The notes below the pieces were generated by a model. That model made no database searches, was not told the DNA's origin, and worked only from the letters and a program-made list of their open reading frames with translations. Position numbers and translations under genes: made by a program. Below are positions 1-64,000 of a stretch of 64,000 nt of DNA, in pieces. This DNA comes from Candidatus Omnitrophota bacterium (lineage in GTDB: Bacteria > Omnitrophota > Gorgyraeia > Gygaellales > Profunditerraquicolaceae): positions 1,084 to 65,083 of the forward strand of contig CAWDSS010000016.1 of NCBI GenBank assembly GCA_963805065.1, read 5' to 3'. The first letter of the stretch is position 1. Each line of letters starts with the position of its first letter.

Positions 1-4
1 ACCG

Positions 5-337
5 ATGATACCTACGCAGCTTTTTGTTTTTTTAAGCGCAGCCTTTCTGCTTCTGGCAATTTGCTATTTATATTTATATTTCATCCAAATTATGGATCGT
101 TCTCCTGCTACAAGGATTATGGTGGAATTGGAAAATTCTTCCGGTAAAGGCTTAAGTATGCAGCAGATTAAGGATGCTTATAGTTTTGAGAAAAAGATTA
201 CCGATGAATTAGAAGATATGGTTATTTTAGGCAGGCTTACAAAAGAAGGGCGATGCTTTAAACTTACGGATAAAGGTATTAAGCATCTTGCGGTGTTTAA
301 ATATGTACGTAATTATCTGGGTTTAAGAAGAAGCTAG
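5..337 (+). CDS. hypothetical membrane-anchored protein with soluble winged-helix-like C-terminal part; frame is open to the window edge, so the true N-terminus may lie upstream
   Basis: ORF track; hydrophobic N-terminal segment; paralogous to the next ORF (shared ...Y..DRS.A..I.E...SS...L....I...Y...KK...EL..MV.G pattern). Confidence 0.4.
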   Translation: MIPTQLFVFLSAAFLLLAICYLYLYFIQIMDRSPATRIMVELENSSGKGLSMQQIKDAYSFEKKITDELEDMVILGRLTKEGRCFKLTDKGIKHLAVFKYVRNYLGLRRS

Positions 338-341
338 GTAA

Positions 342-899
342 ATGATGAATGCGGTATTATTAGCTTTGGTTTGTGGTTTTGCGGCATGCGTTTTTCACCT
401 TATGGTAGGTTATTTCGGAAGAAGGCGCATGGATAATGAGCCGGTTATTTTTGAGTTAAGGTGGCAGGTAAAATTGATATTAATTATCTATAGCTTTACC
501 TTTTTGATTTATGCTGTGTTTTTTTTCTATATGTTGCCGGAAAACAGCATTTACCGCAACGGCCTTAGCGTGCATTATGTGGTTTGGCTAGTCTATGGAG
601 CCGTTTTATATTTTTTGCTCGCGTTTATCTATTTAACTTTTTATTATCTGGTTGACCGCTCAATATCCGCTACTATCCTTGAATTTATCGACTCATCGGA
701 GCAGAAAAAACTTGATATTGATGAAATTTTGGGGTTATACGATATAAACAAAAAATACGATAATGAATTAAAAAGTATGGTTGAGGGAAGGTTTATCGCG
801 CAGGACTCCGGTTACTATAAAAATACCTTAAAAGGTTCCATGTACGCCATAATCGCAAGGGCAATAAAAAGCATTTTAAAATTAGGTCCAGGTGGATAG
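342..899 (+). CDS. hypothetical polytopic membrane protein, paralog of the upstream ORF (about 4 TM segments plus a similar soluble C-terminal domain)
   Basis: ORF track; hydrophobic segments; DRSISATILEFIDSS...ELKSMVEG aligns with DRSPATRIMVELENSS...ELEDMVILG of ORF 5..337. Confidence 0.45.
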   Translation: MMNAVLLALVCGFAACVFHLMVGYFGRRRMDNEPVIFELRWQVKLILIIYSFTFLIYAVFFFYMLPENSIYRNGLSVHYVVWLVYGAVLYFLLAFIYLTFYYLVDRSISATILEFIDSSEQKKLDIDEILGLYDINKKYDNELKSMVEGRFIAQDSGYYKNTLKGSMYAIIARAIKSILKLGPGG

Positions 900-923
900 C
901 TATGCCATCTCCCGTATAAAATT

Positions 924-2045
924 ATGTTTACTACAAGGACTAAAAAAGCGCTGCTTAAAGGCATACTCACCAAGAGGTCACCTATTTATGTCCAATACGC
1001 TGTTACTAAAAATTGCAATTTTAGTTGCGGTATGTGCGGTTCATCTTCTTCCAGGAAAGAAGAAAAGGAGTTGGCTCTGGATGAAATTAAACTGTTGGCC
1101 GATGTTTTGGATAAATTGAAGGTAGGGGTGGTATTACTTACCGGAGGGGAACCGTTTTTACGGCCGGATATTTCCGAAATAATCGGAATATTTTATAAAA
1201 AGGGTTTTACTATAAGGCTGCAGACCAATGGGATTTTAGCTGGCGAGGATAAGATAAAATCAGCGTATCAGGCAGGGATGAAAGAGGTAACGATTTCCCT
1301 TCAATCCCTCGAACCTGAAAAACAGGATGCTATTGTCGGTCAAAAAAACTCTTGGCATAAAATTATTGAGTCAATCGCGCGTTTTTCTCAAATTCTGCCT
1401 TCGCACGGGACATTGCTTGGCATAAATACCGTGGTTTGCCGGCAGAATCTTAGAGAGATTCCGGATATAATCAAATTTGTCACGCGCATAGGTTTTTATT
1501 CTTCGCTTATACCTGTGCACTTGGCTCCTGTTTCTCGGGATGAGTTTATTATCAGGAAGCAATCCGCTGACTTCGCTTTTAAGGAGAATGATTTTTACGA
1601 AATTGACCGGATTTACCGGCAGGTTATTGCCATGAAGAAAAAAGGTTATAATGTATATAATTCCTATAAATTTTTACGTAACAGCCCGGATTTCCTCAAA
1701 GGTAAGAGGATAAACTGGCATTGCGACAGCCCGCATCTTTATTTTGCCATAAGTCCTTCGGGGAATTTCCTGCCGTGTGTCGATATAAAAAGTTCTACCT
1801 CCATGTTACAGGAGGGTTTTGTTAATCTGTATAATTCCAGAGAATTTAAATCTGCACTGGAGGAAAAAGTAAAGAAATGCCAGGGTTGTTTCTATCCCTG
1901 TTGGTCTGAGATTACTTATCTTTGCCGTAACCCGCTGGTTTTGGCCGAGAGGATTATTTTAGGTATCAAGACAAGCTTTGTTAAACGTAAGCCAGTAACT
2001 TTAGAGGAGTGTTTGAAAATAATAGAAGACATAAAGAACAAATAG
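924..2045 (+). CDS. radical SAM enzyme with C-terminal SPASM-like Cys-rich domain
   Basis: CNFSCGMCG (CxxxCxxC) near N-terminus, GGEPFL motif, C-terminal CDSP...C...CQGCFYPC cysteine cluster. Confidence 0.8.
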   Translation: MFTTRTKKALLKGILTKRSPIYVQYAVTKNCNFSCGMCGSSSSRKEEKELALDEIKLLADVLDKLKVGVVLLTGGEPFLRPDISEIIGIFYKKGFTIRLQTNGILAGEDKIKSAYQAGMKEVTISLQSLEPEKQDAIVGQKNSWHKIIESIARFSQILPSHGTLLGINTVVCRQNLREIPDIIKFVTRIGFYSSLIPVHLAPVSRDEFIIRKQSADFAFKENDFYEIDRIYRQVIAMKKKGYNVYNSYKFLRNSPDFLKGKRINWHCDSPHLYFAISPSGNFLPCVDIKSSTSMLQEGFVNLYNSREFKSALEEKVKKCQGCFYPCWSEITYLCRNPLVLAERIILGIKTSFVKRKPVTLEECLKIIEDIKNK

Positions 2046-2046
2046 A

Positions 2047-2883
2047 ATGGTAACTTTAGCTTCAGTAATTATTACTACCCAAAATGAAGAAAGGCATATT
2101 GACAATTGTATAGAATCAATCAAAAATCAAAGTTATCCTGAGGATGGTATTGAAATAATCGTCGTAGATAATAATTCTACGGATAGGACTAAAGAGATTG
2201 CCAAAAAATACACCGAAAAGGTATATAATCTCGGACCCGAGCGTTCAACACAAAGGAATTTTGGGATTAAACAGTCATCAGGTAGATATGTATTATATTT
2301 AGATGCCGACATGATTTTATCAAAAGAGATTATTGCTGAATGTATAGAGAAATGCGAAAGAGCAGATAACATTGCTTTATATATCCCTGAAAGGATTATT
2401 GGACAGGGTTTTTGGATAAAAGTTAGGGATTTTGAAAGAAGTTTTTACAATGCCACCTGTATTGATTGCGTTCGCTTTGTGCGTAGGGACAAGTTTCTGG
2501 AAATCGGGGGTTTTGATGAATCATTGACCGGACCAGAAGACTGGGATTTTGACAGGAGGATAAGGCAGGTGGGGCCGGTAGGTATTGTTGAGGCGCCTAT
2601 TTACCATAACGAAGGCGGGTTTAATTTCAATAAGTATTTAAGTAAAAAAGCATATTATGCGTGTTCCTTTCAGAAGTATATAGACAAATGGGGCAAGAAT
2701 GATGCAGTCATCAGAAAGCAGTTTGGTTTCTGGTATAGGTATTTCGGAGTTTTTATTGAAAAGAGGAAATGGATAAGGCTCATAAGGCATTGTTTATTGG
2801 CAATGGGAATATATGTTCTAAGGATAGAAGTCGGGTTGATGTATTTAAGAAGGGCCAATTGTGAGAATAGCAATAGTACTTGA
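2047..2883 (+). CDS. glycosyltransferase family 2
   Basis: N-terminal SVIITTQNEE..IVVDNNSTD and DxD-like YLDADM motifs typical of GT-A/GT2. Confidence 0.8.
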   Translation: MVTLASVIITTQNEERHIDNCIESIKNQSYPEDGIEIIVVDNNSTDRTKEIAKKYTEKVYNLGPERSTQRNFGIKQSSGRYVLYLDADMILSKEIIAECIEKCERADNIALYIPERIIGQGFWIKVRDFERSFYNATCIDCVRFVRRDKFLEIGGFDESLTGPEDWDFDRRIRQVGPVGIVEAPIYHNEGGFNFNKYLSKKAYYACSFQKYIDKWGKNDAVIRKQFGFWYRYFGVFIEKRKWIRLIRHCLLAMGIYVLRIEVGLMYLRRANCENSNST

Positions 2884-4009
2884 TCAGATTGCAAAAGGCG
2901 GCACGGCAAAATTAGCTATTGAAGAAGTTCGTGAGTTGTCAAGGTTGGGTCATGACGCGGAATTGTTGGTACTTTTCGATAATAAGGAAAAGATTTTCTG
3001 CGATTTGCTTGAGGGAATAAGAGTCAGAAGCATTTGGAAAGAAATTCCTCCGGTATTGAGGTTTAACTTTAAGATACCCTTTTTTTCATTTTTCTCCTTT
3101 TTCCATATATCGGGAATATTTATCCTGCCGTTTATAATTAAGAAAAAAGAATACGATTTTATATTAGGCCATCTAAGTTACACTTGTCTTTGCATTTCAC
3201 TGGCAAGTAAAGTCAAAAGAATACCTTATATAGCTTACATTCATGATTCAGTTTCCTATATATTCAGGAAAGTATATCTAAAAGGTAGGAATAAATTTTT
3301 ATTTCAGCTTATCTATCCCTTTGCTGTTTTGTCAGACATGATAATTTTAAGAAATGCATTCGCCGTATGCAAGCAGGCAAGGTTTGAAACAGATTATATA
3401 GAAAGATTGGCAAACAAAAAAATGTTTATCGTGCCGCCTTCTACATACAGAAGGAAGAAATTAATACCGGAAACTAGGGGCGATAACTTAATTGCTTTCA
3501 CGAAGTGGGATTTTTCAAAGAACTTTAGTTTTCTAATCGAATTAATGAAACACCTTCCTTCACAGAAACTTTTTGTGGCCGGTCTTTGGCATCCAGAAGA
3601 TTATTTAATTAAAATTAAGCAAGCAGTAGAAAAAGAAAGATTGGAAGATAGGATAATCTTTTTAGGCCCGTTAGAAGAGAAGGGCATAGAGGAACTATTC
3701 AATTCGGCAAGGGTGCTTATCCATCCCTTATTTGAAGCATGGGGTTCTTCTCTGTATGAGGCTGCCTGTAACGGGCTTACATTTGTGGCGCCTAAAGGCT
3801 GTGGCATATCAGAATATCTTTTTCATGAAAAAGACGCTTTTTATGCGATTCAAGATGATCTTAAAGGCTACCTTTATTATATAAATAAATTAATAGCAGA
3901 TAAAGATCTTGCTTATAGGATGGGTAGACAGGCTTGGCTTGATATAGAAAAAATAGACATTGAAAACCATGTGATAATGCTTATATCAATAATGAAAGAT
4001 TATAAATGA
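2861..4009 (+). CDS. GT-B fold glycosyltransferase (GT4-like)
   Basis: GTG start, MRIAIVLD..GG N-terminus and C-terminal E(x7)E-type region (FEAWGSSLYEAACNG) typical of GT4/GT1. Confidence 0.7.
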   Translation: MRIAIVLDQIAKGGTAKLAIEEVRELSRLGHDAELLVLFDNKEKIFCDLLEGIRVRSIWKEIPPVLRFNFKIPFFSFFSFFHISGIFILPFIIKKKEYDFILGHLSYTCLCISLASKVKRIPYIAYIHDSVSYIFRKVYLKGRNKFLFQLIYPFAVLSDMIILRNAFAVCKQARFETDYIERLANKKMFIVPPSTYRRKKLIPETRGDNLIAFTKWDFSKNFSFLIELMKHLPSQKLFVAGLWHPEDYLIKIKQAVEKERLEDRIIFLGPLEEKGIEELFNSARVLIHPLFEAWGSSLYEAACNGLTFVAPKGCGISEYLFHEKDAFYAIQDDLKGYLYYINKLIADKDLAYRMGRQAWLDIEKIDIENHVIMLISIMKDYK

Positions 4010-5385
4010 GATTTCTTTTTGTCACTGATAATTTATTTATGGAACAACTGGGGATTATGTATGTTGCATCAACTTTGAGTAAGACTGGGGTAGAGGTGGA
4101 TTTAGTAAAAATAAGCGATGATTTAGATCAAAAGGTGAAAGAATACTCCCCGGATATTATCGGATACAGCGTAATTACAGGATGCCAGGGTAAGTTTATT
4201 AAGATAAACTCGCAACTTAAGAAAAAATATAAGTTTAAATCTGTTATGGGGGGTCCGCACGCAACATTTTTTCCGGAAGTTGTTTCTGATCCGGGGCTGG
4301 ATTATGTATTAAGAGGGGAAGGCGAAAGGTCGGTGTTAGAATTTATTGCATTCATTAAAGGAGAGATAAAAATCGAGGATGTCCATAACCTTTCTTATAA
4401 AGATTCAGGAGAAATACAGCATAATCCGTTTATTGGTTTGGTGGATAATCTGGATACCTTGCCATTTCCAAACCGACAGATATTTTTTAAATATCCTGAG
4501 ATAGAAAAGACCCCCATAAAGCATTTTATTGCAAGCCGGGGATGTCCATTCGGGTGTTCCTACTGTTTTAATGAAGAATATTACACTCTTTACAAAAACC
4601 TGGGAAAGCGCGTTCGTTTTCGCTCGGTTGCAAACTTAATCTCCGAGATAAAGGAAGTAATCGGATTATCCGAAGTAAAATTGGTTTATTTTCAAGACGA
4701 TACATTTATACTTGATAAAAAATGGCTTACGGAATTTGCTAAACACTATAAGCGAGAAATTAATTTACCGTATCATTGCCATGTAAGAGCTAACTTGGTT
4801 GACGAGGAAATTGTCCGTTTGTTAAAATCCTCAAATTGTTTAAGCGTGCATATTGCAATTGAGGCGGGCAATGACTATTTGCGTAACCAGATATTAAAAA
4901 GGTCTATGAAGAGAAGTGAAATTTTAAACGCCTGCAAATTATTAAAGAAATACAAAATAAAATTTATGCTTCAGAATATAATCGGCCTTCCTGATGGTAA
5001 CCTTCAGGCAGACCTTGAAACGCTCGCACTTAATATCAAATGCTCTCCTACATATTCATGGGTTTCAATATATCAGCCTTACCCGGGAACGCCATTAGCA
5101 GAATACAGCATAAAAAAGGGTTTTTTTAACGGAAATTATGATTCTTTAAACGACAATTTTTTTGAAACTTCATTTCTAAATTTTGAAGATTCTTATAAGA
5201 GACAGATTGAAAACCTCCAAAAGGTATTTGCTGTAATAGTAGCATTCCCCGTGCTTTACTATCTTAAATTATATAAAATCCTTTTATTGCTTCCCAGATT
5301 TAAGCCTGTAAAAGCTTTTTTAAGGAAGATCTATCTGGGCTTTAGGAAAAAGGCAGATTACAAGCTTTTTGGAATGCGCGTATGA
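4006..5385 (+). CDS. B12-binding-domain radical SAM enzyme
   Basis: N-terminal Rossmann-like B12-binding-type region with RGEGE motif, then ASRGCPFGCSYC (CxxxCxxC). Confidence 0.8.
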   Translation: MRFLFVTDNLFMEQLGIMYVASTLSKTGVEVDLVKISDDLDQKVKEYSPDIIGYSVITGCQGKFIKINSQLKKKYKFKSVMGGPHATFFPEVVSDPGLDYVLRGEGERSVLEFIAFIKGEIKIEDVHNLSYKDSGEIQHNPFIGLVDNLDTLPFPNRQIFFKYPEIEKTPIKHFIASRGCPFGCSYCFNEEYYTLYKNLGKRVRFRSVANLISEIKEVIGLSEVKLVYFQDDTFILDKKWLTEFAKHYKREINLPYHCHVRANLVDEEIVRLLKSSNCLSVHIAIEAGNDYLRNQILKRSMKRSEILNACKLLKKYKIKFMLQNIIGLPDGNLQADLETLALNIKCSPTYSWVSIYQPYPGTPLAEYSIKKGFFNGNYDSLNDNFFETSFLNFEDSYKRQIENLQKVFAVIVAFPVLYYLKLYKILLLLPRFKPVKAFLRKIYLGFRKKADYKLFGMRV

Positions 5386-6437
5386 AGAAAATTATTATTA
5401 TTAAATATTCAGCAATAGGCGATGTGTTAAGGACCACTGTTTTATTGCCAGCATTAAAGAAAAAATTCCCTAAATCTGAAATTTTCTGGATAACGGAAGC
5501 TAAGTCAAGGCCGGTCCTTGAAAATAATCCGTTAATAAAAGGCATATATCTTGAATATGAGCTTACGGATTGTTTTAAGAAAAAGGAATACGATTTAATA
5601 ATTAACCTGGATGAAGATTTTGACGCTTGCCAATTGGCAGGAGAACTTAAATCTAAAAAGCTTCTCGGATATTATTTTGAAAATGGAAAGATTGTTTGTA
5701 CGAAAGGCGCAAAATACTGGATGGCTATGAGTTTATTAGGCGGCGTAAATAGAGATGCCTTAAAAAAAAGAAATAAATTCACATATCCAAAGATAATATT
5801 TGATATTGCTCAGCTATCTTATAGCACCGATTTCAAACCCATTATTCATCTTAGGCGTAAAGAAAAAGAATTCGGGTTAAATTTTGCTAAGAAGCATAAT
5901 ATAAAGCTTGGCTATGATTATGTGGTGGGTATAAATACCGGTGCCGGAAAAAGGTGGCCGCTTAAGAAATTGGGCATAGGAAAAACATCGTTGCTCATAA
6001 ACAAGCTATTGAAGAAAGAGTTAAAAGTTATTCTTTGCGGAGGGGAGGAAGAAGTTGAGCGTAACAGCAGGATATTGAAGGCTTGTAACAGAGCCGTTAT
6101 TGATGCAGGTTGCAATAATTCGGTGAGAGAATTTGCGTCTTTGATCAGCATATGCGATTCGATTATTTCTGCGGATACGCTTGCAATGCACATAAGTATT
6201 GCACTTGGCAAATATACTTTGGCTTTTTTTGGTCCCACTCCTTTTCAGGAGATCGAATTCCATAATAATGGCGAAGCAGTGGTTGCCCCATTGGGATGCA
6301 CTTGCTGTATGAAAAAAGTGATATGTGAGAAAAAATCCAATTGTATGGATTTGATAAATGAAAACCTCCTCGTTGATAAAGTAATGTTTCATAAGCAGAG
6401 GTTAAATAAGAAAATAGGTTATGAAAAAAGTAATTAA
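5382..6437 (+). CDS. glycosyltransferase family 9 (LPS heptosyltransferase-like)
   Basis: IIKYSAIGDVLRTT N-terminus and C-terminal SADTLAMHISIALG motif characteristic of GT9. Confidence 0.75.
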   Translation: MKKIIIIKYSAIGDVLRTTVLLPALKKKFPKSEIFWITEAKSRPVLENNPLIKGIYLEYELTDCFKKKEYDLIINLDEDFDACQLAGELKSKKLLGYYFENGKIVCTKGAKYWMAMSLLGGVNRDALKKRNKFTYPKIIFDIAQLSYSTDFKPIIHLRRKEKEFGLNFAKKHNIKLGYDYVVGINTGAGKRWPLKKLGIGKTSLLINKLLKKELKVILCGGEEEVERNSRILKACNRAVIDAGCNNSVREFASLISICDSIISADTLAMHISIALGKYTLAFFGPTPFQEIEFHNNGEAVVAPLGCTCCMKKVICEKKSNCMDLINENLLVDKVMFHKQRLNKKIGYEKSN

Positions 6438-7602
6438 TATGATTGCGTTGACAATGGGAAGTGATGGTATGTGCGGAGGTTCGAGAATATTTATCGAATT
6501 TGCAAAGAGGTGGGCTAATAAGGAAACGGAAGTTAATATTTTTGTTACGGATGAGGGCTTTGCTACCTGCACCAAATACGGCGTTGATAATGCGAAGTTC
6601 CATATTATTTCCGGACAGAAATTTAAGAAGTTGGGTTTATTAATTTTTTATCTAGTTTTGCTGTTTAAGGGAATTCTGCTTTCGCTGAAATTACGTTTTC
6701 ATCAGAAAAGAGCCCATATAGTATATTCTACTTCTGACTTTTGGCCGGACAGCTTGACCGGATTTTTTATGTCTAAAATATTTACCAAAGCTAAATGGAT
6801 TTCCGGTTTTTATTTATTCGCCCCGAATCCTTTCGGAAGGGATAATCCTTATAAGGGGAAAAACTATCTAAGGGGTCTTTTATATTATTATAGCCAATTG
6901 CCTATTTATTATATCGTAAATAAATTTGCGGATATGGTATGTGTTACTAGTCAGCCGGATGTAGCCAAGTTTGTTACTACTAAGCGCCCGGAAACTTCAG
7001 TTTTAGTTATTATGGGCGGGGTGGATTGTTCGCTTCACCGTGAAATTCCGGAGATTAAAAAAAAATATGATGGCTGTTTCATAGGTAGATTCCATCCTCA
7101 GAAGGGCGTTGTGGAGCTTGTTGATATTTGGCGGATAGTTGTCAATAATATTCCTGATGCGAAACTACTTATTATTGGTTACGGGGAACTCGTGGATAAA
7201 TTAAAGGAGAAAATTAAAAAAAGCGGGTTGAGTGATAATATAACAATTAATGGATTTATTGATGGAGAAGAAAAGGTTGAGCTTTTAAATCAATGCAAGG
7301 TAGTTTTGCATCCTGCTCTATATGACAGCGGAGGCATGGCTGCCTGTGAAGCAATGGCCTGTGGGCTTCCCGCAGTAAGCTTTGACCTGCCTGCTTTAAC
7401 AACCTATTACCCTAAAGGCATGATAAAAACTCCTTGTTTCGATCTAGGGTTATTTGCGGAAAATATCTTAACTTTACTTAGAAATAAAGAAGTATATGAC
7501 AAACTTAAAAAAGAAGCATTAGGCTGGGCAAGAGAATGGAACTGGAAAGAGAAGGCCGATTTTGTTTTTAATAAAATGTTTAGCTCTGTATCTGTAGTAT
7601 AA
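6421..7602 (+). CDS. GT-B fold glycosyltransferase (GT4-like)
   Basis: C-terminal HPALYDSGGMAACEAMACGLPAVS motif typical of GT4. Confidence 0.7.
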   Translation: MKKVINMIALTMGSDGMCGGSRIFIEFAKRWANKETEVNIFVTDEGFATCTKYGVDNAKFHIISGQKFKKLGLLIFYLVLLFKGILLSLKLRFHQKRAHIVYSTSDFWPDSLTGFFMSKIFTKAKWISGFYLFAPNPFGRDNPYKGKNYLRGLLYYYSQLPIYYIVNKFADMVCVTSQPDVAKFVTTKRPETSVLVIMGGVDCSLHREIPEIKKKYDGCFIGRFHPQKGVVELVDIWRIVVNNIPDAKLLIIGYGELVDKLKEKIKKSGLSDNITINGFIDGEEKVELLNQCKVVLHPALYDSGGMAACEAMACGLPAVSFDLPALTTYYPKGMIKTPCFDLGLFAENILTLLRNKEVYDKLKKEALGWAREWNWKEKADFVFNKMFSSVSVV

Positions 7603-7642
7603 TATAGCCAGTCGCAGATTTAGTCCAATATATGAATAAAAA

Positions 7643-8365
7643 ATGAGAAAGAAAGCATTCTATGAAAAAAGTTACGCTGCCGATTTTGCGCGTCTATATC
7701 CAAAGTATAAAGATGCCATTGATATAATTAAATCGTCCTCTCCAAAAAAATTTTTAGACTTGGGTTGTGGCGATGGCTCTTTTATGAAACTGATTACGCG
7801 ATACATCCAAAATATTGATGTTTGGGGAGTTGATATATATAAAGCGGTAGCAGATGATAAGATTATCCAGTTAGATATAGAAGAAGGTAAACTACCCTTT
7901 CAAGATAATTTCTTTGATTCTATTTTTTGTGGCGAACTAATAGAACATGTATACGATACGGATCATCTATTAAATGAGATTTATAGAGTTTTAATGCCCT
8001 CTGGCATATGTGTATTAACTACACCTAATCTTGGTTTTTGGTTTAATAGATTAACCCTGTTAGCCGGGTTTCAACCAATAACTACCGAGGTTAGTCTTAA
8101 ATATCGCGTGGGATACCCAATAAAATTTTGGAAAAGCGACCAAGATAAAATGGCGGGTCACATCAGGCCTTTTACCTATAAAAGCATTTGTCAATTGATT
8201 AAGTTACACAATTTTAATATTGTTTTAACGAAAGGATATGGGGTAGATTTGCAATACATGCTTGGAAAAAAAGGTAAAATTATTGCAAAGATTGTAAATT
8301 TTTTGTTTCCTTTTAAAAGCACTTGTTTTGATATTATGATAGCATTTTCGAAATCTACAAACTAG
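7643..8365 (+). CDS. class I SAM-dependent methyltransferase
   Basis: FLDLGCGDG SAM-binding motif I, ELIEHV and VLTTPN motifs (Methyltransf_11-like). Confidence 0.75.
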   Translation: MRKKAFYEKSYAADFARLYPKYKDAIDIIKSSSPKKFLDLGCGDGSFMKLITRYIQNIDVWGVDIYKAVADDKIIQLDIEEGKLPFQDNFFDSIFCGELIEHVYDTDHLLNEIYRVLMPSGICVLTTPNLGFWFNRLTLLAGFQPITTEVSLKYRVGYPIKFWKSDQDKMAGHIRPFTYKSICQLIKLHNFNIVLTKGYGVDLQYMLGKKGKIIAKIVNFLFPFKSTCFDIMIAFSKSTN

Positions 8366-8392
8366 AATATAAGGAACCTACTTAAGCAAATA

Positions 8393-10723
8393 ATGAAACC
8401 CAGAATAAATTTTCTTATTTCCGTTCTTATAGCTTCTATTTTTATCGGTTTTGTATTAAGTTTCTTCTATAGCCGTTTGGTTATTTTCCCTCCGGACACT
8501 TTGAAAGAAGATAGGAATACGTTTTATCTGGATAAACCGGAGAAAAGTGATAATCGTTTAACAACATCTTTTGATTTGCCTTCTAATTCCTACCTTTTAA
8601 AGATCAAGCATATCTTCCAGGAAGGCCAGCCGCGGCAAATCTTATTCAATGGAACCCAGATAGATGCTGGTTTAATAATTTCTAATAAGAATAAAGGGGT
8701 TATAACCACCACCTACATCTATTTGCCTAGGAGACTCGTCAGGGAGGGGAAAAATACCATAGAGATACTTTTTCTCAAGAATCATCCTCCAGATGTGAAT
8801 ATTATTTTGACCAACTATTATAAAAATATAGGAGATCAATTTGCTTTAGTTTTTTCCGATTCAGTATTTTTTAACCACCGTCCTAAGTTCTCATTTACGA
8901 ATATACTTTTAAGTATAATCTTAGTGTTTACAGTATTCGTAGCAATGTCTTTGCTTTTAAATAGCATATTTTCTTTAGGTATGCGGAAGTATTTTTTGTA
9001 TCAGGTTTATTCTTCTATTCCTTTTCTTATTTTTTTATTTTTATTAACTATTATTCCTCAGAGTGTAAATAAAATATATAAAACAGCCATTATCCACGAT
9101 TCCTTCTTTGGCCTTGGTTTTTGCTCTTTTTTTATCACCCAAGCTTATTTAGTAATTAGAAAATATACCACTATAAAGGCAAGGTATCTTAATAAATTAA
9201 CTCAACTGTGGCAGGTCGTTATGAGTAATAAGATTCTGATTCTGCCTATCGTTGTTATCGTATACACAGTATTTGTTTTATTGAGCTTGACAAAAGAACC
9301 TCCGGTCCACTTTGATGAAGTAGCCTTTGCTAACAACGCACACTATGCATTTGATAGGAATGAATTTAGCGAAGCATCAAGGCCATTTAGCGGACAACTA
9401 CCTGCCCCAGGAAAAGTAACATTAATTATGAATCCACCCGCTTATCTATGGTTATTAGCTATTGCTACGCATTGCTTTGGATTGAATATTTATACGGTAA
9501 GGCTGACTTCTTTTTTGATAGGGATACTTCTTTTGTTTTCTTTCTTTTTCATCCTAAGGAAAATCATAAATAATGATATCTTGTTATTGTCAGTTTTATT
9601 TCTACTTGCGGTAGATCGTGATTTTATACGTGCTTCCAGATTTGGCAGGTCAGACATTTTAACCGTTTTTTTTATAACCCTAGCATTACTTTTTTATATA
9701 AAAACTTTAGAAGAGGATAATATTAAAGATTACTTTCTTACTGGATTATTTTCCGGCCTTTCATTTATGACTCACTTAGCATTAGGGTTACTCCCTTTGG
9801 TGCTTACAAATCTGCATTTTCTTTTAACCAACAAACTCAAAAAAGCGGTTTTCAGGAAATCACTATTTTTAATAATGCCGGCTTTAATATTTTTTGTATT
9901 ATGGATAGTATCCTTTATTCTTCCTGCCTTTTTACACAATCCGGGATTATTTAAAAATACACTTTCAGTATTTACACAAAGATCGGCGGCAGTCAAGGGA
10001 GTTTTCTTAACGCACCTAAGCGGTTTGATAGGAGGTGGTCGTGCGTACTATTATGTGAGATTTTACATTTATATATGTTTACTCTTTCCTTTAGCCATTC
10101 TTTTAAGAAATAAAACCGGCATAAGATTATTCCTTATACTGGTATATTTATTTATTTATTCCTTTATGCTTTTCATTGGAAGCCACTGGTATACAGTATT
10201 GTTAACGCCCTTAACGTGTTTGGCCTTCGTTTATTTAATAAAAGAAAAAGGGAAATATCAAAAATTGCTCATAGCGTTTTTAGTTATAGTTATTAGTTGC
10301 AATATCGCTTGTCAGGAACGAATTATAAGGAATAACAGGCATCAGCCATATTCATATGAAAACTATTCAAAGCGGCTGTCTAATTATTTGCCGATGGGCG
10401 CTAAGGTGTTAGTATTTGATTTATTTCCCGATCCATATTTCTACTTTGCTTCTTATAGAAAAGATCTAAAGTTAGAATTTCTATATAATTTTGGTATGGA
10501 TAGAGATAGAAAGAAAGAAGTAATAAAGACCGCTGATTATATTATAGTAGGGGGGAATCTTGCGGCAAAAAAAGATTCTCCAGATCGTGAGTTCTTAATA
10601 TCTTATGCGTTGAGTCATTCGCAATCCATTGTTTCCTTGGATGAGCGGGGAGCGCTAGTAGCTATATTTAATATGAAAAAACCAAATAAGGCAAGTGTCA
10701 TTAATCAAGGGAAATTTAGTTAA
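8393..10723 (+). CDS. large polytopic membrane protein, GT-C fold (ArnT/PMT, GT39/83-like) glycosyltransferase with extra N-terminal extracytoplasmic domain
   Basis: more than 12 hydrophobic segments; HFDEVAF acidic motif in the first loop after a TM helix, as in ArnT/PMT_2 enzymes. Confidence 0.5.
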   Translation: MKPRINFLISVLIASIFIGFVLSFFYSRLVIFPPDTLKEDRNTFYLDKPEKSDNRLTTSFDLPSNSYLLKIKHIFQEGQPRQILFNGTQIDAGLIISNKNKGVITTTYIYLPRRLVREGKNTIEILFLKNHPPDVNIILTNYYKNIGDQFALVFSDSVFFNHRPKFSFTNILLSIILVFTVFVAMSLLLNSIFSLGMRKYFLYQVYSSIPFLIFLFLLTIIPQSVNKIYKTAIIHDSFFGLGFCSFFITQAYLVIRKYTTIKARYLNKLTQLWQVVMSNKILILPIVVIVYTVFVLLSLTKEPPVHFDEVAFANNAHYAFDRNEFSEASRPFSGQLPAPGKVTLIMNPPAYLWLLAIATHCFGLNIYTVRLTSFLIGILLLFSFFFILRKIINNDILLLSVLFLLAVDRDFIRASRFGRSDILTVFFITLALLFYIKTLEEDNIKDYFLTGLFSGLSFMTHLALGLLPLVLTNLHFLLTNKLKKAVFRKSLFLIMPALIFFVLWIVSFILPAFLHNPGLFKNTLSVFTQRSAAVKGVFLTHLSGLIGGGRAYYYVRFYIYICLLFPLAILLRNKTGIRLFLILVYLFIYSFMLFIGSHWYTVLLTPLTCLAFVYLIKEKGKYQKLLIAFLVIVISCNIACQERIIRNNRHQPYSYENYSKRLSNYLPMGAKVLVFDLFPDPYFYFASYRKDLKLEFLYNFGMDRDRKKEVIKTADYIIVGGNLAAKKDSPDREFLISYALSHSQSIVSLDERGALVAIFNMKKPNKASVINQGKFS

Positions 10724-11633
10724 ACTGGAAAACCTAAATTTAGATAAAATGAATAATATCTGTGGGCTTTGTAAAGGCTCAAACACTGTGAAACTTTTTA
10801 CCACATGCAATATCCATGGTAGGTATATTCTAAATAAAAATGATGTTTTTGATATATTTAGATGCGATGATTGTGGTTTAGTTTTTGTTTCTGATGTTGT
10901 AGTTAATCAAGCGTATTATTCAAAATATTATGCGCAAAATTATTATTATCCTTCAGGTAGTTTTTCTACCACGGCAGTCGGATTATTATCCAAAATTTCT
11001 TTAAAGATAAAGGAAAAGCAAATACTAAAATATACTAAGCTTGACAAATCAAGAAAAGTAAGAATTCTTGATATCGGGTGTGGTTGCGGAGATTTTTTAG
11101 TAAATTTAAGCCATAACCGATTCGAGAAATTCGGAATTGAGATAAATCCAGATGGTTTTAACGCCTGTAAGAATAAAAGTATAAAAGTATATAACCAGGA
11201 GATCCAAGATGTTGATTTTGAGGATAATTCCTTCGATGTTGTTACGTTGTGGCATGTTCTCGAGCATTTTAAGGACCCTGTGTTGGTATTGAAACAGGTA
11301 AAAAGAATTCTATCGAAAAACGGAGTATTGATTATAGCTACGCCTAATACTGATAGTTTAGGATTTAAGTTTGGCAATAAATTTTGGTTTCATTTAGATT
11401 CACCCAGGCATTTGATGCTATATAACAGAAAATCTATAACAGCTTTATTAAAACAAGTAGGTTTCAGTTATAGTGAAGAGAGTAACGCTTACTATGATTA
11501 TCCTTTAGACTTATTTTGGTCAATTAGGTTTTCTGTAAGCAAGTTAATTATTTATCCTCTATATTTATTATTTAAACTATTAGACAAAGAAAATTTGCTC
11601 TTAATTTGCGAAAGAATTCAAGTTAATCAATAA
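10695..11633 (+). CDS. class I SAM-dependent methyltransferase with N-terminal Cys4 zinc-ribbon-like segment (start uncertain; ATG at 10749 is an alternative)
   Basis: CGLCKG...CDDCG, then ILDIGCGCGDF, LWHVLEHF, LIIATPN motifs. Confidence 0.7.
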   Translation: MSLIKGNLVKLENLNLDKMNNICGLCKGSNTVKLFTTCNIHGRYILNKNDVFDIFRCDDCGLVFVSDVVVNQAYYSKYYAQNYYYPSGSFSTTAVGLLSKISLKIKEKQILKYTKLDKSRKVRILDIGCGCGDFLVNLSHNRFEKFGIEINPDGFNACKNKSIKVYNQEIQDVDFEDNSFDVVTLWHVLEHFKDPVLVLKQVKRILSKNGVLIIATPNTDSLGFKFGNKFWFHLDSPRHLMLYNRKSITALLKQVGFSYSEESNAYYDYPLDLFWSIRFSVSKLIIYPLYLLFKLLDKENLLLICERIQVNQ

Positions 11634-11752
11634 ATTTTTGTGCGAGATTTTATTAATTAATCATAAATTGTAATGCAATAAAAGTAAGTGCGAACAAATT
11701 TTAAAAAATTAAATGTGTATATTTAAAATTCTTTCAATTTAATTTAGAAAAA

Positions 11753-12388
11753 ATGGTTAATTTAGGCTTGAAAATTTCTAGTAATAAACATAGCTGGGAT
11801 TGGATTACTTTAATGCAGGTATATAAATCAATAGTTAATGAGAAATCAATTGTGCTAGAAATAGGAGCCTCGAGTCTGGAAAGAACAGTTGAACTCAGTG
11901 AATTTTGTTGTAAACTCACTGGTGTTGAAATTAGGCCCGATAGAATCAGACGAAATTTCAATAATGTTGAATATATACTAGGAGACTGGCAAAATTTAAC
12001 ATCTGTAATTCCTAATAATAGCATTGATATTCTCGTAAGTAGCCATGTCATTGAGCACATAAAAGATGATCTTCTAGCGATTAATGAAACATACAGAGTT
12101 CTTAAAAAAGGTGGAGTAGCGTTGTTGACTACCCCAAATAGAGATAGAATCGTCAGAATAATCATTGAAATTATCATGGGGAAAAGGAAGTTTCCCTACT
12201 GGGAACATGAACGGGAATATAATGAGCAAGACTTATTTAATTTGCTAAATAAAAGTTGTTTTAAACAATTCAAAATTACTCCTATTGTTTTAGGAATACA
12301 CGGTGGACATTTATTCATATATTTTAAGAAAGCAAATTCGCATTTACGTAAATATTCAAATTTTTTTCTAATTGAATTATATAGGTAG
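11753..12388 (+). CDS. class I SAM-dependent methyltransferase (divergent)
   Basis: VLEIGASS, SSHVIEHIKDD, LKKGGVALLTTPN motifs; sampled lines look more AT-rich than the flanks. Confidence 0.6.
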   Translation: MVNLGLKISSNKHSWDWITLMQVYKSIVNEKSIVLEIGASSLERTVELSEFCCKLTGVEIRPDRIRRNFNNVEYILGDWQNLTSVIPNNSIDILVSSHVIEHIKDDLLAINETYRVLKKGGVALLTTPNRDRIVRIIIEIIMGKRKFPYWEHEREYNEQDLFNLLNKSCFKQFKITPIVLGIHGGHLFIYFKKANSHLRKYSNFFLIELYR

Positions 12389-12466
12389 ATTTGCATGTTC
12401 AAAAATAGCAAGGTTTACCGCAGGTTAAACTTAAAAAGTGAATAAGAAATTTATCAAAGATTAAGA

Positions 12467-14320
12467 ATGAAGAAAAATATAATCATATTTATTATTTTTG
12501 CAATTTTAATTTCAACAACAACCTTTCCTCTAGTTTTTAAAATTACCACGCATATACCAGGTTTTTTTTCAAGCGATGAGTCGTATGGCTCAATTTGGAA
12601 CAGCTGGCGGATTAAATATTCCATAATTAATCATGCTTCATTAACGCATACCCAGTTCATCGCGTATCCATATGGTATGAATTTGTATAGTTCTTCAATG
12701 TTTTTCTATTTATGGCTGGCAGCGTTTAATTTGTTAAGCTTTTTAACTACACCAATTCTGACCTACAATATCATAGTTCTTATCGGTCTTTTTTTAAGTG
12801 CGATATTTGCTTATATATTGATTTTATATCTGACTAAAAATAAGCTGAGTTCTATCTTTGGCGCGATCATTTTTGCGTTTTGCCCTTACCAGTTTGCAAG
12901 AATATGGCAGCATCCGGGCTTAACTCAAAATGGATGGATTCCATTTGCAGTATTTACGGCTTTTTTTCTTAAGGACCGATTGACGCTAAAATCCGGTATT
13001 TTGTTTGTGGCGGGTTTGGCCATACCATTTTATCTTGATTGGACGGTTACCTACTTTGTGTATATCTCTATTGCTGTCTTATTAGGTTACGTCATAGCTT
13101 ATAATTGGCGGGTTAAATTTAAAAACTTAATAGAGCTAAAAAAAGACGCGAGTTATTTTAAAAGGATTATTTTGTTTGGTCTGATTGCGTTTGCTATATG
13201 TTTGCCGCAGATTTTTCCTTTTGTTAAAAATGCAATGAAAATCTCTCTACACTCTCAGGCTTCAGCATTTAATGCCTATCATCGATCCTTCGAGGACTTA
13301 TTTAGTCAATCCGCAAAACCCTTGAGTTATTTTTTGCCAGCAGCTGTTCATCCTGTTTTTGGTAAGTTTACTGAACAGTTTATAGGTTCGCCTTTGTATG
13401 GAGAAAGTTTTACCGAGCATACGCTATATTTAGGATGGATCCCCATTATTCTGGCTTTTGTTGCTATAAGAAGATGGAAGAGAAATAGAAAAAAACAGGG
13501 ACAGTCCCCTTCGGGGACAGTCCCTGTTGATAATGATAATTTCTACATCGGATTTTTTATATTTTTGGCAATCGTGGCCTGGCTTTTCTCACAGCCGCCA
13601 TGGTGGAAGTTCGGGTCAATAAGAATATTTATGCCCTCATTTTTTATGTATAGAATCTTACCGATGTACAGGGCTTATTGCCGGTTTGGGATTGTAGTGA
13701 TGTTAGCAGTTGCGGTTTTAGCTGGATTTGGGCTTAAGTTTATTTTAGAGAGATTTAAAAGCCAAAAAACAAAAATAGTCATTACTTGTTTATTTTCAGG
13801 TTTAGTCTTATTTGAATTCTGGAACTGGCCGCCTTATAAAGTTATCGATGTTTCAAGGGTGCCGGCTGTGTACTATTGGCTTAAGAGTAATCCGGGTGAC
13901 TTTGCGGTCGCTGAGTATCCCCTAGATGATAACGGGCCAAATGAGATGTATAAGTTTTATCAGACTACGCATGAGAAGAAGATCATCAACGGCACAATTC
14001 CCGGCACATATGCAAATGATGTCGCTAAGACTATAACCAGATTATCTGAGCCAAAAACCGCTTCGATTCTTAAATGGATGGGTGTAAAGTATGTTATTGT
14101 CCATAGGGACGAGTATTTAAGAACTGGGCTTATCGATGAGTTAGGGGAATTAAGCAGAATAGGGCAAAGCCCTTATTTGAGATTAATAAAATCTTTTCCT
14201 GAAGAGGTATGCCCCAATAAACAGATAATGTGTGTTCAAAAGACCGGGCCTATTGATGTCTATTCACTAGAATCGATTCCTTCACCTCCGGCTGTGTCAA
14301 ATAAAAGGGAGGTACGATGA
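12467..14320 (+). CDS. polytopic membrane protein, possible GT-C-type/YfhO-like glycosyltransferase; carries an in-frame palindromic repeat
   Basis: many TM segments, acidic SDES motif in the first loop, large C-terminal soluble domain; no specific family recognised with certainty. Confidence 0.4.
   Translation: MKKNIIIFIIFAILISTTTFPLVFKITTHIPGFFSSDESYGSIWNSWRIKYSIINHASLTHTQFIAYPYGMNLYSSSMFFYLWLAAFNLLSFLTTPILTYNIIVLIGLFLSAIFAYILILYLTKNKLSSIFGAIIFAFCPYQFARIWQHPGLTQNGWIPFAVFTAFFLKDRLTLKSGILFVAGLAIPFYLDWTVTYFVYISIAVLLGYVIAYNWRVKFKNLIELKKDASYFKRIILFGLIAFAICLPQIFPFVKNAMKISLHSQASAFNAYHRSFEDLFSQSAKPLSYFLPAAVHPVFGKFTEQFIGSPLYGESFTEHTLYLGWIPIILAFVAIRRWKRNRKKQGQSPSGTVPVDNDNFYIGFFIFLAIVAWLFSQPPWWKFGSIRIFMPSFFMYRILPMYRAYCRFGIVVMLAVAVLAGFGLKFILERFKSQKTKIVITCLFSGLVLFEFWNWPPYKVIDVSRVPAVYYWLKSNPGDFAVAEYPLDDNGPNEMYKFYQTTHEKKIINGTIPGTYANDVAKTITRLSEPKTASILKWMGVKYVIVHRDEYLRTGLIDELGELSRIGQSPYLRLIKSFPEEVCPNKQIMCVQKTGPIDVYSLESIPSPPAVSNKREVR
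13496..13526 (+). repeat. intragenic copy of the GGGGACAGTCCCC palindrome (related to the gap terminator), in frame within the 617-aa membrane protein
   Basis: CAGGGACAGTCCCC-TTC-GGGGACAGTCCCTG: 13 of 14 stem positions pair; encodes QGQSPSGTVP. Confidence 0.75.
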
Positions 14321-15090
14321 GTAGAATATTAAAGTATATCGGGTTAGTGGTAATTGTAGCTTTGCTCATGGCAGTGCTTATTAATGCTTACAACAGCCAG
14401 CCTTCTGTTATAATCAGCAAGGTTTTTAAAAATGTAAATCTTAAACCGCAGGCGCTTAAGTATAGGGCTTATGGTTTTGGATTCATACCTTTGGGAGAGG
14501 CGTTGTTTAATAAAGCTCAAAGCGAAGAATTAAACGGCGTTAAGGTTTATCATTGCCATGCCACGGCTAAAAGCCTGGATATGGTTTCGCTATTTTTCAA
14601 AGGAGAAGCTGTTTTAGATTCTTATGTTGACGCCAAGTCCGGTAATCCTATGCTATTCAGGCAAAAGGTGAGCGCCTCAGGTAAAGAGGCAGGCTTAAGA
14701 GAGGTTATTTACGATCAGAAACAAGGTTATATGACGCTCGCAGGGGTAAGACGCCAGATTGTCCCCAATACCCAGGACCCGCTTTCATTGATTTATAATC
14801 TTATGAGAATGGACTTTGAAAAAACCAAAACCATTGATTTTAGTATTAATACGAAACACAAGAATTATATCATCAAGGGAACTGTGGAAGCAAAAAGCAT
14901 AGTAGTATCCGGCAGCGAATATAAAATTTATACTGTTAAGGCCAGGATTAGGCGCAATTATGCCAATCCTTACCATCAGTCGCAGGCAACCATCATTTTT
15001 TTAAAGGCCGCAGATGAGAATATCCCTATTTTGATTAAAGTTTTTGCCAATGGTTTCCTGATTAATGCCAGGCTAGCGGAGGCAAGATAA
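14317..15090 (+). CDS. exported/anchored hypothetical protein (DUF3108-like by recollection)
   Basis: single N-terminal hydrophobic helix; beta-rich sequence pattern; 4-bp overlap with upstream gene. Confidence 0.35.
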   Translation: MSRILKYIGLVVIVALLMAVLINAYNSQPSVIISKVFKNVNLKPQALKYRAYGFGFIPLGEALFNKAQSEELNGVKVYHCHATAKSLDMVSLFFKGEAVLDSYVDAKSGNPMLFRQKVSASGKEAGLREVIYDQKQGYMTLAGVRRQIVPNTQDPLSLIYNLMRMDFEKTKTIDFSINTKHKNYIIKGTVEAKSIVVSGSEYKIYTVKARIRRNYANPYHQSQATIIFLKAADENIPILIKVFANGFLINARLAEAR

Positions 15091-15094
15091 GATA

Positions 15095-16552
15095 ATGAAA
15101 GCCAATTTTAATATTAAGGTTGTACTGCTGATATTAATCTTTCTTTTTGCTTTTGCTATCCGTCTCTACCAGTTTTCTTTGTTTGAATACAAGAATGACC
15201 AGTATTTTGCAATTATGCAGGGAAATTCCTCCCGAAGCCAGCACTTTCTAATTACGCATGGAATGGCTTCCGGAGTAAGAATTGATAACCCGCCATTTTT
15301 TCTATATTTTATGGGCTCAATAACAGCTTTTACCAATAGCCCATATTATCTAACTTTAATATTTTTTTGTATAAACATCATTGCGTTGATAATTTCCTTT
15401 ATTTATTTCTTTTCTGCGTTACCTATGGTTTTCGCAATTATAACCTCGGCATTGTTGGCTGTATCACCCGCCTTCACTATCTATTGCAGCAATATCTGGG
15501 CGCAATGCCTGCTGCCTTTTCTTATGATTCTGTTCAATGTATTCCTTTATAAATTCGTGATAAAAAAGAGGCTGGCTGATTTTATTATTTTAGTTATCCT
15601 TGCTTGTTTTGCCGCGCAGCTTCATATGACCGGATTTTTCCTGTTTTCATTACTTTTGATTTTGCTAATCATTTATAGAAAAGAGGCCGACAAACGGCTT
15701 ATTCTTTTCTCAGGTGTTTTGTCTTTCCTGATGTTTCTGCCGTATCTAATCCATATTTTTCTTGAGAAGGAAATTTTTAGGTTATTCTCCTATGCAACAT
15801 CAGTAGAACGCAATATTCCCTGGAATGTATTTAGAGAGCACTTGAGAATGTCTTCTTTTGATTTTTTCAGGTATTATTTCAGGTATGATTTTGATTCTGT
15901 CCTCGGGGCGGCAGCAGGTGCAGGAAGGTTTATAATCTATTCCTTAACCTGGATTCTTTCAGCTTTTTTTGTTTTTGGCTTTATCGCTTACCTGAAATGG
16001 TTAATCAAAGGCCGAAAGTTTTTTAATACGGATGTTAACTCAACAAAAAATTATCCCATACCTTTTCAGGTATCCGGTTTCATGGTAACCATCATAACGC
16101 TTTGTTATCTAGTTTTTAGAATAAAGACACCCATGCATTATTTTATAATCTTTTTTCCGGCTTACAGCATAATAACCGGTTTTTCAGCTATCAGGATTTG
16201 GAAGCTGGCATGGGGGAAAGCGGCGGTTGCTGCGGGAATCATTTCCACTGCCGTCCTTTTATTATCTATTCTCGCTTTTTTGGATAAAGCCGGCGGGCAT
16301 TATTATGAATATGGCCTGACTTATAAGAAAATGGTGTCATTGAGCAAAGAAGTGAAAGGGCTCCTGCCTGCCGGTTATTGCCCGGATTTAAAAATCAATT
16401 TTCTTGGCGAAGGAAAGACGGATGTAGAAGCAGCGCAGAATTTGATCAATCAAGAGCTGAAATGCCCCGGTAAGAGTGCGCTTCTGCCGGTTCAGATTAA
16501 TATTCAATGGGATGAGGAAGGCATGCAGTATAAATGCTTGGTTAAAAGATGA
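15095..16552 (+). CDS. polytopic membrane protein, GT-C/ArnT-like glycosyltransferase candidate
   Basis: about 12 TM segments, N-terminal TM followed by RLYQF... loop as in GT39-type proteins; directly followed by two polyprenyl-phosphate GT2 genes. Confidence 0.45.
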   Translation: MKANFNIKVVLLILIFLFAFAIRLYQFSLFEYKNDQYFAIMQGNSSRSQHFLITHGMASGVRIDNPPFFLYFMGSITAFTNSPYYLTLIFFCINIIALIISFIYFFSALPMVFAIITSALLAVSPAFTIYCSNIWAQCLLPFLMILFNVFLYKFVIKKRLADFIILVILACFAAQLHMTGFFLFSLLLILLIIYRKEADKRLILFSGVLSFLMFLPYLIHIFLEKEIFRLFSYATSVERNIPWNVFREHLRMSSFDFFRYYFRYDFDSVLGAAAGAGRFIIYSLTWILSAFFVFGFIAYLKWLIKGRKFFNTDVNSTKNYPIPFQVSGFMVTIITLCYLVFRIKTPMHYFIIFFPAYSIITGFSAIRIWKLAWGKAAVAAGIISTAVLLLSILAFLDKAGGHYYEYGLTYKKMVSLSKEVKGLLPAGYCPDLKINFLGEGKTDVEAAQNLINQELKCPGKSALLPVQINIQWDEEGMQYKCLVKR

Positions 16553-17247
16553 AATTGTCCGTAGTTGTGCCGGCGCATAATGAGGAAGAAAATATTTCAG
16601 ATGTTATTACAAGGCTGGAAAATTCTTTAGAAATGCCGTTTGAATTAATAGTAGTCAATGACCATTCGATTGACAATACTGCCTTACTGGTTGAAGGGTT
16701 AGCAAAACAATACAATAATATAATCTTGGTTGAAAATAAACTGAATAAAGGTTTTGCCAATGCCCTAAAGACGGGTTTTAACAAAGTTAGTGGGGATGCG
16801 GTTATCCCGATAATGGCTGACCTTTGCGATGATTTATCCAGCGTTAAAGAAATGCTTAACAAGATTAATGAAGGTTATGATGTAGTGTCAGGTTCAAGAT
16901 ACCTGGAAAGTGGAAAGCGTATAGGCGGTTCAAAAATAAAAGGGTTTTTATCCTGCCTTGCAGGAAAGTCGGTTAATTCTTTATTGGGAGTTCCTACGCA
17001 CGATATTACCAATTCTTTCAAGATGTACAGGAAGAAAGTGATAGACAGCATAAAAATCGAATCCTGCGCTTTCGAGGTATCGATGGAACTTCCGCTTAAA
17101 GCATATTATTTGGGATTTAAGATTACCGAAATTCCCACAGTTTGGAGAGAAAGGAGAAGAGGCAGCTCCAGCTTCAAAATACTAAAGTTACTTCCTAATT
17201 ATCTTAAGCTCTATATCTGGGCAATTTTTAAAAAACTTTCGAGGTGA
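16549..17247 (+). CDS. GT2 polyprenyl-phosphate glycosyltransferase (DPM1/ArnC/GtrB-like)
   Basis: LSVVVPAHNEEENI...VVNDHSIDNT...MADLCDD motifs. Confidence 0.8.
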   Translation: MKLSVVVPAHNEEENISDVITRLENSLEMPFELIVVNDHSIDNTALLVEGLAKQYNNIILVENKLNKGFANALKTGFNKVSGDAVIPIMADLCDDLSSVKEMLNKINEGYDVVSGSRYLESGKRIGGSKIKGFLSCLAGKSVNSLLGVPTHDITNSFKMYRKKVIDSIKIESCAFEVSMELPLKAYYLGFKITEIPTVWRERRRGSSSFKILKLLPNYLKLYIWAIFKKLSR

Positions 17248-17939
17248 ATATGCCGCAACTTTCAGTGATAATCCCGGTTTATAATGAAGCCAATACTATA
17301 AGAGCTATCCTGGAGAAAATAAATCAGGTGGCTATTGATAAGGAAATAATAGTTATTGACGATTGTTCAAAAGACGGTACGCAAAATATATTACAGGATA
17401 TTTTAAGAAACCCGGAATTTAACAATGTTAAGGTTATGTATCATTCATACAATAAAGGCAAAGGGGAATCTGTTATAGACGGGTTAAATCAATCAGGGGC
17501 AAAATATGTGATAATACAGGATGCGGATTTAGAATACGACCCCAATGAATATTTTAACTTGTTAAAGCCGCTTTTAGAAAATAAGGCTGATATTGTCCTG
17601 GGCGCTCGTTTTACAAAAGGCCACACTGGCCTTAAGTTGCACCGGTTAGGCAATAAATTCCTGACTGCTTTCCTGAATTTTATGTTTGGTAGCCATTTTA
17701 ATGATTATCTTACTTGTTACAAAATGGCTCCTAAAGATGTACTTATTAGTTTGCAGCTGGAATCAAAAGGCTTTGATATAGAAGCTGAAATAGTGAGCAA
17801 AGCACTTAAGAAATGTTTAAGAATAATAGAGGTGCCTATTTCGTATTATCCACGCAGTTTCGCTGAGGGAAAAAAGATAAGGTGGCTTGACGGTATTCAA
17901 CAGATAAAAAGTATTTTAAAATATCGTTTTTCTGGCTAA
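17244..17939 (+). CDS. GT2 polyprenyl-phosphate glycosyltransferase (DPM1/ArnC/GtrB-like), tandem paralog
   Basis: LSVIIPVYNEANTI...VIDDCSKDGT...IQDADLEYDP motifs. Confidence 0.8.
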   Translation: MNMPQLSVIIPVYNEANTIRAILEKINQVAIDKEIIVIDDCSKDGTQNILQDILRNPEFNNVKVMYHSYNKGKGESVIDGLNQSGAKYVIIQDADLEYDPNEYFNLLKPLLENKADIVLGARFTKGHTGLKLHRLGNKFLTAFLNFMFGSHFNDYLTCYKMAPKDVLISLQLESKGFDIEAEIVSKALKKCLRIIEVPISYYPRSFAEGKKIRWLDGIQQIKSILKYRFSG

Positions 17940-17950
17940 AGAATGTATAT

Positions 17951-19195
17951 ATGAAAGATAAGATTGTAGCTGTTGTTGATTTCGTTATCTATTGGTCAAT
18001 ATTGCTTATTCCTTTTACAATGGCCATAGCAATTGCTCCCATGAGTATTTTTATGGGTTTGCTGATAGCCTGCTTTTTAGCCAAAAAAGCCCTTACTAAG
18101 CAAAAACTATTTATCTACACTCCGGTAGTAATACCTTTCTTGGCTTTCTTTGTAATCTGTACAATTTCTGTTATTAATACGATAAACCTTCAGGATAGCA
18201 TAAGGGGTTTAATCAGGTATCTGCAGTATCTTTTTATATTTTTAATTATGGCTGAAGAAATAAAAGATAAAAAGTATATTCAAAGGATCGTGATTTCTCT
18301 GGTTGCAGGGCTTTGTTTGGTATCAATTGATGCGGTATGGCAGGTAATTACAGGGAAAGATTTTATCCGGGGGAATTCTGTTATAATCAATATCGGGCTT
18401 CGGAGGGCAACTGCGGCTTTTTCCGACGCGAATGTATTAGGTATTTATATCAGCGCAATAATCCCGCTGATCTTAGGTTTGGCAATTTATCATTTCAAAA
18501 AGAATAAGAATATCATTATACCTGCTGTAAGTTTCTTAGGATTAACAGGTTTAACGCTTACCTATTCGCGGCCGACTTTGCTGGCGTTGTATTTAAGCTT
18601 GCTGTTCCTGGCAATTTTTAAAAAAGACAAGGTTTTAATAGTTGTTTTGATTATAGCGGCCGTGATTTCTCCTTTTATTGCTCCCAGGAGTATTAAGGAT
18701 TATGCGAAGGAAGTTAATTACAACCCCGTAAGATTCATGTGCAATGATGACCGCATCGCAATTTATAAAAACTCTTTCAATATGATAAAGGCGCATCCTG
18801 TAATAGGAGTGGGAGTAAATACCTTTATGAAAAACTACAAGAGATACAAAGAATTTCCAGAGTACCGCAATATTATTACTCCTGATTTAATTTATGCCCA
18901 TGATAACTTCATACAGATGGCCGGGGAAACCGGTTTGTCAGGGTTAGCTATATTTATTTGTTTTCTATACGTCCTATTCAGGGAAATTGCTTATATATTT
19001 GGCAGCTTGAAGGATGAATATCATAGAATAGTATTGATGTGTTTATGCGCCTGCCTGATTGCTTTCTTAATAAACGGCCTTACTGAAAGCAGTTTCTATT
19101 ATTCCCGTGTGGCGGTTATGTTCTGGTTTTTAATTGGGTTTTCGCTTTCTTTTAAGAAGTTTGTTGGTGAAGAAGCGCCAGGTAAAAATGATTAA
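17951..19195 (+). CDS. O-antigen ligase/polymerase family membrane protein (Wzy_C/WaaL-like)
   Basis: about 10 TM segments and AHDNFIQMAGETGLSGL motif (H-N-x-x-L/Q-x-x-x-E-x-G) typical of WaaL-like proteins. Confidence 0.7.
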   Translation: MKDKIVAVVDFVIYWSILLIPFTMAIAIAPMSIFMGLLIACFLAKKALTKQKLFIYTPVVIPFLAFFVICTISVINTINLQDSIRGLIRYLQYLFIFLIMAEEIKDKKYIQRIVISLVAGLCLVSIDAVWQVITGKDFIRGNSVIINIGLRRATAAFSDANVLGIYISAIIPLILGLAIYHFKKNKNIIIPAVSFLGLTGLTLTYSRPTLLALYLSLLFLAIFKKDKVLIVVLIIAAVISPFIAPRSIKDYAKEVNYNPVRFMCNDDRIAIYKNSFNMIKAHPVIGVGVNTFMKNYKRYKEFPEYRNIITPDLIYAHDNFIQMAGETGLSGLAIFICFLYVLFREIAYIFGSLKDEYHRIVLMCLCACLIAFLINGLTESSFYYSRVAVMFWFLIGFSLSFKKFVGEEAPGKND

Positions 19196-20102
19196 AAACA
19201 TACTTGTGGTACGCAATGACCGCTTCGGGGAATTTTTGCTGAATATCCCGGCATTAAGGGCGATTAAACAAACTTATCCGCAGGCAAAAATAACGCTGGC
19301 AGTTAGTAAAGAGGTAGAAGGGCTTGCTAAGGCAATTGAATACGCAGACGTTGTTGTAATTTGGGATGTTGATTTTAGGAAGTCATTACGCAGGCATAAA
19401 TTTGATGTTTGCGTTATTCTGAATCCTAGTAAAGAAGCGCATACCGCTAGTTTATTAGCCGGTATTCCTGTTCGCGTAGGTTACAACAGGAAATGGGGGT
19501 TTTTATTAACCCATAAGATTGCAGATAAAAAAGACCTCGGTTTGAAACATGAAATTGACAGCAATCTTGAATTAGTCAGCCTGATAGGAGCCGATACCAA
19601 AGACAAAAGTTTATCTTTGGGCAGGCTTCCCGTCTACAGCAATACCAAATACATGGACGCAGTGGCAGTGCATCCTTTTACAAGTGACCCACGAAAAGAT
19701 TGGCCTATTGAGAGATTCCAGGGGTTAATAAATAAAGTTACCCGAGACCTCGGCAACAAGGTGATAATCATCGGTAAGCTTGAAGATATCAACAAAGCAA
19801 GGGATTTTTCAGAGGTTTCAGGTGAAACAGTTATTAATCTGGTTAATAAAACAACTTTAGTGGAATTAGCTAATATTCTAAAGCAGTGTAAGCTGTTGGT
19901 AACTGGCGATAGCGGCCCCATGCATATGGCTTGCGCAGTAGGAACTCCTGTAATTGCATTATTCAGAAATGATTTGCCGGGAAAAACCGCCTTAAGGTGG
20001 GGTCCAAAATCTAACGGCAGCATTATTATTGAAAATAATAATCTTTCCAATATCTCAGTTGATGAGGTATTTGTCAAGATAAGAGAGGTGTTAAATAGAT
20101 GA
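19188..20102 (+). CDS. glycosyltransferase family 9 (heptosyltransferase-like)
   Basis: start moved to ATG 19188 (ATGATTAA overlap with upstream stop); ILVVRNDRFGEFLL and TGDSGPMHMACAVGTP GT9 motifs. Confidence 0.75.
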   Translation: MIKNILVVRNDRFGEFLLNIPALRAIKQTYPQAKITLAVSKEVEGLAKAIEYADVVVIWDVDFRKSLRRHKFDVCVILNPSKEAHTASLLAGIPVRVGYNRKWGFLLTHKIADKKDLGLKHEIDSNLELVSLIGADTKDKSLSLGRLPVYSNTKYMDAVAVHPFTSDPRKDWPIERFQGLINKVTRDLGNKVIIIGKLEDINKARDFSEVSGETVINLVNKTTLVELANILKQCKLLVTGDSGPMHMACAVGTPVIALFRNDLPGKTALRWGPKSNGSIIIENNNLSNISVDEVFVKIREVLNR

Positions 20103-21166
20103 TATATCCGATTATATTAGCAGGCGGTATTGGAAGCCGTTTTTGGCCGCTTAGCACTGATGCCTTGCCAAAGCAATTCTTAAATCTTTGTTCAAGCCAA
20201 CCCCTATTGTTTGAGAGCGTAAAAAGAGTAATGCCATTAAGTAATAAAGATAGCATATATGTAGCGGGAAACAAAAGCTATAAAGACTTGACCATTGCCT
20301 GCCTGAAAAAATTAGGCATACCTAAAGCCAACTTCCTTTTTGAGCCAACAGGTAAAAATACCTTCGCACCCATAGCCGTATTGTCCAAAATCATCTTAGA
20401 AAAAGATAAACAAGCTGTAATCGCTGTTTTTCCTTCTGATCACTTTATAAAAAATAAGGACAAATTCCTGGGAGCATTAAAAAAAGCAGTTGAGGCAGCC
20501 AAAGGAGCAAATATCGTAACGTTGGGTATAAGGCCAACAAGGCCAGAAACGGGGTTTGGCTATATTAAAGTAAAGGCAAAAGTAAAAAGCCAAAAGTTAA
20601 AAGTAAAAAGTCAAAAGGCAAAAGTAATGGATGTGGAAAAGTTTATAGAAAAGCCGGATTTAAAGACTGCAAAGAAACTGATAAGAGACAAAAGATTTTA
20701 TTGGAATGCGGGAATTTTTATTTTCCAAGCAAAAACTCTGCTTGATGAGATAAAAAGGACGCAGCCTAAGCAATACAAAATAATTTCTAAAATTAAAACC
20801 CCACAGCAAGCAGGCAAAATTTGGAAGACACTTCCTTCTGTGTCAGTTGATTACGCTGTAATGGAGCGAAGCAATAAGCTTAAGCTAATCCCTGTGGATT
20901 GCGGATGGTCTGACTTGGGCAGCTGGCAGGCAATGGAGGAAATTAAGAAGAGCGATAAGCGGGGAAATTTGTTTTTATGCAAGAACATAGATTTAGGCAG
21001 TAAGGATACCTTAGTCTGGTCTGACAGCAGGCTGATTGCAACCGTGGGTTTGAATAATCTTATTATTGTCGATGCAAACGATTCACTTTTAGTCTGCGCT
21101 AAAGACAAGGCTCAAGAAGTAAAAAAGGTTGTGGAAATCATAAGAAAAAAAGGAAAAATTAATTGA
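20099..21166 (+). CDS. manC: mannose-1-phosphate guanylyltransferase-like sugar nucleotidyltransferase, with Lys-rich low-complexity insert
   Basis: ILAGGIGSRFWPLS, PETGFGYI, FIEKPD motifs of the ManC/CpsB N-terminal domain. Confidence 0.75.
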   Translation: MIYPIILAGGIGSRFWPLSTDALPKQFLNLCSSQPLLFESVKRVMPLSNKDSIYVAGNKSYKDLTIACLKKLGIPKANFLFEPTGKNTFAPIAVLSKIILEKDKQAVIAVFPSDHFIKNKDKFLGALKKAVEAAKGANIVTLGIRPTRPETGFGYIKVKAKVKSQKLKVKSQKAKVMDVEKFIEKPDLKTAKKLIRDKRFYWNAGIFIFQAKTLLDEIKRTQPKQYKIISKIKTPQQAGKIWKTLPSVSVDYAVMERSNKLKLIPVDCGWSDLGSWQAMEEIKKSDKRGNLFLCKNIDLGSKDTLVWSDSRLIATVGLNNLIIVDANDSLLVCAKDKAQEVKKVVEIIRKKGKIN

Positions 21167-22230
21167 AAAAGTTCCTGATCATAAACCCGTTCGGCATAGG
21201 AGACGTTTTATTTACCACTCCGCTGATTAAAGCAATAAAAGATAATTTTCCTGATAGCTCAATAGGATACTGGTGTAATGAGAGGGTGAAGGACCTATTT
21301 AAGGGAGAGCCTAATATTGATAAGGTATTTGCCCTTTCACGAGGAGACCTGAAAAGGTATTCTAATTCATCTAAGTTTCTTGCGCTAAGAAAAATCATCA
21401 AATTACTATCGGATATAAAAAAAGAGAAATATGAGGTAGCGTTTGATTTTTCCCTGGACCACCGTTATGGTTTCCTTTCAAAAATCTTAGGTATTAAAAA
21501 ACGTATAGGCTATGACTATAAGAACCGCGGAAGGTTCTTAACAGATAAAATTGTATTAGAAGGATACAAATCCAGGCATATCGTGGAATATTATCTTGAG
21601 CTGTTGAAATTTATAGGTATAATAGCAAAGACAAATTACCTAAATTTAAGTATATCTGGCGATGGCAAACTCCAGGCAAAAGAACTGCTTATTGAGGCAG
21701 GCGTCAGGGAAAATGAATTATTGGTGGGGATTGCTCCGGGTGCCGGAGCAAGCTGGGGAAAAGAAGCCTATCTTAAGCACTGGCTGGCAAAGAATTTTTC
21801 CCAGCTCGCCGATAAAATCATTAGCGAATTTAATGCAAAAATAGTAATCTTGGGAGATTCAAATGAAAGGCAGATTATTCAGAAAATAATTTACTCCATG
21901 CGTTACAATGCGATTGATTTGGTTGGCAGGACAAATTTACAGCAATTATTGGGAGTTATCAGCAGTTTAAGGCTTCTGGTCACAAATGACGGAGGGCCAT
22001 TGCACATGGCAGTTGCCTGTGGAGTAAACACGGTTTCTATGTTCGGCCCGGTAGATGAGTTGGTTTATGGGCCGTATCCTGCGGGCCCAAACCATATTGT
22101 GATTAAGAAAGACTTATCCTGTCGGCCATGTTATAATAATTTTCGTTTCTCGGGTTGCGAATACAACCGTAGATGTATTGAAGACATAACCGTAGATGAT
22201 GTGTTTCTGGCAGTGAGGAAATTAATATGA
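21163..22230 (+). CDS. glycosyltransferase family 9 (heptosyltransferase-like), TTG start
   Basis: LIINPFGIGDVLFTTP and TNDGGPLHMAVACG GT9 motifs. Confidence 0.75.
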   Translation: MKKFLIINPFGIGDVLFTTPLIKAIKDNFPDSSIGYWCNERVKDLFKGEPNIDKVFALSRGDLKRYSNSSKFLALRKIIKLLSDIKKEKYEVAFDFSLDHRYGFLSKILGIKKRIGYDYKNRGRFLTDKIVLEGYKSRHIVEYYLELLKFIGIIAKTNYLNLSISGDGKLQAKELLIEAGVRENELLVGIAPGAGASWGKEAYLKHWLAKNFSQLADKIISEFNAKIVILGDSNERQIIQKIIYSMRYNAIDLVGRTNLQQLLGVISSLRLLVTNDGGPLHMAVACGVNTVSMFGPVDELVYGPYPAGPNHIVIKKDLSCRPCYNNFRFSGCEYNRRCIEDITVDDVFLAVRKLI

Positions 22231-23342
22231 AAGTACCAATTTTGGATTTAAGCCGGCAGTATAAAGTCATAAAGCAGGACGTGGCTGTTTCTTTATCTAA
22301 GACTTTAAAGCGCAGCGACTTTATTTTAGGAAAAGAAGAAAAATTATTTGAACAGGAATTTGCCAGGTTCTGTAGCAGGAAATTTGCCGTGGGGGTGAAT
22401 TCCGGCACGGATGCGCTTTTCCTGACATTGTTAAGTTTAGGTATAGGTCCGGGCGATGAGGTAATCGTGCCTGCGTTTACTTTTATTGCCAGCGCCTTCG
22501 CAATAAGTTTTACGGGGGCAAAGCCTGTTTTTGTGGATATCGATGAGCATACCTACACAATAGACCCGCAAAAAATAGAGAAAGCAATTACCAGGAATAC
22601 TAAGGCGATAATGCCGGTGCATCTTTATGGCCAGCCGGCAGATATGAATCCTATATTAAAGATAGCTAAAAAATATAATTTAAAAGTAGTGGAAGATTGT
22701 GCGCAGTCGCACGGAGCAAAATACAGAATTTCCCAAAACAATTGGAAAATTACCGGCGCTATCGGAGATATCGGCTGTTTTAGTTTTTATCCTACAAAAA
22801 ATCTCGGTGCTTTCGGTGATGCCGGCGCAATAGTCACAAATGATCCAAAGATACAAAATTTGCTTTTAATGCTGCGTGATTGCGGGAGAAAATCCCGCTA
22901 CGAACATGTTTTAGTGGGATATAATTCTCGGTTAGATACCCTGCAGGCTGCCATATTAAGAATAAAATTACGGCGCCTTGAGGCTTGGAATGTCATGCGA
23001 AGGCGAAGCGCCAGTATTTACAAAAGAGAATTAAAAGGTTTAAAATCCATAGTTCTTCCTGAAGAAAAAGAATATGCCCGCCATGTTTACCACGTTTTTG
23101 CGTTAAGGGTTGCGAACAGGCAAAAGTTGATGAAGGAGCTGATGCAAAAAGGAATTGGCGTGGCTATTTTTTATCCTATACCGCTTCATCTGCAACGGGC
23201 ATACCGCAGCCTAGGTTATAAACGGGGAGATTTTCCGGTTGCCGAGAAGGTAGCAGGCGACATTATATCCTTGCCCATATTTCCCTATCTAAAGGAAAAC
23301 GAAATCAAATTTATCATAAGGACACTCAAAGAAAATGTATGA
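22227..23342 (+). CDS. DegT/DnrJ/EryC1/StrS-family PLP-dependent sugar aminotransferase (ArnB/perosamine-synthase-like)
   Basis: GTDALFL, AQSHGA, SFYPTKNLGAFGDAG (PLP-Lys region) motifs. Confidence 0.85.
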   Translation: MKVPILDLSRQYKVIKQDVAVSLSKTLKRSDFILGKEEKLFEQEFARFCSRKFAVGVNSGTDALFLTLLSLGIGPGDEVIVPAFTFIASAFAISFTGAKPVFVDIDEHTYTIDPQKIEKAITRNTKAIMPVHLYGQPADMNPILKIAKKYNLKVVEDCAQSHGAKYRISQNNWKITGAIGDIGCFSFYPTKNLGAFGDAGAIVTNDPKIQNLLLMLRDCGRKSRYEHVLVGYNSRLDTLQAAILRIKLRRLEAWNVMRRRSASIYKRELKGLKSIVLPEEKEYARHVYHVFALRVANRQKLMKELMQKGIGVAIFYPIPLHLQRAYRSLGYKRGDFPVAEKVAGDIISLPIFPYLKENEIKFIIRTLKENV

Positions 23343-24114
23343 TAGGCAAGAATTAGAGCTTTCAGTAGTAGTTTTAACCAGGAATGAGCAAGACAATATT
23401 GCCGATTGCCTTAATTCAGTTACATGGGCAAATGAGATTATAGTTGTGGATGACGCAAGCACTGATAATACCGTCCAGATTTGCCGTAAATTTACCGACA
23501 AAGTATTTTCCAGAAAAATGGAAGTGGAAGGTACGCATAGAAATTGGGCGTATGCCCAGGCAAAGAATGCCTGGGTATTAAGCCTGGATGCAGATGAATT
23601 GGTAAGCCAAGAGCTTAAGGAAGAGATTAGCCTTACCCTTAAAGACAATATCAGGTTTGTAGCATTTTCTATACCCCTAAGAAATTATATCGGAAATTAC
23701 TGGGTACGTTACGCAGGATGGTATCCCGCGGGAAAAGTAAGACTGTTTAGAAAAGATAAATTCAGATACGAGGAAGTAAAAGTGCATCCGCGTGTTTTTA
23801 TAGAAGGAGAATGCGGGCATTTGACCAAGGATATAATTCACAAGGGCTATCCTGACCTGGCGCATTTCCTGGATAGCCTGAACAGGCAGACAAGCTGGGA
23901 AGCCGAAAAATGGTTTTCGCAAAATAAGCCTATGAAATTAGGAATATTTTTGTGGAGGACGCTGGATAGGTTCATTCGTACATATTTTGTAAAAAAGGGA
24001 TATAAGGACGGCTTTATAGGTTTTGTAATTGCATATTATGCCGGACTTTATCAATTCTTAAGCTATCTAAAATACCGCGAATTAATATTATTAAGAAAGA
24101 AAGGAAAAATATGA
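23335..24114 (+). CDS. glycosyltransferase family 2 (LPS-core WaaE/KdtX-like)
   Basis: LSVVVLTRNEQDNI..IVVDDASTDNT..SLDADE motifs. Confidence 0.75.
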   Translation: MYDRQELELSVVVLTRNEQDNIADCLNSVTWANEIIVVDDASTDNTVQICRKFTDKVFSRKMEVEGTHRNWAYAQAKNAWVLSLDADELVSQELKEEISLTLKDNIRFVAFSIPLRNYIGNYWVRYAGWYPAGKVRLFRKDKFRYEEVKVHPRVFIEGECGHLTKDIIHKGYPDLAHFLDSLNRQTSWEAEKWFSQNKPMKLGIFLWRTLDRFIRTYFVKKGYKDGFIGFVIAYYAGLYQFLSYLKYRELILLRKKGKI

Positions 24115-25157
24115 GAATATTAGTTACAGGAGGCGCCGGCTTGGTAGGAAGCCACAGCGCAGAATTCTTTGCTCTGGATAATCCGAAAAATGAAGTAATA
24201 ATTTTGGATAATTTGATGCGCTCTAAGATTTTCGGATATGACAAAGAATCGGTTGAATTTAACTGGAATTATCTTAAAAAATTTAAGAATATCCAGAGGA
24301 TTAAAGGCGATGTCAGGAATGAACAAGATGTTGCCAAGGCGATCGGGAAAGGCGTAGATGTGGTAATCCATACTGCAGGCCAGCCAGGTGTGCCTTCGAG
24401 TGTGCGTATGCCTTTGGAGGATTTTAGTATAAACGCATTTGGCACATTGAATGTTTTGGAGGCTGCACGTAAGAAATCTAAAGCTACAATTTTTATTTAT
24501 TGTTCAACTAATAAGGTTTACGGGGAGAACGTAGATAACATTAGCTTAGAGGAAAAAGAGAAGAGATACGTTTTTAAAGATATCCCGGGAGTAGATGAGT
24601 CTATGTGTACCGATTTAACGGGCCACACTCCTTACGGTGTTTCTAAGCTGGTGGGGGATCTATACGTCCAGGAATACAGCCACATTTACAAGATGAAAAC
24701 TTGCGTGTTCCGTATGTCGTGTTGTTACGGCACACGTCAATTTGGCTTCGAGGACCAGGGCTGGGTCGCCTGGTTTATTATCGCTACGCTGTTTAATAAG
24801 CCGATTACCATTTACGGTAACGGTAAGCAGGTGCGCGATATGCTTTACGCAGACGACCTGGTAAATGCGTTCAATCTTTTTATCAAAAGTGACCTTAAGA
24901 GAGGGCTGTTTAACATTGGCGGCGGCCCGGAAAACACGATTTCTCTTTTGGAATTCCTGGAGGAATTAGAAATTCTTACAGGCAAGAAGCCGAAAGTTAA
25001 TTTTTCCGACTGGAGGCCGTCTGATCAAAAGGTCTACATTACCGATACCTCAAAATTAGAGAAGACGCTTAATTGGAAGATTAAAATTAAGGTAAAAGAT
25101 GGTATTAAAAAGCTTACCGAGTGGGTGAAGGAAAATGAAAGTTGTTTTTCTGGATAG
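24111..25157 (+). CDS. NAD-dependent sugar epimerase/dehydratase (extended SDR)
   Basis: VTGGAGLVGSH glycine-rich motif, YGVSK (YxxxK) catalytic motif. Confidence 0.8.
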   Translation: MRILVTGGAGLVGSHSAEFFALDNPKNEVIILDNLMRSKIFGYDKESVEFNWNYLKKFKNIQRIKGDVRNEQDVAKAIGKGVDVVIHTAGQPGVPSSVRMPLEDFSINAFGTLNVLEAARKKSKATIFIYCSTNKVYGENVDNISLEEKEKRYVFKDIPGVDESMCTDLTGHTPYGVSKLVGDLYVQEYSHIYKMKTCVFRMSCCYGTRQFGFEDQGWVAWFIIATLFNKPITIYGNGKQVRDMLYADDLVNAFNLFIKSDLKRGLFNIGGGPENTISLLEFLEELEILTGKKPKVNFSDWRPSDQKVYITDTSKLEKTLNWKIKIKVKDGIKKLTEWVKENESCFSG

Positions 25158-25686
25158 GGATGGCGTAATAAATAAGTATCCGGGTGATTACGAATACGTA
25201 AGATCCTGGGCAGAGTTTGAATTTCTCCCCCGTGTTAAGGCGGCGTTAAAGCGGTTAAATGAGCAAGGTTTTAAGATTTACGTCATTTCTAACCAGGCCG
25301 GGGTCTCTAAGGGCATTTTTTCCCAGGAGAGCCTGGACCTGATTACTAAAAATATGCTCAAAGAATTAAACAATGAGCAAATTAAGATTGATGGCGTGTT
25401 TTACTGTACACATAAGCCTGAAGAAAACTGCCTGTGCAGAAAACCCAAGACAGGGCTGGTGGATAAAGTACTTAAGGCTATCGGGGTCAGAAGCGAAAAA
25501 GACAGTAAGAGATATTTCATCGGTGATACTATAAGAGACGTAGAAACCGGAAAAGCTGCGGGCTTAAAGACTATACTGGTTTTTTCAGGTAAAGAAAAGT
25601 TCGAAAATAAGTTTAACTGGGTAACCTCACCCGATTTTACTGCCAAAGACCTTTCTGAGGCAGTTGACTTAATCCTCAAAAATTAA
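25135..25686 (+). CDS. gmhB: D-glycero-D-manno-heptose 1,7-bisphosphate phosphatase (HAD-IIIA)
   Basis: FLDRDGVIN, ISNQAG, CTHKPEENCLCRKPKTG (Zn-binding Cys/His) motifs. Confidence 0.8.
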   Translation: MKVVFLDRDGVINKYPGDYEYVRSWAEFEFLPRVKAALKRLNEQGFKIYVISNQAGVSKGIFSQESLDLITKNMLKELNNEQIKIDGVFYCTHKPEENCLCRKPKTGLVDKVLKAIGVRSEKDSKRYFIGDTIRDVETGKAAGLKTILVFSGKEKFENKFNWVTSPDFTAKDLSEAVDLILKN

Positions 25687-26801
25687 TGCGCATTATAATA
25701 ACTTACGCCTCAGCCGGAGCGGGACACTTTAAGGCTGCGCAAGCTGTAGCTGCGTATTTCAAGGCTAACTTTCCCGGAATAGACATCCAATTAATCGATT
25801 GTTTGGATAAGACAAATTTTGTATTTAAATTTTATTATACTTTCGGATACAATTTGCTGGTAAGGCGCGCTCCCATACTATGGCGTATTGCTTTCTGGTT
25901 TACGCAGTTAAGAGTTTTACGCTCATTTACCGGACTTACTGCCCGTACTTATGACAGTTTGAATTCCAGGGACTTCATTGAATTTCTGATTAAGGAAAAC
26001 CCGGATTTTATAATTTCCACGCACTTTTTGTCATCAGAAATCGTCTGCCTGATAAAAAATCACCACCTAATAAAATCCAAATTAATTACCGTGATTACTG
26101 ATTTCGATGTGCACCCGTTCTGGGTATCTGGCGGCACAGACGAATATATCGTTGCCAGTAGCATTACCAAACAGCATTTAATCAGGTTGGGAGTAGATGC
26201 AGGGATCATAAAAGACGCTGGCATACCAGTCCATCCCAAATTTTTAAATAATTTTGATAAGATAGGCCTTTGCAAGAAACTTAAGATAGAGACAGGCAAG
26301 TTTACCGTATTGGTTGCCACCGGCTCCTTTGGCCTCGGCCCAATTGAGGAAATCATTGAAGCATTGCATAACGACGTGCAGTTGTTAGTAGTATGCGCTA
26401 ATAATAAGAATCTGTATAACAGGTTAAATGAAAAACCCTATCCCGGGGTTTGTGTGTTTGGCTTTGTGGATAATATGGAGGAGTTGATGGCTGTATCGGA
26501 CATGATTATCACTAAGCCCGGAGGATTAACCATTTCGGAAATCTTAATCATGGAACTTATACCTATATTTATATCGCCTATCCCCGGACAGGAATCCGGA
26601 AATGTGAGGGTTTTAAAGGAGTATGGGATTGGTTTTAGTCCGCAAAATATTTCAGAAATAAAAAATATCGTATTAGATTTCAAAGGCAACCCCGAAAAAA
26701 TAAATATTTCTAAAGTTAACATTAGCAAAATTAGAAAACCTGAGTGCTTAAGGGAGATTAGCGATGTTGTTTGCCAGAGTGGTCCTGGGACTGCATGTTG
26801 A
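25686..26801 (+). CDS. MGDG-synthase-family (GT28-like) glycolipid glycosyltransferase
   Basis: N-terminal ASAGAGHFKAAQA motif and C-terminal TKPGGLT motif typical of the UgtP/MGDG synthase family. Confidence 0.65.
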   Translation: MRIIITYASAGAGHFKAAQAVAAYFKANFPGIDIQLIDCLDKTNFVFKFYYTFGYNLLVRRAPILWRIAFWFTQLRVLRSFTGLTARTYDSLNSRDFIEFLIKENPDFIISTHFLSSEIVCLIKNHHLIKSKLITVITDFDVHPFWVSGGTDEYIVASSITKQHLIRLGVDAGIIKDAGIPVHPKFLNNFDKIGLCKKLKIETGKFTVLVATGSFGLGPIEEIIEALHNDVQLLVVCANNKNLYNRLNEKPYPGVCVFGFVDNMEELMAVSDMIITKPGGLTISEILIMELIPIFISPIPGQESGNVRVLKEYGIGFSPQNISEIKNIVLDFKGNPEKINISKVNISKIRKPECLREISDVVCQSGPGTAC

Positions 26802-28608
26802 AGGCCCGTTTGATTATATCATACCGGCGGAATTAGAAAAAAAAGCAAAGACAGGCGAAAGAGTCTGGGTAAATTTCTGCAATAGGAAGATGCCGGGTTA
26901 TATCGTAGGAATCACCCGCAAATCCAAAATCAAGAAACTTAAACGGATAATCGAGCTTATTGATGAATTCCCTGTCTTGGATAAGGGCATGCTTTTGGTT
27001 ACGAGGTGGCTATCGGAATATTATTGCTGTTCCTGGGGGGAGGCTATTGATGCCGCCCTTCCGGAAAGTATCAGAAAGGGGAAATCCGTTGCAGGAATGC
27101 CTTCCCTGGCTATTAAAAATAATACGGTTTCCTGTCCTGAAGCCCTGCTATTACAGGATTTGGATGGCGCCAGGAGATGGGATGTTTATTTAGAAGCAAT
27201 AAAAAATACCTGTTTGGAAAATAAACGCTCAATCCTGATATGCCCTGATAAGCTTTTGGCATTAAAGGCACAGCAGATAATTAAAGAAAGGCTTGGATTT
27301 TCTTCTGAGGTTTTATATAGGAAAATCCCCAAAGAACTAGATACCTGGCTTAAGATAAAAGAAGGTAAAGCCAATATCGTAGTGGGAACGCTTTCTGCCG
27401 TATTTTCTCCCGTAAGTAACCTGGGCTTGATTATTATTGATGAAGAAAATGACCCGGCTTATAAACAGGATCAGGTGCCGCATTACAACGCAAGGGAAGT
27501 AGCGCGCAAGCGTTGCCAAATCGAAAAGGCAAAACTTATTTTGGGAAGTACCCGCATTTCTTTAGAGAGTTTCTATGCTGCCGGTAGGAATGAAATCAAG
27601 TATCTTACGCTCGGAAGCCAAAAACAATATCCGCAAATTCAGATTATCGATATGAAATCAGAATACAACCTCAAAAACAAGAATAAATTACTTTCAAAAT
27701 ACCTGCAAGATGCGGTTTTTTCGGCTATTAACGCAAAAGAAAAGGTATTATTATTTTTAAACCGCAAAGGCTTTGCTACCAGCGCCACCTGCCACAATTG
27801 CGGCGTTTCTTTAAGATGCCCCCGCTGTAACATTAATCTGGTATATTATTTTGCGCAAAATTCCCTGAATTGCCATTATTGTAATTTTAAAATGGAGGTA
27901 CCAAGAATCTGTCCCGCATGTAATGCCGGCTACATTAAATTTTCCGGAACGGGGACGGAGAAAATTGAAAGTGAACTATCGAGATTATTCCCACTCGCCA
28001 GAATTAAAAGAATAGATTCCAATGTACCCCAAGACTTACAAAACTGGGATATATTTATTTCTACGAGTTCTATAGTGAAGCAAAAAGATTATAATTTCGA
28101 CCTGGTAGGTGTCCTTTCCATTGATAATAGTTTAAACCGGATAGATTTTCGCTCTACAGAAAAAACCTTTTATTTATTGTCCAGCCTGTTAACTATGACC
28201 GCAAAGAAACTTATAGTGCAGACAGCACTTCCCAATAATTATTGTTTTCAGTCGCTAATAAAAAATGACCAGCGTATTTTTTATAATCAGGAATTAAACA
28301 ATAGAAAACAGTTATCATTTCCACCTTTCAGGCATATGGCCGCGGTAAAGTTCAGAGGTAAAGTAGAAGACAAGGTAAAGAAGTCAAGCGGCTTGTTTTT
28401 CGAAAAACTTAAAGAATGCGATAGCCCCCAAGGCATTAAAATTATTTCCCTTATTGCGGATTCACCTGCTAAATTACGCGGTAATTTTTACTGGAAGATA
28501 TTGGTAAGTTCACCGGATGCCAGGAGAATGAGCGGGTTCTTAAAAAACCGCTTAAAAGATTTTTCTCATTCAGGTATAATAGTTACAGTAGATGTAGATC
28601 CCTTATAA
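26764..28608 (+). CDS. priA: primosomal protein N' homolog with degenerate ATPase motifs
   Basis: N-terminal 3'-DNA-binding-domain-like region, Cys-rich Zn-binding insert (CHNCG..CPRCN..CHYCN..CPACN); Walker A/B positions diverged. Confidence 0.75.
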   Translation: MLFARVVLGLHVEGPFDYIIPAELEKKAKTGERVWVNFCNRKMPGYIVGITRKSKIKKLKRIIELIDEFPVLDKGMLLVTRWLSEYYCCSWGEAIDAALPESIRKGKSVAGMPSLAIKNNTVSCPEALLLQDLDGARRWDVYLEAIKNTCLENKRSILICPDKLLALKAQQIIKERLGFSSEVLYRKIPKELDTWLKIKEGKANIVVGTLSAVFSPVSNLGLIIIDEENDPAYKQDQVPHYNAREVARKRCQIEKAKLILGSTRISLESFYAAGRNEIKYLTLGSQKQYPQIQIIDMKSEYNLKNKNKLLSKYLQDAVFSAINAKEKVLLFLNRKGFATSATCHNCGVSLRCPRCNINLVYYFAQNSLNCHYCNFKMEVPRICPACNAGYIKFSGTGTEKIESELSRLFPLARIKRIDSNVPQDLQNWDIFISTSSIVKQKDYNFDLVGVLSIDNSLNRIDFRSTEKTFYLLSSLLTMTAKKLIVQTALPNNYCFQSLIKNDQRIFYNQELNNRKQLSFPPFRHMAAVKFRGKVEDKVKKSSGLFFEKLKECDSPQGIKIISLIADSPAKLRGNFYWKILVSSPDARRMSGFLKNRLKDFSHSGIIVTVDVDPL

Positions 28609-28642
28609 AGTTAAAAGTTAAAAGCCAAAAGGTAAAACTTAA

Positions 28643-29575
28643 ATGAATATAGTTTTCTTTGGAAGTTCGAAATTTGCCGTCCCTGCATTAGAAGCAATAA
28701 TAAAATCAGGCAGTAAAGTCTTATGCGTAGTTACGCAGCCTGACAGGCAAAAGGGCAGGGGTATGCATTTTGAAGGCACGGCTGTTAAGCATACTGCCAA
28801 TCAGTACAAGCTGAAATTATACCAGCCCCAAAAAATTAATAACGTTACCGCCTTTAATTTATTAAAAGAACTAAAGCCTGACCTGTTCGTAGTCGTATCT
28901 TACGGCCAGATATTATCAAAGGAAATCTTAAGCCTGCCTAAAATATTCTCCATTAATGCCCATGGCTCGCTGCTTCCTAAGTACCGAGGCGCAGCACCTA
29001 TTAATCGGGCAATTATAAACGGCGAGCAGGTTACAGGGGTAACTATAATTAAGATGAATGAGAAAATGGATGCCGGAAAAATCATTATGCAAAGCCAAAT
29101 CCTAATTAAAGACGAGGATAACGCTATTGAGCTTGAAGGAAAACTTTCCCTGCTTGCCGCAGAATTACTGGTGGATTCTGTAAAACATATCAGCCGCAAT
29201 GATTACAAATTAAAACCGCAGCTGGGAGAGGTTTCTTTTGCTCCCAAGCTTATTAAGCAAGACGGATTGATAAATTGGGAGGTAAGCGCCCAACACATCT
29301 ATAATCTGATCAGGGGATGTATTAGCTGGCCGGGCGCCTTTACGCACTGTAAAGGTAAGTTATTAAAAATTTATAAAGCAAGTTTGTCTTACGAAGAATA
29401 TAGCGGCGTTAAGCCGGGTGAAATAATAAAAGTCTTAAAAGACGGGATAGTGGTGGCGGCGGAAGACCGCGCCTTGATTATCCGGGAACTTCAGATTGAA
29501 GGAAAGCGCAGGATGAAAGCCGAAGAATTCATTTCAGGCCATAAAATTTCCCCGGGAGAAATTTTTGACAAATAA
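28643..29575 (+). CDS. fmt: methionyl-tRNA formyltransferase
   Basis: IVFFGSS.FAVP, PDRQKGRG, SINAHGSLLPKYRGAAPI motifs. Confidence 0.9.
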   Translation: MNIVFFGSSKFAVPALEAIIKSGSKVLCVVTQPDRQKGRGMHFEGTAVKHTANQYKLKLYQPQKINNVTAFNLLKELKPDLFVVVSYGQILSKEILSLPKIFSINAHGSLLPKYRGAAPINRAIINGEQVTGVTIIKMNEKMDAGKIIMQSQILIKDEDNAIELEGKLSLLAAELLVDSVKHISRNDYKLKPQLGEVSFAPKLIKQDGLINWEVSAQHIYNLIRGCISWPGAFTHCKGKLLKIYKASLSYEEYSGVKPGEIIKVLKDGIVVAAEDRALIIRELQIEGKRRMKAEEFISGHKISPGEIFDK

Positions 29576-29578
29576 CAG

Positions 29579-29606
29579 TTGCATATAAGATTTAGCGTGG
29601 TATAAT
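29579..29606 (+). promoter_or_regulatory. candidate sigma-70 promoter for the galT-like/gap block
   Basis: TTGCAT (29579-29584), 16-nt spacer, TGG-TATAAT (extended -10; TATAAT 29601-29606). Confidence 0.5.
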
Positions 29607-29641
29607 TATAAGATTAATAAATAAGGAATAATTAATAATAC

Positions 29642-30676
29642 ATGCCAGAATTAAGAAAAGATCCCGTTATCGGTAGATGGGTTATCATAGCAACGGAACG
29701 CGCAAGAAGGCCGGATCAATTTTCCGGCCAACAGCAGGAAGCGGTTGCTGAAAAACCCTGTCATTTTTGCGAAGGCCACGAATCAGAAACCCCTCTCGAA
29801 ATATACGCAATCAGATCAAAACAATCCAAGCCAAATTCTCCCGGATGGGATTTAAGAGTCGTCCCTAGCATTGCCCCATTTTTACGAATAGAAGGCGAAT
29901 TGGATCGCAGAGGCAAAGGCCTGTATGATTTAATGAACGGTATAGGCGCGCATGAGATTATCATTGAATCAAACAGCCATAATTCCGATATGGCTGATTT
30001 AAGCGAAGAGCAAATAGCCAGGGTTATAACCTGTTACATTGACAGGATGCAGGACCTTGAAAAGGACGAGCGGTTTAAATATGTCCTGGTGTTTAAGAAC
30101 CATGGTTGGATAGCGGGAGGCGGCAGCGTCAGGCACTCCAGATCTCAGATGATAGCTACCCCTGTTAACCCTAAGCGCGTCAAAGAGGAATTGGCAGGCT
30201 CCAGGTTTTATTATGAATACCATGAAAGATGCGTTTTCTGTGATTTGATAAAACAGGAATTGTCATCCAAGGATAGGCTCATATTGGACCTGGATGGTTT
30301 TATCGCCGTTACGCCCTTTGCCGCGAGATTCCCTTTTGAGGTTTGGATTTTACCGAAAAAACATTCCTGCGATTTTACCAGCCTGGATAACCAGTCACGG
30401 CTTAATTTAGGCAGTGTCCTTAAAAAGGTGCTATCCAAATTAAAAAAAGGGTTAAATGACCCGCCATATAACTATATTTTACACACCGCTCCCTTTAGAA
30501 GGAAAAAGCTAGGTTTCTGGAAAAGCATAGACAATGATTACCATTGGCATATCGAGATTATGCCAAGGCTTACGCGCGTAGCTGGTTTTGAATGGGGGAC
30601 TGGTTTTTATATTTGCCCCCTGCCCCCTGAAGACGCGGCTAAATTTTTAAGAGAGGTAAATGAGGCCGCAACTTAG
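29642..30676 (+). CDS. GalT-family (HIT superfamily) nucleotidyltransferase/phosphorylase-like protein, nucleophile His replaced (HSRSQ)
   Basis: ELRKDPVIGRWVI, CHFCEGHE, YHWHIEIMPRLT motifs; H-x-H-x-Q motif reads H-S-R-S-Q at codons 165-169. Confidence 0.75.
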   Translation: MPELRKDPVIGRWVIIATERARRPDQFSGQQQEAVAEKPCHFCEGHESETPLEIYAIRSKQSKPNSPGWDLRVVPSIAPFLRIEGELDRRGKGLYDLMNGIGAHEIIIESNSHNSDMADLSEEQIARVITCYIDRMQDLEKDERFKYVLVFKNHGWIAGGGSVRHSRSQMIATPVNPKRVKEELAGSRFYYEYHERCVFCDLIKQELSSKDRLILDLDGFIAVTPFAARFPFEVWILPKKHSCDFTSLDNQSRLNLGSVLKKVLSKLKKGLNDPPYNYILHTAPFRRKKLGFWKSIDNDYHWHIEIMPRLTRVAGFEWGTGFYICPLPPEDAAKFLREVNEAAT

Positions 30677-30712
30677 CGAACGTTAGTGAGGCTAAGTTGT
30701 TTGGCCGAATTT

Positions 30713-30764
30713 ACCCAGCACTAATTTTCCTTTACCCTAATTATTATTAAAATTAGTGCTGGGT
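30713..30764 (+). terminator. hairpin between the two galT-like genes (possible terminator/attenuator)
   Basis: 16-bp stem ACCCAGCACTAATTTT / AAAATTAGTGCTGGGT with a 20-nt loop; a smaller 9-bp hairpin (30669-30699) overlaps the upstream stop codon. Confidence 0.55.
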
Positions 30765-30805
30765 TGAATTCGCATATATTTGATAAAATAGGGAGTGCTC
30801 ATTCA

Positions 30806-31801
30806 ATGTCTGAATTAAGAAGAGACCCGGTTGTTGGCCGATGGGTAATCGTAGATACCGACCATCCCAATAAGCCGGAAGATTTTGAACATGAACCGCA
30901 CGGTTGGAGAGGTGGAGCTTGCCCTTTCTGTTACGGTAATGAATCCATGACGCCTCCTGAAATTGATGCCATGAGAGACTCTAATACCGGGCCAAATACT
31001 TCCGGTTGGCGGGTCCGCGTTGTGCCCAATAAATTCCCCGCTCTTCAAATAGAGGGAGATTTGGATAGGAGGGGGTTAGGAATTTACGATATGTCAAACG
31101 GCATAGGCGCCCATGAGGTATTAATAGAATCTCCCTATCATCACAAAGACATCTCTGACTTATTGAATTCAGAAATAGAAAATATCATTTCCATGCTTTG
31201 CCGCAGGTCCAGTGATCTTGTAAGGGATAAACGTTTTAAATACATCATGATTTTTAAGAACTACGGGCCCGCAGCCGGAGCTTCGCTTGAACACCCGCAT
31301 ACCCAGATTATAGCACTACCTATGGTGCCTAAGAATGCGCTGGAAGAAATCCACGGAGCGCAGGCATATTTTGAATTTCGCGAACGTTGTATTTTCTGCG
31401 ATATTATCAGGCAGGAAACGCAGGAAAAAGAAAGAATAATCCTGGAAAATAAACATTTCCTGGCATTTTGCCCGTTTGTGTCGCGTTTTCCCTTTGAAAT
31501 CTGGATTACACCCAAAAAACATAACGGGTATTTTTGCCACATGCCTCTTGAGGAAGTTCCATCTCTGGCTTCCATATTGAAAGATACCGTTGCTAAGGTA
31601 AGAAACGTATTCGCAAACCCGGCGTATAATTTTATAATCCATTCATCTCCCATAAACGGCGACGGGGACGTGGATTACTATCACTGGCATATTGAATTCA
31701 TGCCTAAATTAACTCGCGTAGCAGGATTTGAATGGGGAACTGGCTTCTATGTTGTATCTACCCCGCCTGAAGTAGCGGCAAAATACCTGAGAGAAAAATA
31801 A
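30806..31801 (+). CDS. galT: GalT-family (HIT superfamily) hexose-1-phosphate nucleotidyltransferase/phosphorylase, motifs intact
   Basis: start placed at ATG 30806 (GGGAG 9-15 nt upstream; track TTG start lies inside a hairpin); CPFCYGNE, HPHTQ, YHWHIEFMPKLT. Confidence 0.8.
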   Translation: MSELRRDPVVGRWVIVDTDHPNKPEDFEHEPHGWRGGACPFCYGNESMTPPEIDAMRDSNTGPNTSGWRVRVVPNKFPALQIEGDLDRRGLGIYDMSNGIGAHEVLIESPYHHKDISDLLNSEIENIISMLCRRSSDLVRDKRFKYIMIFKNYGPAAGASLEHPHTQIIALPMVPKNALEEIHGAQAYFEFRERCIFCDIIRQETQEKERIILENKHFLAFCPFVSRFPFEIWITPKKHNGYFCHMPLEEVPSLASILKDTVAKVRNVFANPAYNFIIHSSPINGDGDVDYYHWHIEFMPKLTRVAGFEWGTGFYVVSTPPEVAAKYLREK

Positions 31802-31825
31802 CTTACGTTCGCTGTCGCTCCGTAA

Positions 31826-32878
<1,053 letters not shown>

Positions 32879-32898
32879 TAAAAGAGTAACCACTACAT

Positions 32899-32937
32899 AA
32901 ATGGGGACTGTCCCCGAAGGGGACAGTCCCCATTTTT
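32899..32937 (+). terminator. intrinsic terminator after gap
   Basis: perfect 17-bp stem AAATGGGGACTGTCCCC / GGGGACAGTCCCCATTT with GAA loop, then a T-run. Confidence 0.85.
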
Positions 32938-32940
32938 ACT

Positions 32941-35202
32941 ATGGCTAATCTGTTTATCTTTATAGTTACAATCGTGGGTTTAAGCGGCGTAGTTGCCCAG
33001 GCCTTGATTTTAAGAGAGTTGCTTGTCGGTTTCTACGGCAATGAATTAACCATCGGCATAGTATTGGCTAATTGGATAATCATGGAAGCAATAGGGACTT
33101 TATTCGCCGGTAAGATTATTGACCGCATTCGTAATATTATAAATTTATTTATCCTGTTTCAAATACTGTTTGTCATTTCTTTGCCTGTATCCGTTTATTT
33201 AGCCAGGACATTTAAGCACGTAATAGGCATACCCTTCGGAGAAGCAATCGGATTATCTACGATATTCGTCTGGTCTCTTTTAATAACTTTGCCTGTAAGT
33301 ATCAGCCACGGTGCTTTGTTCAGTGCGGCGTGCAAGGTTTATTCTTTATACGCCAAAGATTCGCAGAAATCTATCGGAAAAATATACAGCTGGGAGACAA
33401 TTGGAACTATTATAGGCGGTATAGCCTTTACTTATATATTTTTGCCAAAGCTGAATTCGTTTCAGAGCTGCTTTGTGATTTGTGCCGCAAACCTTTTAAT
33501 TTGCCTGTTTTTATTCAGGGACATTCACAGGATTGCCCGCTTTACCATCATCGCTTTACTTTTGATAATCAGCACTGCTGTATTGTCCGGGGGCTTAGGG
33601 TATCTGCAAAGTTTATCCATCAAAGGCCAGTGGCCGGGACAAAATGTTTTAAGTGACAGGAATTCTATTTACGGCAATGTTGTGGTAACCCAGCAAGAAG
33701 AGCAGTATACTTTTTTCTATAACGGCCTTCCCATAATCACGACGCCGTTCCCTGATAAAGAGTTTGTAGAAGATTTTGGTCATTTGCCTTTACTGTTTCA
33801 TGACGACCCGAAGGATGTATTGGTGATTAGCTCCGCAGCGGGGGGGCTTTTGCATGAGATGCTGAAACATCCGCTTAAACACGTTGATTACGTGGAAATA
33901 GACCCCTTAATTATTAAGATGTTAAAGGATTTTCCCACCGATTTAACAGAATCGGAATTTCAAGACCCCAGAGTGCATATCATTAATACCGACGGAAGGT
34001 TATTCTTAAGGTCAACCCCGGAATCTTACGACGTTATTTTGATAGGGTTATCAAACCAGTCCGTATTATCCACCAACCGGTTATTTACCGAAGAATTTTT
34101 TCTGCTGGCAAAACAAAAGCTAAAGCCACGGGGGCTTTTGGCATTGTGGCTGCCTGGTTCATTAAGCTACTTAAGCAGGCAGTTGATGGATCTGAACTCA
34201 AGCATATTAAACGGCCTTAACAGGAATTTTGCATTTGTCCGTATAATCCCGGGAGACGTAAACATTTTCCTGGCGTCCTGCGATGAGAATATCAAAAACA
34301 TTTCTTCCAAAGAAATTTCCCAGAAAATTGACCGGCTTCATATAGAGAATACTTTGCTTAAGCCGGCTTATCTGGATTACAGGCTTAGCAACTATTGGGT
34401 GGACTTCTTTTTAGGCGGGTTAATCAGCGCAACAAAAAAAATTAACCAGGATTCCAGGCCCATAGCTGTTTTTGAGTCTCTTATTTTGTGGAATAAGAAA
34501 TTTTCTTCGCCTGTTAACCAAGTATTAGCGTTTTTGGGCCAGATAAACTTAAAATGGGTATTATTCTTTGTAAGTTTAATAACCGCATTTCTAATTTATA
34601 TCCGGCGCAAATCCAAAAAAGGTAACCTCGCGGTTGTGTATAGTATTGCTACCACCGGCTTCTTTGCCATGATGTCTAATCTTATTCTGATATTCACTTT
34701 CCAGACTTTTTACGGTTATCTCTACCATATAATAGGTTTATTAATCAGTATTTTTATGGCTGGAGTAGCTTTGGGAAGCATTGTTATGGCAAGAAAGCTT
34801 GAAAAAGCTACCAACCCATTGAAACTATTAATATTCTTAGAAGCCACAATAATTGTATTCTCTTATACTACTGCGTTAATGCTTACCGGCTGGGCCAGTG
34901 TGAAACATTTTTCATCCGCAATATTCTTTATGCTCATTTTTATATCCGGGTTTTTAGCAGGCCTGGAGTTTAGCCTGGCAAGCAAGCTGACTCTTACGGG
35001 CAAAGAAAAGATAGGAGAGGTTTCCGGCACCCTCTATTGTGCTGACCTTATTGGCGCGGGTTTAGCCGGATTCTTGGGGGGCATGGTGTTTCTTCCTGTT
35101 TTAGGGCTGTTTAATACATTTTTAGTGATTATTATACTTAAAATAAGCAGCCTGCTTGTTTTGGTTACCCCAAAGAAGGGATTGACAAGTAATACAATTT
35201 AA
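32941..35202 (+). CDS. spermidine-synthase-like fold protein embedded between two polytopic membrane domains (catalytic motifs divergent)
   Basis: about 7 TM segments, then VLVISSAAGGLLHEMLKHP..VDYVEIDP..YDVILIG (SpeE-like Rossmann), then about 7 more TM segments. Confidence 0.6.
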   Translation: MANLFIFIVTIVGLSGVVAQALILRELLVGFYGNELTIGIVLANWIIMEAIGTLFAGKIIDRIRNIINLFILFQILFVISLPVSVYLARTFKHVIGIPFGEAIGLSTIFVWSLLITLPVSISHGALFSAACKVYSLYAKDSQKSIGKIYSWETIGTIIGGIAFTYIFLPKLNSFQSCFVICAANLLICLFLFRDIHRIARFTIIALLLIISTAVLSGGLGYLQSLSIKGQWPGQNVLSDRNSIYGNVVVTQQEEQYTFFYNGLPIITTPFPDKEFVEDFGHLPLLFHDDPKDVLVISSAAGGLLHEMLKHPLKHVDYVEIDPLIIKMLKDFPTDLTESEFQDPRVHIINTDGRLFLRSTPESYDVILIGLSNQSVLSTNRLFTEEFFLLAKQKLKPRGLLALWLPGSLSYLSRQLMDLNSSILNGLNRNFAFVRIIPGDVNIFLASCDENIKNISSKEISQKIDRLHIENTLLKPAYLDYRLSNYWVDFFLGGLISATKKINQDSRPIAVFESLILWNKKFSSPVNQVLAFLGQINLKWVLFFVSLITAFLIYIRRKSKKGNLAVVYSIATTGFFAMMSNLILIFTFQTFYGYLYHIIGLLISIFMAGVALGSIVMARKLEKATNPLKLLIFLEATIIVFSYTTALMLTGWASVKHFSSAIFFMLIFISGFLAGLEFSLASKLTLTGKEKIGEVSGTLYCADLIGAGLAGFLGGMVFLPVLGLFNTFLVIIILKISSLLVLVTPKKGLTSNTI

Positions 35203-35239
35203 TATATATTATTTGCTTCCATAGACAGGAGGTTACTAG

Positions 35240-36420
35240 GTGAACAAAATGACTCTAAAAGACTTAAAGCTAAATGGCAAAAGTGTCTTGGTGCGGGCTG
35301 ATTTTAACGTGCCGCAGGACGCCAATCTAAATATTACGGATGATACCCGGATTAGGGCAACTGTGCCCACCATCCAATATATCCTTAAAAACGGGGCAAA
35401 AAAAATTATCCTAATGAGCCATTTAGGCAGGCCTGACGGTAAGGTTGTGGCAAAATACAGCCTGAAGCCGGTAGCAGAGAGGCTTAAAAATTATTGGGAG
35501 AGCCGGTTAAGTTTTTAAATGATTGCGTAGGCGAGAATATTAAAAAAGAGATAGACGCCTCCAAAGAAAGGATAGTCTTATTGGAAAACTTAAGATTCCA
35601 CGCCGAAGAAGAGGCAAATGACGCTAATTTTGCCAAGCAATTAGCAGCTTTGGGTGATGTATTTGTGAATGATGCTTTTGGCACAGCACACCGCGCGCAT
35701 GCATCAACAGAAGGCGTCGCCCATTATCTTAAATCCGCTGCAGGATTTTTATTGGAAAAAGAGATACAATATTTAGGTAACGCTGTTGCTAGCCCCCAAA
35801 GGCCGTTTATGGTGATTTTGGGAGGGGCAAAAGTTTCGGATAAAATTGGAGTTATAGATAACCTGCTTCCTAAATGCGACGCGATTTTAATCGGCGGCGG
35901 CATGGCATATACATTTCTTAAGGCACAGGGCAAATCAATCGGAAATTCAAAATTGGAAAAAGATAAGCTGGATTTGGCAAAATCAATTTTGGATAAAGCT
36001 AAAATCCTCAAAAAAGAGATTTTGCTGCCTATAGATAACGTGGTGGTGGATAATATTGCGCCTGACGCGAAATCGGAATTGGTGGGCGATAATATCCCCG
36101 ATGGAAAGATCGCCGTTGACATTGGGCCAAAAACTATTTCCTTATTCGAAGATAAATTAAAATCCGCAAAAACCATAGTCTGGAACGGCCCCTTGGGTAT
36201 TTTTGAGATGGATGCATTCAGCAAAGGCACGCGAGATGTGGCAAAATTTATCTCTACCTTAAAATGTATTTCCATAATCGGCGGCGGCGATACTGCGGCA
36301 GCAGTAGCGAAATTCAAATTAGAAGACAAGATGACCCATATTTCAACCGGCGGAGGAGCTAGCTTAGAGTATCTAGAGGGCAAAGTATTACCGGGTATAG
36401 CTGCTTTAACTGATAAATAG
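35240..36420 (+). pseudogene. pgk: phosphoglycerate kinase, reading frame broken at an A5 run (35486-35490); sequencing indel, genuine pseudogene or slippage
   Basis: ORFs 35240..35518 and 35494..36420 together give a full PGK ([15 protein letters not shown], then [28 protein letters not shown]). Confidence 0.85.
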
Positions 36421-36430
36421 TAAAAATAAA

Positions 36431-36485
36431 GGGGACGTTTCTATTTTTAACGTCTCCTAGTTAGCAGAAAAATAGAAACGTCCCC
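36431..36485 (+). repeat. conserved palindromic intergenic element, copy 1 (after pgk); probable intrinsic terminator
   Basis: GGGGACGTTTCTATTTTT - loop AACGTCTCCTAGTTAGCAG - AAAAATAGAAACGTCCCC, followed by a T-run. Confidence 0.8.
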
Positions 36486-36497
36486 TATTTTTTAAAT

Positions 36498-37271
36498 ATG
36501 AGAAAGACAATAATTGCCGGAAACTGGAAGATGTATAAGACTATTAATGAGGCCATAGAATTGGCAAATGGCCTTAAGAGAGAATTTTTTAAGCTGGATT
36601 ACGAGAAATTAGAGGTTGTATTATGTCCTCCGTTTACAGCGCTAAGCGAAGTTTACGAGGTGATATCGGAATCAGATATCCAATTGGGTGCCCAGGATGC
36701 TTACTGGCAGGATGAAGGCGCATTTACAGGAGAAATTTCTTGCAAGATGCTTAAGGATGCCGGATGCGAATTTGTAATTATCGGGCATTCCGAGCGCAGG
36801 CAATTTTTCGCTGAAACAAACGAATCCGTAAACAAGAAAATTAAAGCTGTGTTAAATAACGGACTGACTCCTATTATGTGCATTGGCGAGACATTAGCAG
36901 AAAGAGAAAAGGGTGAGACCTTTAAAGTTTTGGATGATCACCTGCTAAACGGGCTAAAGGGAATAAGCGAACAGGATATGCTAAATTTAGTCATTGCCTA
37001 TGAGCCGGTATGGGCAATAGGGACAGGTAAAACCGCCACTCCCCAGCAAGCACAGGAAGCGCATAAATACATTCGCGGATTATTAAAAAAAGAGTATAAT
37101 GATGATGTTGCGAAAGACGTGAGAATTCAATACGGCGGAAGCGTTAAGCCGGAAAATATCACTGAGTTAATGAAACAGCCTGATATTGACGGTGCGCTCG
37201 TAGGCGGAGCAAGCCTTCAGGTTGAATCGTTTAGCCAGATTGTTAAAAAAGCAAGCGAGGTTGTAAAATGA
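36498..37271 (+). CDS. tpiA: triosephosphate isomerase
   Basis: IAGNWKM, IIGHSERR, AYEPVWAIGTG, GGASL motifs. Confidence 0.95.
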   Translation: MRKTIIAGNWKMYKTINEAIELANGLKREFFKLDYEKLEVVLCPPFTALSEVYEVISESDIQLGAQDAYWQDEGAFTGEISCKMLKDAGCEFVIIGHSERRQFFAETNESVNKKIKAVLNNGLTPIMCIGETLAEREKGETFKVLDDHLLNGLKGISEQDMLNLVIAYEPVWAIGTGKTATPQQAQEAHKYIRGLLKKEYNDDVAKDVRIQYGGSVKPENITELMKQPDIDGALVGGASLQVESFSQIVKKASEVVK

Positions 37272-37663
37272 TGACTTTTATAATTCTTATTCATGTAGTA
37301 GTTTGTTTTGTGCTTATTACATTAGTTTTGATTCAAAGAGGCAGGGGTAGCGGCCTGGTAGAAAGTTTCCAGGGTGTAGAATCAATGTTTGGCACAAAAA
37401 CCAATGCCTTTCTTACGCGCACAACCACCGTGCTTTCAATCCTGTTCTTTATTACCTGTTTAAGCCTGGCTGTTTTATCTGTAAGGCAGAGTAGGTCCTT
37501 ACTAAGCAATGTCAGGAGTGAATCCAAGCCGATAAAACTATTGCCTGTTAGTACCGGGCAACCGCCTGTTCAGGCACAGCAGCCACAAGCGAAAACCGCC
37601 ATTCCTGCGGCACAAAATGCTCCTTTACAACAACTACCACAGGAAACCAAAAAAGCTCAATAA
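37268..37663 (+). CDS. secG: preprotein translocase subunit SecG with long Q/P-rich C-terminal tail
   Basis: two TM helices, LIQRGRGSGL...FG motif; conserved tpiA-secG adjacency; ATGA overlap. Confidence 0.75.
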   Translation: MMTFIILIHVVVCFVLITLVLIQRGRGSGLVESFQGVESMFGTKTNAFLTRTTTVLSILFFITCLSLAVLSVRQSRSLLSNVRSESKPIKLLPVSTGQPPVQAQQPQAKTAIPAAQNAPLQQLPQETKKAQ

Positions 37664-37682
37664 TGCTAGAATTTAGCGACAT

Positions 37683-37717
37683 CTAGAAAAGCTGCCAATG
37701 AAATTGGCAGCTTTTCT
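37683..37717 (+). terminator. intrinsic terminator after secG
   Basis: 16-bp stem TAGAAAAGCTGCCAAT / ATTGGCAGCTTTTCTA, GAA loop, T-rich tail. Confidence 0.75.
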
Positions 37718-37726
37718 ATTATTCCT

Positions 37727-38878
37727 ATGAATAAAAAATTATTCTGGATTTATGCCTTAAGCAGCGCCGTATATTTTACCCAAGGCATAGAAGGTCTTCC
37801 TTCCCAGGGCCTGTTTTATTATTGGAAAGAAACACTGGGTTTCTCTGCGGATAAGATAATGTATATCAGCAGTATTACTATTTCTGCCTGGCTGGTAAAA
37901 CCCATTCTCGGCTATGTTATAGATAACTTTTTTAACAAAAGAATCTGGATATTCATCTCCCTGGGGCTTGATATAGTCTTGGTATCTATTTTAGGATTGG
38001 TTAACCTGCCAATGGCTATTCTTGTGACTTTTTTAGTAGCAAATTCAACTGATGCGGCATTCCGGGATGTGGCAGTTGACGGAATCATGTGCGTAGAAGG
38101 AAAGAAAAATCAAACAACCGGTAAAATTCAAAGTGTTCAATGGATTTCTATTTACGTGGCAGGCTTGCTTACAGGCATAGGCGGAGGGGTTATCGCGGAA
38201 AAGTGGAATTATCGGGTTGGTTTCCTGCTGCTTATACCTGTTTATTTGCTTGTGAGTATTACCGCCTATCTTTATAAGGAAGAGCTTGTTTATCGTGACC
38301 GCAAAAACTCCAGCCTGTCAGCCGATTTAAAGAAAATATTTGCCGATAAGAGATTGCTTATCGTGGCATTGTTTATTTTTCTCTATAAATATTCGCCTTC
38401 TTTTGGCACGCCGCTTTTCTTTGTGCAAAGAGATACCTTTAAATGGGGTAAAATCTGGATCGGGATCCTTGGCACAATCAGCACGGTTTTCGGGATAATC
38501 GGCTCTATGCTTTATTACAAATTCAGCACCAGGATTAATATAAAAAAGTGGCTGTTTCTTAGCGTATTTTTAGGCGCTGTAACCACCTTAAGTTACCTTT
38601 ATTATACTCCTGTGAGCGCTGTGGTTTATGAAGTAATTTATAGCGTTATCGGCATGTTTATTTTCATCATGGTTATGGATTTTATGGCCAGGAAAACGCC
38701 TAAGGGTTTTGAAGCTACTTCTTTTGCATTCTTGTGCAGCATAAGTAACCTGGCTTTGGTAACCAGCAATATTTCAGGCGCATTTTTATTTCCCAAAATA
38801 GGCTTAAGCTGGCTGATAATAATCTCCGCGCTGACCAGTTTCTTATGCCTGCCATTGATTAACAAGATACATGAATAA
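37727..38878 (+). CDS. MFS-type transporter (folate-biopterin-transporter-like by recollection)
   Basis: about 12 TM segments; N-terminal YFTQGIEGLP pattern. Confidence 0.55.
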   Translation: MNKKLFWIYALSSAVYFTQGIEGLPSQGLFYYWKETLGFSADKIMYISSITISAWLVKPILGYVIDNFFNKRIWIFISLGLDIVLVSILGLVNLPMAILVTFLVANSTDAAFRDVAVDGIMCVEGKKNQTTGKIQSVQWISIYVAGLLTGIGGGVIAEKWNYRVGFLLLIPVYLLVSITAYLYKEELVYRDRKNSSLSADLKKIFADKRLLIVALFIFLYKYSPSFGTPLFFVQRDTFKWGKIWIGILGTISTVFGIIGSMLYYKFSTRINIKKWLFLSVFLGAVTTLSYLYYTPVSAVVYEVIYSVIGMFIFIMVMDFMARKTPKGFEATSFAFLCSISNLALVTSNISGAFLFPKIGLSWLIIISALTSFLCLPLINKIHE

Positions 38879-38920
38879 AATAATTGCAACTTTAGCCACA
38901 GTTGTATATAATATAACGTC

Positions 38921-39520
38921 ATGTTAGAGATACTCCAACCATATATACTTACCTTTATCCCGATATTCGTGGCTGTGGATGCCATCGGCAACATCCCTTT
39001 GTTTATAGGGCTGGTAGAGGGGATGAATAAGAAGCAAAGGCACAAGGCTATCGTGGATTCTGTAACTACTGCCACGGCTGTGGCAGTCTTATTCGTATTT
39101 ATAGGTAAGGCAATATTAAGGTTTATAGGAATTACTATTCCGGATTTCCAGATTGCAGGAGGCATACTTTTATTTGTAATATCAGTCAGGCTTCTTTTGC
39201 CAGGCACTTCCAAGGCAATGTTAGCCAATGGCCACGATAAAGACGTGGGGGTTTTCCCACTTGGAACTCCTTTAATCACAGGCCCGGCTGTATTAACTAC
39301 GACTTTAATGATGCTGGATAGCTATGGTGTAGCTGCCACTTTCGTATCTTTGGCCTTAAACATGATTATCGTGTGGCTGACGCTTTACAAGGCAGATTTT
39401 ATCTTAAGGCTTATGGGCGCCAACGGCACGCGCGCGTTTTCCAAGATAATGTATATACTGTTAGCAGCCATAGGCGTTATGGTAGTCAGGCGGGGTATTG
39501 CAGGAGTATTACTAAGATGA
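38921..39520 (+). CDS. MarC-family (UPF0056) integral membrane protein
   Basis: FIPIFVAVDAIGNIPLFIGL N-terminus and 6-TM layout typical of the MarC family. Confidence 0.75.
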   Translation: MLEILQPYILTFIPIFVAVDAIGNIPLFIGLVEGMNKKQRHKAIVDSVTTATAVAVLFVFIGKAILRFIGITIPDFQIAGGILLFVISVRLLLPGTSKAMLANGHDKDVGVFPLGTPLITGPAVLTTTLMMLDSYGVAATFVSLALNMIIVWLTLYKADFILRLMGANGTRAFSKIMYILLAAIGVMVVRRGIAGVLLR

Positions 39521-40743
39521 TGAAGCAGGTTTTGACATTTATTATGGCAGGAGGAAAGGGAGAGCGTCTTTATCCTTTAACTAAGGATAGGACGAAGCCG
39601 GCTGTGCCATTTGGCGGCATATACAGGATTATTGATTTTACGCTGAGTAATTGTATTAATTCGGGTCTACGTAAAATTTACCTGCTTACGCAGTATAAGT
39701 CCGCATCTTTACAAAAGCATATCCGTTTAGGCTGGAATATCCTGCCTTCAGAGTTAGCCCAATTTATTGAAATCCTTCCCGCACAGCAAAGAATCGGTGA
39801 TTCCTGGTATTTGGGGACTGCAGACGCCATATTTCAGAATCTTTACACGTTGGAAATTGACCTTCCTGATGAAGTGCTGATTTTGGCAGGCGACCATGTG
39901 TATAAGATGAATTATTATTCCATGATAGATTTTCATCGCGAGCTGGATGCTGATTTAACCGTAGGGGTAGTTGAGGTTGATAAGGACAAGGCAAGCCATT
40001 TGGGTATTGTGGAAGTTGACGATAGCGGCATGGTGCAGGGATTCCAGGAAAAGCCCATGAAGCCAAAAGTAATACCTACAAATCCGGATAAGGTATTTGC
40101 CTCCATGGGAATTTACAATTTTAAACGCTCGATTCTTGAGCAGGAATTACATGAGGATGCCAAGAAACATAATTCAACGCATGATTTCGGCAAAGACATT
40201 ATCCCTCAAATGCTTAAGAAAGGATTAAAAATAGCCGCCTACAACTTTATTGATGAGAATAGGAAACAGGCAAAATATTGGCGCGACATAGGAACCATTG
40301 AAGCCTATTATGAGGCAAATATGGACTTGGTGCAGGTTAATCCCACGTTTAACCTTTACGATAAAGATTGGCCTATAAGGACTTTTCAGGAGCAGTTTCC
40401 ACCTGTGAAAACAGTTTTTGCCGGGGAAGAAATGCCAGGCAGGGTGGGCCTGGTGCTTGATTCGGTTATTTCCAACGGCTGCATTGTGAGCGGCGGGAGA
40501 GTGCAGCGCTCAATACTTTCTCCCAATGTAAGGATTAACAGCTATTCTGAAGTCTATGATTCTATCCTTATGGAAGGCGTAAACGTGGGAAGGCATGCCA
40601 AAATAAAAAGAGCGATAATTGATAAAGATGTAGTTATCCCTTCAGGTATGGTTATCGGGTATGATTTAGAAGAGGACAAGAAGCATTTTAGTGTCAGTGA
40701 ATCCGGTATTGTAGTGGTGGCAAAGAGGACAGAAATAAAGTAA
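39517..40743 (+). CDS. glgC: glucose-1-phosphate adenylyltransferase
   Basis: start at ATG 39517 (ATGA overlap with marC stop); MAGGKGERLYPLT, FGGIYRIIDF, WYLGTADA, C-terminal left-handed beta-helix repeats. Confidence 0.9.
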   Translation: MMKQVLTFIMAGGKGERLYPLTKDRTKPAVPFGGIYRIIDFTLSNCINSGLRKIYLLTQYKSASLQKHIRLGWNILPSELAQFIEILPAQQRIGDSWYLGTADAIFQNLYTLEIDLPDEVLILAGDHVYKMNYYSMIDFHRELDADLTVGVVEVDKDKASHLGIVEVDDSGMVQGFQEKPMKPKVIPTNPDKVFASMGIYNFKRSILEQELHEDAKKHNSTHDFGKDIIPQMLKKGLKIAAYNFIDENRKQAKYWRDIGTIEAYYEANMDLVQVNPTFNLYDKDWPIRTFQEQFPPVKTVFAGEEMPGRVGLVLDSVISNGCIVSGGRVQRSILSPNVRINSYSEVYDSILMEGVNVGRHAKIKRAIIDKDVVIPSGMVIGYDLEEDKKHFSVSESGIVVVAKRTEIK

Positions 40744-40773
40744 AAAGTTAAAAGCCAAAAGTTAAAAGTTAAA

Positions 40774-41241
40774 ATGGAAAATCAAAATATTAGAAAAGCA
40801 AAGATACAAGATATCAAGCAAATCCAAAGTTTAATAAACTATTTTGCCGATAAAGACCTCATGCTGCCCAGGTCTTTGAACGAATTGTACGAAAATCTGC
40901 GGGATTTCTGGGTATATGAAGAAAATAAAAAAATCCTGGGTTGCGCTGCGTTACATATCTCTTGGGAAAATTTAGCGGAGATAAAGTCTTTGGCAGTGCA
41001 AACAGGCATACAAAATAGAGGGATTGGCCAAGATTTAATTTCTATATGCATAAGAGAAGCAAAAGAATTGGGAGCCAAGAGAGTATTTGTCCTTACCTAC
41101 CATTTTAAATACTTTCGTAAATTAGGCTTTAAACGGGTGAACCACGCGGACCTGCCACATAAAATTTGGGCAGAATGCATTAATTGTCCCAAATTCCCCA
41201 ATTGCCAGGAAGTCGCCTTGATAAAAAATATAGCCAGATAA
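40774..41241 (+). CDS. GNAT-family N-acetyltransferase (ArgA C-terminal-domain-like)
   Basis: IQNRGIGQDL acetyl-CoA-binding (Q/R-x-x-G-x-G/A) motif, about 155 aa. Confidence 0.75.
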   Translation: MENQNIRKAKIQDIKQIQSLINYFADKDLMLPRSLNELYENLRDFWVYEENKKILGCAALHISWENLAEIKSLAVQTGIQNRGIGQDLISICIREAKELGAKRVFVLTYHFKYFRKLGFKRVNHADLPHKIWAECINCPKFPNCQEVALIKNIAR

Positions 41242-41246
41242 AGAAT

Positions 41247-41273
41247 GGGGACAGGAAAAATAGAACCGTCCCC
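41247..41273 (+). repeat. partial (right-half-like) copy of the palindromic element, after the GNAT gene
   Basis: GGGGACAGGAAAAATAGAACCGTCCCC: matches GAAAAATAGAAACGTCCCC of the full copies with 1 mismatch; short GGGGAC/GTCCCC stem. Confidence 0.55.
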
Positions 41274-41291
41274 GTAGTAAGGGAGGAATAA

Positions 41292-42443
41292 ATGGATTAT
41301 TTACTGACTGATGAACAAAAAATGATTAAGGAACTGGCTCATAAGATCGCCGAAGAAAAAATCCGGCCGGTGGCTGCCAAGTATGACCAGACGGAAGAAT
41401 ATCCATGGGAGATTATTAAGATTATTGCTGATGCAGGGCTTTTCGGCTTATTTATACCGGAAGAGTACGGCGGGATGAGCGTAGGTGTTTTAAACTTATG
41501 CCTTGCTACGGAAGAATTATCGCGCGCCTGCGGCGGTATTGCTGTTTGTTATGCAGCTTCTGCTTTAGGAACGTTCCCAATAGTGTTATTTGGCAATGAC
41601 CAGCAAAAGAAAAAATACCTGCCGGCTTTAGCCAGCGGTAAAAAAGTCGCTGCTTTTGCTATTACTGAACCGGAAGCGGGATCCGATGCATCTGCAATTA
41701 AGACCACGGCAAAAAAGGAAGGGGATTATTATATTTTAAACGGCCTTAAACATTTTATAACCAACGGCGGTGACGCAGAAACTTATGTAGTTATTGCCAT
41801 GACAGATAAAACAAAAGGCGCAAGAGGCGCCTCCGCATTTATCCTGGAAAAAGGTACCCCAGGGTTTACTTTCGGCAAAAAAGAGGATAAGTTTGGCATC
41901 CGTGCCTCCTCGACCAGTGAATTAGTATTCACGGATTGTAAAATACCCAAAGAAAACCTGCTTGCCAAAGAAGGCATGGGTTTTATCGTTACCATGAGGA
42001 CATTTGATATGTCCAGGCCTGGAGTTGCTACGCAGGCTTTAGGGATAGCGCAAGGCGCGCTGGAATTAGCAGTAAAATACGCCAAAGAAAGGCATCAGTT
42101 CGGAAAATCGATTTCCACTTTCCAGGGAATACAATGGATGCTTGCTGACATGGCTACGGAAATCGAAGCTGCCAGGGGCCTGGTTTATTCAACCGCAAGA
42201 ATGGTTGATGCTGGGATTAAGGATGTTGCCAAAGAGTCAGCCATGGCAAAGATGTTTGCATCGGATGTGGCAATGAAAGTCACAGTGGATGCGCTCCAGA
42301 TATTCGGCGGCTATGGTTACATGAGAGATTATCCTATTGAAAAATACGTAAGAGATGCTAAGATTACACAAATTTACGAAGGGACAAACCAGATTCAGCG
42401 CAATATCATTGCTTTACAGTTAATAAAAGAAATGGCCAAGTAA
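41292..42443 (+). CDS. acyl-CoA dehydrogenase (short-chain/butyryl-CoA dehydrogenase-like)
   Basis: TEPEAGSDA, catalytic-base region YEGTNQIQ, size 383 aa; followed by etfBA. Confidence 0.9.
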   Translation: MDYLLTDEQKMIKELAHKIAEEKIRPVAAKYDQTEEYPWEIIKIIADAGLFGLFIPEEYGGMSVGVLNLCLATEELSRACGGIAVCYAASALGTFPIVLFGNDQQKKKYLPALASGKKVAAFAITEPEAGSDASAIKTTAKKEGDYYILNGLKHFITNGGDAETYVVIAMTDKTKGARGASAFILEKGTPGFTFGKKEDKFGIRASSTSELVFTDCKIPKENLLAKEGMGFIVTMRTFDMSRPGVATQALGIAQGALELAVKYAKERHQFGKSISTFQGIQWMLADMATEIEAARGLVYSTARMVDAGIKDVAKESAMAKMFASDVAMKVTVDALQIFGGYGYMRDYPIEKYVRDAKITQIYEGTNQIQRNIIALQLIKEMAK

Positions 42444-42553
42444 AGTAAAAAGGAAAAAGCCAAAAGTAAAAAGTAAAGGAAAAAGCCAAAAGTAAAAAGT
42501 AAAGGAAAAAGCCAAAAGTAAAAACTTTTACCTTTTTGCTTTTAACTTTTGAG
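42444..42553 (+). repeat. tandem array (about 2.9 x 26 nt, AGGAAAAAGCCAAAAGTAAAAAGTAA) followed by an imperfect inverted copy; A-rich word family
   Basis: units at 42451-42476, 42477-42502 and 42503-42525; inverted TTTTACCTTTTTGCTTTTAACTTTT at 42526-42550. Confidence 0.8.
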
Positions 42554-42559
42554 TAATCG

Positions 42560-43110
42560 TTCAGCAACCCTCGGGCTTCAGCCCGAGGAAGAATGAACGA
42601 CGAAGCGAAGCCAGTTTCAACTGGCGGAGCGAAGAAAGTTATGGCATAATCTGGCTATGCCCAGATATTGGAAGGGAAAACATACAAAGCACAAGCTCCA
42701 ATACCATTTGGTATGGGTGCCTAAATATCGTAAGAGGGTATTGCGAGGCAAAATAGCCTATCGTTTACGAGGGTTATTGTATGAAGGCTGTAGGATAAAC
42801 CGATGGTGGATAGGCAAGATAAGCGTACAGTACGATCATGTGCATGCGTTGATACAGCTTAATCCAAGTGATAGTGTTGCTGAAGTAGTCAAGATATTAA
42901 AAGGCGGAACAAGCAGGGTAATCCGCAAAGAATTTCCAGAGCTGCAAGAGTTTTTATGGGGAAATAGTTTTTGGGCAGATGGTTATTTTGCCGAGTCGGT
43001 TGGTCAAGTTGATGAAGAAGTTGTCAGAAAGTACATCGATGAGCAACGAAAATAGCCAGATTATGCCAGAAGCAAGAAACCTCGGGCTTTAGCCCGAGGA
43101 GTATTCATTT
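42560..43110 (+). mobile_element. IS200-type (IS200/IS605 family, tnpA only) insertion sequence; ends approximate
   Basis: tnpA flanked by near-identical hairpins CCTCGGGCTTCAGCCCGAGG (42569-42588) and CCTCGGGCTTTAGCCCGAGG (43080-43099) and by inverted 14-mers GGCATAATCTGGCT (42643-42656) / AGCCAGATTATGCC (43054-43067). Confidence 0.65.
42657..43055 (+). CDS. tnpA: IS200/IS605-family Y1 (HUH) transposase TnpA
   Basis: 132 aa; YHLVWVPKYRK, HUH motif (DHVHALI), C-terminal catalytic Tyr region (RKYIDEQ). Confidence 0.9.
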   Translation: MPRYWKGKHTKHKLQYHLVWVPKYRKRVLRGKIAYRLRGLLYEGCRINRWWIGKISVQYDHVHALIQLNPSDSVAEVVKILKGGTSRVIRKEFPELQEFLWGNSFWADGYFAESVGQVDEEVVRKYIDEQRK

Positions 43111-43116
43111 TAAAAT

Positions 43117-43899
43117 ATGAACATAATCGTCTGCATAAAACAAGTCCCCGAGACAACGGAAGTTAGGATCAACCCCGAGACGAATACTCTGATACGCGAA
43201 GGAGTCGAGTCTATTATCAATCCCTTTGATATGTATGCCATAGAAGAATCAATTCGGCTTAAGGAAAAATGCGGCGGTAAAATCACTGTGATTACCATGG
43301 GCCCTCCGCAGGCAGATGCTGCTTTAAGAGAAGCAATTTCCCTGGGAGCTGATGAGGGCATACTTATTTGCGACAGGGCATTTGCCGGAAGCGATACCTG
43401 GGCAACCAGCTATACATTATCAGGCGCGATAAAGAAAATCGGCCAATTTGATTTAATCATCTGCGGCAAACAGGCATCTGATGGAGACACAGCACAGGTG
43501 GGGCCAGGTATCTCAACGCATTTAGACATTCCTCAGGTCACTTATGTTAAAAAAATTGAAGAGGTAAAAGATAAAACCCTGCGCGTAGAGCGTATGATGG
43601 AAGAAGGTTTTGAAATTATTGAAACCCCCCTACCAGCCCTGCTTACTGTTGTCAAAGAAATTAATGAGCCGAGGCTGCCTTCTTTAAAAGGAATGATGCG
43701 CGCAAAGTCGGCAAAGATTCAAATCTGGTCTCAAAAAGAATTGGATCTCGATAGTCAAAGAATCGGCTTATGCGGTTCGCCTACGCAGGTAGTGAAAATA
43801 TTTACTCCGCCGCAACGAAGCGGAGGACAAATGCTTAAGGGAGAAATCCCTGAGATTGCAGCTAAACTTGTGGATTTAATCAAGGACGAGGTACATTAA
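43117..43899 (+). CDS. etfB: electron transfer flavoprotein beta subunit
   Basis: MNIIVCIKQVPE..INPFD..AIEEA-type N-terminus, 260 aa. Confidence 0.9.
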   Translation: MNIIVCIKQVPETTEVRINPETNTLIREGVESIINPFDMYAIEESIRLKEKCGGKITVITMGPPQADAALREAISLGADEGILICDRAFAGSDTWATSYTLSGAIKKIGQFDLIICGKQASDGDTAQVGPGISTHLDIPQVTYVKKIEEVKDKTLRVERMMEEGFEIIETPLPALLTVVKEINEPRLPSLKGMMRAKSAKIQIWSQKELDLDSQRIGLCGSPTQVVKIFTPPQRSGGQMLKGEIPEIAAKLVDLIKDEVH

Positions 43900-43901
43900 T
43901 C

Positions 43902-45104
43902 ATGCCTATTCAAATAATTTCCGAAAAATGCACTGGTTGCACATTATGTATTAAATCCTGCCCATTTTCAGCTATCCAGATGATAAATAAAAAAGCTGTG
44001 ATTGACTTAAATAAATGTAATCTTTGCGGCGCCTGCGTCCCCACATGTAAATTCAAGGCGATATTGCTGGAAAAACAGGCATCAGCCTGCGTAACGCCGG
44101 ATATCAAGGATTATAAAGGCGTATGGGTTTTTATCGAGCAGAAGAACAACAAGGTGCAATCTGTTTCCTATGAACTCTTAGGGAAAGCGCAGGATTTAGG
44201 AAAGAAGTTAAATTGCCAGGTAAGCGGAGTTTTAATAGGAAATAATTTAGATGACCAATTAGATGAATTAATTTGGCGCGGAGCAGATAATATTTATCTA
44301 GTAGAGGCGCCTGAGTTGGCTAATTTTCAGGATGAGCCTTACACCAATATTTTAGTAAAATTAATCCAGAAATATAAACCTGAGATTTTTCTCGCCGGAG
44401 CAACCTCGATAGGCAGATCCCTGGTTTCAAGAGTGGCAATTACAGTGCGTTGCGGCTTGACCGCAGACTGCACCGGGCTGGATATTGACCCGGCAAAAAA
44501 GATTCTTTTACAAACCCGGCCTGCATTTGGCGGAAATATTATGGCTACGATTATTTCTCCCAACCACCGGCCGCAAATGGCGACAGTCCGCCATAAAGTA
44601 ATGCAGCCCATGGATTCGGATAAACAGAGAAAAGGAAAAATCATCAGGGATAATTTTGACGGTAATTTGTATAACTCCCGCACAAAACTTTTGGATATCG
44701 TAGAAGAAATAGAATCACTGGTCAATCTTGCCGAGGCAGACATTATCGTATCCGGTGGCCGGGGAATGGGAGGACCCGAGAATTTTAAAATCATAGAAGA
44801 ACTTGCCCATGTATTGGGTGCGGCAGTAGGAGCTTCGCGTGCTGCAGTAGATTCCGGATGGAAGCCTTATTCGCATCAGGTGGGGCAAACCGGAAGGACC
44901 GTTGCACCTAAAATATATATTGCCTGCGGCATTTCCGGGCAAATTCAGCATCTCGTAGGAATGCAATCCTCAAAAATTATTATCGCCATCAACAAAGACC
45001 CCGATGCCCCTATATTTAAGGTATCTACATACGGTATAGTGGGAGACCTTTTCCAGGTAGTCCCTGCCTTAACCAAAAGATTCAAGGAAGTTCTCTCTTC
45101 TTAG
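43902..45104 (+). CDS. etfA: electron transfer flavoprotein alpha subunit with N-terminal 2x[4Fe-4S] ferredoxin domain
   Basis: CTGCTLCIKSCP and CNLCGACVPTC motifs, then EtfA core (SGGRGMG, YIACGISGQIQH). Confidence 0.9.
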   Translation: MPIQIISEKCTGCTLCIKSCPFSAIQMINKKAVIDLNKCNLCGACVPTCKFKAILLEKQASACVTPDIKDYKGVWVFIEQKNNKVQSVSYELLGKAQDLGKKLNCQVSGVLIGNNLDDQLDELIWRGADNIYLVEAPELANFQDEPYTNILVKLIQKYKPEIFLAGATSIGRSLVSRVAITVRCGLTADCTGLDIDPAKKILLQTRPAFGGNIMATIISPNHRPQMATVRHKVMQPMDSDKQRKGKIIRDNFDGNLYNSRTKLLDIVEEIESLVNLAEADIIVSGGRGMGGPENFKIIEELAHVLGAAVGASRAAVDSGWKPYSHQVGQTGRTVAPKIYIACGISGQIQHLVGMQSSKIIIAINKDPDAPIFKVSTYGIVGDLFQVVPALTKRFKEVLSS

Positions 45105-45176
45105 CATACCTTATCATCTTTAAGCAACATAATAATCCTATATGTATGTATATGTCAAAGAATGTAAAGATTTTCC

Positions 45177-45205
45177 TTGACAAAGTTTGCTCTTTTATTT
45201 ATAAT
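45177..45205 (+). promoter_or_regulatory. sigma-70-type promoter with perfect consensus: TTGACA-17 nt-TATAAT
   Basis: TTGACA at 45177-45182, TATAAT at 45200-45205, 17-nt spacer; sits 23 nt upstream of the HTH gene start. Confidence 0.6.
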
Positions 45206-45227
45206 CAAACCATATTTTGGAGAAAAT

Positions 45228-45404
45228 ATGATAAGCAGCGGATTAATGACAATTGAAGACTTAGCAGATTACCTGAAAGTTTCGCGCCGGACTATATATG
45301 AATGGCTTAAGCAGAATAAGATTCCTGCGGTTAAGCTGGTTGGCCAGTGGCGCTTTAAAAGAGACAAAATCGATGCCTGGATTGAGAATAGGTCCTTAAA
45401 CTAA
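45228..45404 (+). CDS. small excisionase-family/MerR-like helix-turn-helix DNA-binding protein
   Basis: start at ATG 45228 after GGAG; TIEDLADYLKVSRRTIYEWLKQNKIPAVKLVGQWRF matches the HTH_17-type pattern. Confidence 0.65.
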   Translation: MISSGLMTIEDLADYLKVSRRTIYEWLKQNKIPAVKLVGQWRFKRDKIDAWIENRSLN

Positions 45405-45418
45405 AAGGAGAGTTGATT

Positions 45419-48400
45419 ATGTATTTTAAGAGGCTGGAATTAATAGGGTTTAAATCTTTCTGCGACAAAACAACCTTAAATTTTGAGCCGGGTATTACTG
45501 CGGTTGTCGGGCCGAATGGCTGCGGTAAATCCAATATTTTTGATTCTGTACGTTGGGTACTGGGGGAGCAGTCGGCAAAATCCTTGCGTGGCTCGGAAAT
45601 GCAGGATGTAATTTTTAACGGCACGGATTTAAAGGAACCATTAGGCATGGCAGAGGTTACCCTTACCTTTGACAATGAGAAAAGATTTTTTAATGTTGAC
45701 CACCCTGAGGTTGCGATTACCAGAAGGCTGTTTCGCTCAGGGGAAAGCGAATACTTGTTGGATAAAACTCCCGTGCGCCTGAAGGATATTCTGGATTTGC
45801 TTTTGGGCACGGGCATTGGCGCTGAAAGTTATTCCATAGTCGCACAAGGTAAAATAGATTTGGTTTTGAGTTCCCGGCCTGAAGACAGGCGGTTAGTTTT
45901 TGATGAGGCCTCAGGTATTACAAAATATAAGGCACAGAAAAGAGAGGCCACAAGAAAACTGGAAGAGACCGAGCAAAATCTCCTTCGTGTAAACGATATC
46001 GTTACGGAAGTAAAACGCCAAATAGGCAGCCTTGAGCGCCAGGCTAATAAAGCGCGCAGGTACAAAGAACTTTTTGAAGAACTAAAGCAAAAAGAGCGCA
46101 ACCTCGCAGTTTTTCAGAAAAATGAATTGTCGGAGCAAAAAGAATCGCTGATAAAAGAATTACAGGAATTGCAAACCCAGGAAAGCGGACTTTTTAATCT
46201 TATAAATGAACAGGAAGCTAAAATCCACAACCGCCAGGCCGAGCTTAAATCCTTAGAAGATAACATCATGAATATAAGAAACGAAATACTCAATGCAGAA
46301 AACCAGGTAATAAGGAATATTGAACACATCAGTTTCAATAAAGAAAAGGGCCTTGAGCTATTGGCCAACAAGAAATTTCTCGAAGAGCAGCTTGCACAGA
46401 CAAGAAATAAGCTCACCCAGGATGAAGAGAAGCTAAATAACGTTAGGTGCGAATATGACGGCATCAGAAAAAACATTGAGGCAAAAACAAAGATAGTGGC
46501 AGAAAATGAGTCACTGATTAACAACCTCGCAGCGGCTATAAAAAATTCACTGGAGGCCATTGCCAACACAAAAAAACATATTCTGGAATTGGTAACCTCT
46601 ATAGCCAATATCAGGAATGAAATATCGGACTTTGGCTCAAAGCAGCAAATTTACCTTGCCCGCAAAAAAAGGCTGGAGATTGAAAAAGCAAAAGTCTACG
46701 AAGAAAAGGCGATAACCGAAACCAGCCTGGATATGATTATCCGGGAAGTAGAGTCAATAAAAGGCATTATTGAAACCATAAATCTTAAGATACAGGGATT
46801 TAGCATTGAACTCGAAAAAGGAAAATCTGCACTGGCAATGCTCAATTTAGACTTGGAGCGTACGGAAAAAGACAAGCTTACGCTGGAATCACATAAGGAG
46901 TTTCTGGATAAGCTCAAGACAAAATATGAAGGAATAGGCGAATCTATGAATGCGGTAATCCTTCTTGATAAAATGCCTTTAGAAAATATGAGCGGGCTGG
47001 TGGTAAAAATAAAAAATCAACTTAGCTTAAGCGAGTCTGAAAAAGAGAGCGTTAATTCTTACGGCTTTAAGTTATCCGGAGAGGCAAAGCCCATAGAGCT
47101 GGATACGCGTAAAATTGAGGAAAAGTTAAAATCCCTGCAGGAACGTTTAGAGGTATTAAATAATGAAAAGCAGGGAAAGGAATCGCGAATTGATGAATTT
47201 AATAAATCGACGCAGGGTTTAAGGGAAGAATTACGCAGCAACGAAATCACCCTGGCGAATAAAGAAACTTCACGTTCTACGATCCTGGAACAGTTTAATA
47301 AAATAAAGGAAGAAGAAGACGTGATAGTAATTGAGCTAAAGGAGGTAGAAAAGGAAATTTCTGTCTTGGGAAATAACATTGCAGTAAGCTCAAAGCGCCT
47401 TACGGAATTGAATAAACAACAAATCGAATCCTCGGATTTAATTTCCCGGGAAGAAGAGAGCATTTCTAAAAACAGTAAGCTTCGGGAAGGTGTATTAGTT
47501 GTTATCACACAGGCTAAAACAGAGTTAGTCGCATTGCACAAGCGTATTACCTCTGACGAAGCGACTCTAAAAATCCTTCAGGATACCTTTGACCAAGACA
47601 AGGATAATTTTTCCAACGTAGAAAAACAGATTAAAGAAACGGATATCAAGCAAGAGGCGCTCCAAGAGGAAATCAAGGAATGCGAAGCCAAAATTAGTGA
47701 AACCAACGAAGAGATAAATTATAAAAAAGTTTCACTGGCTGAGAGTGAAAACAAATACAAGCAAGTTTCTGTCGGCGCAGCCGACGTAATTAAAAAAATA
47801 GAATCAGACAGAAAAGCGCTCGATATATTAAAGAAAGGTTTGTATGACCTGCAGATGCAAAATAAAGACATAGATTATAAATTTAGCAGCTTAAAGGATA
47901 GGATGCAACAGGCTTATAAGATAGATTTGGATACACAGGAACCTTTGGTTTTGGAATTGGATATTCAGGTTTTAGGGCAGGAGATAGAAAGGCTTAAAGT
48001 TAAGCTGGATTCTTACGGAACGGTAAACCTGGTCGCCATAGAAGAGTATGATGAGTTAAAGAAGCGCTATGATTTCCTCATCCAGCAGCAAACCGACCTT
48101 GATTGTGCCAAGGAATCTTTGCATCAGGCAATATTGAAGATTAACCGCACCACCAAGCAGATGTTCATGGAGACTTTTGAAAAGGTGCGCGAAGAATTCA
48201 AGAATTATTTCAGGCTCTTGTTTAACGGAGGAGATGCCCAGGTGTTTTTAATTGACGAGCACGATCCGCTTGAGTCAGGCATAGAGATTATCTGCAGGCC
48301 ACCCGGGAAAAAATTGCAGAATGTTCTTTTGCTTTCAGGCGGGGAAAAATCCATGTCAGCCATCGCGCTTATATTTGCCATATTTAAAGTAAAGCCTTCC

Positions 48401-48652
48401 CCGTTTTGTATTTTGGATGAGATCGACGCTGCTTTGGATGAGGCGAATGTCAATAGGTTCTCAAAAATCCTGCAGGAATTTGCCAAGACTTCGCAATTCA
48501 TAGTAATTACCCATAACAAAAGGACAATTGCCAATGCCAACGTGATGTATGGTATTACTATGGAGCAGTCAGGAATCTCAAAGATTGTTTCGGTTAAGTT
48601 TGCTAATGACAAACAGCAGGATAAAACTGAGGAAGTCGTAGCTGTAGCGTAA
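45419..48652 (+). CDS. smc: chromosome segregation protein SMC
   Basis: start at ATG 45419 after AAGGAGAG; GPNGCGKSN Walker A, long coiled coils, hinge, LSGGEKS signature, ILDEIDAALD Walker B. Confidence 0.9.
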   Translation: MYFKRLELIGFKSFCDKTTLNFEPGITAVVGPNGCGKSNIFDSVRWVLGEQSAKSLRGSEMQDVIFNGTDLKEPLGMAEVTLTFDNEKRFFNVDHPEVAITRRLFRSGESEYLLDKTPVRLKDILDLLLGTGIGAESYSIVAQGKIDLVLSSRPEDRRLVFDEASGITKYKAQKREATRKLEETEQNLLRVNDIVTEVKRQIGSLERQANKARRYKELFEELKQKERNLAVFQKNELSEQKESLIKELQELQTQESGLFNLINEQEAKIHNRQAELKSLEDNIMNIRNEILNAENQVIRNIEHISFNKEKGLELLANKKFLEEQLAQTRNKLTQDEEKLNNVRCEYDGIRKNIEAKTKIVAENESLINNLAAAIKNSLEAIANTKKHILELVTSIANIRNEISDFGSKQQIYLARKKRLEIEKAKVYEEKAITETSLDMIIREVESIKGIIETINLKIQGFSIELEKGKSALAMLNLDLERTEKDKLTLESHKEFLDKLKTKYEGIGESMNAVILLDKMPLENMSGLVVKIKNQLSLSESEKESVNSYGFKLSGEAKPIELDTRKIEEKLKSLQERLEVLNNEKQGKESRIDEFNKSTQGLREELRSNEITLANKETSRSTILEQFNKIKEEEDVIVIELKEVEKEISVLGNNIAVSSKRLTELNKQQIESSDLISREEESISKNSKLREGVLVVITQAKTELVALHKRITSDEATLKILQDTFDQDKDNFSNVEKQIKETDIKQEALQEEIKECEAKISETNEEINYKKVSLAESENKYKQVSVGAADVIKKIESDRKALDILKKGLYDLQMQNKDIDYKFSSLKDRMQQAYKIDLDTQEPLVLELDIQVLGQEIERLKVKLDSYGTVNLVAIEEYDELKKRYDFLIQQQTDLDCAKESLHQAILKINRTTKQMFMETFEKVREEFKNYFRLLFNGGDAQVFLIDEHDPLESGIEIICRPPGKKLQNVLLLSGGEKSMSAIALIFAIFKVKPSPFCILDEIDAALDEANVNRFSKILQEFAKTSQFIVITHNKRTIANANVMYGITMEQSGISKIVSVKFANDKQQDKTEEVVAVA

Positions 48653-48660
48653 AAACAAGT

Positions 48661-49824
48661 TTAACAGCAGATTGTATTCTTGCCTGTCTTTTTTGCCTGA
48701 TAGAGTAATTTGTCGGAAGTAGAGATTAGCTCTGAAGCAGTCTGCCCGTCTTCGGGGTAAGTAGCCAGGCCCAGGCTGATAGTCAGTTTTTTCTGAGGCA
48801 GAATCTCTTCATTAACAAAGGCGTGCCTTTCAATATCCATTCTTAAGCGCTCAGCAATTAGAAGCGCTTCTTTTTTTTCTGTCTGAGGCAGGATTATGGT
48901 AAATTCCTCCCCGCCGTACCTGCATACATAATCCATTTTCCGGGACTGGTTTTTAAGAATCAAGGCCAGTTCCTTAAGGATGTTGTCTCCTGCCTGATGC
49001 CCAAGCTGATCGTTATAAACTTTGAAGTCGTCAATATCCAGCATGACCAGGCTTAAATGCGTTGAAGTTGCTTTAGCCTTTTCTACTTCCATATGCAGCA
49101 GGAACTGAAAATATCCGTGGTTCCATAATTCAGTGAGAGAGTCCAGGTGTGCCAGCATTACTGTTTTCTCATAAAGTTGCGAGTTTTCAATTGCCAGGCC
49201 TGCCTGGTTTGCTAACATGGTCAGCATACGAATATCGTCTTTGGTAATAGGTTTTCGTGTAATGAGATTATCCGCGACTATCAATCCATTAACCTTATCT
49301 TTAGCCTTAAGGGGAACCAAGACCAGTTCCTCACTGTTTAACATTTTTACAATAGGGGAGTTTTGATAGTTTTTTATGGTTTCTCTGGTTAGGTGCAGTG
49401 GCATACCTTCTAATACGGCTAAGGCTAGTAGATTCTCATTCTTATCCTGCAAAGAGACTTTAAGATTCTGTACCTGTCTGCTAAACCCGGATAAAAATAC
49501 GCCGTTTGAGGTTTTGTATACGTTGATGAGATCGTCCAAATTCATGCGTTCTTCTTCAATCTGGGTCCACATCCGGTTGGCCTCTTCTCCGGTCTCAGGA
49601 CCAATAGCCATTTTGCCCTCTATAAGGTTTTCCTTCCTATTGATTAAGAAAAGTAAGGCCCGGTTAAGGCCCAAGCCAATATGCGCAGTTACGCCGGTTA
49701 AGATGATGTATAAAATTTCATCCAGTTTAAGCGTGGTGCGCATGGCGTTGGATATCTCATGGAGTATGCCAAGCTCCATTCTTGTGCGGTCTAATTCCTG
49801 TTTTATTTTGGTTATGTCATCCAT
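48661..49824 (-). CDS. GAF-domain diguanylate cyclase (GGDEF) with intact I-site
   Basis: N-terminal GAF-like region; RKMD-x5-GGEEF (RxxD inhibitory site plus GGEEF active site). Confidence 0.85.
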   Translation of the reverse strand: MDDITKIKQELDRTRMELGILHEISNAMRTTLKLDEILYIILTGVTAHIGLGLNRALLFLINRKENLIEGKMAIGPETGEEANRMWTQIEEERMNLDDLINVYKTSNGVFLSGFSRQVQNLKVSLQDKNENLLALAVLEGMPLHLTRETIKNYQNSPIVKMLNSEELVLVPLKAKDKVNGLIVADNLITRKPITKDDIRMLTMLANQAGLAIENSQLYEKTVMLAHLDSLTELWNHGYFQFLLHMEVEKAKATSTHLSLVMLDIDDFKVYNDQLGHQAGDNILKELALILKNQSRKMDYVCRYGGEEFTIILPQTEKKEALLIAERLRMDIERHAFVNEEILPQKKLTISLGLATYPEDGQTASELISTSDKLLYQAKKTGKNTICC

Positions 49825-49960
49825 AGGTTATAACTGTAACATATTTTTCTGGCAGTGTCAATCCTTGTTCTTTTTTAGGCATAACTGTAAGATTTTGCTG
49901 TTGGTTACGTCTATTTAAACAGGAGGGGGGTGATTGGTGTGAGGAGATGACAATATTTGT

Positions 49961-49989
49961 TTGACATGTCAAGATTGGTGGGTTATAAT
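49961..49989 (+). promoter_or_regulatory. sigma-70-type promoter upstream of recA with perfect consensus (TTGACA-17-TATAAT); the -35 lies in a 12-bp palindrome
   Basis: TTGACA 49961-49966, TATAAT 49984-49989; TTGACATGTCAA (49961-49972) is a perfect palindrome. Confidence 0.6.
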
Positions 49990-50031
49990 ATAAAACTCTA
50001 TTAAGCTTAAATTCTAAGATGGGAGGCAAAA

Positions 50032-51054
50032 ATGGTATTAGATAAGAAAAAAGAAGAATTGCACAATATTTCTGACCGTCAGAAGGCCCTGGAACTTGCC
50101 CTTTCTCAGATAGAGAAACAATTCGGAAAAGGTTCAATCATGAAATTAGGAGGAGAAGTCAAGGTTAACGTAGAAACAATTCCTACGGGTGCTTTGACTT
50201 TGGATTTAGCTTTGGGTGTAGGTGGCCTTCCGAAGGGCAGGGTTATTGAGATTTTCGGTCCGGAAGCTTCGGGAAAGACCACGATTACTTTAACCGCAAT
50301 AAGAGAGATACAGAAAAAGGGCGGGGTTGCTGCTTTTATTGATGCGGAACACGCCTTTGATTCCACTTATGCTAAAATTATCGGACTGAATCTGGATGAC
50401 CTTTTGATTTCACAGCCGGATACCGGAGAACAGGCTTTAGAGATTGCCGAAACACTGGTACGTTCAAATGCGGTTGATTTAGTGGTAATCGATTCTGTTG
50501 CCGCTCTTACCCCGCGCGCAGAAATAGAAGGCGAGATGGGGGATTCTCACATGGGTTTACAGGCTAGGTTAATGTCCCAGGCGCTAAGAAAACTTACTGG
50601 AGCAATAAGCAAATCGCGCACCTGTGTAATATTTATCAACCAGATTAGAGAAAAAATCGGCGTGATGTTTGGTTCGCCGGAGACAACGCCGGGAGGTAGG
50701 GCCCTTAAATTCTATTCTTCTGTCAGGTTAGACGTGAGAAGAATTGCTTCGTTAAAAGAGGGTGATGCAGTAGTCGGGGGCAGGGTGAGGGTTAGAGTAG
50801 TAAAGAATAAAGTCGCTCCGCCATTTAAAGAGGCAGAATTCGAAATTTTACATAATGAAGGAATCTCTAAGACAGGCGCTATTTTGGATGCGGCAGTTAA
50901 CTCGGAAGTAGTGGCTAAATCCGGCACATGGCTATCTTTCCGTGACGAAAAATTAGGACAGGGCAGGGACGCTTCCATAAAATTACTGAAAGAAAAAACT
51001 AAGATACGGGATGAGATAGAGAAAGAGGTTAGGAAAAAAATAGGTTTGGGTTAA
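50032..51054 (+). CDS. recA: recombinase A
   Basis: GPEASGKTT Walker [10 protein letters not shown], canonical RecA sequence throughout. Confidence 0.97.
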
Positions 51055-51083
51055 GGGGTAAGGGTTAAGGAGGGTTGAGGGTT

Positions 51084-52571
51084 ATGAGAAAAAAAAATAT
51101 CATTATCGGCTTAACTTTCTTATTGATGGGAGTGGTTACGGGGCTTGCATTCGCTCAGAGTAAAAATGTGCCATTATCTCCGGCGCAGCCTTCAACTTTC
51201 GAAGGCTTCAGGATGGAAGATGCGGTAATAAATGTTGCCAGTACTACCGGCAAAGCTGTAGTATCCATAAGCACTGAACATACTGAAAAAATCAAAGGTG
51301 TACGTAGGTATTATTTTAACGGCCCAATGGGAGAATCGCCTTTCGGGGGAGATGATCCTTTTCGCAAATTCTTTGATGATTTTTTCGGTGACATGCCTAA
51401 TAGGGAATATAAACAAATGGGTTTAGGGTCAGGAGTAATCATAAACCCGCAAGGTTACATTTTAACCAATGAGCACGTGATTAATGATGCCGATAAGATA
51501 ACCGTAACTCTCTCCGACGGCAGGGAATTCAAAGGAGAAATAAAAGGCAGGGATAGCCGCTCTGATCTTGCAGTGATAAAGATAAGTGCGGCTAATCTAC
51601 CTGTAGCAAACCTGGGGAGTTCGGATTCCCTCAAGATCGGGCAATGGGTTGTGGCAATCGGCAATCCTTTTGGTTTTGCCATGCAGAATCCTGAGCCGAC
51701 AGTAACTATGGGAGTTATCAGCGCGCTTCACCGTTCGTTAGGTGTAACTGTTTCACGAGATAAGGATTACAATGACCTTATCCAGACCGATGCTGCCATA
51801 AACCCGGGAAATTCCGGAGGCCCTTTGGTGAATCTTAAGGGTGAAGTAGTAGGCATAAACGTGGCAATATTCTCTACCACAGGAGGATATCAGGGTGTAG
51901 GTTTTGCCATACCCATTAATAATGCAAAGAGAGTACTCTCGCGCCTTATCGAAGGCAAAAAGATAACATATGGCTGGTTAGGCGTAACTGTCCAGGATTT
52001 AAATGATGACTTAGCCAAATACTTCGGCTTACAGGATAAAAGCGGCGTGTTAGTAGCGAAGGTGTTAGAAGACGGCCCTGCGAAAGTAGGAGGAATTAAA
52101 GCCGGCGATGTAATTAAGCAATTCAATAATCAGCCGATTAACAATGTAAGAGATTTATTGAATAAGGTCGGTCGTGCTGAAATAGGCAAAAAAGTTAAGG
52201 TGATGGTAATCAGAGATAAATTAGAGCTGGCACTGGAAGTGCAGGTAGCGGAAAGGCCGAGTAATCTTGAAGAAATACAGGAAGGCGAAAATCCTGCAGC
52301 CGGTAACTGGCGCGGTATATCCGTAGAGGACTTGAATTCAGAAAATGCCCGGCGTCTTAAAACAGAAGAGAATATCGGGGTAGTTATAACAAATATTGAT
52401 TCAGGCAGCCCCGCGGACAATGCCGGATTAATACCGGGAGATGTTATCGTAGAGATAAATAAACAGCCGGTCAAAAACATTTCTGATTACGATAAGATAA
52501 CTAAAAATCTCAAAGGAAATGTTTTGGTAAGAACCTCCCGCGGATATTTTTTGGTAAAGGGAGATAGTTAA
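51084..52571 (+). CDS. htrA: periplasmic serine endoprotease HtrA/DegP/DegQ family with two PDZ domains
   Basis: ATG 51084 after AAGGAGGG; catalytic TNEHV / DLAVIKI / GNSGGPLV triad motifs; two PDZ-like regions. Confidence 0.9.
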   Translation: MRKKNIIIGLTFLLMGVVTGLAFAQSKNVPLSPAQPSTFEGFRMEDAVINVASTTGKAVVSISTEHTEKIKGVRRYYFNGPMGESPFGGDDPFRKFFDDFFGDMPNREYKQMGLGSGVIINPQGYILTNEHVINDADKITVTLSDGREFKGEIKGRDSRSDLAVIKISAANLPVANLGSSDSLKIGQWVVAIGNPFGFAMQNPEPTVTMGVISALHRSLGVTVSRDKDYNDLIQTDAAINPGNSGGPLVNLKGEVVGINVAIFSTTGGYQGVGFAIPINNAKRVLSRLIEGKKITYGWLGVTVQDLNDDLAKYFGLQDKSGVLVAKVLEDGPAKVGGIKAGDVIKQFNNQPINNVRDLLNKVGRAEIGKKVKVMVIRDKLELALEVQVAERPSNLEEIQEGENPAAGNWRGISVEDLNSENARRLKTEENIGVVITNIDSGSPADNAGLIPGDVIVEINKQPVKNISDYDKITKNLKGNVLVRTSRGYFLVKGDS

Positions 52572-52632
52572 TTCATAAATATAATTCCTAATGTCTAAAT
52601 CCTGATGTCTAATAAATGCCTAATTCTAAAAT

Positions 52633-52693
52633 AAAGGGGACGTTTCTATTTTTAACGTCTCCTAATCAGAAGAAAAATAGAAACGTCCCCTTT
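52633..52693 (+). repeat. conserved palindromic intergenic element, copy 2 (after htrA); probable intrinsic terminator
   Basis: AAAGGGGACGTTTCTATTTTT - AACGTCTCCTAATCAGAAG - AAAAATAGAAACGTCCCCTTT. Confidence 0.8.
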
Positions 52694-52703
52694 ATTATTA
52701 AAA

Positions 52704-53177
52704 TTGAACAAAGATCCCTTTGAAAAAGCACGAGAATATGCATTCCTGCTGCTTAAGTTCAGGCAGCGCAGCGAAAAAGAAATTTATCAACGCCTTAAAA
52801 GGAAAAAATTCCCAGAATCTGTAATAAAAGAAACAGCCTTATTCTTAAAAAATAAAGGGTTTATTGATGATGTTCAGTTTAGCAAGGCCTGGATTGAATC
52901 GCGGCTTAAGAAACCTTTAGGCCTAAGAAAAATCAGGCAGGAATTAAATCTAAAAGGCATAGATAAAGAAATTATCGAAAGCCAGTTAAGTAAAATAAAA
53001 GATAATTATCAGGAAGACGAAATAGTATTAAAAATTGCCAAAGAGAGGCTGATCAGGCTAAAGGGTATAGGCCCTGATAATGCAAAAAGACGGCTTTTTT
53101 CATATCTTTTGCGCCGCGGGTTCTCTCCGGAAATAGTCACGGATACTGTTTCACAATTATGCAAGCATACATCTTAA
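52704..53177 (+). CDS. recX: recombination regulator RecX (TTG start)
   Basis: three-repeat helical pattern, A..YAFLLL..R.RSEKE...L..K.F, FIDD..F, about 157 aa. Confidence 0.75.
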   Translation: MNKDPFEKAREYAFLLLKFRQRSEKEIYQRLKRKKFPESVIKETALFLKNKGFIDDVQFSKAWIESRLKKPLGLRKIRQELNLKGIDKEIIESQLSKIKDNYQEDEIVLKIAKERLIRLKGIGPDNAKRRLFSYLLRRGFSPEIVTDTVSQLCKHTS

Positions 53178-55783
53178 GAGAAAAATTCCTGGACTTTTTT
53201 AAGTCTAGGAAACATAAGGTCGTAGAACCCGATTCACTGGTTCCTAAAGATGACCCTACTGTTTTATTTACCCCTGCCGGCATGAACCAATTCAAAAAAG
53301 AATTTATGGGGTTTGATTCAGGATTCAGGCGCGCTGCCACCTGCCAGAGGTGCCTACGCACTGATGATTTGGATAAAGTAGGAAAAACCTGCGGCCATCA
53401 TACATTTTTTGAAATGCTGGGAAATTTTTCCTTCGGAGATTATTTTAAAAAAGATGCGATTACTTATGCCTGGGAGTTTTTGACCGAAGTATGTAAACTT
53501 AAAAAAGAAAGCCTGTGGGTGTCGGTATATAAGGACGATGACGAGGCTTATAAGATCTGGAAAGATTTAATTAAAGTGCCTGAGGCAAAAATCATAAAAT
53601 TAGGCGATAAAGAAAACTTCTGGCCATCTGAAGCTAAGCAAAAAGGGCCAAACGGGCCATGCGGGCCGTGTTCTGAAATATTTTTTGATCAGGGAAAAGA
53701 CGTTGGTTGCAAAAAAGCTGAGTGCGACCCTTCCTGCAGTTGCGGAAGGTTCCTTGAGATTTGGAATTTGGTGTTTACACAATTTAACCGTAAAGAGGGC
53801 GGTATGTTAGAACCGCTGCCTAATAAAAATATTGATACCGGAATGGGATTAGAAAGATTAGCTGCGGTAATGCAAAAAGTATCCAGTAATTTTGAAACGG
53901 ATTTATTTCAACCGATAATCAAAGAAATCATTGCCGGGGCAAAGACAAAGGTTACTAAAGATAATAAAGAGTTTGTTTACGCCATTGCCGATCATTTACG
54001 CGCTGTGGCTTTTGCAATATACGACGGAGTCCTGCCTTCTAATGAAGCCAGAGGATATGTTATCAGGAAATTAGTGCGTAAAAGCTCCCTTCATTTAAGG
54101 GCGCTTGGCCTTGCGCACCCATTTTTATATAAATTAGTTCCTGTGCTGGCCGAAGTGATGAAGCCTTTTTACCCGCAGTTACAGGCGCGCAAAGAAAATA
54201 TCGCAGAGGTTATTTTAGCCGAAGAAAAAAGTTTTATTTCTACTCTGAAATCCAGCGACTCGTTGTTCAAAGAAAAATTCCAAGGTTTCTCAAAGAAGCA
54301 GAATCCCGAAGCCGTAGGTAAACTTGCCTTTCAACTTTATGATACCTATGGAATACCCTTAGAATTAACTGTAGATTGGCTGGAAAAGCAAGGCATAAAC
54401 ATTTCCCGGCCGGCATTTGACAAAGAGCTGGCAGAGCAAAAAGCGCGCTCTAAACTACAAAGTTCCATGAAAGGCGATGTGTTTGGCTCGCAGGCAATGG
54501 ATTATGGAGTAAAAGAAAGCAAATTCCTGGGTTACGAAGATTTTTCAACCAAGGCAAAGATTCTTAAGGTATTAATAAATAATAAAGAAGCAAAAAAGTT
54601 AAATGGAGGCGATGCCGCTACCATAGTTTTAGATAAAACTTGTTTTTATCCGGAATCCGGCGGGCAGGTAGGGGATACCGGAGAACTTGTAAGAGGGAAA
54701 AATATTTTTGAAGTTTTAGAGACAAAAAAATCCGGTAAGATAATCTTGCATATCGGAAAAGTTAAGGCTGGTAATTTTAAAAAGAACGACTTAGTATCGG
54801 TGAATGTAAATAAAGAAAGAAGGCTGGCCATTGCAAGAAATCATACTGCTACGCATCTTTTGCAGGCAGCTTTAAGAAGGGTTTTGGGTGAGCATGTGCA
54901 GCAGCAGGGATCTTTGGTTGCCGAAGATAAATTGCGCTTTGATTTCACGCATTTTAAGGCTATAGATAAAGAGCAGCTGGCCAGGATCGAAGAGTTGGTC
55001 AATAATTATATCATGGATAATCATGAATTATGCGTTAAGCAGAAATCTCTGGCGCAAGCTAAGAAATCCGGTGCCTTGGCGTTTTTTGGAGAAAAATATG
55101 AAAGTAAAGTGCGTGTAGTCTCGATAGAAGATGTTTCTACGGAGTTATGCGGTGGGACGCATCTAAACTATACCGGGCAAATCGGGCTGTTTAAAATAAT
55201 CCAGGAAGGCTCCATTGCCAGCGGAATAAGAAGGATAGAAGCTGTAACAGGAAAGTCTGCTTATGGTGTCGTAAAGGAACAAGGAGAAATTGTCAATGAT
55301 GTTTCTTTAGTATTAGGAGTACCTGCGCAAAATATAATCCGGGAGCTTGGTAAGCGAAATTCCCGTATTAAAGAATTGGAGAAAAAGCTCAGTTCTGAGA
55401 AATTAGATTCCCTTAAATCCTCTCTTGATTCTATTGTCGAGGGCGCAGAGATTATCAAAGATATCAAATTAATTACCAGGATAATGGAGAACCTGGACAT
55501 GGACTTGTTGAGAAAAAATATAGATTTGATAAAACAGAAAGCTACTAACTCAGTTATTGCCTTGGGCTCGCAAGTCAATGGCCGGGCAATGCTGGTGATG
55601 GGGGTAACAGAAGACCTTTGCCAAAAGGGAGTGGATGCTTCAAATTTAATCAGAGGCGTTGCCAAGGTTATCGGCGGTAGCGGAGGCGGAAGAAAAGATT
55701 TTGCCCAGGCAGGCGGAAACAAGCCAGAAAATTTCCCTCAGGCATTTGAGGAACTTAAAAACATAATTAGGAATTTGCCATGA
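53159..55783 (+). CDS. alaS: alanine--tRNA ligase
   Basis: FTPAGMNQFK, FEMLGNFSFGDYFK, editing-domain HTATHLL and CGGTH motifs, C-terminal DHHA1-like GGGGRKDFAQAGG. Confidence 0.95.
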   Translation: MQAYILREKFLDFFKSRKHKVVEPDSLVPKDDPTVLFTPAGMNQFKKEFMGFDSGFRRAATCQRCLRTDDLDKVGKTCGHHTFFEMLGNFSFGDYFKKDAITYAWEFLTEVCKLKKESLWVSVYKDDDEAYKIWKDLIKVPEAKIIKLGDKENFWPSEAKQKGPNGPCGPCSEIFFDQGKDVGCKKAECDPSCSCGRFLEIWNLVFTQFNRKEGGMLEPLPNKNIDTGMGLERLAAVMQKVSSNFETDLFQPIIKEIIAGAKTKVTKDNKEFVYAIADHLRAVAFAIYDGVLPSNEARGYVIRKLVRKSSLHLRALGLAHPFLYKLVPVLAEVMKPFYPQLQARKENIAEVILAEEKSFISTLKSSDSLFKEKFQGFSKKQNPEAVGKLAFQLYDTYGIPLELTVDWLEKQGINISRPAFDKELAEQKARSKLQSSMKGDVFGSQAMDYGVKESKFLGYEDFSTKAKILKVLINNKEAKKLNGGDAATIVLDKTCFYPESGGQVGDTGELVRGKNIFEVLETKKSGKIILHIGKVKAGNFKKNDLVSVNVNKERRLAIARNHTATHLLQAALRRVLGEHVQQQGSLVAEDKLRFDFTHFKAIDKEQLARIEELVNNYIMDNHELCVKQKSLAQAKKSGALAFFGEKYESKVRVVSIEDVSTELCGGTHLNYTGQIGLFKIIQEGSIASGIRRIEAVTGKSAYGVVKEQGEIVNDVSLVLGVPAQNIIRELGKRNSRIKELEKKLSSEKLDSLKSSLDSIVEGAEIIKDIKLITRIMENLDMDLLRKNIDLIKQKATNSVIALGSQVNGRAMLVMGVTEDLCQKGVDASNLIRGVAKVIGGSGGGRKDFAQAGGNKPENFPQAFEELKNIIRNLP

Positions 55784-57006
55784 AGATAATCCGTTCAGGA
55801 AGCAAAAAATTAGAGAAGATTTATAACCGAGGGATTACCAAGCAGAGGCGCGTTGAGGAGAAAGTTGAGAAAATCATTGAAGACGTACGCATGCTGGGGG
55901 ATGAGGCACTGTTAAAATATACCAAGAAATTTGACGGAGTTAAATTATCGCTGCGGCAGTTAAAAGTTGCAGAAATAGAAATCAGCGGAGCGTACCAGAA
56001 TATCAGCCCTAATTTTGTTTCTACTCTTAAGGTTATCATTGAAAACGTAAACAGGTTTTATAAAAAGACCATCAGAAAATCCTGGAGAATAAAGGATGCA
56101 GATGGCGTAGTTTTAGGAGAGAATTATACCCCTCTTGATAGGGTGGGAATATACATACCTGCCGGGACAGCCCCCTTGGTTTCTACTGTATATATGACGG
56201 TATTGCCTGCTAAGATAGCCGGAGTTAAAAAAATCGCTTTAATCAGCCCGCCTGATAAACACGGTTTTATTAATCCGCATATTCTGGTTGTGGCGGATCT
56301 TTTGAAAGTGGATGAAATTTACCGCGTCGGCGGTGCACAGGGCATAGCTGCCCTAGCTTACGGCACAAAAACCATCCCTAAGGTCGATAAGATTGTGGGG
56401 CCGGGAAATATTTATGTCAGCGAAGCCAAGAGGCAGGTGTTTGGCCAGGTAGGCATAGATATGATTGCCGGGCCTACGGAGCTGGTGATTATCGCTAATC
56501 GTCACAGCGACCCCAGATTTATTATTGCTGATTTAAAGGCACAGTCAGAACATGCCAAGGGTTTAGCCATATTAATTACAAATTCTAAAGCCATAGCTAA
56601 AGAAGTGAAATCGCAGCTGGATGGCAGTAATGGTTTTATCATTTTGACTAAGAACCTTGATCAGGCAGTAGAAATTGCCAATAAAATTGCTCCTGAGCAT
56701 TTAGAAATTTTGGTTAATAATCCGCAAAGGCTGCTTAGAGGCATACGTAATGCCGGGGCAATATTTTTAGGGCCTTTTAGCCCAACTGCAGTGGGAGATT
56801 ATGTTGCCGGGCCAAGCCATGTGCTCCCCACTCAGGGCACTGCAAGGTTCTTTTCAGGGTTATCGGTGCTGGATTTTATGAAAAGTAATCACATCATCAG
56901 TTATTCCAAGAAAGCCCTGGAGAAAGCAAAAGACCCGCTGGAAAAAATCGCAGGCATAGAAGGCTTAAGTAAACATTTAGATTCTGTCAAAGTGAGATTT
57001 GGGTAG
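55780..57006 (+). CDS. hisD: histidinol dehydrogenase
   Basis: canonical HisD motifs (IDMIAGPTE, QSEH, APEHLE, GDY.AGPSHVLPT). Confidence 0.93.
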   Translation: MKIIRSGSKKLEKIYNRGITKQRRVEEKVEKIIEDVRMLGDEALLKYTKKFDGVKLSLRQLKVAEIEISGAYQNISPNFVSTLKVIIENVNRFYKKTIRKSWRIKDADGVVLGENYTPLDRVGIYIPAGTAPLVSTVYMTVLPAKIAGVKKIALISPPDKHGFINPHILVVADLLKVDEIYRVGGAQGIAALAYGTKTIPKVDKIVGPGNIYVSEAKRQVFGQVGIDMIAGPTELVIIANRHSDPRFIIADLKAQSEHAKGLAILITNSKAIAKEVKSQLDGSNGFIILTKNLDQAVEIANKIAPEHLEILVNNPQRLLRGIRNAGAIFLGPFSPTAVGDYVAGPSHVLPTQGTARFFSGLSVLDFMKSNHIISYSKKALEKAKDPLEKIAGIEGLSKHLDSVKVRFG

Positions 57007-57052
57007 TGGCTATGAGTTTTAAGTATAAACTAATATAAAAAGTGAGAGAAAG

Positions 57053-57661
57053 ATGAATTCAAGAATATTTGAAAATACTCGTAAGACAAATGAAACAGAA
57101 ATATTAATTAAATTAAATATCGATGGTACCGATCAAAGAAGAATAAATACTGGCATAGGCATTCTTGATCATATGCTGGATTTATTTGCTTATTGGGGGC
57201 ATTTTGATTTAGAAATAAATGTTAAGAAAGGCGATTTTAATATAGATATTCACCATACTAATGAAGATGTTGGTATATTTTTGGGTAAGGCTTTCAAAGA
57301 AGCATTAGGAGATAAAGCTGGTATTCAGAGAAATGGTTTCGCTTCATTTCCTATGGAAAACGTAACTGCCAATGTGACCGTGGATATTAGCGGCAGAGGT
57401 TCTTTTTCTTGGCCTTTATATGGCGCTGGATTTAACCCAGATAACAAAGAAGGATATGAAATTGAATATGCTGAGCATTTTTTAGAAGCATTTAGCAAAA
57501 ACTTAGGCATGAATCTAACCATAACTATCACTGGGACTAGTCTGGATTTGCATACAACTTTAGAGCCCATCTTTAAAGCCTTAGGAAAAGCTTTGGACCA
57601 GGCCACGCAAATTGACCCTCGCAGAAAAGGCGTTCCTTCAACTAAGGGTATAATAGACTAA
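57053..57661 (+). CDS. hisB: imidazoleglycerol-phosphate dehydratase
   Basis: RKTNETEI.I.LN.DG, GI..LDHML, HHTNED motifs. Confidence 0.93.
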   Translation: MNSRIFENTRKTNETEILIKLNIDGTDQRRINTGIGILDHMLDLFAYWGHFDLEINVKKGDFNIDIHHTNEDVGIFLGKAFKEALGDKAGIQRNGFASFPMENVTANVTVDISGRGSFSWPLYGAGFNPDNKEGYEIEYAEHFLEAFSKNLGMNLTITITGTSLDLHTTLEPIFKALGKALDQATQIDPRRKGVPSTKGIID

Positions 57662-57662
57662 G

Positions 57663-58295
57663 ATGATTGCGATTATTGATTACGGCATGGGAAACATTCA
57701 CAGCGTTAACAAGGCTTTGCAGCTGTTTGGCGCAAAGACTTTGGTTACCAGTAATCCAAAAGATATTCAATCAGCACAAAAAGCGGTTTTGCCCGGAGTG
57801 GGAGCTTTTGACGATGCTATGTTGGAATTGGAAAAACAGGGCCTAGTCAGCGTTATCAGGGATTTCGTGAAAGCCCAAAGGCCAATTTTAGGAATTTGTC
57901 TGGGTATGCAGCTTTTGTTTGATAAAAGCCAGGAAGCAGCCAAAACTAAAGGTCTGGGTATTTTAAAAGGCGAAGTCAAGAGGTTTGAAGCCAATAAGGG
58001 GATTAAAGTGCCTCACATGGGCTGGAACCAGTTAAAAAAAGTTAAAAGTAAAAAGCCAAAAGGAAAAAGTGAGTGTCCTTTGTTAAAAGATATACCCGAT
58101 AATTCATTTGTATATTTTTGCCACTCGTATTATCCTGTGCCTAAAGATAAGGATGTTGCGGCTGCAACAACTGAATACGGGTTGGAGTTTGCTTCGGTTG
58201 TCTGGAAGGATAATGTTTATGGCGTGCAGTTCCATCCGGAGAAAAGCCAAAACATCGGTTTAAAGATGATAGATAATTTTGTAAATTCATGCTAA
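57663..58295 (+). CDS. hisH: imidazole glycerol phosphate synthase, glutamine amidotransferase subunit, with Lys-rich insert
   Basis: LPGVGAF, GICLGMQLL (catalytic Cys), PHMGWN, GVQFHPEKS motifs. Confidence 0.92.
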   Translation: MIAIIDYGMGNIHSVNKALQLFGAKTLVTSNPKDIQSAQKAVLPGVGAFDDAMLELEKQGLVSVIRDFVKAQRPILGICLGMQLLFDKSQEAAKTKGLGILKGEVKRFEANKGIKVPHMGWNQLKKVKSKKPKGKSECPLLKDIPDNSFVYFCHSYYPVPKDKDVAAATTEYGLEFASVVWKDNVYGVQFHPEKSQNIGLKMIDNFVNSC

Positions 58296-59011
58296 TCATT
58301 CCGGCTATAGATTTACAGGACGGCTGTGTCGTAAGATTTGTCCAGGGCAAGCTCGACAAGAGAATTTATTCCCGCGATCCGTTAAAGACTGCAAAGCACT
58401 GGATTAAGCAAGGTGCCAAATTACTACACATTGTTGATTTAGACGGCGCAATTACGGGAGAGCCGAAGAATATCGGGATTGCCAAAGAAATTGCCCTTAA
58501 CGTAGATATTCCCGTGCAATTCGGAGGAGGGGTAAGAAAAATAGAAACCATAAAAACGCTTCTTGATGATTACAAATTCAAGCGGGTGGTTTTAGGCACT
58601 AAGGCAGTGTTGGATAATGCATTCTTGAAAAAGGCCTTTAAAGAATTTAAAGATAAAGTTATCGTTAGTATTGATGCTAAGCAGGAAACTGTTTTAACCA
58701 AGGGATGGAGGAGTGCGAGAAGCGGGCTAAGCGTGCTTGATTTTGCACTCGTTTTAAAAGGCTTAGGGATAAAGCAGGTAATTTATACCGATACATTAAA
58801 AGACGGGACTTTATCCGGGCCAAACATAAAAGGAATAAAATCTTTGCTTAAAAATACAGGCTTAAAAATCATAGCTTCAGGAGGTATTTCATCGCTTGAC
58901 GACATATTTAAACTCAAGAAATTAGAAAAAGACGGCGTATCCGGTGTTATTATAGGTAAGGCCTTGTATGAAGGGAAATTTACTCTGGCAGAGGCCATAA
59001 AACTAGCATAG
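58289..59011 (+). CDS. hisA: 1-(5-phosphoribosyl)-5-[(5-phosphoribosylamino)methylideneamino]imidazole-4-carboxamide isomerase
   Basis: IIPAIDL.DG..VR, HIVDLDGA, ASGGISS motifs. Confidence 0.92.
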   Translation: MLIIPAIDLQDGCVVRFVQGKLDKRIYSRDPLKTAKHWIKQGAKLLHIVDLDGAITGEPKNIGIAKEIALNVDIPVQFGGGVRKIETIKTLLDDYKFKRVVLGTKAVLDNAFLKKAFKEFKDKVIVSIDAKQETVLTKGWRSARSGLSVLDFALVLKGLGIKQVIYTDTLKDGTLSGPNIKGIKSLLKNTGLKIIASGGISSLDDIFKLKKLEKDGVSGVIIGKALYEGKFTLAEAIKLA

Positions 59012-59026
59012 AATAGGAGGAGGAAA

Positions 59027-59479
59027 ATGTTTAAGAAGGCAGTAATTTTGGGTCTAGCAATGTTTTTTATTATTTCCTTGAGCGGTTGCGCAACTGCACG
59101 CAAACAAAATGAACTTGAGATTCAGGGATTGAAAAATCAAATTTCTGTTTTGGAATCACAGGTGCAGTCCAAGGATGAGGAAATTAACAGCTTAAAAGAA
59201 CAATTAGCAAAGGCACCCGAAGTAAAAGAACAACCAGAGCAGGCGGTAGCTAAAAAGAGAATTGTCTATCCGGTAAAATCAAGGCCCAACATCCGCCAGG
59301 TCCAGATTGCCTTAAAGAATGCAGGTTTTGACCCTGGCTCTATTGACGGAAAAATGGGCAATCAGACCAGGATAGCAATTAAATCGTTTCAAAAAGCGCA
59401 TGATTTGCCCGCAAACGGAAAAATGGGTAGAAAAACCTGGGATTTATTAAGGGAATATTTGTATAAGAAGTTAAAATAG
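59027..59479 (+). CDS. lipoprotein with coiled-coil linker and C-terminal peptidoglycan-binding (PG_binding_1-like) domain
   Basis: signal peptide with lipobox LSGC; IRQVQIALKNAGFDPGSIDGKMGNQTRIAIKSFQKAHDLPANG pattern. Confidence 0.7.
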   Translation: MFKKAVILGLAMFFIISLSGCATARKQNELEIQGLKNQISVLESQVQSKDEEINSLKEQLAKAPEVKEQPEQAVAKKRIVYPVKSRPNIRQVQIALKNAGFDPGSIDGKMGNQTRIAIKSFQKAHDLPANGKMGRKTWDLLREYLYKKLK

Positions 59480-59484
59480 GAACA

Positions 59485-59522
59485 AGCTTTCAGCTTTCAG
59501 ATAGAGCTGACGGCTGACGGCT
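59485..59522 (+). repeat. imperfect hairpin built from tandem heptamers (AGCTTTC x2 / CTGACGG x2.7) between the lipoprotein gene and hisF
   Basis: 16 stem positions: 12 Watson-Crick, 2 G-U, 2 mismatches; no T-run. Confidence 0.4.
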
Positions 59523-59533
59523 GACAGCGGAGC

Positions 59534-60289
59534 ATGTTGACTAAGCGCATAATTCCCTGTTTGGATATTAAAGACGGCAGGGTAGTAAAGGGTGTCAAAT
59601 TCTTGGGGCTCAAAGACGCAGGCGACCCCGTGGAAGTAGCTAAAATTTACGACGAGCAGGAAGCGGATGAGCTTGTATTTTTGGACATTACTGCCAGTTT
59701 CCAGAAACGAAAGACCTTAATTGATTTAGTGGAAGAAATAGCCCGGAATATATTTATGCCTTTTACTGTCGGAGGAGGCATCCAGGATTTAAGCGATATC
59801 AAAGATATTTTAAACGCAGGAGCGGAAAAGGTGTCCCTTAATACTGCTGCGGTAAGATTCCCGGAGTTGATTAAGGATGCAGCCGTTAAATTCGGCAGCC
59901 AGTGCATTGTAGTAGCTATAGACGCAAAAAAAGAAGATGGCAGCTGGAAGGTTTATATTAACGGCGGCAGGACGCCTATGGATTTAGAGGCTGTAAGCTG
60001 GGCTAAGCAGGCGGCAAAGCTTGGGGCAGGAGAGATACTCTTGACCAGTATGGATTATGACGGCACTAAAGATGGTTTCGATATACCGTTAACCAAGGCA
60101 ATTTGTGATGCGGTAAGCATCCCTGTTATTGCCTCCGGTGGCGCAGGCAAACTTGAACATTTTTATGATTGCTTAACGAAGACAAGCGCCGATGCTTGTT
60201 TAGCCGCGTCTATTTTTCACTACCAGGAATATTCCATAAAACAAGTAAAAGAGTATTTAAAGCAAAAGGGGATACCGGTAAGGCTATGA
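59534..60289 (+). CDS. hisF: imidazole glycerol phosphate synthase, cyclase subunit
   Basis: [34 protein letters not shown] motifs. Confidence 0.95.
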
Positions 60290-60624
60290 AAAAATTTAAA
60301 TTTAATTTAAAAGATTTGAAATTTGACAAAAAAGGCCTGTTGCCGGCCGTAATTCAGGACTATAAAACAGGCAAGGTGCTTATGCTGGCTTATATGAATC
60401 AGGAGTCGCTACGCAGGACCATAAAGTTGGGTAAAACCTGTTTTTGGTCGCGTTCAAGAAAAGAGTATTGGATTAAGGGCGCAACTTCCGGTAATTTTCA
60501 GTTTGTTAAACTTATAGCTTATGATTGCGATATGGATGCGCTTTTGATTAAAGTAAGGCAAGTGGGAGTTGCCTGTCATACGGGGAACAGGTCATGTTTT
60601 TATAGAACAATTAATGACAAATGA
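60286..60624 (+). CDS. hisI: phosphoribosyl-AMP cyclohydrolase (HisI domain only)
   Basis: start at ATG 60286 (ATGA overlap with hisF stop); [23 protein letters not shown]...G.ACHTG..SCF motifs. Confidence 0.9.
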
Positions 60625-60634
60625 CAAAACCCAA

Positions 60635-60701
60635 AGAAAAGGGGACGTTTCTATTTTTAACGTTTCCTAATCAGAAGAAAAATAGAAACGTCCCCTTTTC
60701 T
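60635..60701 (+). repeat. conserved palindromic intergenic element, copy 3 (after hisI); probable intrinsic terminator
   Basis: 24-bp stem AGAAAAGGGGACGTTTCTATTTTT / AAAAATAGAAACGTCCCCTTTTCT, loop AACGTTTCCTAATCAGAAG. Confidence 0.8.
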
Positions 60702-60777
60702 TCACATTAAATAACTCAAAAGGCAAAATGCAAAACGCAAAACTGCAACGCAAAACGTAAAACGTTTTGAGCTTACT

Positions 60778-62262
60778 ATGTACGAACCTTCATTAAAAGA
60801 ATTCTTAAGATTAAGCAATAAGGGGAACCTCATCCCGGTATACAAAGAGATAAACGCTGACCTGGATACTCCGGTATCCGCCTTTTTAAAAATAAATAAA
60901 GGTAAGTTTTCTTTTTTGCTGGAATCCGTGGAAGGCCGGGAGAAAATCGCCAGGTTTTCCTTTTTAGGCAGTAATCCCTCCATGGTATTTAAGAGCCAAA
61001 ACAAAAATATTCAGATAATTTATCCCCGGCAAAAACGCATTAAGAAATTCATAACCAAGGCTTCCCCTTTGGATGAAATCAAGAATATCATGGAGGGTTA
61101 TAGGGCAGTGGAAGTTGTGGGCCTGCCGAGGTTTATCGGCGGCTTGGTGGGATACATGGGGTATGATACGGTGAGGTTCTTTGAGGACATCCCGGATAAG
61201 AATCCGCAGGATCTCACGCTACCGGATTGTATTTTCATGTTAACAGACAATATCCTGGTTTTCGACCATGTTAATCATACCATAAAGATTGTGGCAAACG
61301 TAATGCTGCCTAAGATTGGCAGAATTTCTTCAGCCCAAAAAACAAAGTTATACAAGCATGCGCTAAGGCAAATTGATGCGATAGAGAACGGAATCCAAAG
61401 GCCTTATTTTTCAAGGCCAAAGGTTTTGACGCATAGGACATTGAAGATCTCCTCAAACTTTACAAAAAGAGGGTTTGAGAATATCGTCAAGAAAGCCAAG
61501 CGGTACATACAACAAGGCGACATTATCCAGGTAGTTTTGTCACAGCGTTTTAATCTTAAAATAGATAAAAAGCCTTTTGAAATTTACCGAAACCTGCGCA
61601 GCCTCAATCCTTCTCCTTACATGTATTTTTTGGCTTTCGATGATGCGTTTATCATCGGCTCTTCTCCTGAAATGCTGGTGCGCTGCGAAGAGGGGATTGT
61701 CCAGACCAGGCCCATTGCAGGAACAAGGCCCAGAGGCAAAACAGAAGAAGAAGATAGCAAATTCGAGGCAGAGCTTCTTGTTGATAAAAAAGAAAGAGCG
61801 GAACATCTTATGCTTGTAGACCTGGGAAGAAATGATTTGGGCAGGGTTTGTCTTTCGGGAAAGGTAGGAGTCAAGGAATTTATGAAGGTAGAAAAATATT
61901 CCCATGTTATGCATTTGGTAAGCGAAGTAATAGGAAAACTTGACAATAGACGTTTCGACATATATGATGTATTGCGTTCTTGTTTTCCTGCAGGCACGGT
62001 TTCCGGCAGCCCTAAGATCCGCGCCATGGAAATCATCGACGAATTGGAAAATATAAGGCGCGGGCCCTATGCGGGGTGCGTGGGATATTTCAGTTTTTCT
62101 CACAATATCGATACCTGTATAACCATAAGGACAATCGTGGTAAAAAATAATACGGCTTATGTCCAGGCAGGAGCCGGCATTGTTGCAGATTCAGTCCCCC
62201 GGAAAGAATATGCCGAGTCAGTTAATAAGGCAAGGGCATTAATTGAGGCGATTATTAAGTAG
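60778..62262 (+). CDS. trpE: anthranilate synthase component I
   Basis: LIPVY.E...D..TPVSAFLK, FLLESVEG, GTRPRG, PAGTVSGAPK-like (PAGTVSGSPK), GAGIVADS motifs. Confidence 0.9.
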   Translation: MYEPSLKEFLRLSNKGNLIPVYKEINADLDTPVSAFLKINKGKFSFLLESVEGREKIARFSFLGSNPSMVFKSQNKNIQIIYPRQKRIKKFITKASPLDEIKNIMEGYRAVEVVGLPRFIGGLVGYMGYDTVRFFEDIPDKNPQDLTLPDCIFMLTDNILVFDHVNHTIKIVANVMLPKIGRISSAQKTKLYKHALRQIDAIENGIQRPYFSRPKVLTHRTLKISSNFTKRGFENIVKKAKRYIQQGDIIQVVLSQRFNLKIDKKPFEIYRNLRSLNPSPYMYFLAFDDAFIIGSSPEMLVRCEEGIVQTRPIAGTRPRGKTEEEDSKFEAELLVDKKERAEHLMLVDLGRNDLGRVCLSGKVGVKEFMKVEKYSHVMHLVSEVIGKLDNRRFDIYDVLRSCFPAGTVSGSPKIRAMEIIDELENIRRGPYAGCVGYFSFSHNIDTCITIRTIVVKNNTAYVQAGAGIVADSVPRKEYAESVNKARALIEAIIK

Positions 62263-62310
62263 TGTAATGTGTAAAGTGTAATGTGTAATGCCAGTGTAAC
62301 GCAAAATAAA

Positions 62311-62385
62311 GTAAAGAAAAGGGGACGTTTCTATTTTTAACGTTTCCTAATTAGAAGAAAAATAGAAACGTCCCCTTTTCTTTAC
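62311..62385 (+). repeat. conserved palindromic intergenic element, copy 4 (after trpE); probable intrinsic terminator, nested in a longer inverted repeat
   Basis: 28-bp stem GTAAAGAAAAGGGGACGTTTCTATTTTT / complement, loop AACGTTTCCTAATTAGAAG. Confidence 0.8.
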
Positions 62386-62440
62386 CCACGTTACACATTA
62401 CACATTAAACGTTACACAGGAAATAAAGGAGGAAACACAA

Positions 62441-62683
62441 ATGGCAGTGCATGTGCGTCTTAGAAGAATAGGAAAAAACCCAAAAGGAAAACCGCATTTT
62501 CGAATCACGGTCTTTGACGAACGCAGGGGCCGCGACAGTAAATTTATCGAGGAGTTGGGATTTTACAGCCCTGTAAGCGGCTTGGCTAGTTTAAAAAAAG
62601 ATAAGCTTTTATCTTGGATAAAAAAAGGTGCGCAGGTTTCACCCACAATAAAGAGCTTGCTTAAAAAACAAATGAAGGAGTAA
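62441..62683 (+). CDS. rpsP: 30S ribosomal protein S16
   Basis: MAVHVRLRRIGKNPKGKPHFRI..D.R..RDGKFIE.LG.Y.P pattern; AAGGAGG 9 nt upstream. Confidence 0.95.
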   Translation: MAVHVRLRRIGKNPKGKPHFRITVFDERRGRDSKFIEELGFYSPVSGLASLKKDKLLSWIKKGAQVSPTIKSLLKKQMKE

Positions 62684-62686
62684 AAA

Positions 62687-62974
62687 ATGCCCCAGTCTCA
62701 AGCAGTCAGCCCCTTGGTAAATTTGTTCCCCTTAATTGCGATTTTTGTTATATTCTATTTTCTGCTTATCAGGCCGCAAAAACAAAAAGAAAAAGAGCAT
62801 CAGAAAATGCTTTCCAACGTTAATAAGAATGACGAAATCGTGACTACCGGCGGCATCCACGGCACAATTGTAAATGTGAAGGATAAAACCCTGATAATAA
62901 GGATAGATGAGAATGTAAAGATTGAGATAGAAAAATCCTGCGTTTCTTATCTTAAGAAGAAAGGCTCTGAGTAA
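62687..62974 (+). CDS. yajC: preprotein translocase subunit YajC
   Basis: single TM, FYFLLIRPQKQK...GD.V.T.GGI.G.I motif. Confidence 0.85.
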   Translation: MPQSQAVSPLVNLFPLIAIFVIFYFLLIRPQKQKEKEHQKMLSNVNKNDEIVTTGGIHGTIVNVKDKTLIIRIDENVKIEIEKSCVSYLKKKGSE

Positions 62975-63018
62975 TTCCTCGTATTTAGTCCTTACCCGCA
63001 GCTAAAAAAGTCCATAGC

Positions 63019-64000
63019 ATGTTTAAGTCGCTAAAGCTTTATTTAGGGTTAACCACAGACTTTGAGAGGGTTATTTCCTGTTTAGTTGAATTCGGATATA
63101 CCAGGCAGGCCAATGTGTCAGTAGAGGGTGATTTTGCCCGTCGCGGCGGCATCCTGGATATTTTTCCCTTTGCTTTTGAGCTGCCGGTGCGTATCGAATT
63201 TGACAATGATACGCTGTTGTATATCAAGACATTCAACCCCTCCAATGGCCAAACGCTCTGGGAACACAGGATGGTAATTATCCTGCCGGTCAAGAAAATC
63301 TCTGCCTCCAAAAGAGTTGCCTTTAGCGAGGAATTCCCTTTATCAAGCTTCATAGATTTAAACATCGGGGATTTCGTTGTCCATAACCAGCACGGCATAG
63401 GCAGGTTTCTGGGCATTGAAAAGATAAATTTAAAAGGAAAGACAAAAGATCACCTGGTCATTGAATACGAAAATCAGGAGAAATTGTTTGTGCCTGTAGA
63501 CCAGATGAATCTGGTTCAAAAATACATTGCCTTTCAGATAAGAAGGCCAAAGCTCTACAAGCTGGGCAATAAAGAATGGCTTAGGACTAAAGAAAGAGCA
63601 AAAAAGGGCATACAGAAACTTGCCTGGGAACTCTTGACTCTGCAGGCAATGCGCATGAGCCAGGAAGGTTTCTTATTTTCTAAAGATACTGATTGGCAGA
63701 AAGATTTTGAAGAAACTTTCCCTTACGAGGAGACTCCCGACCAAATAAAAGCTACTGAAGAAGTAAAACTCGATATGGAATCGCCTAAGCCCATGGACAG
63801 GCTGCTTTGCGGAGATGTCGGATACGGAAAAACCGAAGTGGCAATGCGGGCGGCATTCAAGGCAGTAATGGATAATAAACAAGTTGCCTACCTTGTCCCG
63901 ACTACTATTTTAGCCGAGCAGCACTATGAGAATTTTCTTCTGCGCCTGAAGGATTTTCCCGTGAATGTCTGTGTTCTTTGCCGATTCAAAACAGGCGCTG
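63019..64000 (+). CDS. mfd: transcription-repair coupling factor, 5' part (runs off the window); N-terminus shorter than canonical Mfd
   Basis: my own translation of frame 1 from ATG 63019: GDFARRGGILDIFP, CarD/RID-like region GDFVVHNQHGIGRFLGI, FPYEETPDQ, helicase motif I GDVGYGKTEVA; in-frame TAG at 62986 bounds the upstream frame. Confidence 0.85.
   Translation, partial: MFKSLKLYLGLTTDFERVISCLVEFGYTRQANVSVEGDFARRGGILDIFPFAFELPVRIEFDNDTLLYIKTFNPSNGQTLWEHRMVIILPVKKISASKRVAFSEEFPLSSFIDLNIGDFVVHNQHGIGRFLGIEKINLKGKTKDHLVIEYENQEKLFVPVDQMNLVQKYIAFQIRRPKLYKLGNKEWLRTKERAKKGIQKLAWELLTLQAMRMSQEGFLFSKDTDWQKDFEETFPYEETPDQIKATEEVKLDMESPKPMDRLLCGDVGYGKTEVAMRAAFKAVMDNKQVAYLVPTTILAEQHYENFLLRLKDFPVNVCVLCRFKTGA

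Follow-up and report, generated by a model that had tools for sequence, protein, structure and literature searches.

Heptanucleotides are over-represented among the long simple sequence repeats (SSRs) of bacteria and have been known since 2007 as the most over-represented of the longer tandem repeats in these organisms (Mrazek et al. 2007, as reported in PMC4679880 and PMC4692102). As far as those two papers relate that survey, its coding regions seldom contain repeats whose unit length is not a multiple of three. A polymerase-slippage origin has been proposed for heptamer repeats (PMC4692102, PMC4679880). TAACTGA direct repeats are described from marine Beggiatoaceae, cyanobacteria and Bacteroidetes (MacGregor 2015, PMC4679880), and HMW1A in Haemophilus, a phase-variable contingency locus, is controlled by heptanucleotide repeats (PMC8262952). 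Known heptamer examples comprise STRR in cyanobacteria, GGGAATC in Xanthomonas and TAACTGA in Beggiatoaceae. The cyanobacterial STRR heptamers were reportedly described by Mazel in 1990, and the cyanobacterial small dispersed repeats by Elhai in 2008 (cited in PMC3116915). Rickettsia palindromic elements and small dispersed repeats are bounded, often palindromic, mobile sequences of fixed length.

The arrays presented here, found in a 64,000-nt stretch of Omnitrophota DNA (the window) and in its relatives, share features with each of these systems. Like the long SSRs of Mrazek et al. 2007, to the extent that they are summarized in the papers above, they are tandem 7-nt units with period 7 dominant among the longer repeats, are mostly non-coding and are compatible with the slippage origin put forward for those SSRs; unlike them, the Omnitrophota heptamers and octamers recur within conserved enzymes, in three-unit quanta and at fixed loops. 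The likeness to the TAACTGA repeats (PMC4679880) lies in arrays of two to six or more units a few nucleotides 5' of start codons, often overlapping the upstream stop codon, with few Shine-Dalgarno motifs and some copies inside ORFs. Omnitrophota units that include a stop codon (GTTAAAA, GTAAAAA) close every reading frame, as TAACTGA does. Nonetheless, the unit sequence differs, several units coexist here while one dominates per genome there, and the TAACTGA copies in ORFs occur at protein termini or in hypothetical proteins, whereas the Omnitrophota copies occupy internal loops of conserved enzymes. Cyanobacterial STRR and the GGGAATC/GGGGAYT repeats of Xanthomonas and Nostoc (Rehm 2015, PMC4692102) are similarly intergenic and near ORF ends, with some inverted pairs able to form stem-loops, but those units are G-rich and quadruplex-capable, whereas the Omnitrophota units are A-rich, predicted to be unstructured and without G-tracts. 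With contingency loci, the arrays share slippage-prone short tandem units and a position near gene starts; those loci, however, toggle surface-antigen genes through frame or promoter spacing, while in Omnitrophota the coding arrays keep the frame of housekeeping enzymes across species. Rickettsia palindromic elements and small dispersed repeats also place short repeat DNA in frame in conserved protein genes at surface positions, yet the Omnitrophota arrays have no fixed ends, vary in unit number and are not palindromic. Finally, Borg tandem repeats (bioRxiv 10.1101/2022.05.18.492195) are likewise in-frame repeats of independent origin that add disordered hydrophilic protein segments, but their units are longer, divisible by three in ORFs and located on archaeal extrachromosomal elements, while the 7- and 8-nt units of Omnitrophota are codon-compatible only in threes.

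Heptamer arrays in the window

The preliminary description had singled out a 12-mer, AAAAGCCAAAAG, whose seven copies made chance implausible. Seven exact copies are indeed present in the window, every one on the + strand (starting at 20585, 28620, 40750, 42455, 42481, 42507 and 58051), compared to a shuffle expectation of 0.07, and none of 100 shuffles reaches seven or more matches. The near copy claimed at 13757–13768 was recovered as a one-mismatch match at 13757. While the count stands, its significance was overstated: the three copies within 42455–42518 are perfect 26-nt tandem repeats and form one event, so that the independent events number five. Every copy lies within an (AAAAGNN)n array with a period of 7 nt, which TRF finds at all five AAAAGNN loci (5.0 to 12.4 copies). 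Because all five loci are such arrays, the 12-mer is no independent signal; given the arrays, it needs just NN = CC in one unit, and the comparison with random sequence therefore overstates it. The heptamer unit itself, and the pervasive heptamer arrays of many other sequences in this genome and its relatives, were absent from the preliminary description.

Chance in an A-rich sequence and an artefact of assembly are both effectively refuted as sources of the copies. The window does have an A+T content of 61% and the word is low in complexity, but the excess of seven over 0.07 speaks against chance, and an artefact is contradicted both by arrays that are shorter than sequencing reads and by independent assemblies from other samples that show matching arrays at the same sites. 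The unit AAAAGNNAAAA occurs 36 times on the + strand of the window, with 6.9 expected. Its most frequent NN is CC (9 of the 36 units), exactly one per independent AAAAGNN array, and this single-CC pattern is a modest residual signal. Independent decay does not predict one GCC unit in each independent AAAAGNN array. Stop-codon avoidance as a source of the GCC unit is ruled out, as GTA is equally permitted in that codon phase.

Three of the five AAAAGNN loci, and all strong arrays of the window apart from these five, lie in spacers touching stop or start codons; many span the short gap between neighbouring genes of the same orientation, often reaching from the stop codon of one to the start codon of the next. 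Unless stated otherwise, the following arrays are on the + strand. In the priA-fmt spacer, a heptamer array detected by TRF (28607–28643) fills the interval between the TAA stop codon and the ATG, and the orthologous spacers of the relatives L202 and L203 carry other heptamer units. By TRF and spacer inspection, the spacer between the glgC-like gene and the GNAT gene holds an array from stop codon to ATG without a Shine-Dalgarno motif (40737–40774). The stop codon of ACAD is directly followed by a perfect 26-nt repeat in three copies, each built of AAAAGNN-type units (42442–42524; TRF period 26, 2.9 copies, 100% match), and the last direct copy pairs with an inverted arm of the family, AAAAGTTAAAAGCAAAAAGGTAAAAG on the − strand (42523–42550; RNA fold −19.3 kcal/mol, z = −2.3). 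The HisH gene contains an in-frame heptamer array (58036–58070; TRF) that adds seven residues compared to uninserted orthologues and is probably orthologous to the array of L205 (35/42 nt). A weak three-unit relative, AAAAGCC AAAAAAC AAAAATA, whose membership of the AAAAGNN family is uncertain, was seen by sequence in frame in the ORF at 12467–14320 (13757–13777). Among the other units found by TRF, arrays of GGGTTAA and GAGGGTT adjoin the start at 51075 (51048–51083), AGCTTTC (2.3 units) and GCTGACG (2.9 units) occupy the spacer 5' of hisF (59485–59525), and a CAAAACG-like array of 7.6 units lies ahead of the ATG at 60778 (60713–60764). Upstream of rpsP, an inverted pair, (GTGTAAT)4 and (ATTACAC)4.6, surrounds a terminator-like hairpin (62262–62418). 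The flanking genes named earlier (PriA, Fmt, the GlgC-like NTP-transferase, GNAT, ACAD and HisH) were confirmed. Rfam and tRNA scans of the window gave no matches, and the empty Rfam scan places the arrays outside all curated RNA families. No TAACTGA dimers occur in the window or in the relatives L201 to L208, and no promoter motif linked to the arrays was found.

Period 7 is enriched as a class. The window contains seven period-7 runs, with 0.17 in Markov simulations. With several units besides AAAAGNN included, period-7 arrays reach about 109 per Mb, compared to 15.5 per Mb in 0.9 Mb of control loci from a metagenome scan with the ManC alignment, in which the matches listed were mostly 35–40% identical relatives. 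Over 237 kb of Omnitrophota DNA, period 7 accounts for 64 of 175 TRF rows and any other period for at most 25. Heptamer arrays are unusually dense in this Omnitrophota lineage. Among the matches listed in a scan of a 596 Gb genome collection, AAAAGNNAAAAGCCAAAAG occurs mostly singly, in many phyla and near chance; pure (AAAAGCC)n arrays are also present in other phyla among those matches.

The ManC array and its host enzyme

The gene at 20099–21166 (+ strand) encodes a ManC-like mannose-1-phosphate guanylyltransferase that has the NTP-transferase domain and the C-terminal beta-helix and matches PDB entry 2x5s over residues 4–347 (E = 1.1e-63); its homologues carry PF00483 and PF22640. Between GFGYI and FIEKPD, the 60 nt at 20567–20626 encode KVKAKVKSQKLKVKSQKAKV, as had been described with the correct letters and coordinates. 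The array proper (20572–20627, + strand) comprises about eight AAAAGNN units, or 2.7 × 21 nt, at a Lys-rich beta-hairpin tip, with TRF periods of 7 (7.1 copies), 14 and 21 (2.7 copies, 85% match). In support of the proposed 21-nt duplication, the window ManC carries one 21-nt period beyond the common 29-residue form. The proposed location in a surface loop agrees with the structure check: the segment falls in a 10-residue gap versus 2x5s, solved homologues have a short loop at this site, and residues 163–173 of the AlphaFold model, between strands 155–158 and 177–183, have a pLDDT below 50.

Period-7 Lys-rich segments are common in Omnitrophota ManC, and the loop measures 29, 36, 43 or 50 residues, or 37 or 45. 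The 53%-identical orthologue of L201 has the same AAAAGTN array in the same frame (10475–10506 of that locus). On whether the Lys-rich segment is specific to this lineage, a homologous segment does exist in distant orthologues, which partly refutes the earlier proposal of a repeat captured into, or expanded within, this loop; it is, however, seven residues shorter. The ManC array is old, being shared with the 53%-identical orthologue, and has an extra 21-nt period in this genome. Pinpointing the extra unit by best deletion gave an ambiguous position owing to the periodicity of the array. The window ManC and HisH are each the single member of their 90% cluster, and a look-up of the exact ManC protein found no record.

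Selection of the Lys-rich peptide itself, for binding to a membrane, a nucleic acid or a partner protein, with the DNA repeat a mere consequence of Lys codons in an AT-rich genome, is very unlikely. A K-x-K-rich segment is retained at the loop in many Omnitrophota ManC, and AAAAGCC read over three frames gives the fully hydrophilic KSQKPKA. Yet Lys-rich coding needs no 7-nt DNA period, and the same DNA family occupies non-coding spacers. The 12-mer is moreover read as K-S-Q-K in ManC and as K-K-P-K in HisH, i.e., in different frames, which upholds the earlier view of the repeat as a DNA-level feature and not a peptide motif. In other lineages, the same loops carry non-Lys peptides (VTSHKSQVTS, IPNPKSQIP, LQAPGSKLQAP) or nothing, and the structure model is of low confidence and disordered at the ManC insert. 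Most likely, the Lys-rich ManC peptide is tolerated as a by-product and is not selected for a function. The A-runs were also considered as sites of programmed frameshifting or transcriptional slippage, a reading that was dropped, as there is no zero-frame A AAA AAG heptamer and no run of at least nine A. Adenine mutagenesis of the DGR type was ruled out because the copies vary at non-A positions.

Orthologous sites in relatives

In relatives, the ManC, HisH and HisF loops contain in-frame arrays in quanta of +7 residues (three heptamers) or +8 residues (three octamers), with units that vary by lineage (GTCACAA, AAATCCC, AAGCTCC, GTCACAAC). HisH loops fall into discrete lengths of 31, 38 and 39 residues. 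Period-7 identity is seen in 25 of the 40 HisH loops with six or seven extra residues, period 8 in 6 of the 11 with eight extra residues, and 62 of the 65 uninserted loops are without any period. At the DNA level, HisH of L209 is uninserted (GTCACCA-GT), whereas L206 has (GTCACAA)x4.3, L208 (AAATCCC)x4.6 and L207 an octamer repeated 4.4 times. HisF is a third hot spot, with three different units at one codon. Empty sites are found in HisH of L209 and HisF of the window, and the insert elsewhere is a multiple of the local unit. Every orthologue examined keeps its coding array in frame, and the loops differ in length by seven or eight residues only; no frame-shifting unit changes that would point to phase-variable contingency behaviour were seen in these orthologues.

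Between L205 and L207, whose DNA is 85% identical, the arrays are wholly different at both hot spots, and L207 carries one octamer at both. A few units recur over genomes and sites. The three-frame coding constraint allows about 54–105 AT-rich unit classes and accounts for this recurrence only in part. The spacers vary as well: array length and sequence in the priA-fmt spacer differ among the window, L201, L202 and L203, and the his-operon spacers of relatives have heptamer arrays with differing units.

These comparisons bear on a bounded mobile element of about 26–33 nt (of the MITE, REP, Rickettsia palindromic element or cyanobacterial small dispersed repeat type) inserted at five sites, twice in frame, which we regard as quite unlikely. 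Some observations would suit it: a core of about 33 nt with the same unit order (GTW, GCC, GKW) at five loci, units found again at other hot spots and in other genomes, the wholesale swap of arrays between the 85%-identical genomes, and an in-frame GC-rich hairpin insert in the ManC gene of L122, the sole insert with direct repeats (AGTCAAAAGT copies) on its flanks. However, the five loci share just this heptamer-unit core, and an alignment of 11 copies is conserved in the AAAAG units alone; similarity ends at the array edge. As the window copies share neither ends, including inverted termini, nor flanks or target duplications, capture of an intergenic family into ManC, as the preliminary description proposed, is unsupported. 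Most of the apparent identity comes from the AAAAG fixed in each unit, and a near-identical 36-nt spacer cassette (fmt versus GNAT) was discarded on the same ground. Distant relatives, furthermore, have the ManC and HisH arrays at identical sites and in an unchanged frame, the arrays of other lineages at these sites are built of unrelated units, and the gene map shows no nearby transposase.

Origin and turnover of the arrays

We consider it likely, at a probability of roughly 70%, that AAAAGCCAAAAG is part of (AAAAGNN)n heptanucleotide arrays, members of the known bacterial class of long SSRs, that undergo slippage-type turnover in situ with frame selection. The arrays would be created and renewed locally, as slippage-type events add or remove 7-nt, and sometimes 8-nt, units. 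Within genes, the reading frame would be kept only by three-unit changes (21 or 24 nt), and the resulting peptide, i.e., the unit read in all three frames, would be tolerated only in solvent-exposed loops. Under this frame rule and loop tolerance, arrays would therefore survive, in quanta of +7 or +8 residues, at a small number of permissive hot spots, namely the ManC hairpin tip, a HisH loop and a HisF loop. An old ManC array would have gained one further 21-nt period in this genome. With somewhat less assurance, the A-rich intergenic arrays would yield unstructured leaders without a Shine-Dalgarno motif, which may help or modulate downstream translation initiation.

Against simple slippage, which adds single units, the coding arrays show three added units from an apparent single seed. 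Intermediates of +7 or +14 nt, which would inactivate the gene, were not seen in coding arrays. The replacement between L205 and L207 at 85% identity is awkward for purely local evolution. A non-local or processive writing of blocks of 7- or 8-nt units, which installs or replaces them at fixed hot spots, with the intergenic arrays acting as ribosome-loading leaders without a Shine-Dalgarno motif, is unlikely. Candidate routes are the reiterative synthesis of several units per event, or templating by an RNA or a different array. If true, block writing would account for jumps from one to four units in essential genes without visible frameshift intermediates, for the wholesale array swaps between 85%-identical genomes and the same octamer at two hot spots, and for the small phylum-wide unit set and the lone GCC unit per AAAAGNN array of the window.

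It is possible, though doubtful, that the arrays are selected cis-acting RNA, in which A-rich unstructured leaders would stand in for a Shine-Dalgarno motif by attracting ribosomes or an RNA-binding protein (S1, cold-shock or CsrA-type), the coding copies being by-products. The same idea has been put forward for the TAACTGA repeats (PMC4679880). The arrays reach the ATG of fmt and of GNAT without a good Shine-Dalgarno motif, but three of the five AAAAGNN loci are away from start codons. Predicted folding is near zero (−3.7 kcal/mol for the fmt leader and −0.1 kcal/mol for the GNAT leader), but these energies do not deviate from those of same-composition shuffles. A Shine-Dalgarno motif occurs in 4 of 16 array spacers versus 34 of 59 others (p = 0.026), a modest association over 16 spacers, and arrays could just grow where this motif is not needed. 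The family is found 36 times on the mRNA strand and five times on the opposite one, a bias confounded because nearly all window genes are on the + strand. Moreover, orthologous spacers differ in unit sequence, and hence no specific binding site is conserved.

Implications

The heptamer arrays described here are a known bacterial repeat type, newly seen in the phylum Omnitrophota, for which the literature searched yielded no report of such arrays. For annotation, Lys-rich or 'KSQ'-type inserts in ManC, HisH and HisF should be read as repeat by-products and not as functional motifs or mobile-element insertions. The Omnitrophota clade offers a clean natural experiment, as the same ManC, HisH and HisF loops and the same operon spacers can be followed while the unit changes per genome. 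Arrays that are perfect (young) can be set against decayed (old) ones, with the coding copies filtered to three-unit quanta, and comparative data make it possible to measure how fast, in which direction and in what steps repeats are gained and lost.

Heptamer arrays in the window

The A-rich 12-mer AAAAGCCAAAAG has seven exact matches at five loci in the window, against an expectation of 0.07 in dinucleotide-preserving shuffles. All are on the + strand, a bias that is confounded with gene orientation because nearly all genes lie on this strand. The preliminary description is confirmed as an observation: its seven copies, the near copy at 13757 and the flanking genes (PriA, Fmt, GlgC-like nucleotidyltransferase, GNAT, acyl-CoA dehydrogenase (ACAD) and HisH) were all recovered. 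About 55 of the 63 window ORFs of at least 150 residues are on the + strand, and the sole plausible gene on the other strand is 48661-49824.

Every copy is contained in a tandem (AAAAGNN)n array, whose period is 7 nt. TRF detects these arrays in the ManC-like gene (20578-20627; also as period 21, 2.7 copies), in the priA-fmt spacer (28607-28643), in the spacer between the glgC-like and GNAT genes (40737-40774), after the ACAD gene (42442-42524) and in HisH (58036-58070). The + strand has 36 occurrences of the word AAAAGNNAAAA versus 6.9 expected, and CC is the most frequent NN variant, with exactly one per independent array. As AAAAG is fixed in every unit, AAAAGCCAAAAG needs only NN = CC in one unit; the true signal is therefore the arrays, plus a modest residual bias towards one GCC unit. 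One event, a perfect 26-nt triplication, accounts for the three copies at 42455-42518; just after it, an inverted arm (42523-42550) makes an A/U-rich hairpin possible (-19.3 kcal/mol, z = -2.3).

In an alignment of all copies, the part common to them is about 33 nt long and comprises heptamer units only, with no conservation of the flanks, and the proposed capture of an intergenic repeat family into the enzyme is therefore not retained. A bounded mobile element is also considered unlikely: the aligned copies have no constant ends, and no target duplications were seen in the window. The finding is real, and is best read as a family of heptamer simple-sequence repeats rather than as a mobile element that was captured. 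Three arrays start from the preceding gene's stop codon (TAA-AGTWAAAAG), and two directly abut a start codon, i.e., the ATG of fmt and that of GNAT, whose leaders are predicted to be essentially unstructured (-3.7 and -0.1 kcal/mol). Between the array-bearing ACAD gene and the ETF gene, about 560 nt (42555-43116) lack a long ORF and any Rfam match at the gathering threshold; two copies of a GC-rich hairpin, CCTCGGGCTT(C/T)AGCCCGAGG, mark the edges (42569-42588 and 43080-43099).

Heptamer arrays characterise this genome in general. The window holds seven period-7 runs versus 0.17 in third-order Markov simulations. Their density is 109 per Mb; unrelated control loci totalling 0.9 Mb have 15.5 per Mb, and period 7 ranks first among the classes there too. 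Other window spacers carry arrays of GGGTTAA and GAGGGTT (51048-51083), AGCTTTC and GCTGACG (59485-59525) and a CAAAACG-like unit (60713-60764), and an inverted pair, (GTGTAAT)4.1 / (ATTACAC)4.6, surrounds a hairpin between a trpE-like gene and rpsP (62262-62418). This pair would lengthen the stem of the enclosed hairpin element; comparable inverted pairs occur in L206 (10632-10709) and L208 (4835-4951), two loci from other genomes. At 60636-60703 and 62316-62383 lies a dispersed hairpin element, AAAAGGGGACGTTTCTATTTTT - loop - AAAAATAGAAACGTCCCCTTTTCTT, roughly 70 nt long, and partial copies immediately precede the ORFs that start at 36498, 41292 and 52704. The element has a long stem with an A-run before it and a T-run after it, and so resembles a family of terminator-type repeats that is conserved and possibly bidirectional.

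Spacers of related genomes

The nearest ManC and HisH homologues are Omnitrophota proteins, and the syntenic loci of nine related genomes (237 kb of DNA; loci numbered L201 and onwards) were compared. Arrays are tandem heptamers or octamers and are enriched, with TRF rows over the 237 kb most often of period 7 (n = 64), followed by period 9 (n = 25) and period 8 (n = 17). The priA-fmt spacer is heptamer-built in the window and in L201-L203, with a varying unit: AAAAGNN in the window, CAAAACG / GCAAAAG in L202, AACCATG in L203 and a degenerate GGAGTTA-like unit in L201. Spacers of the his operon carry (GTAGTAG)x6.6 from the stop codon and AAGCTTA in L208, (AGTAGGT)x4.3 in L207, and (TAGTTCT)n with the inverse (ATGAACC)n in L206. 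In these spacers, it is the architecture that is conserved, not the sequence. Inside fmt, L201 has an in-frame octamer array with a GTCAC core (18502-18539; GTCACTAT / GTCACCAG), adding two residues relative to the window and L202. The spacer after secDF contains a hairpin element, GGAAAAATAATTCTGACCCCGTTTTTCCGCGCGA (about 37 nt), in three tandem copies in L205 (9021-9160) and a single one in the 85% identical L207 (17424-17495).

In-frame arrays in conserved enzymes

In the ManC-like ORF (20099-21166), positions 20567-20626 read AAA GTA AAG GCA AAA GTA AAA AGC CAA AAG TTA AAA GTA AAA AGT CAA AAG GCA AAA GTA; they lie between the motifs GFGYI and FIEKPD and are translated as KVKAKVKSQKLKVKSQKAKV. 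The surface loop initially suggested agrees with both structural comparisons: solved homologues show a 10-residue gap here in the alignment to PDB structure 2x5s, and AlphaFold models the insert as a hairpin tip between strands 155-158 and 177-183 (pLDDT <50 for residues 163-173). Among 120 homologues, the loop spans 24-50 residues, in the series 29, 36, 43, 50 and 37, 45, and loops of 29 residues often show residue identity at period 7. L201 ManC, at 53% protein identity, carries AAGTCAAAAGTAAAAAGTCAAAAGTCAAAAGT in the same frame as the window, which argues that the array is old. The Lys-rich segment is not unique to the window, which has one additional 21-nt period. At the same site, L204 has an octamer array, (GTCACAAC)x3.9, and L121 and L122 have in-frame GC-rich hairpins. 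ManC and HisH read AAAAGCCAAAAG differently, as K-S-Q-K and K-K-P-K respectively, so what is conserved is the DNA rather than the peptide; for the Lys-rich tip, the likeliest reading is a tolerated by-product.

GC-rich palindromes also occur in frame in other Omnitrophota ManC/HisH loops (L121 7169-7215, L122 2181-2260; proteins P0018, P0026, P0044, P0153 and P0187), translating to PACLAGR, PSLAGRQA and similar. The L122 insert is bordered by direct AGTCAAAAGT copies, and the longer inserts of P0012 and P0050 read NPSTTLRIDGERSRTI and resemble dispersed GC-rich repeats that have been translated.

The HisH loop likewise falls into discrete length classes of 30-32 (n = 65), 37-38 (n = 40) and 39 residues (n = 11), with a few longer. 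Identity between residues i and i+7 is found in 25 of the 40 +7 loops, i/i+8 identity in six of the 11 +8 loops, and 62 of the 65 uninserted loops are without period. The loop DNA is AAAAAA-GTCACCA-GT in L209, a perfect (GTCACAA)x4.3 in L206, a perfect (AAATCCC)x4.6 in L208 and (GTCACAAC)x4.4 in L207. The window and L205 both have degenerate AAAAGNN arrays, matching at 35 of 42 nt with their first variable letters in identical order, and these two are probably orthologous. HisF provides a third in-frame hot spot, immediately 3' of AIDAKK, again with a different unit per genome: (AAATCCC)x4.4 in L205 (3944-3974), (AAGCTCC)x5.3 in L206 (12301-12337) and the GTCACAAC octamer in L207 (12247-12281). 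The window hisF (59534-60289) has no insert after AIDAKK. Across the clade, the same spacers and loops are occupied with changing units, and the coding copies, located in loops, differ by quanta of three units. A contingency locus was rejected, as the loop lengths in ManC/HisH homologues reveal no frame switching.

Probable mechanism and relation to known repeats

Slippage-type events probably expand and contract the arrays in place. Within genes, selection would purge out-of-frame states and retain only units that are stop-free and hydrophilic in three-frame translation. AAAAGCC translates to KSQKPKA in this way, AAAAGTA and AAAAGTT have TAA in one frame, and about 54-105 AT-rich unit classes qualify. 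Some observations fit less well. In an essential gene, a step from one to four units requires either frameshifted intermediates that are short-lived or a single multi-unit event. Over 5.5 kb, L205 and L207 share 85% identity; their arrays at both hot spots are wholly different, with one octamer, GTCACAAC, at both in L207. A few units reappear across genomes and sites. Given these jumps, the L205/L207 replacement, the recurrent units and the one GCC unit per window array, a non-local or processive repeat-writing process retains a small probability, and we consider it unlikely.

Among longer simple repeats, heptamers are described as the most over-represented class in many bacteria, with polymerase-footprint slippage as a proposed cause (Mrazek 2007, as summarised in PMC4679880 and PMC4692102). 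Xanthomonas and Nostoc have intergenic heptamer arrays by ORF ends, variable among close relatives and sometimes in inverted pairs (PMC4692102). TAACTGA arrays of Beggiatoaceae, cyanobacteria and Bacteroidetes lie near start codons with few Shine-Dalgarno motifs, and a few copies are within ORFs (PMC4679880). The intergenic arrays share this scarcity with the Beggiatoaceae repeats (PMC4679880): such motifs occur in 4/16 array-bearing spacers versus 34/59 others (p = 0.026). The unstructured leaders and few Shine-Dalgarno motifs are compatible, as an association only, with a role in translation initiation.

Among the matches listed, pure (AAAAGCC)n arrays come from Maribacter, Angelobacter, Terriglobales, Bdellovibrionota, Peptococcaceae and Calditrichia genomes. 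Pure or mixed arrays in distant phyla include L016 1-140, L003 1998-2060, L030 150-320, L009, L022, L025, L043 and L052; Maribacter has at least 19 units, Angelobacter nine, and Calditrichia blocks of AAAAGCC, AAAAACC and AAAAGTT. The literature searches found neither these units nor Omnitrophota heptamer repeats described. The kind of repeat is thus already known, and Omnitrophota is a phylum without prior description in that literature. The distinctive feature of the family is the recurrence of quantised in-frame arrays in fixed loops of conserved enzymes, and this clade would be a good system to study the mechanism of heptamer over-representation.

Follow-up and report, generated by a model that had tools for sequence, protein, structure and literature searches.

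The window analysed here is a 64-kb stretch of an Omnitrophota genome, in which the same hairpin occurs downstream of pgk, an htrA-like gene, hisI and trpE, and a truncated copy lies upstream of an acyl-CoA dehydrogenase gene. The features are as follows:

36421..36497, + strand: copy 1, full inserted unit, representing the entire 77-nt pgk-tpiA spacer (arm search, palindrome, folding)
36431-36485, + strand: core hairpin of copy 1, with 18-bp arms, loop AACGTCTCCTAGTTAGCAG, an A-rich 5' flank and a T-rich 3' flank
41247..41273, + strand: truncated copy, left arm only GGGGAC, right arm AAAAATAGAACCGTCCCC with one mismatch
52630..52696, + strand: copy 2, between the htrA-like gene and recX; core 52636-52690, perfect 24-nt arms, loop AACGTCTCCTAATCAGAAG
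60634..60702, + strand: copy 3, hisI-trpE spacer; core 60641-60695, perfect 25-nt arms, loop AACGTTTCCTAATCAGAAG
62262..62417, no strand: outer palindrome enclosing copy 4, with 27-nt arms that are 89% complementary
62311..62385, + strand: copy 4, trpE-rpsP spacer; core 62321-62375, perfect 28-nt arms, loop AACGTTTCCTAATTAGAAG

The four copies reported in the first-pass annotation are real, each consisting of two perfect 18-nt arms (GGGGACGTTTCTATTTTT and its complement) and a 19-nt loop. Exact and three-mismatch searches for GGGGACGTTTCTATTTTT found nine arm matches in the window, compared with 0.11 ± 0.35 in dinucleotide shuffles, none of which (N = 100) reached nine. All nine arms are intergenic and none lies within a gene, and the hairpin density is about one per 14 kb. 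The slightly wider coordinates given earlier for the copies were justified, as they cover real palindromic extensions (arms of 24, 25 and 28 nt in copies 2-4). The half-copy at 41247-41273 also stood up to inspection: its GGGGAC left arm and one-mismatch right arm still form a short hairpin, 18 nt 5' of the acyl-CoA dehydrogenase start codon. At copy 4, heptamer repeats of the GTGTAAT type (62262-62288) have their complement mirrored at 62391-62417, and the 156 nt of this outer palindrome fold as a single long hairpin (dG -62.4 kcal/mol, z -13).

Pfam searches agreed with the gene context described before, placing the copies 3' of PGK, an HtrA-like protease, HisI and TrpE, all on the + strand, with the copies starting 10, 64, 16 and 58 nt after the respective stop codons. 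The shared orientation (4/4 copies) is statistically not significant. All copies are predicted to fold stably (dG -30 to -36 kcal/mol; z -7 to -9.5 against shuffles). The proposal that the right arm could pair alternatively with the loop, giving two folds, found no counterpart in the predictions, in which every copy forms its full 18-28 bp stem, both in the minimum free energy and in the centroid structure. Among the four copies, none of 36 stem positions varies, versus four of 19 loop positions (Fisher's exact test: p ~0.011). Rfam at gathering thresholds gave no match over the entire window, and ARAGORN found no tRNA or tmRNA gene in it. A likeness of the arms to the tmRNA/tRNA-Ala acceptor stem with G3:U70 (GGGGACG/CGTCYCC) was dropped as coincidence. 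Sigma-54, sigma-32, attC, dif and CRISPR readings were also set aside on sequence inspection, as key consensus positions were absent.

The exact 18-mer was found in more than 107 stretches of species-representative genomes, most of which contain the same hairpin with a different loop. At least 35 species-level genomes, from Omnitrophota, Aminicenantes and Terriglobales, have these arms around loops that are unrelated. Starting from one exact arm, a partner arm with 0-2 mismatches was found in 110 of 114 cases, and the changes cluster at arm positions 8, 9, 13 and 18. Several genomes (CAZRVK, JBDRLN, CAWECI, JAUYBI and others) contain several dimers each. The 18-22 nt arm (AAAA-GGGGACGNTTCTATTT) is nearly constant over Omnitrophota, Acidobacteriota (Aminicenantes and Terriglobales) and other phyla, in genomes with GC contents from 38% to 67%. 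That the arms are so deeply conserved between phyla is the single notable feature of the family. The loop had been described as nearly invariant; this holds within the present genome and fails as a family trait, since a check of related genomes for arm pairs showed constant stems and unrelated loops with a modal length of 17-22 nt. The loop families inside one genome indicate that whole units were copied.

Across the genomes, 64 hairpins lie between genes and another 23 touch an end of an ORF, with ORFs called only crudely, and the median distance from the gene 3' end is 11.5 nt. The A-tract and T-tract belong to the repeat itself, the flanks being mutually complementary (A-rich on the left and T-rich on the right). 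The loops are enriched in AGATT/TTAGA words (15 versus 5.2 expected). These words match the GTTAGATT box, which is conserved immediately interior to the left repeat in the full elements described below, as expected of internal-deletion derivatives. An origin of the loops from the ACGTCTATTA box 5' of the transposase ATG was rejected, as six pattern matches against about three expected gave a weak signal and the GTTAGATT box was better supported. There were no exact arms in the IMG/VR viral contigs, and thus no sign of phage carriage. A full-text literature search for the arm sequence returned only unrelated primers, and one on palindromic elements in Omnitrophota returned nothing relevant.

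In related genomes, a gene for a 220-aa Y1/HUH transposase lies between these arms, which form its terminal inverted repeats. ORF clustering of the 107 loci revealed one family that abuts the arms, in four genomes (L018, L028, L045 and L089), and no conserved partner gene apart from this transposase. In Pfam, the family matched Y1_Tnp (E = 1e-19). The top NCBIfam model was REP-associated tyrosine transposase (74.6 bits, just under the curated cut-off of 80), compared with only 25.5 bits for the IS200 model, and the best PDB match was 4ER8 (TnpA-REP; E = 6e-9). In a reverse search, the protein alone served as query, and the flanks of the 80 metagenomic loci recovered were then read. Homologues with at least about 42% identity nearly all had a '+' arm 50-100 nt 5' of the ATG and a '-' arm 0-30 nt past the stop codon. 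Arms flank the gene at the closest homologues (within L108-L187) and at L188 and L192, and those at L192 are exact at 47% protein identity. Most remaining loci had related inverted repeats (GGGGACGGTTCTCTTT, GGGGTCAACTCTATTTTT, GGGGACGTTCCCC and others), and more distant transposases had related GGGGAC.../GGGGTCA... repeats.

The repeat type co-varies with the protein: identity averaged 50.0% within types and 40.9% between types, a difference equalled in none of 1000 permutations. Type-A enzymes average 47.5% identity, yet 16-18 nt of their arms are common. At L045, an arm variant with C at position 8 brackets the transposase gene and makes up eight of the nine arms of the locus. L124 has two complete copies with the transposase gene, separated by 3 kb and 94% identical to each other. 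The conserved region 5' of the transposase ATG resembles a promoter more than a structured leader, and RNAalifold found no consensus structure in it. The tblastn search found no transposase gene in the 64-kb window; therefore, the linkage in this genome is drawn from its relatives.

Comparison of orthologous sites showed that copies are gained and lost. In the Omnitrophota MAG locus L078, the pgk-tpiA junction is a single nucleotide (stop-C-ATG), versus 77 nt in the window. Conversely, L078 has a copy upstream of pgk at which the window has none. The orthologous spacer in L098 contains a full-length copy where the window has the truncated one (41247..41273). The filled pgk-tpiA site showed no target duplication relative to the empty L078 site, in a comparison between genomes only about 75% identical. 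Orthologous copies were retained between two Aminicenantes species.

The alignment of the transposases, 215-232 aa in length, contains the motifs N59 H60 x H62, W99 Q100, Y120 I E122 L N124 P125, and S140 S141. Judged by motifs rather than by placement in a reference tree, the enzyme appears to belong to RAYT Group 1, or TnpAY1 subclass 2.1, the 'TIRYT/TIRtron' class. Subclass 2.1 is characterised by HuH NHVH, W[EQ], YIELNP, an SS tail and a median length of ~238 aa (Quentin et al. 2018, PMC6006769, Table 1), and it corresponds to RAYT Group 1 (Bertels et al. 2017, PMC5581495) and to the TIRYT class. In TIRtrons/TIRYTs, a RAYT-like gene lies between terminal inverted repeats (TIRs) with a common GGGGWSAS motif, and dispersed families of such TIRs accompany it (Di Nocera, De Gregorio & Rocco 2013, PMC3733652). 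The arm GGGGACGT fits seven of the eight GGGGWSAS positions, and sister types in the same protein family (GGGGTCAG and GGGGACAG) match fully; GGGGACAG is also a second palindrome in the window, an exact fit to GGGGWSAS.

As REPIN-like miniature derivatives, the hairpins represent a kind of bacterial selfish DNA that is already known, found here in uncultivated Omnitrophota. Their source is very probably an element of about 0.8-0.9 kb that carries the Y1/HUH transposase gene, of which they would be miniature non-autonomous versions. The first-pass suggestion of a REP/MITE-like propagating element recognised by a protein was thus supported, by the arms being TIRs of a Y1/HUH (RAYT-type) gene and by insertion polymorphism at orthologous sites. 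The full element would consist of an inverted repeat, a promoter, the Y1/HUH tyrosine transposase gene and a second inverted repeat. A miniature copy would keep the two 18-28 nt TIRs ((A)n-GGGGACGTTTCTATTTTT) and an interior of only ~17-22 nt, and would therefore fold back on itself. By analogy with IS200/IS605 TnpA and E. coli TnpA-REP, a transposase from another locus of the genome may bind the arms in their folded form on single-stranded DNA, with the lagging-strand template as the probable site. The enzyme may then cut at the stem foot, so that the unit is moved or copied without target duplication. As a side effect, the A-tract, very stable stem and T-tract would make each unit look like a bidirectional intrinsic terminator or an mRNA 3'-end stabiliser, which may be why copies are tolerated just past stop codons. 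A terminator function of the element is plausible; however, the A/T tracts belong to the repeat, one copy interrupts the normally contiguous pgk-tpiA pair, and a 19-nt loop is unusual for an intrinsic terminator.

Among other explanations, a structured RNA or protein-binding site selected by the host (an sRNA, mRNA stabiliser or operator), with a secondary transposase association, is quite improbable. It would account for arms far more conserved than the associated protein and for the orthologous copies retained in the two Aminicenantes species, and RAYT systems have been argued to be domesticated (PMC5581495). However, the window has no Rfam match, the loops are unconserved between genomes, copies appear and vanish at orthologous sites, and the transposase is the only conserved partner gene.

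Still less probable is a classical MITE moved by a DDE transposase, for example a Tn3-like one, with target-site duplication. Small size, inverted termini, dispersed copies and insertion polymorphism would all suit such an element, and Tn3-like repeats likewise start with GGGG. However, the flanks are complementary rather than direct repeats, and the sole gene repeatedly bracketed by the arms encodes a Y1/HUH enzyme; a DDE_3 gene near L192 sits outside the arms. A Tn3-like MITE was rejected on two grounds, the lack of a target duplication at the filled pgk-tpiA site and the Y1 nature of the associated gene.

DNA uptake sequences of the Neisseria DUS or Haemophilus USS type, with the 18-mer as the target of a competence receptor and the copies paired into terminators, are a highly improbable explanation. 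DUS/USS are frequently inverted pairs within terminators, the motif likewise has a GC core and an AT-rich tract, and sharing among co-occurring phyla could in principle reflect uptake bias. DUS/USS typically occur at about one per kb, coding sequence included, whereas the window has nine arms in 64 kb and none within genes. The tight two-way association with the Y1 transposase, with repeat variants that co-vary with the protein, and the loop families within genomes, which point to copying of whole units, also speak against uptake.

Rho-independent terminators of the ordinary kind, with a similar stem reached by convergence under selection for hairpin stability only and with nothing mobile, would explain the location just past stop codons and the stable stem with a T-run directly behind it in 65 of 91 hairpins (on both strands in 48 of 91); as the origin of the hairpins they are effectively refuted by eight identical 18-nt arms in the window though the loops differ, the identical sequence in dozens of species of at least two phyla, the role of the arms as TIRs of a transposase gene, presence or absence at orthologous sites, loops (17-22 nt) far above those of typical terminators, and a terminator scan of the window that did not report the hairpins.

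With the hairpins read as a miniature element driven by a Y1 transposase, a conspicuous repeat of an uncultivated phylum gets a cause. For annotators, such 'terminators' are mobile insertions able to split operons, such as pgk-tpiA. The largest RAYT group (Group 1 / subclass 2.1) has been reported without REP partners, and no REP-like repeats were found near subclass 2.1 genes (Quentin et al., PMC6006769). The present family is a clear case of a proliferating hairpin partner for this largest and least understood group (also TIRYT), and because of the extreme conservation of the arms across phyla the enzyme-hairpin pair is an attractive, well-defined biochemical substrate for subclass 2.1. A near-constant arm together with a transposase diverged to below 50% identity might, as a speculative and rather unlikely extension, reflect an unusually rigid code of protein-DNA recognition in RAYT Group 1 / subclass 2.1, or else a role of the hairpin at the level of the host. 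If so, no abundant REPIN-like population would have been linked to the largest RAYT group before this one, and under the host-level option the hairpin could be a portable bidirectional terminator or mRNA-end module spread by a domesticated transposase.

The family resembles the REPIN-RAYT systems, reportedly described by Bertels and Rainey in 2011 and Nunvar et al. in 2010, and the E. coli REP/BIME with TnpA-REP, which are said to have been studied by Ton-Hoang et al. in 2012 and Messing et al. in 2012 (PDB 4ER8). As in those systems, the units are non-autonomous hairpin-forming doublets of a short repeat, extragenic and mainly 3' of genes, with a cognate Y1 gene between inverted repeats and co-evolution of repeat and enzyme. 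Unlike classical REP/REPIN sequences, the arms start with GGGG after an A-tract and lack the GTAG/GTGG tetranucleotide, and a single 18-mer arm has no internal palindrome or hairpin of its own. The enzyme is of another subclass than E. coli TnpA-REP, with the match to 4ER8 only at the E value given above. REPIN systems have been described as lineage-specific, whereas these arms are common to several phyla.

With IS200/IS605 and palindrome-associated miniatures, the family shares HUH/Y1 chemistry and recognition elements that are DNA hairpins; IS200/IS605 likewise leads one to expect no target duplication, and strand-specific insertion. However, IS200/IS605 ends are small subterminal imperfect hairpins rather than TIRs that pair mutually, and the Y motif is Y---Q there and Y---NP here. 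Bidirectional Rho-independent terminators have the same A-tract, GC-rich stem base and T-tract a few nt past stop codons. In contrast to them, the stem here is identical at unrelated loci and across species, and the 17-22 nt loop and 18-28 bp stem fall outside the usual range.

The closest parallels lie with the TIRtrons/TIRYTs: a Y1/HUH gene of ~220-240 aa with NHVH, WQ, YIELNP and an SS tail, TIRs that begin with GGGG(A/T)(C/G), a right repeat that overlaps the gene 3' end, and dispersed repeats that are often head-to-head dimers, as with the four dimers and one truncated copy of the window. Both also involve an Acidobacteria-rich group and some signs of duplication and horizontal transfer. 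The dispersed TIR families of Di Nocera et al. were only 'moderately abundant' (PMC3733652). The family differs in that its hosts are Omnitrophota and Aminicenantes, outside the sampling of those studies, and that its dimers show a narrow mode of loop length (17-22 nt) and include A/T tracts. It also reaches the density of one hairpin per ~14 kb noted for the window, and the same 18-mer persists across phyla.

The 18-mer GGGGACGTTTCTATTTTT (hereafter the arm, written (A)nGGGGACGTTTCTATTT with its preceding A-tract) or its complement was matched nine times in the whole window at up to three mismatches, against 0.11 matches in shuffled sequences. Eight of these matches were exact and formed four hairpins; the ninth belongs to a truncated copy.

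36431-36485, + strand orientation: hairpin copy 1, after pgk, loop of 19 nt
52636-52690, + strand orientation: hairpin copy 2, after the htrA-like gene, loop of 19 nt
60641-60695, + strand orientation: hairpin copy 3, after hisI, loop of 19 nt
62321-62375, + strand orientation: hairpin copy 4, after trpE, loop of 19 nt
41256-41273: right arm of the truncated copy, one mismatch, left arm reduced to GGGGAC

The neighbouring genes were borne out by Pfam (PGK/TIM, HtrA-like/RecX, HisI/TrpE and TrpE/S16). Beyond the 18 bp, the palindromes continue in differing A-rich/T-rich sequence, with perfect arms of 24, 25 and 28 nt. Copy 4 additionally has heptamer repeats (GTGTAAT) on one side with a mirrored counterpart on the other. 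Folded as RNA, the units have dG values between -30 and -36 kcal/mol and z values between -7 and -9.5. The first-pass annotation had proposed an alternative pairing between loop and arm; this pairing was absent, as the MFE and centroid structures both use the full stem. Among the four copies, 4 of 19 loop positions vary versus none of 36 stem positions. All four copies, as well as a related copy in L044 (L-numbers denote loci from other genomes or metagenomes), have the same orientation as the flanking + strand genes, and GC skew is positive throughout the window. This arrangement fits strand-specific insertion, inseparable here from a transcriptional effect.

A scan for the exact 18-mer in one genome per species (GTDB representatives) matched at least 107 stretches. 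Among the matches listed, and going by record titles, full hairpins were found in about 24 Omnitrophota MAGs, four 'Planctomycetales', five Aminicenantes, one Terriglobales MAG and one 'Eubacteriales' MAG, the last resembling the Aminicenantes hairpins; other phyla had single arms. The window genes are 63-79% identical in nucleotide sequence to those of the Omnitrophota MAG loci L078, L098 and L035, which places the window in an Omnitrophota bacterium. The majority of the matches listed have this hairpin around an unrelated loop, the modal loop length being 17-22 nt. The partner of an exact arm had 0, 1 or 2 mismatches in 62, 31 and 17 of the listed cases, respectively, with changes concentrated at arm positions 8, 9, 13 and 18. 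Loops group into families inside each genome, and the nearest listed relative of the window loop is that of L044 (AACGTTCCTGATTTAGCAG). Therefore, stems are constant and constrained, and loops drift. Whole units have been copied inside genomes.

In a set of 91 hairpins, A makes up about 70% of the 5′ flank at -6 to -1, and T 65-80% of the 3′ flank at +1 to +7; a T-run follows the hairpin on the + strand in 65/91, on the - strand in 55/91 and on both in 48/91. Since the transposase-flanking repeats described below also begin with AAAA, the A/T tracts belong to the repeat itself. Pair counting revealed compensatory changes in the flank pairs (first pair AU/UA 43/21) and also at position 8 of the arm (GC in 4, CG in 1), and none of 500 shuffles reached the observed covariation score. 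With ORFs called crudely, 64 hairpins fall between genes and 23 are in contact with an ORF end; a gene 3′ end is a median of 11.5 nt away. Judged by shape alone, terminator or mRNA-end activity of the hairpins is plausible.

The arms are the terminal repeats of a transposase gene. When all ORFs of the 107 listed loci were clustered, a single non-housekeeping family turned up repeatedly, in four genomes, each time adjoining arms. In L045, the gene follows three tandem arms, and its stop codon overlaps a hairpin; L018 has a hairpin 65 nt ahead of the ATG; L028 and L089 carry decayed copies flanked by arms. The protein matches Pfam Y1_Tnp (E = 1e-19). Its top NCBIfam model is REP-associated tyrosine transposase (74.6 bits, below the cut-off of 80), the IS200 model scoring just 25.5 bits, and its closest solved structure is E. 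coli TnpA-REP (4ER8). A protein search returned 1880 homologues, almost all on 1-5 contigs. No homologue was found in the 64 kb of the window.

We aligned 26 homologues (alignment A1) and, with this protein query alone, retrieved 80 metagenomic loci. Closer homologues have a '+' arm 50-100 nt 5′ of the ATG and a '-' arm 0-30 nt past the stop. Direct look-ups revealed a C8 variant in L188 and exact arms in L192, yet the L192 protein is just 47% identical to the L045 enzyme. Distant homologues are flanked by related inverted repeats, including GGGGACGGTTCTCTTTAATTGACA, GGGGTCAACTCTATTTTT, GGTGTCAACTCTG, GGGGACGTTCCCC and GGGGACAGCGCCC. Repeat and enzyme co-vary: protein identity is 50.0% within and 40.9% between repeat types, a difference reached by none of 1000 permutations. 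Enzymes bearing window-type arms have a mean identity of only 47.5%, and the constancy of the arm across phyla compared with its enzyme is the notable point. Two complete gene-bearing units in L124, 3 kb apart, are 94% identical, indicating that the full unit duplicates too. The words AGATT/TTAGA occur 15 times in hairpin loops versus 5.2 expected and correspond to the conserved GTTAGATT box immediately inward of the left repeat in full units, as would be expected if the hairpins were internal-deletion derivatives.

Several further features accompany the transposase genes. The right-hand hairpin of L045 (4270-4313) itself encodes the C-terminal residues GDASIYENENK, and at most loci the stop codon, after a conserved RGRPKK tail, is overlapped or directly adjoined by the right repeat. 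A conserved block 50-55 nt upstream of the ATG, GTTAGATT-N~15-CGTCTATT-N~8-GGAGG-ATG, is found in L018 (7520-7575), L111, L124, L133, L134, L153, L165, L171 and others, and is common to genes of merely 40-50% identity. RNAalifold gave no consensus structure for this block, whose spacing resembles that of a -35/-10 promoter followed by a very short leader. In other transposase lineages, the inner repeat end instead runs directly into TTGACA. A Polbeta/HepT-like toxin-antitoxin pair (L188, 1587-2310) and DDE_3 transposase and RHS/YD-repeat genes (L192, 8068-9075) adjoin transposase-bearing units; thus some units occupy variable regions that are rich in mobile elements.

Copies have been gained and lost at orthologous sites. 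In L078, whose pgk is about 75% identical to that of the window, the pgk-tpiA gap is 1 nt; the window spacer is 77 nt, consisting of the element and its A/T flanks, and no target duplication was found at this filled site. Upstream of pgk, L078 has a copy and the window none. The truncated window copy has a full-length counterpart at the corresponding site in L098, and two Aminicenantes species have an orthologous copy in common. At one orthologous site, L070 has a GGGGACGTTTCTATTTTT-type element and L081 another variant with a nested GGGGACAC hairpin. This L081 sequence (7645-7725) is a nested element: the loop of the variant GGGACGGTTCTGAATTT encloses a further, complete hairpin that is of a different type, AAAGTGTCCCC-TTAAC-GGGGACACTTT.

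The window pgk (35249-36420, 1172 nt from start to stop) has a reading frame broken around 35490-35500; when the L078 orthologue is aligned to it, residues 3-92 fall in one frame and residues 85-393 in another. Either the assembly has an error in an A/T run or the gene is frameshifted. Other repeats in the window are as follows.

13491-13531: second palindrome family, (A)nGGGGACWGTCCCC-3 nt-GGGGACAGTCCCC(T)n
32897-32937: second palindrome family, same pattern
20568-20630: intergenic tandem 5-9-mers (in this and the next six lines AAAAGNN, GCAAAAC, GTGTAAT)
28603-28651: intergenic tandem 5-9-mers
40712-40795: intergenic tandem 5-9-mers
42438-42550: intergenic tandem 5-9-mers, forming their own hairpin at 42516-42550
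58034-58082: intergenic tandem 5-9-mers
60715-60763: intergenic tandem 5-9-mers
62262-62288: intergenic tandem 5-9-mers

Tandem 5-9-mers also occur in the outer repeat flanks of L117, L125, L129, L133, L143, L158 and L186. Many loci have stuttered 'flank+GGG' units just outside the repeat end (e.g. GGGAAATT-GGGGGAAATT-GGGGACGG), which look like the product of several rounds of partial re-copying of the element end.

By analogy with IS608 and TnpA-REP biochemistry, the enzyme would recognise folded arms on single-stranded DNA, its HUH/Tyr site would cleave at the stem foot, and insertion would be strand-specific and without duplication.

Di Nocera et al. 2013 (PMC3733652) described 'TIRtrons', RAYT-like genes with a long terminal inverted repeat (TIR) on either side, and called their enzymes 'TIRYT'. 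Many TIRtron repeats have GGGGWSAS in common, and some form moderately abundant dispersed families arranged as dimers (PMC3733652). The second palindrome family fits this motif exactly, and in L131 a transposase homologue is flanked by GGGACAGTCCCC; a second TIRYT lineage in this genome probably has this family as its repeat. Quentin et al. 2018 (PMC6006769) equate TIRYT with TnpAY1 subclass 2.1 and with Bertels' RAYT Group 1, describe subclass 2.1 by NHVH, W[EQ], YIELNP, an SS tail and a length of about 238 aa, and found no REP-like repeats near its genes. Group 1 is the largest group, with a wide distribution and a weak link to repeated 16-mers (Bertels et al. 2017, PMC5581495). Within the five groups clustering as RAYTs, signs of duplication and transfer are most frequent in Group 1; Group 6, which clusters within IS200, exceeds it in this (PMC5581495). 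A1 shows exactly the four subclass 2.1 motifs. This match, within the TIRtron framework, identifies the window hairpins as TIR dimers of a TIRYT-type element. They fall outside the definitions of GTAG-REP and DDE-MITE, and probably work like REPINs. The hairpin finding is real and well explained, and belongs to an already known class of elements.
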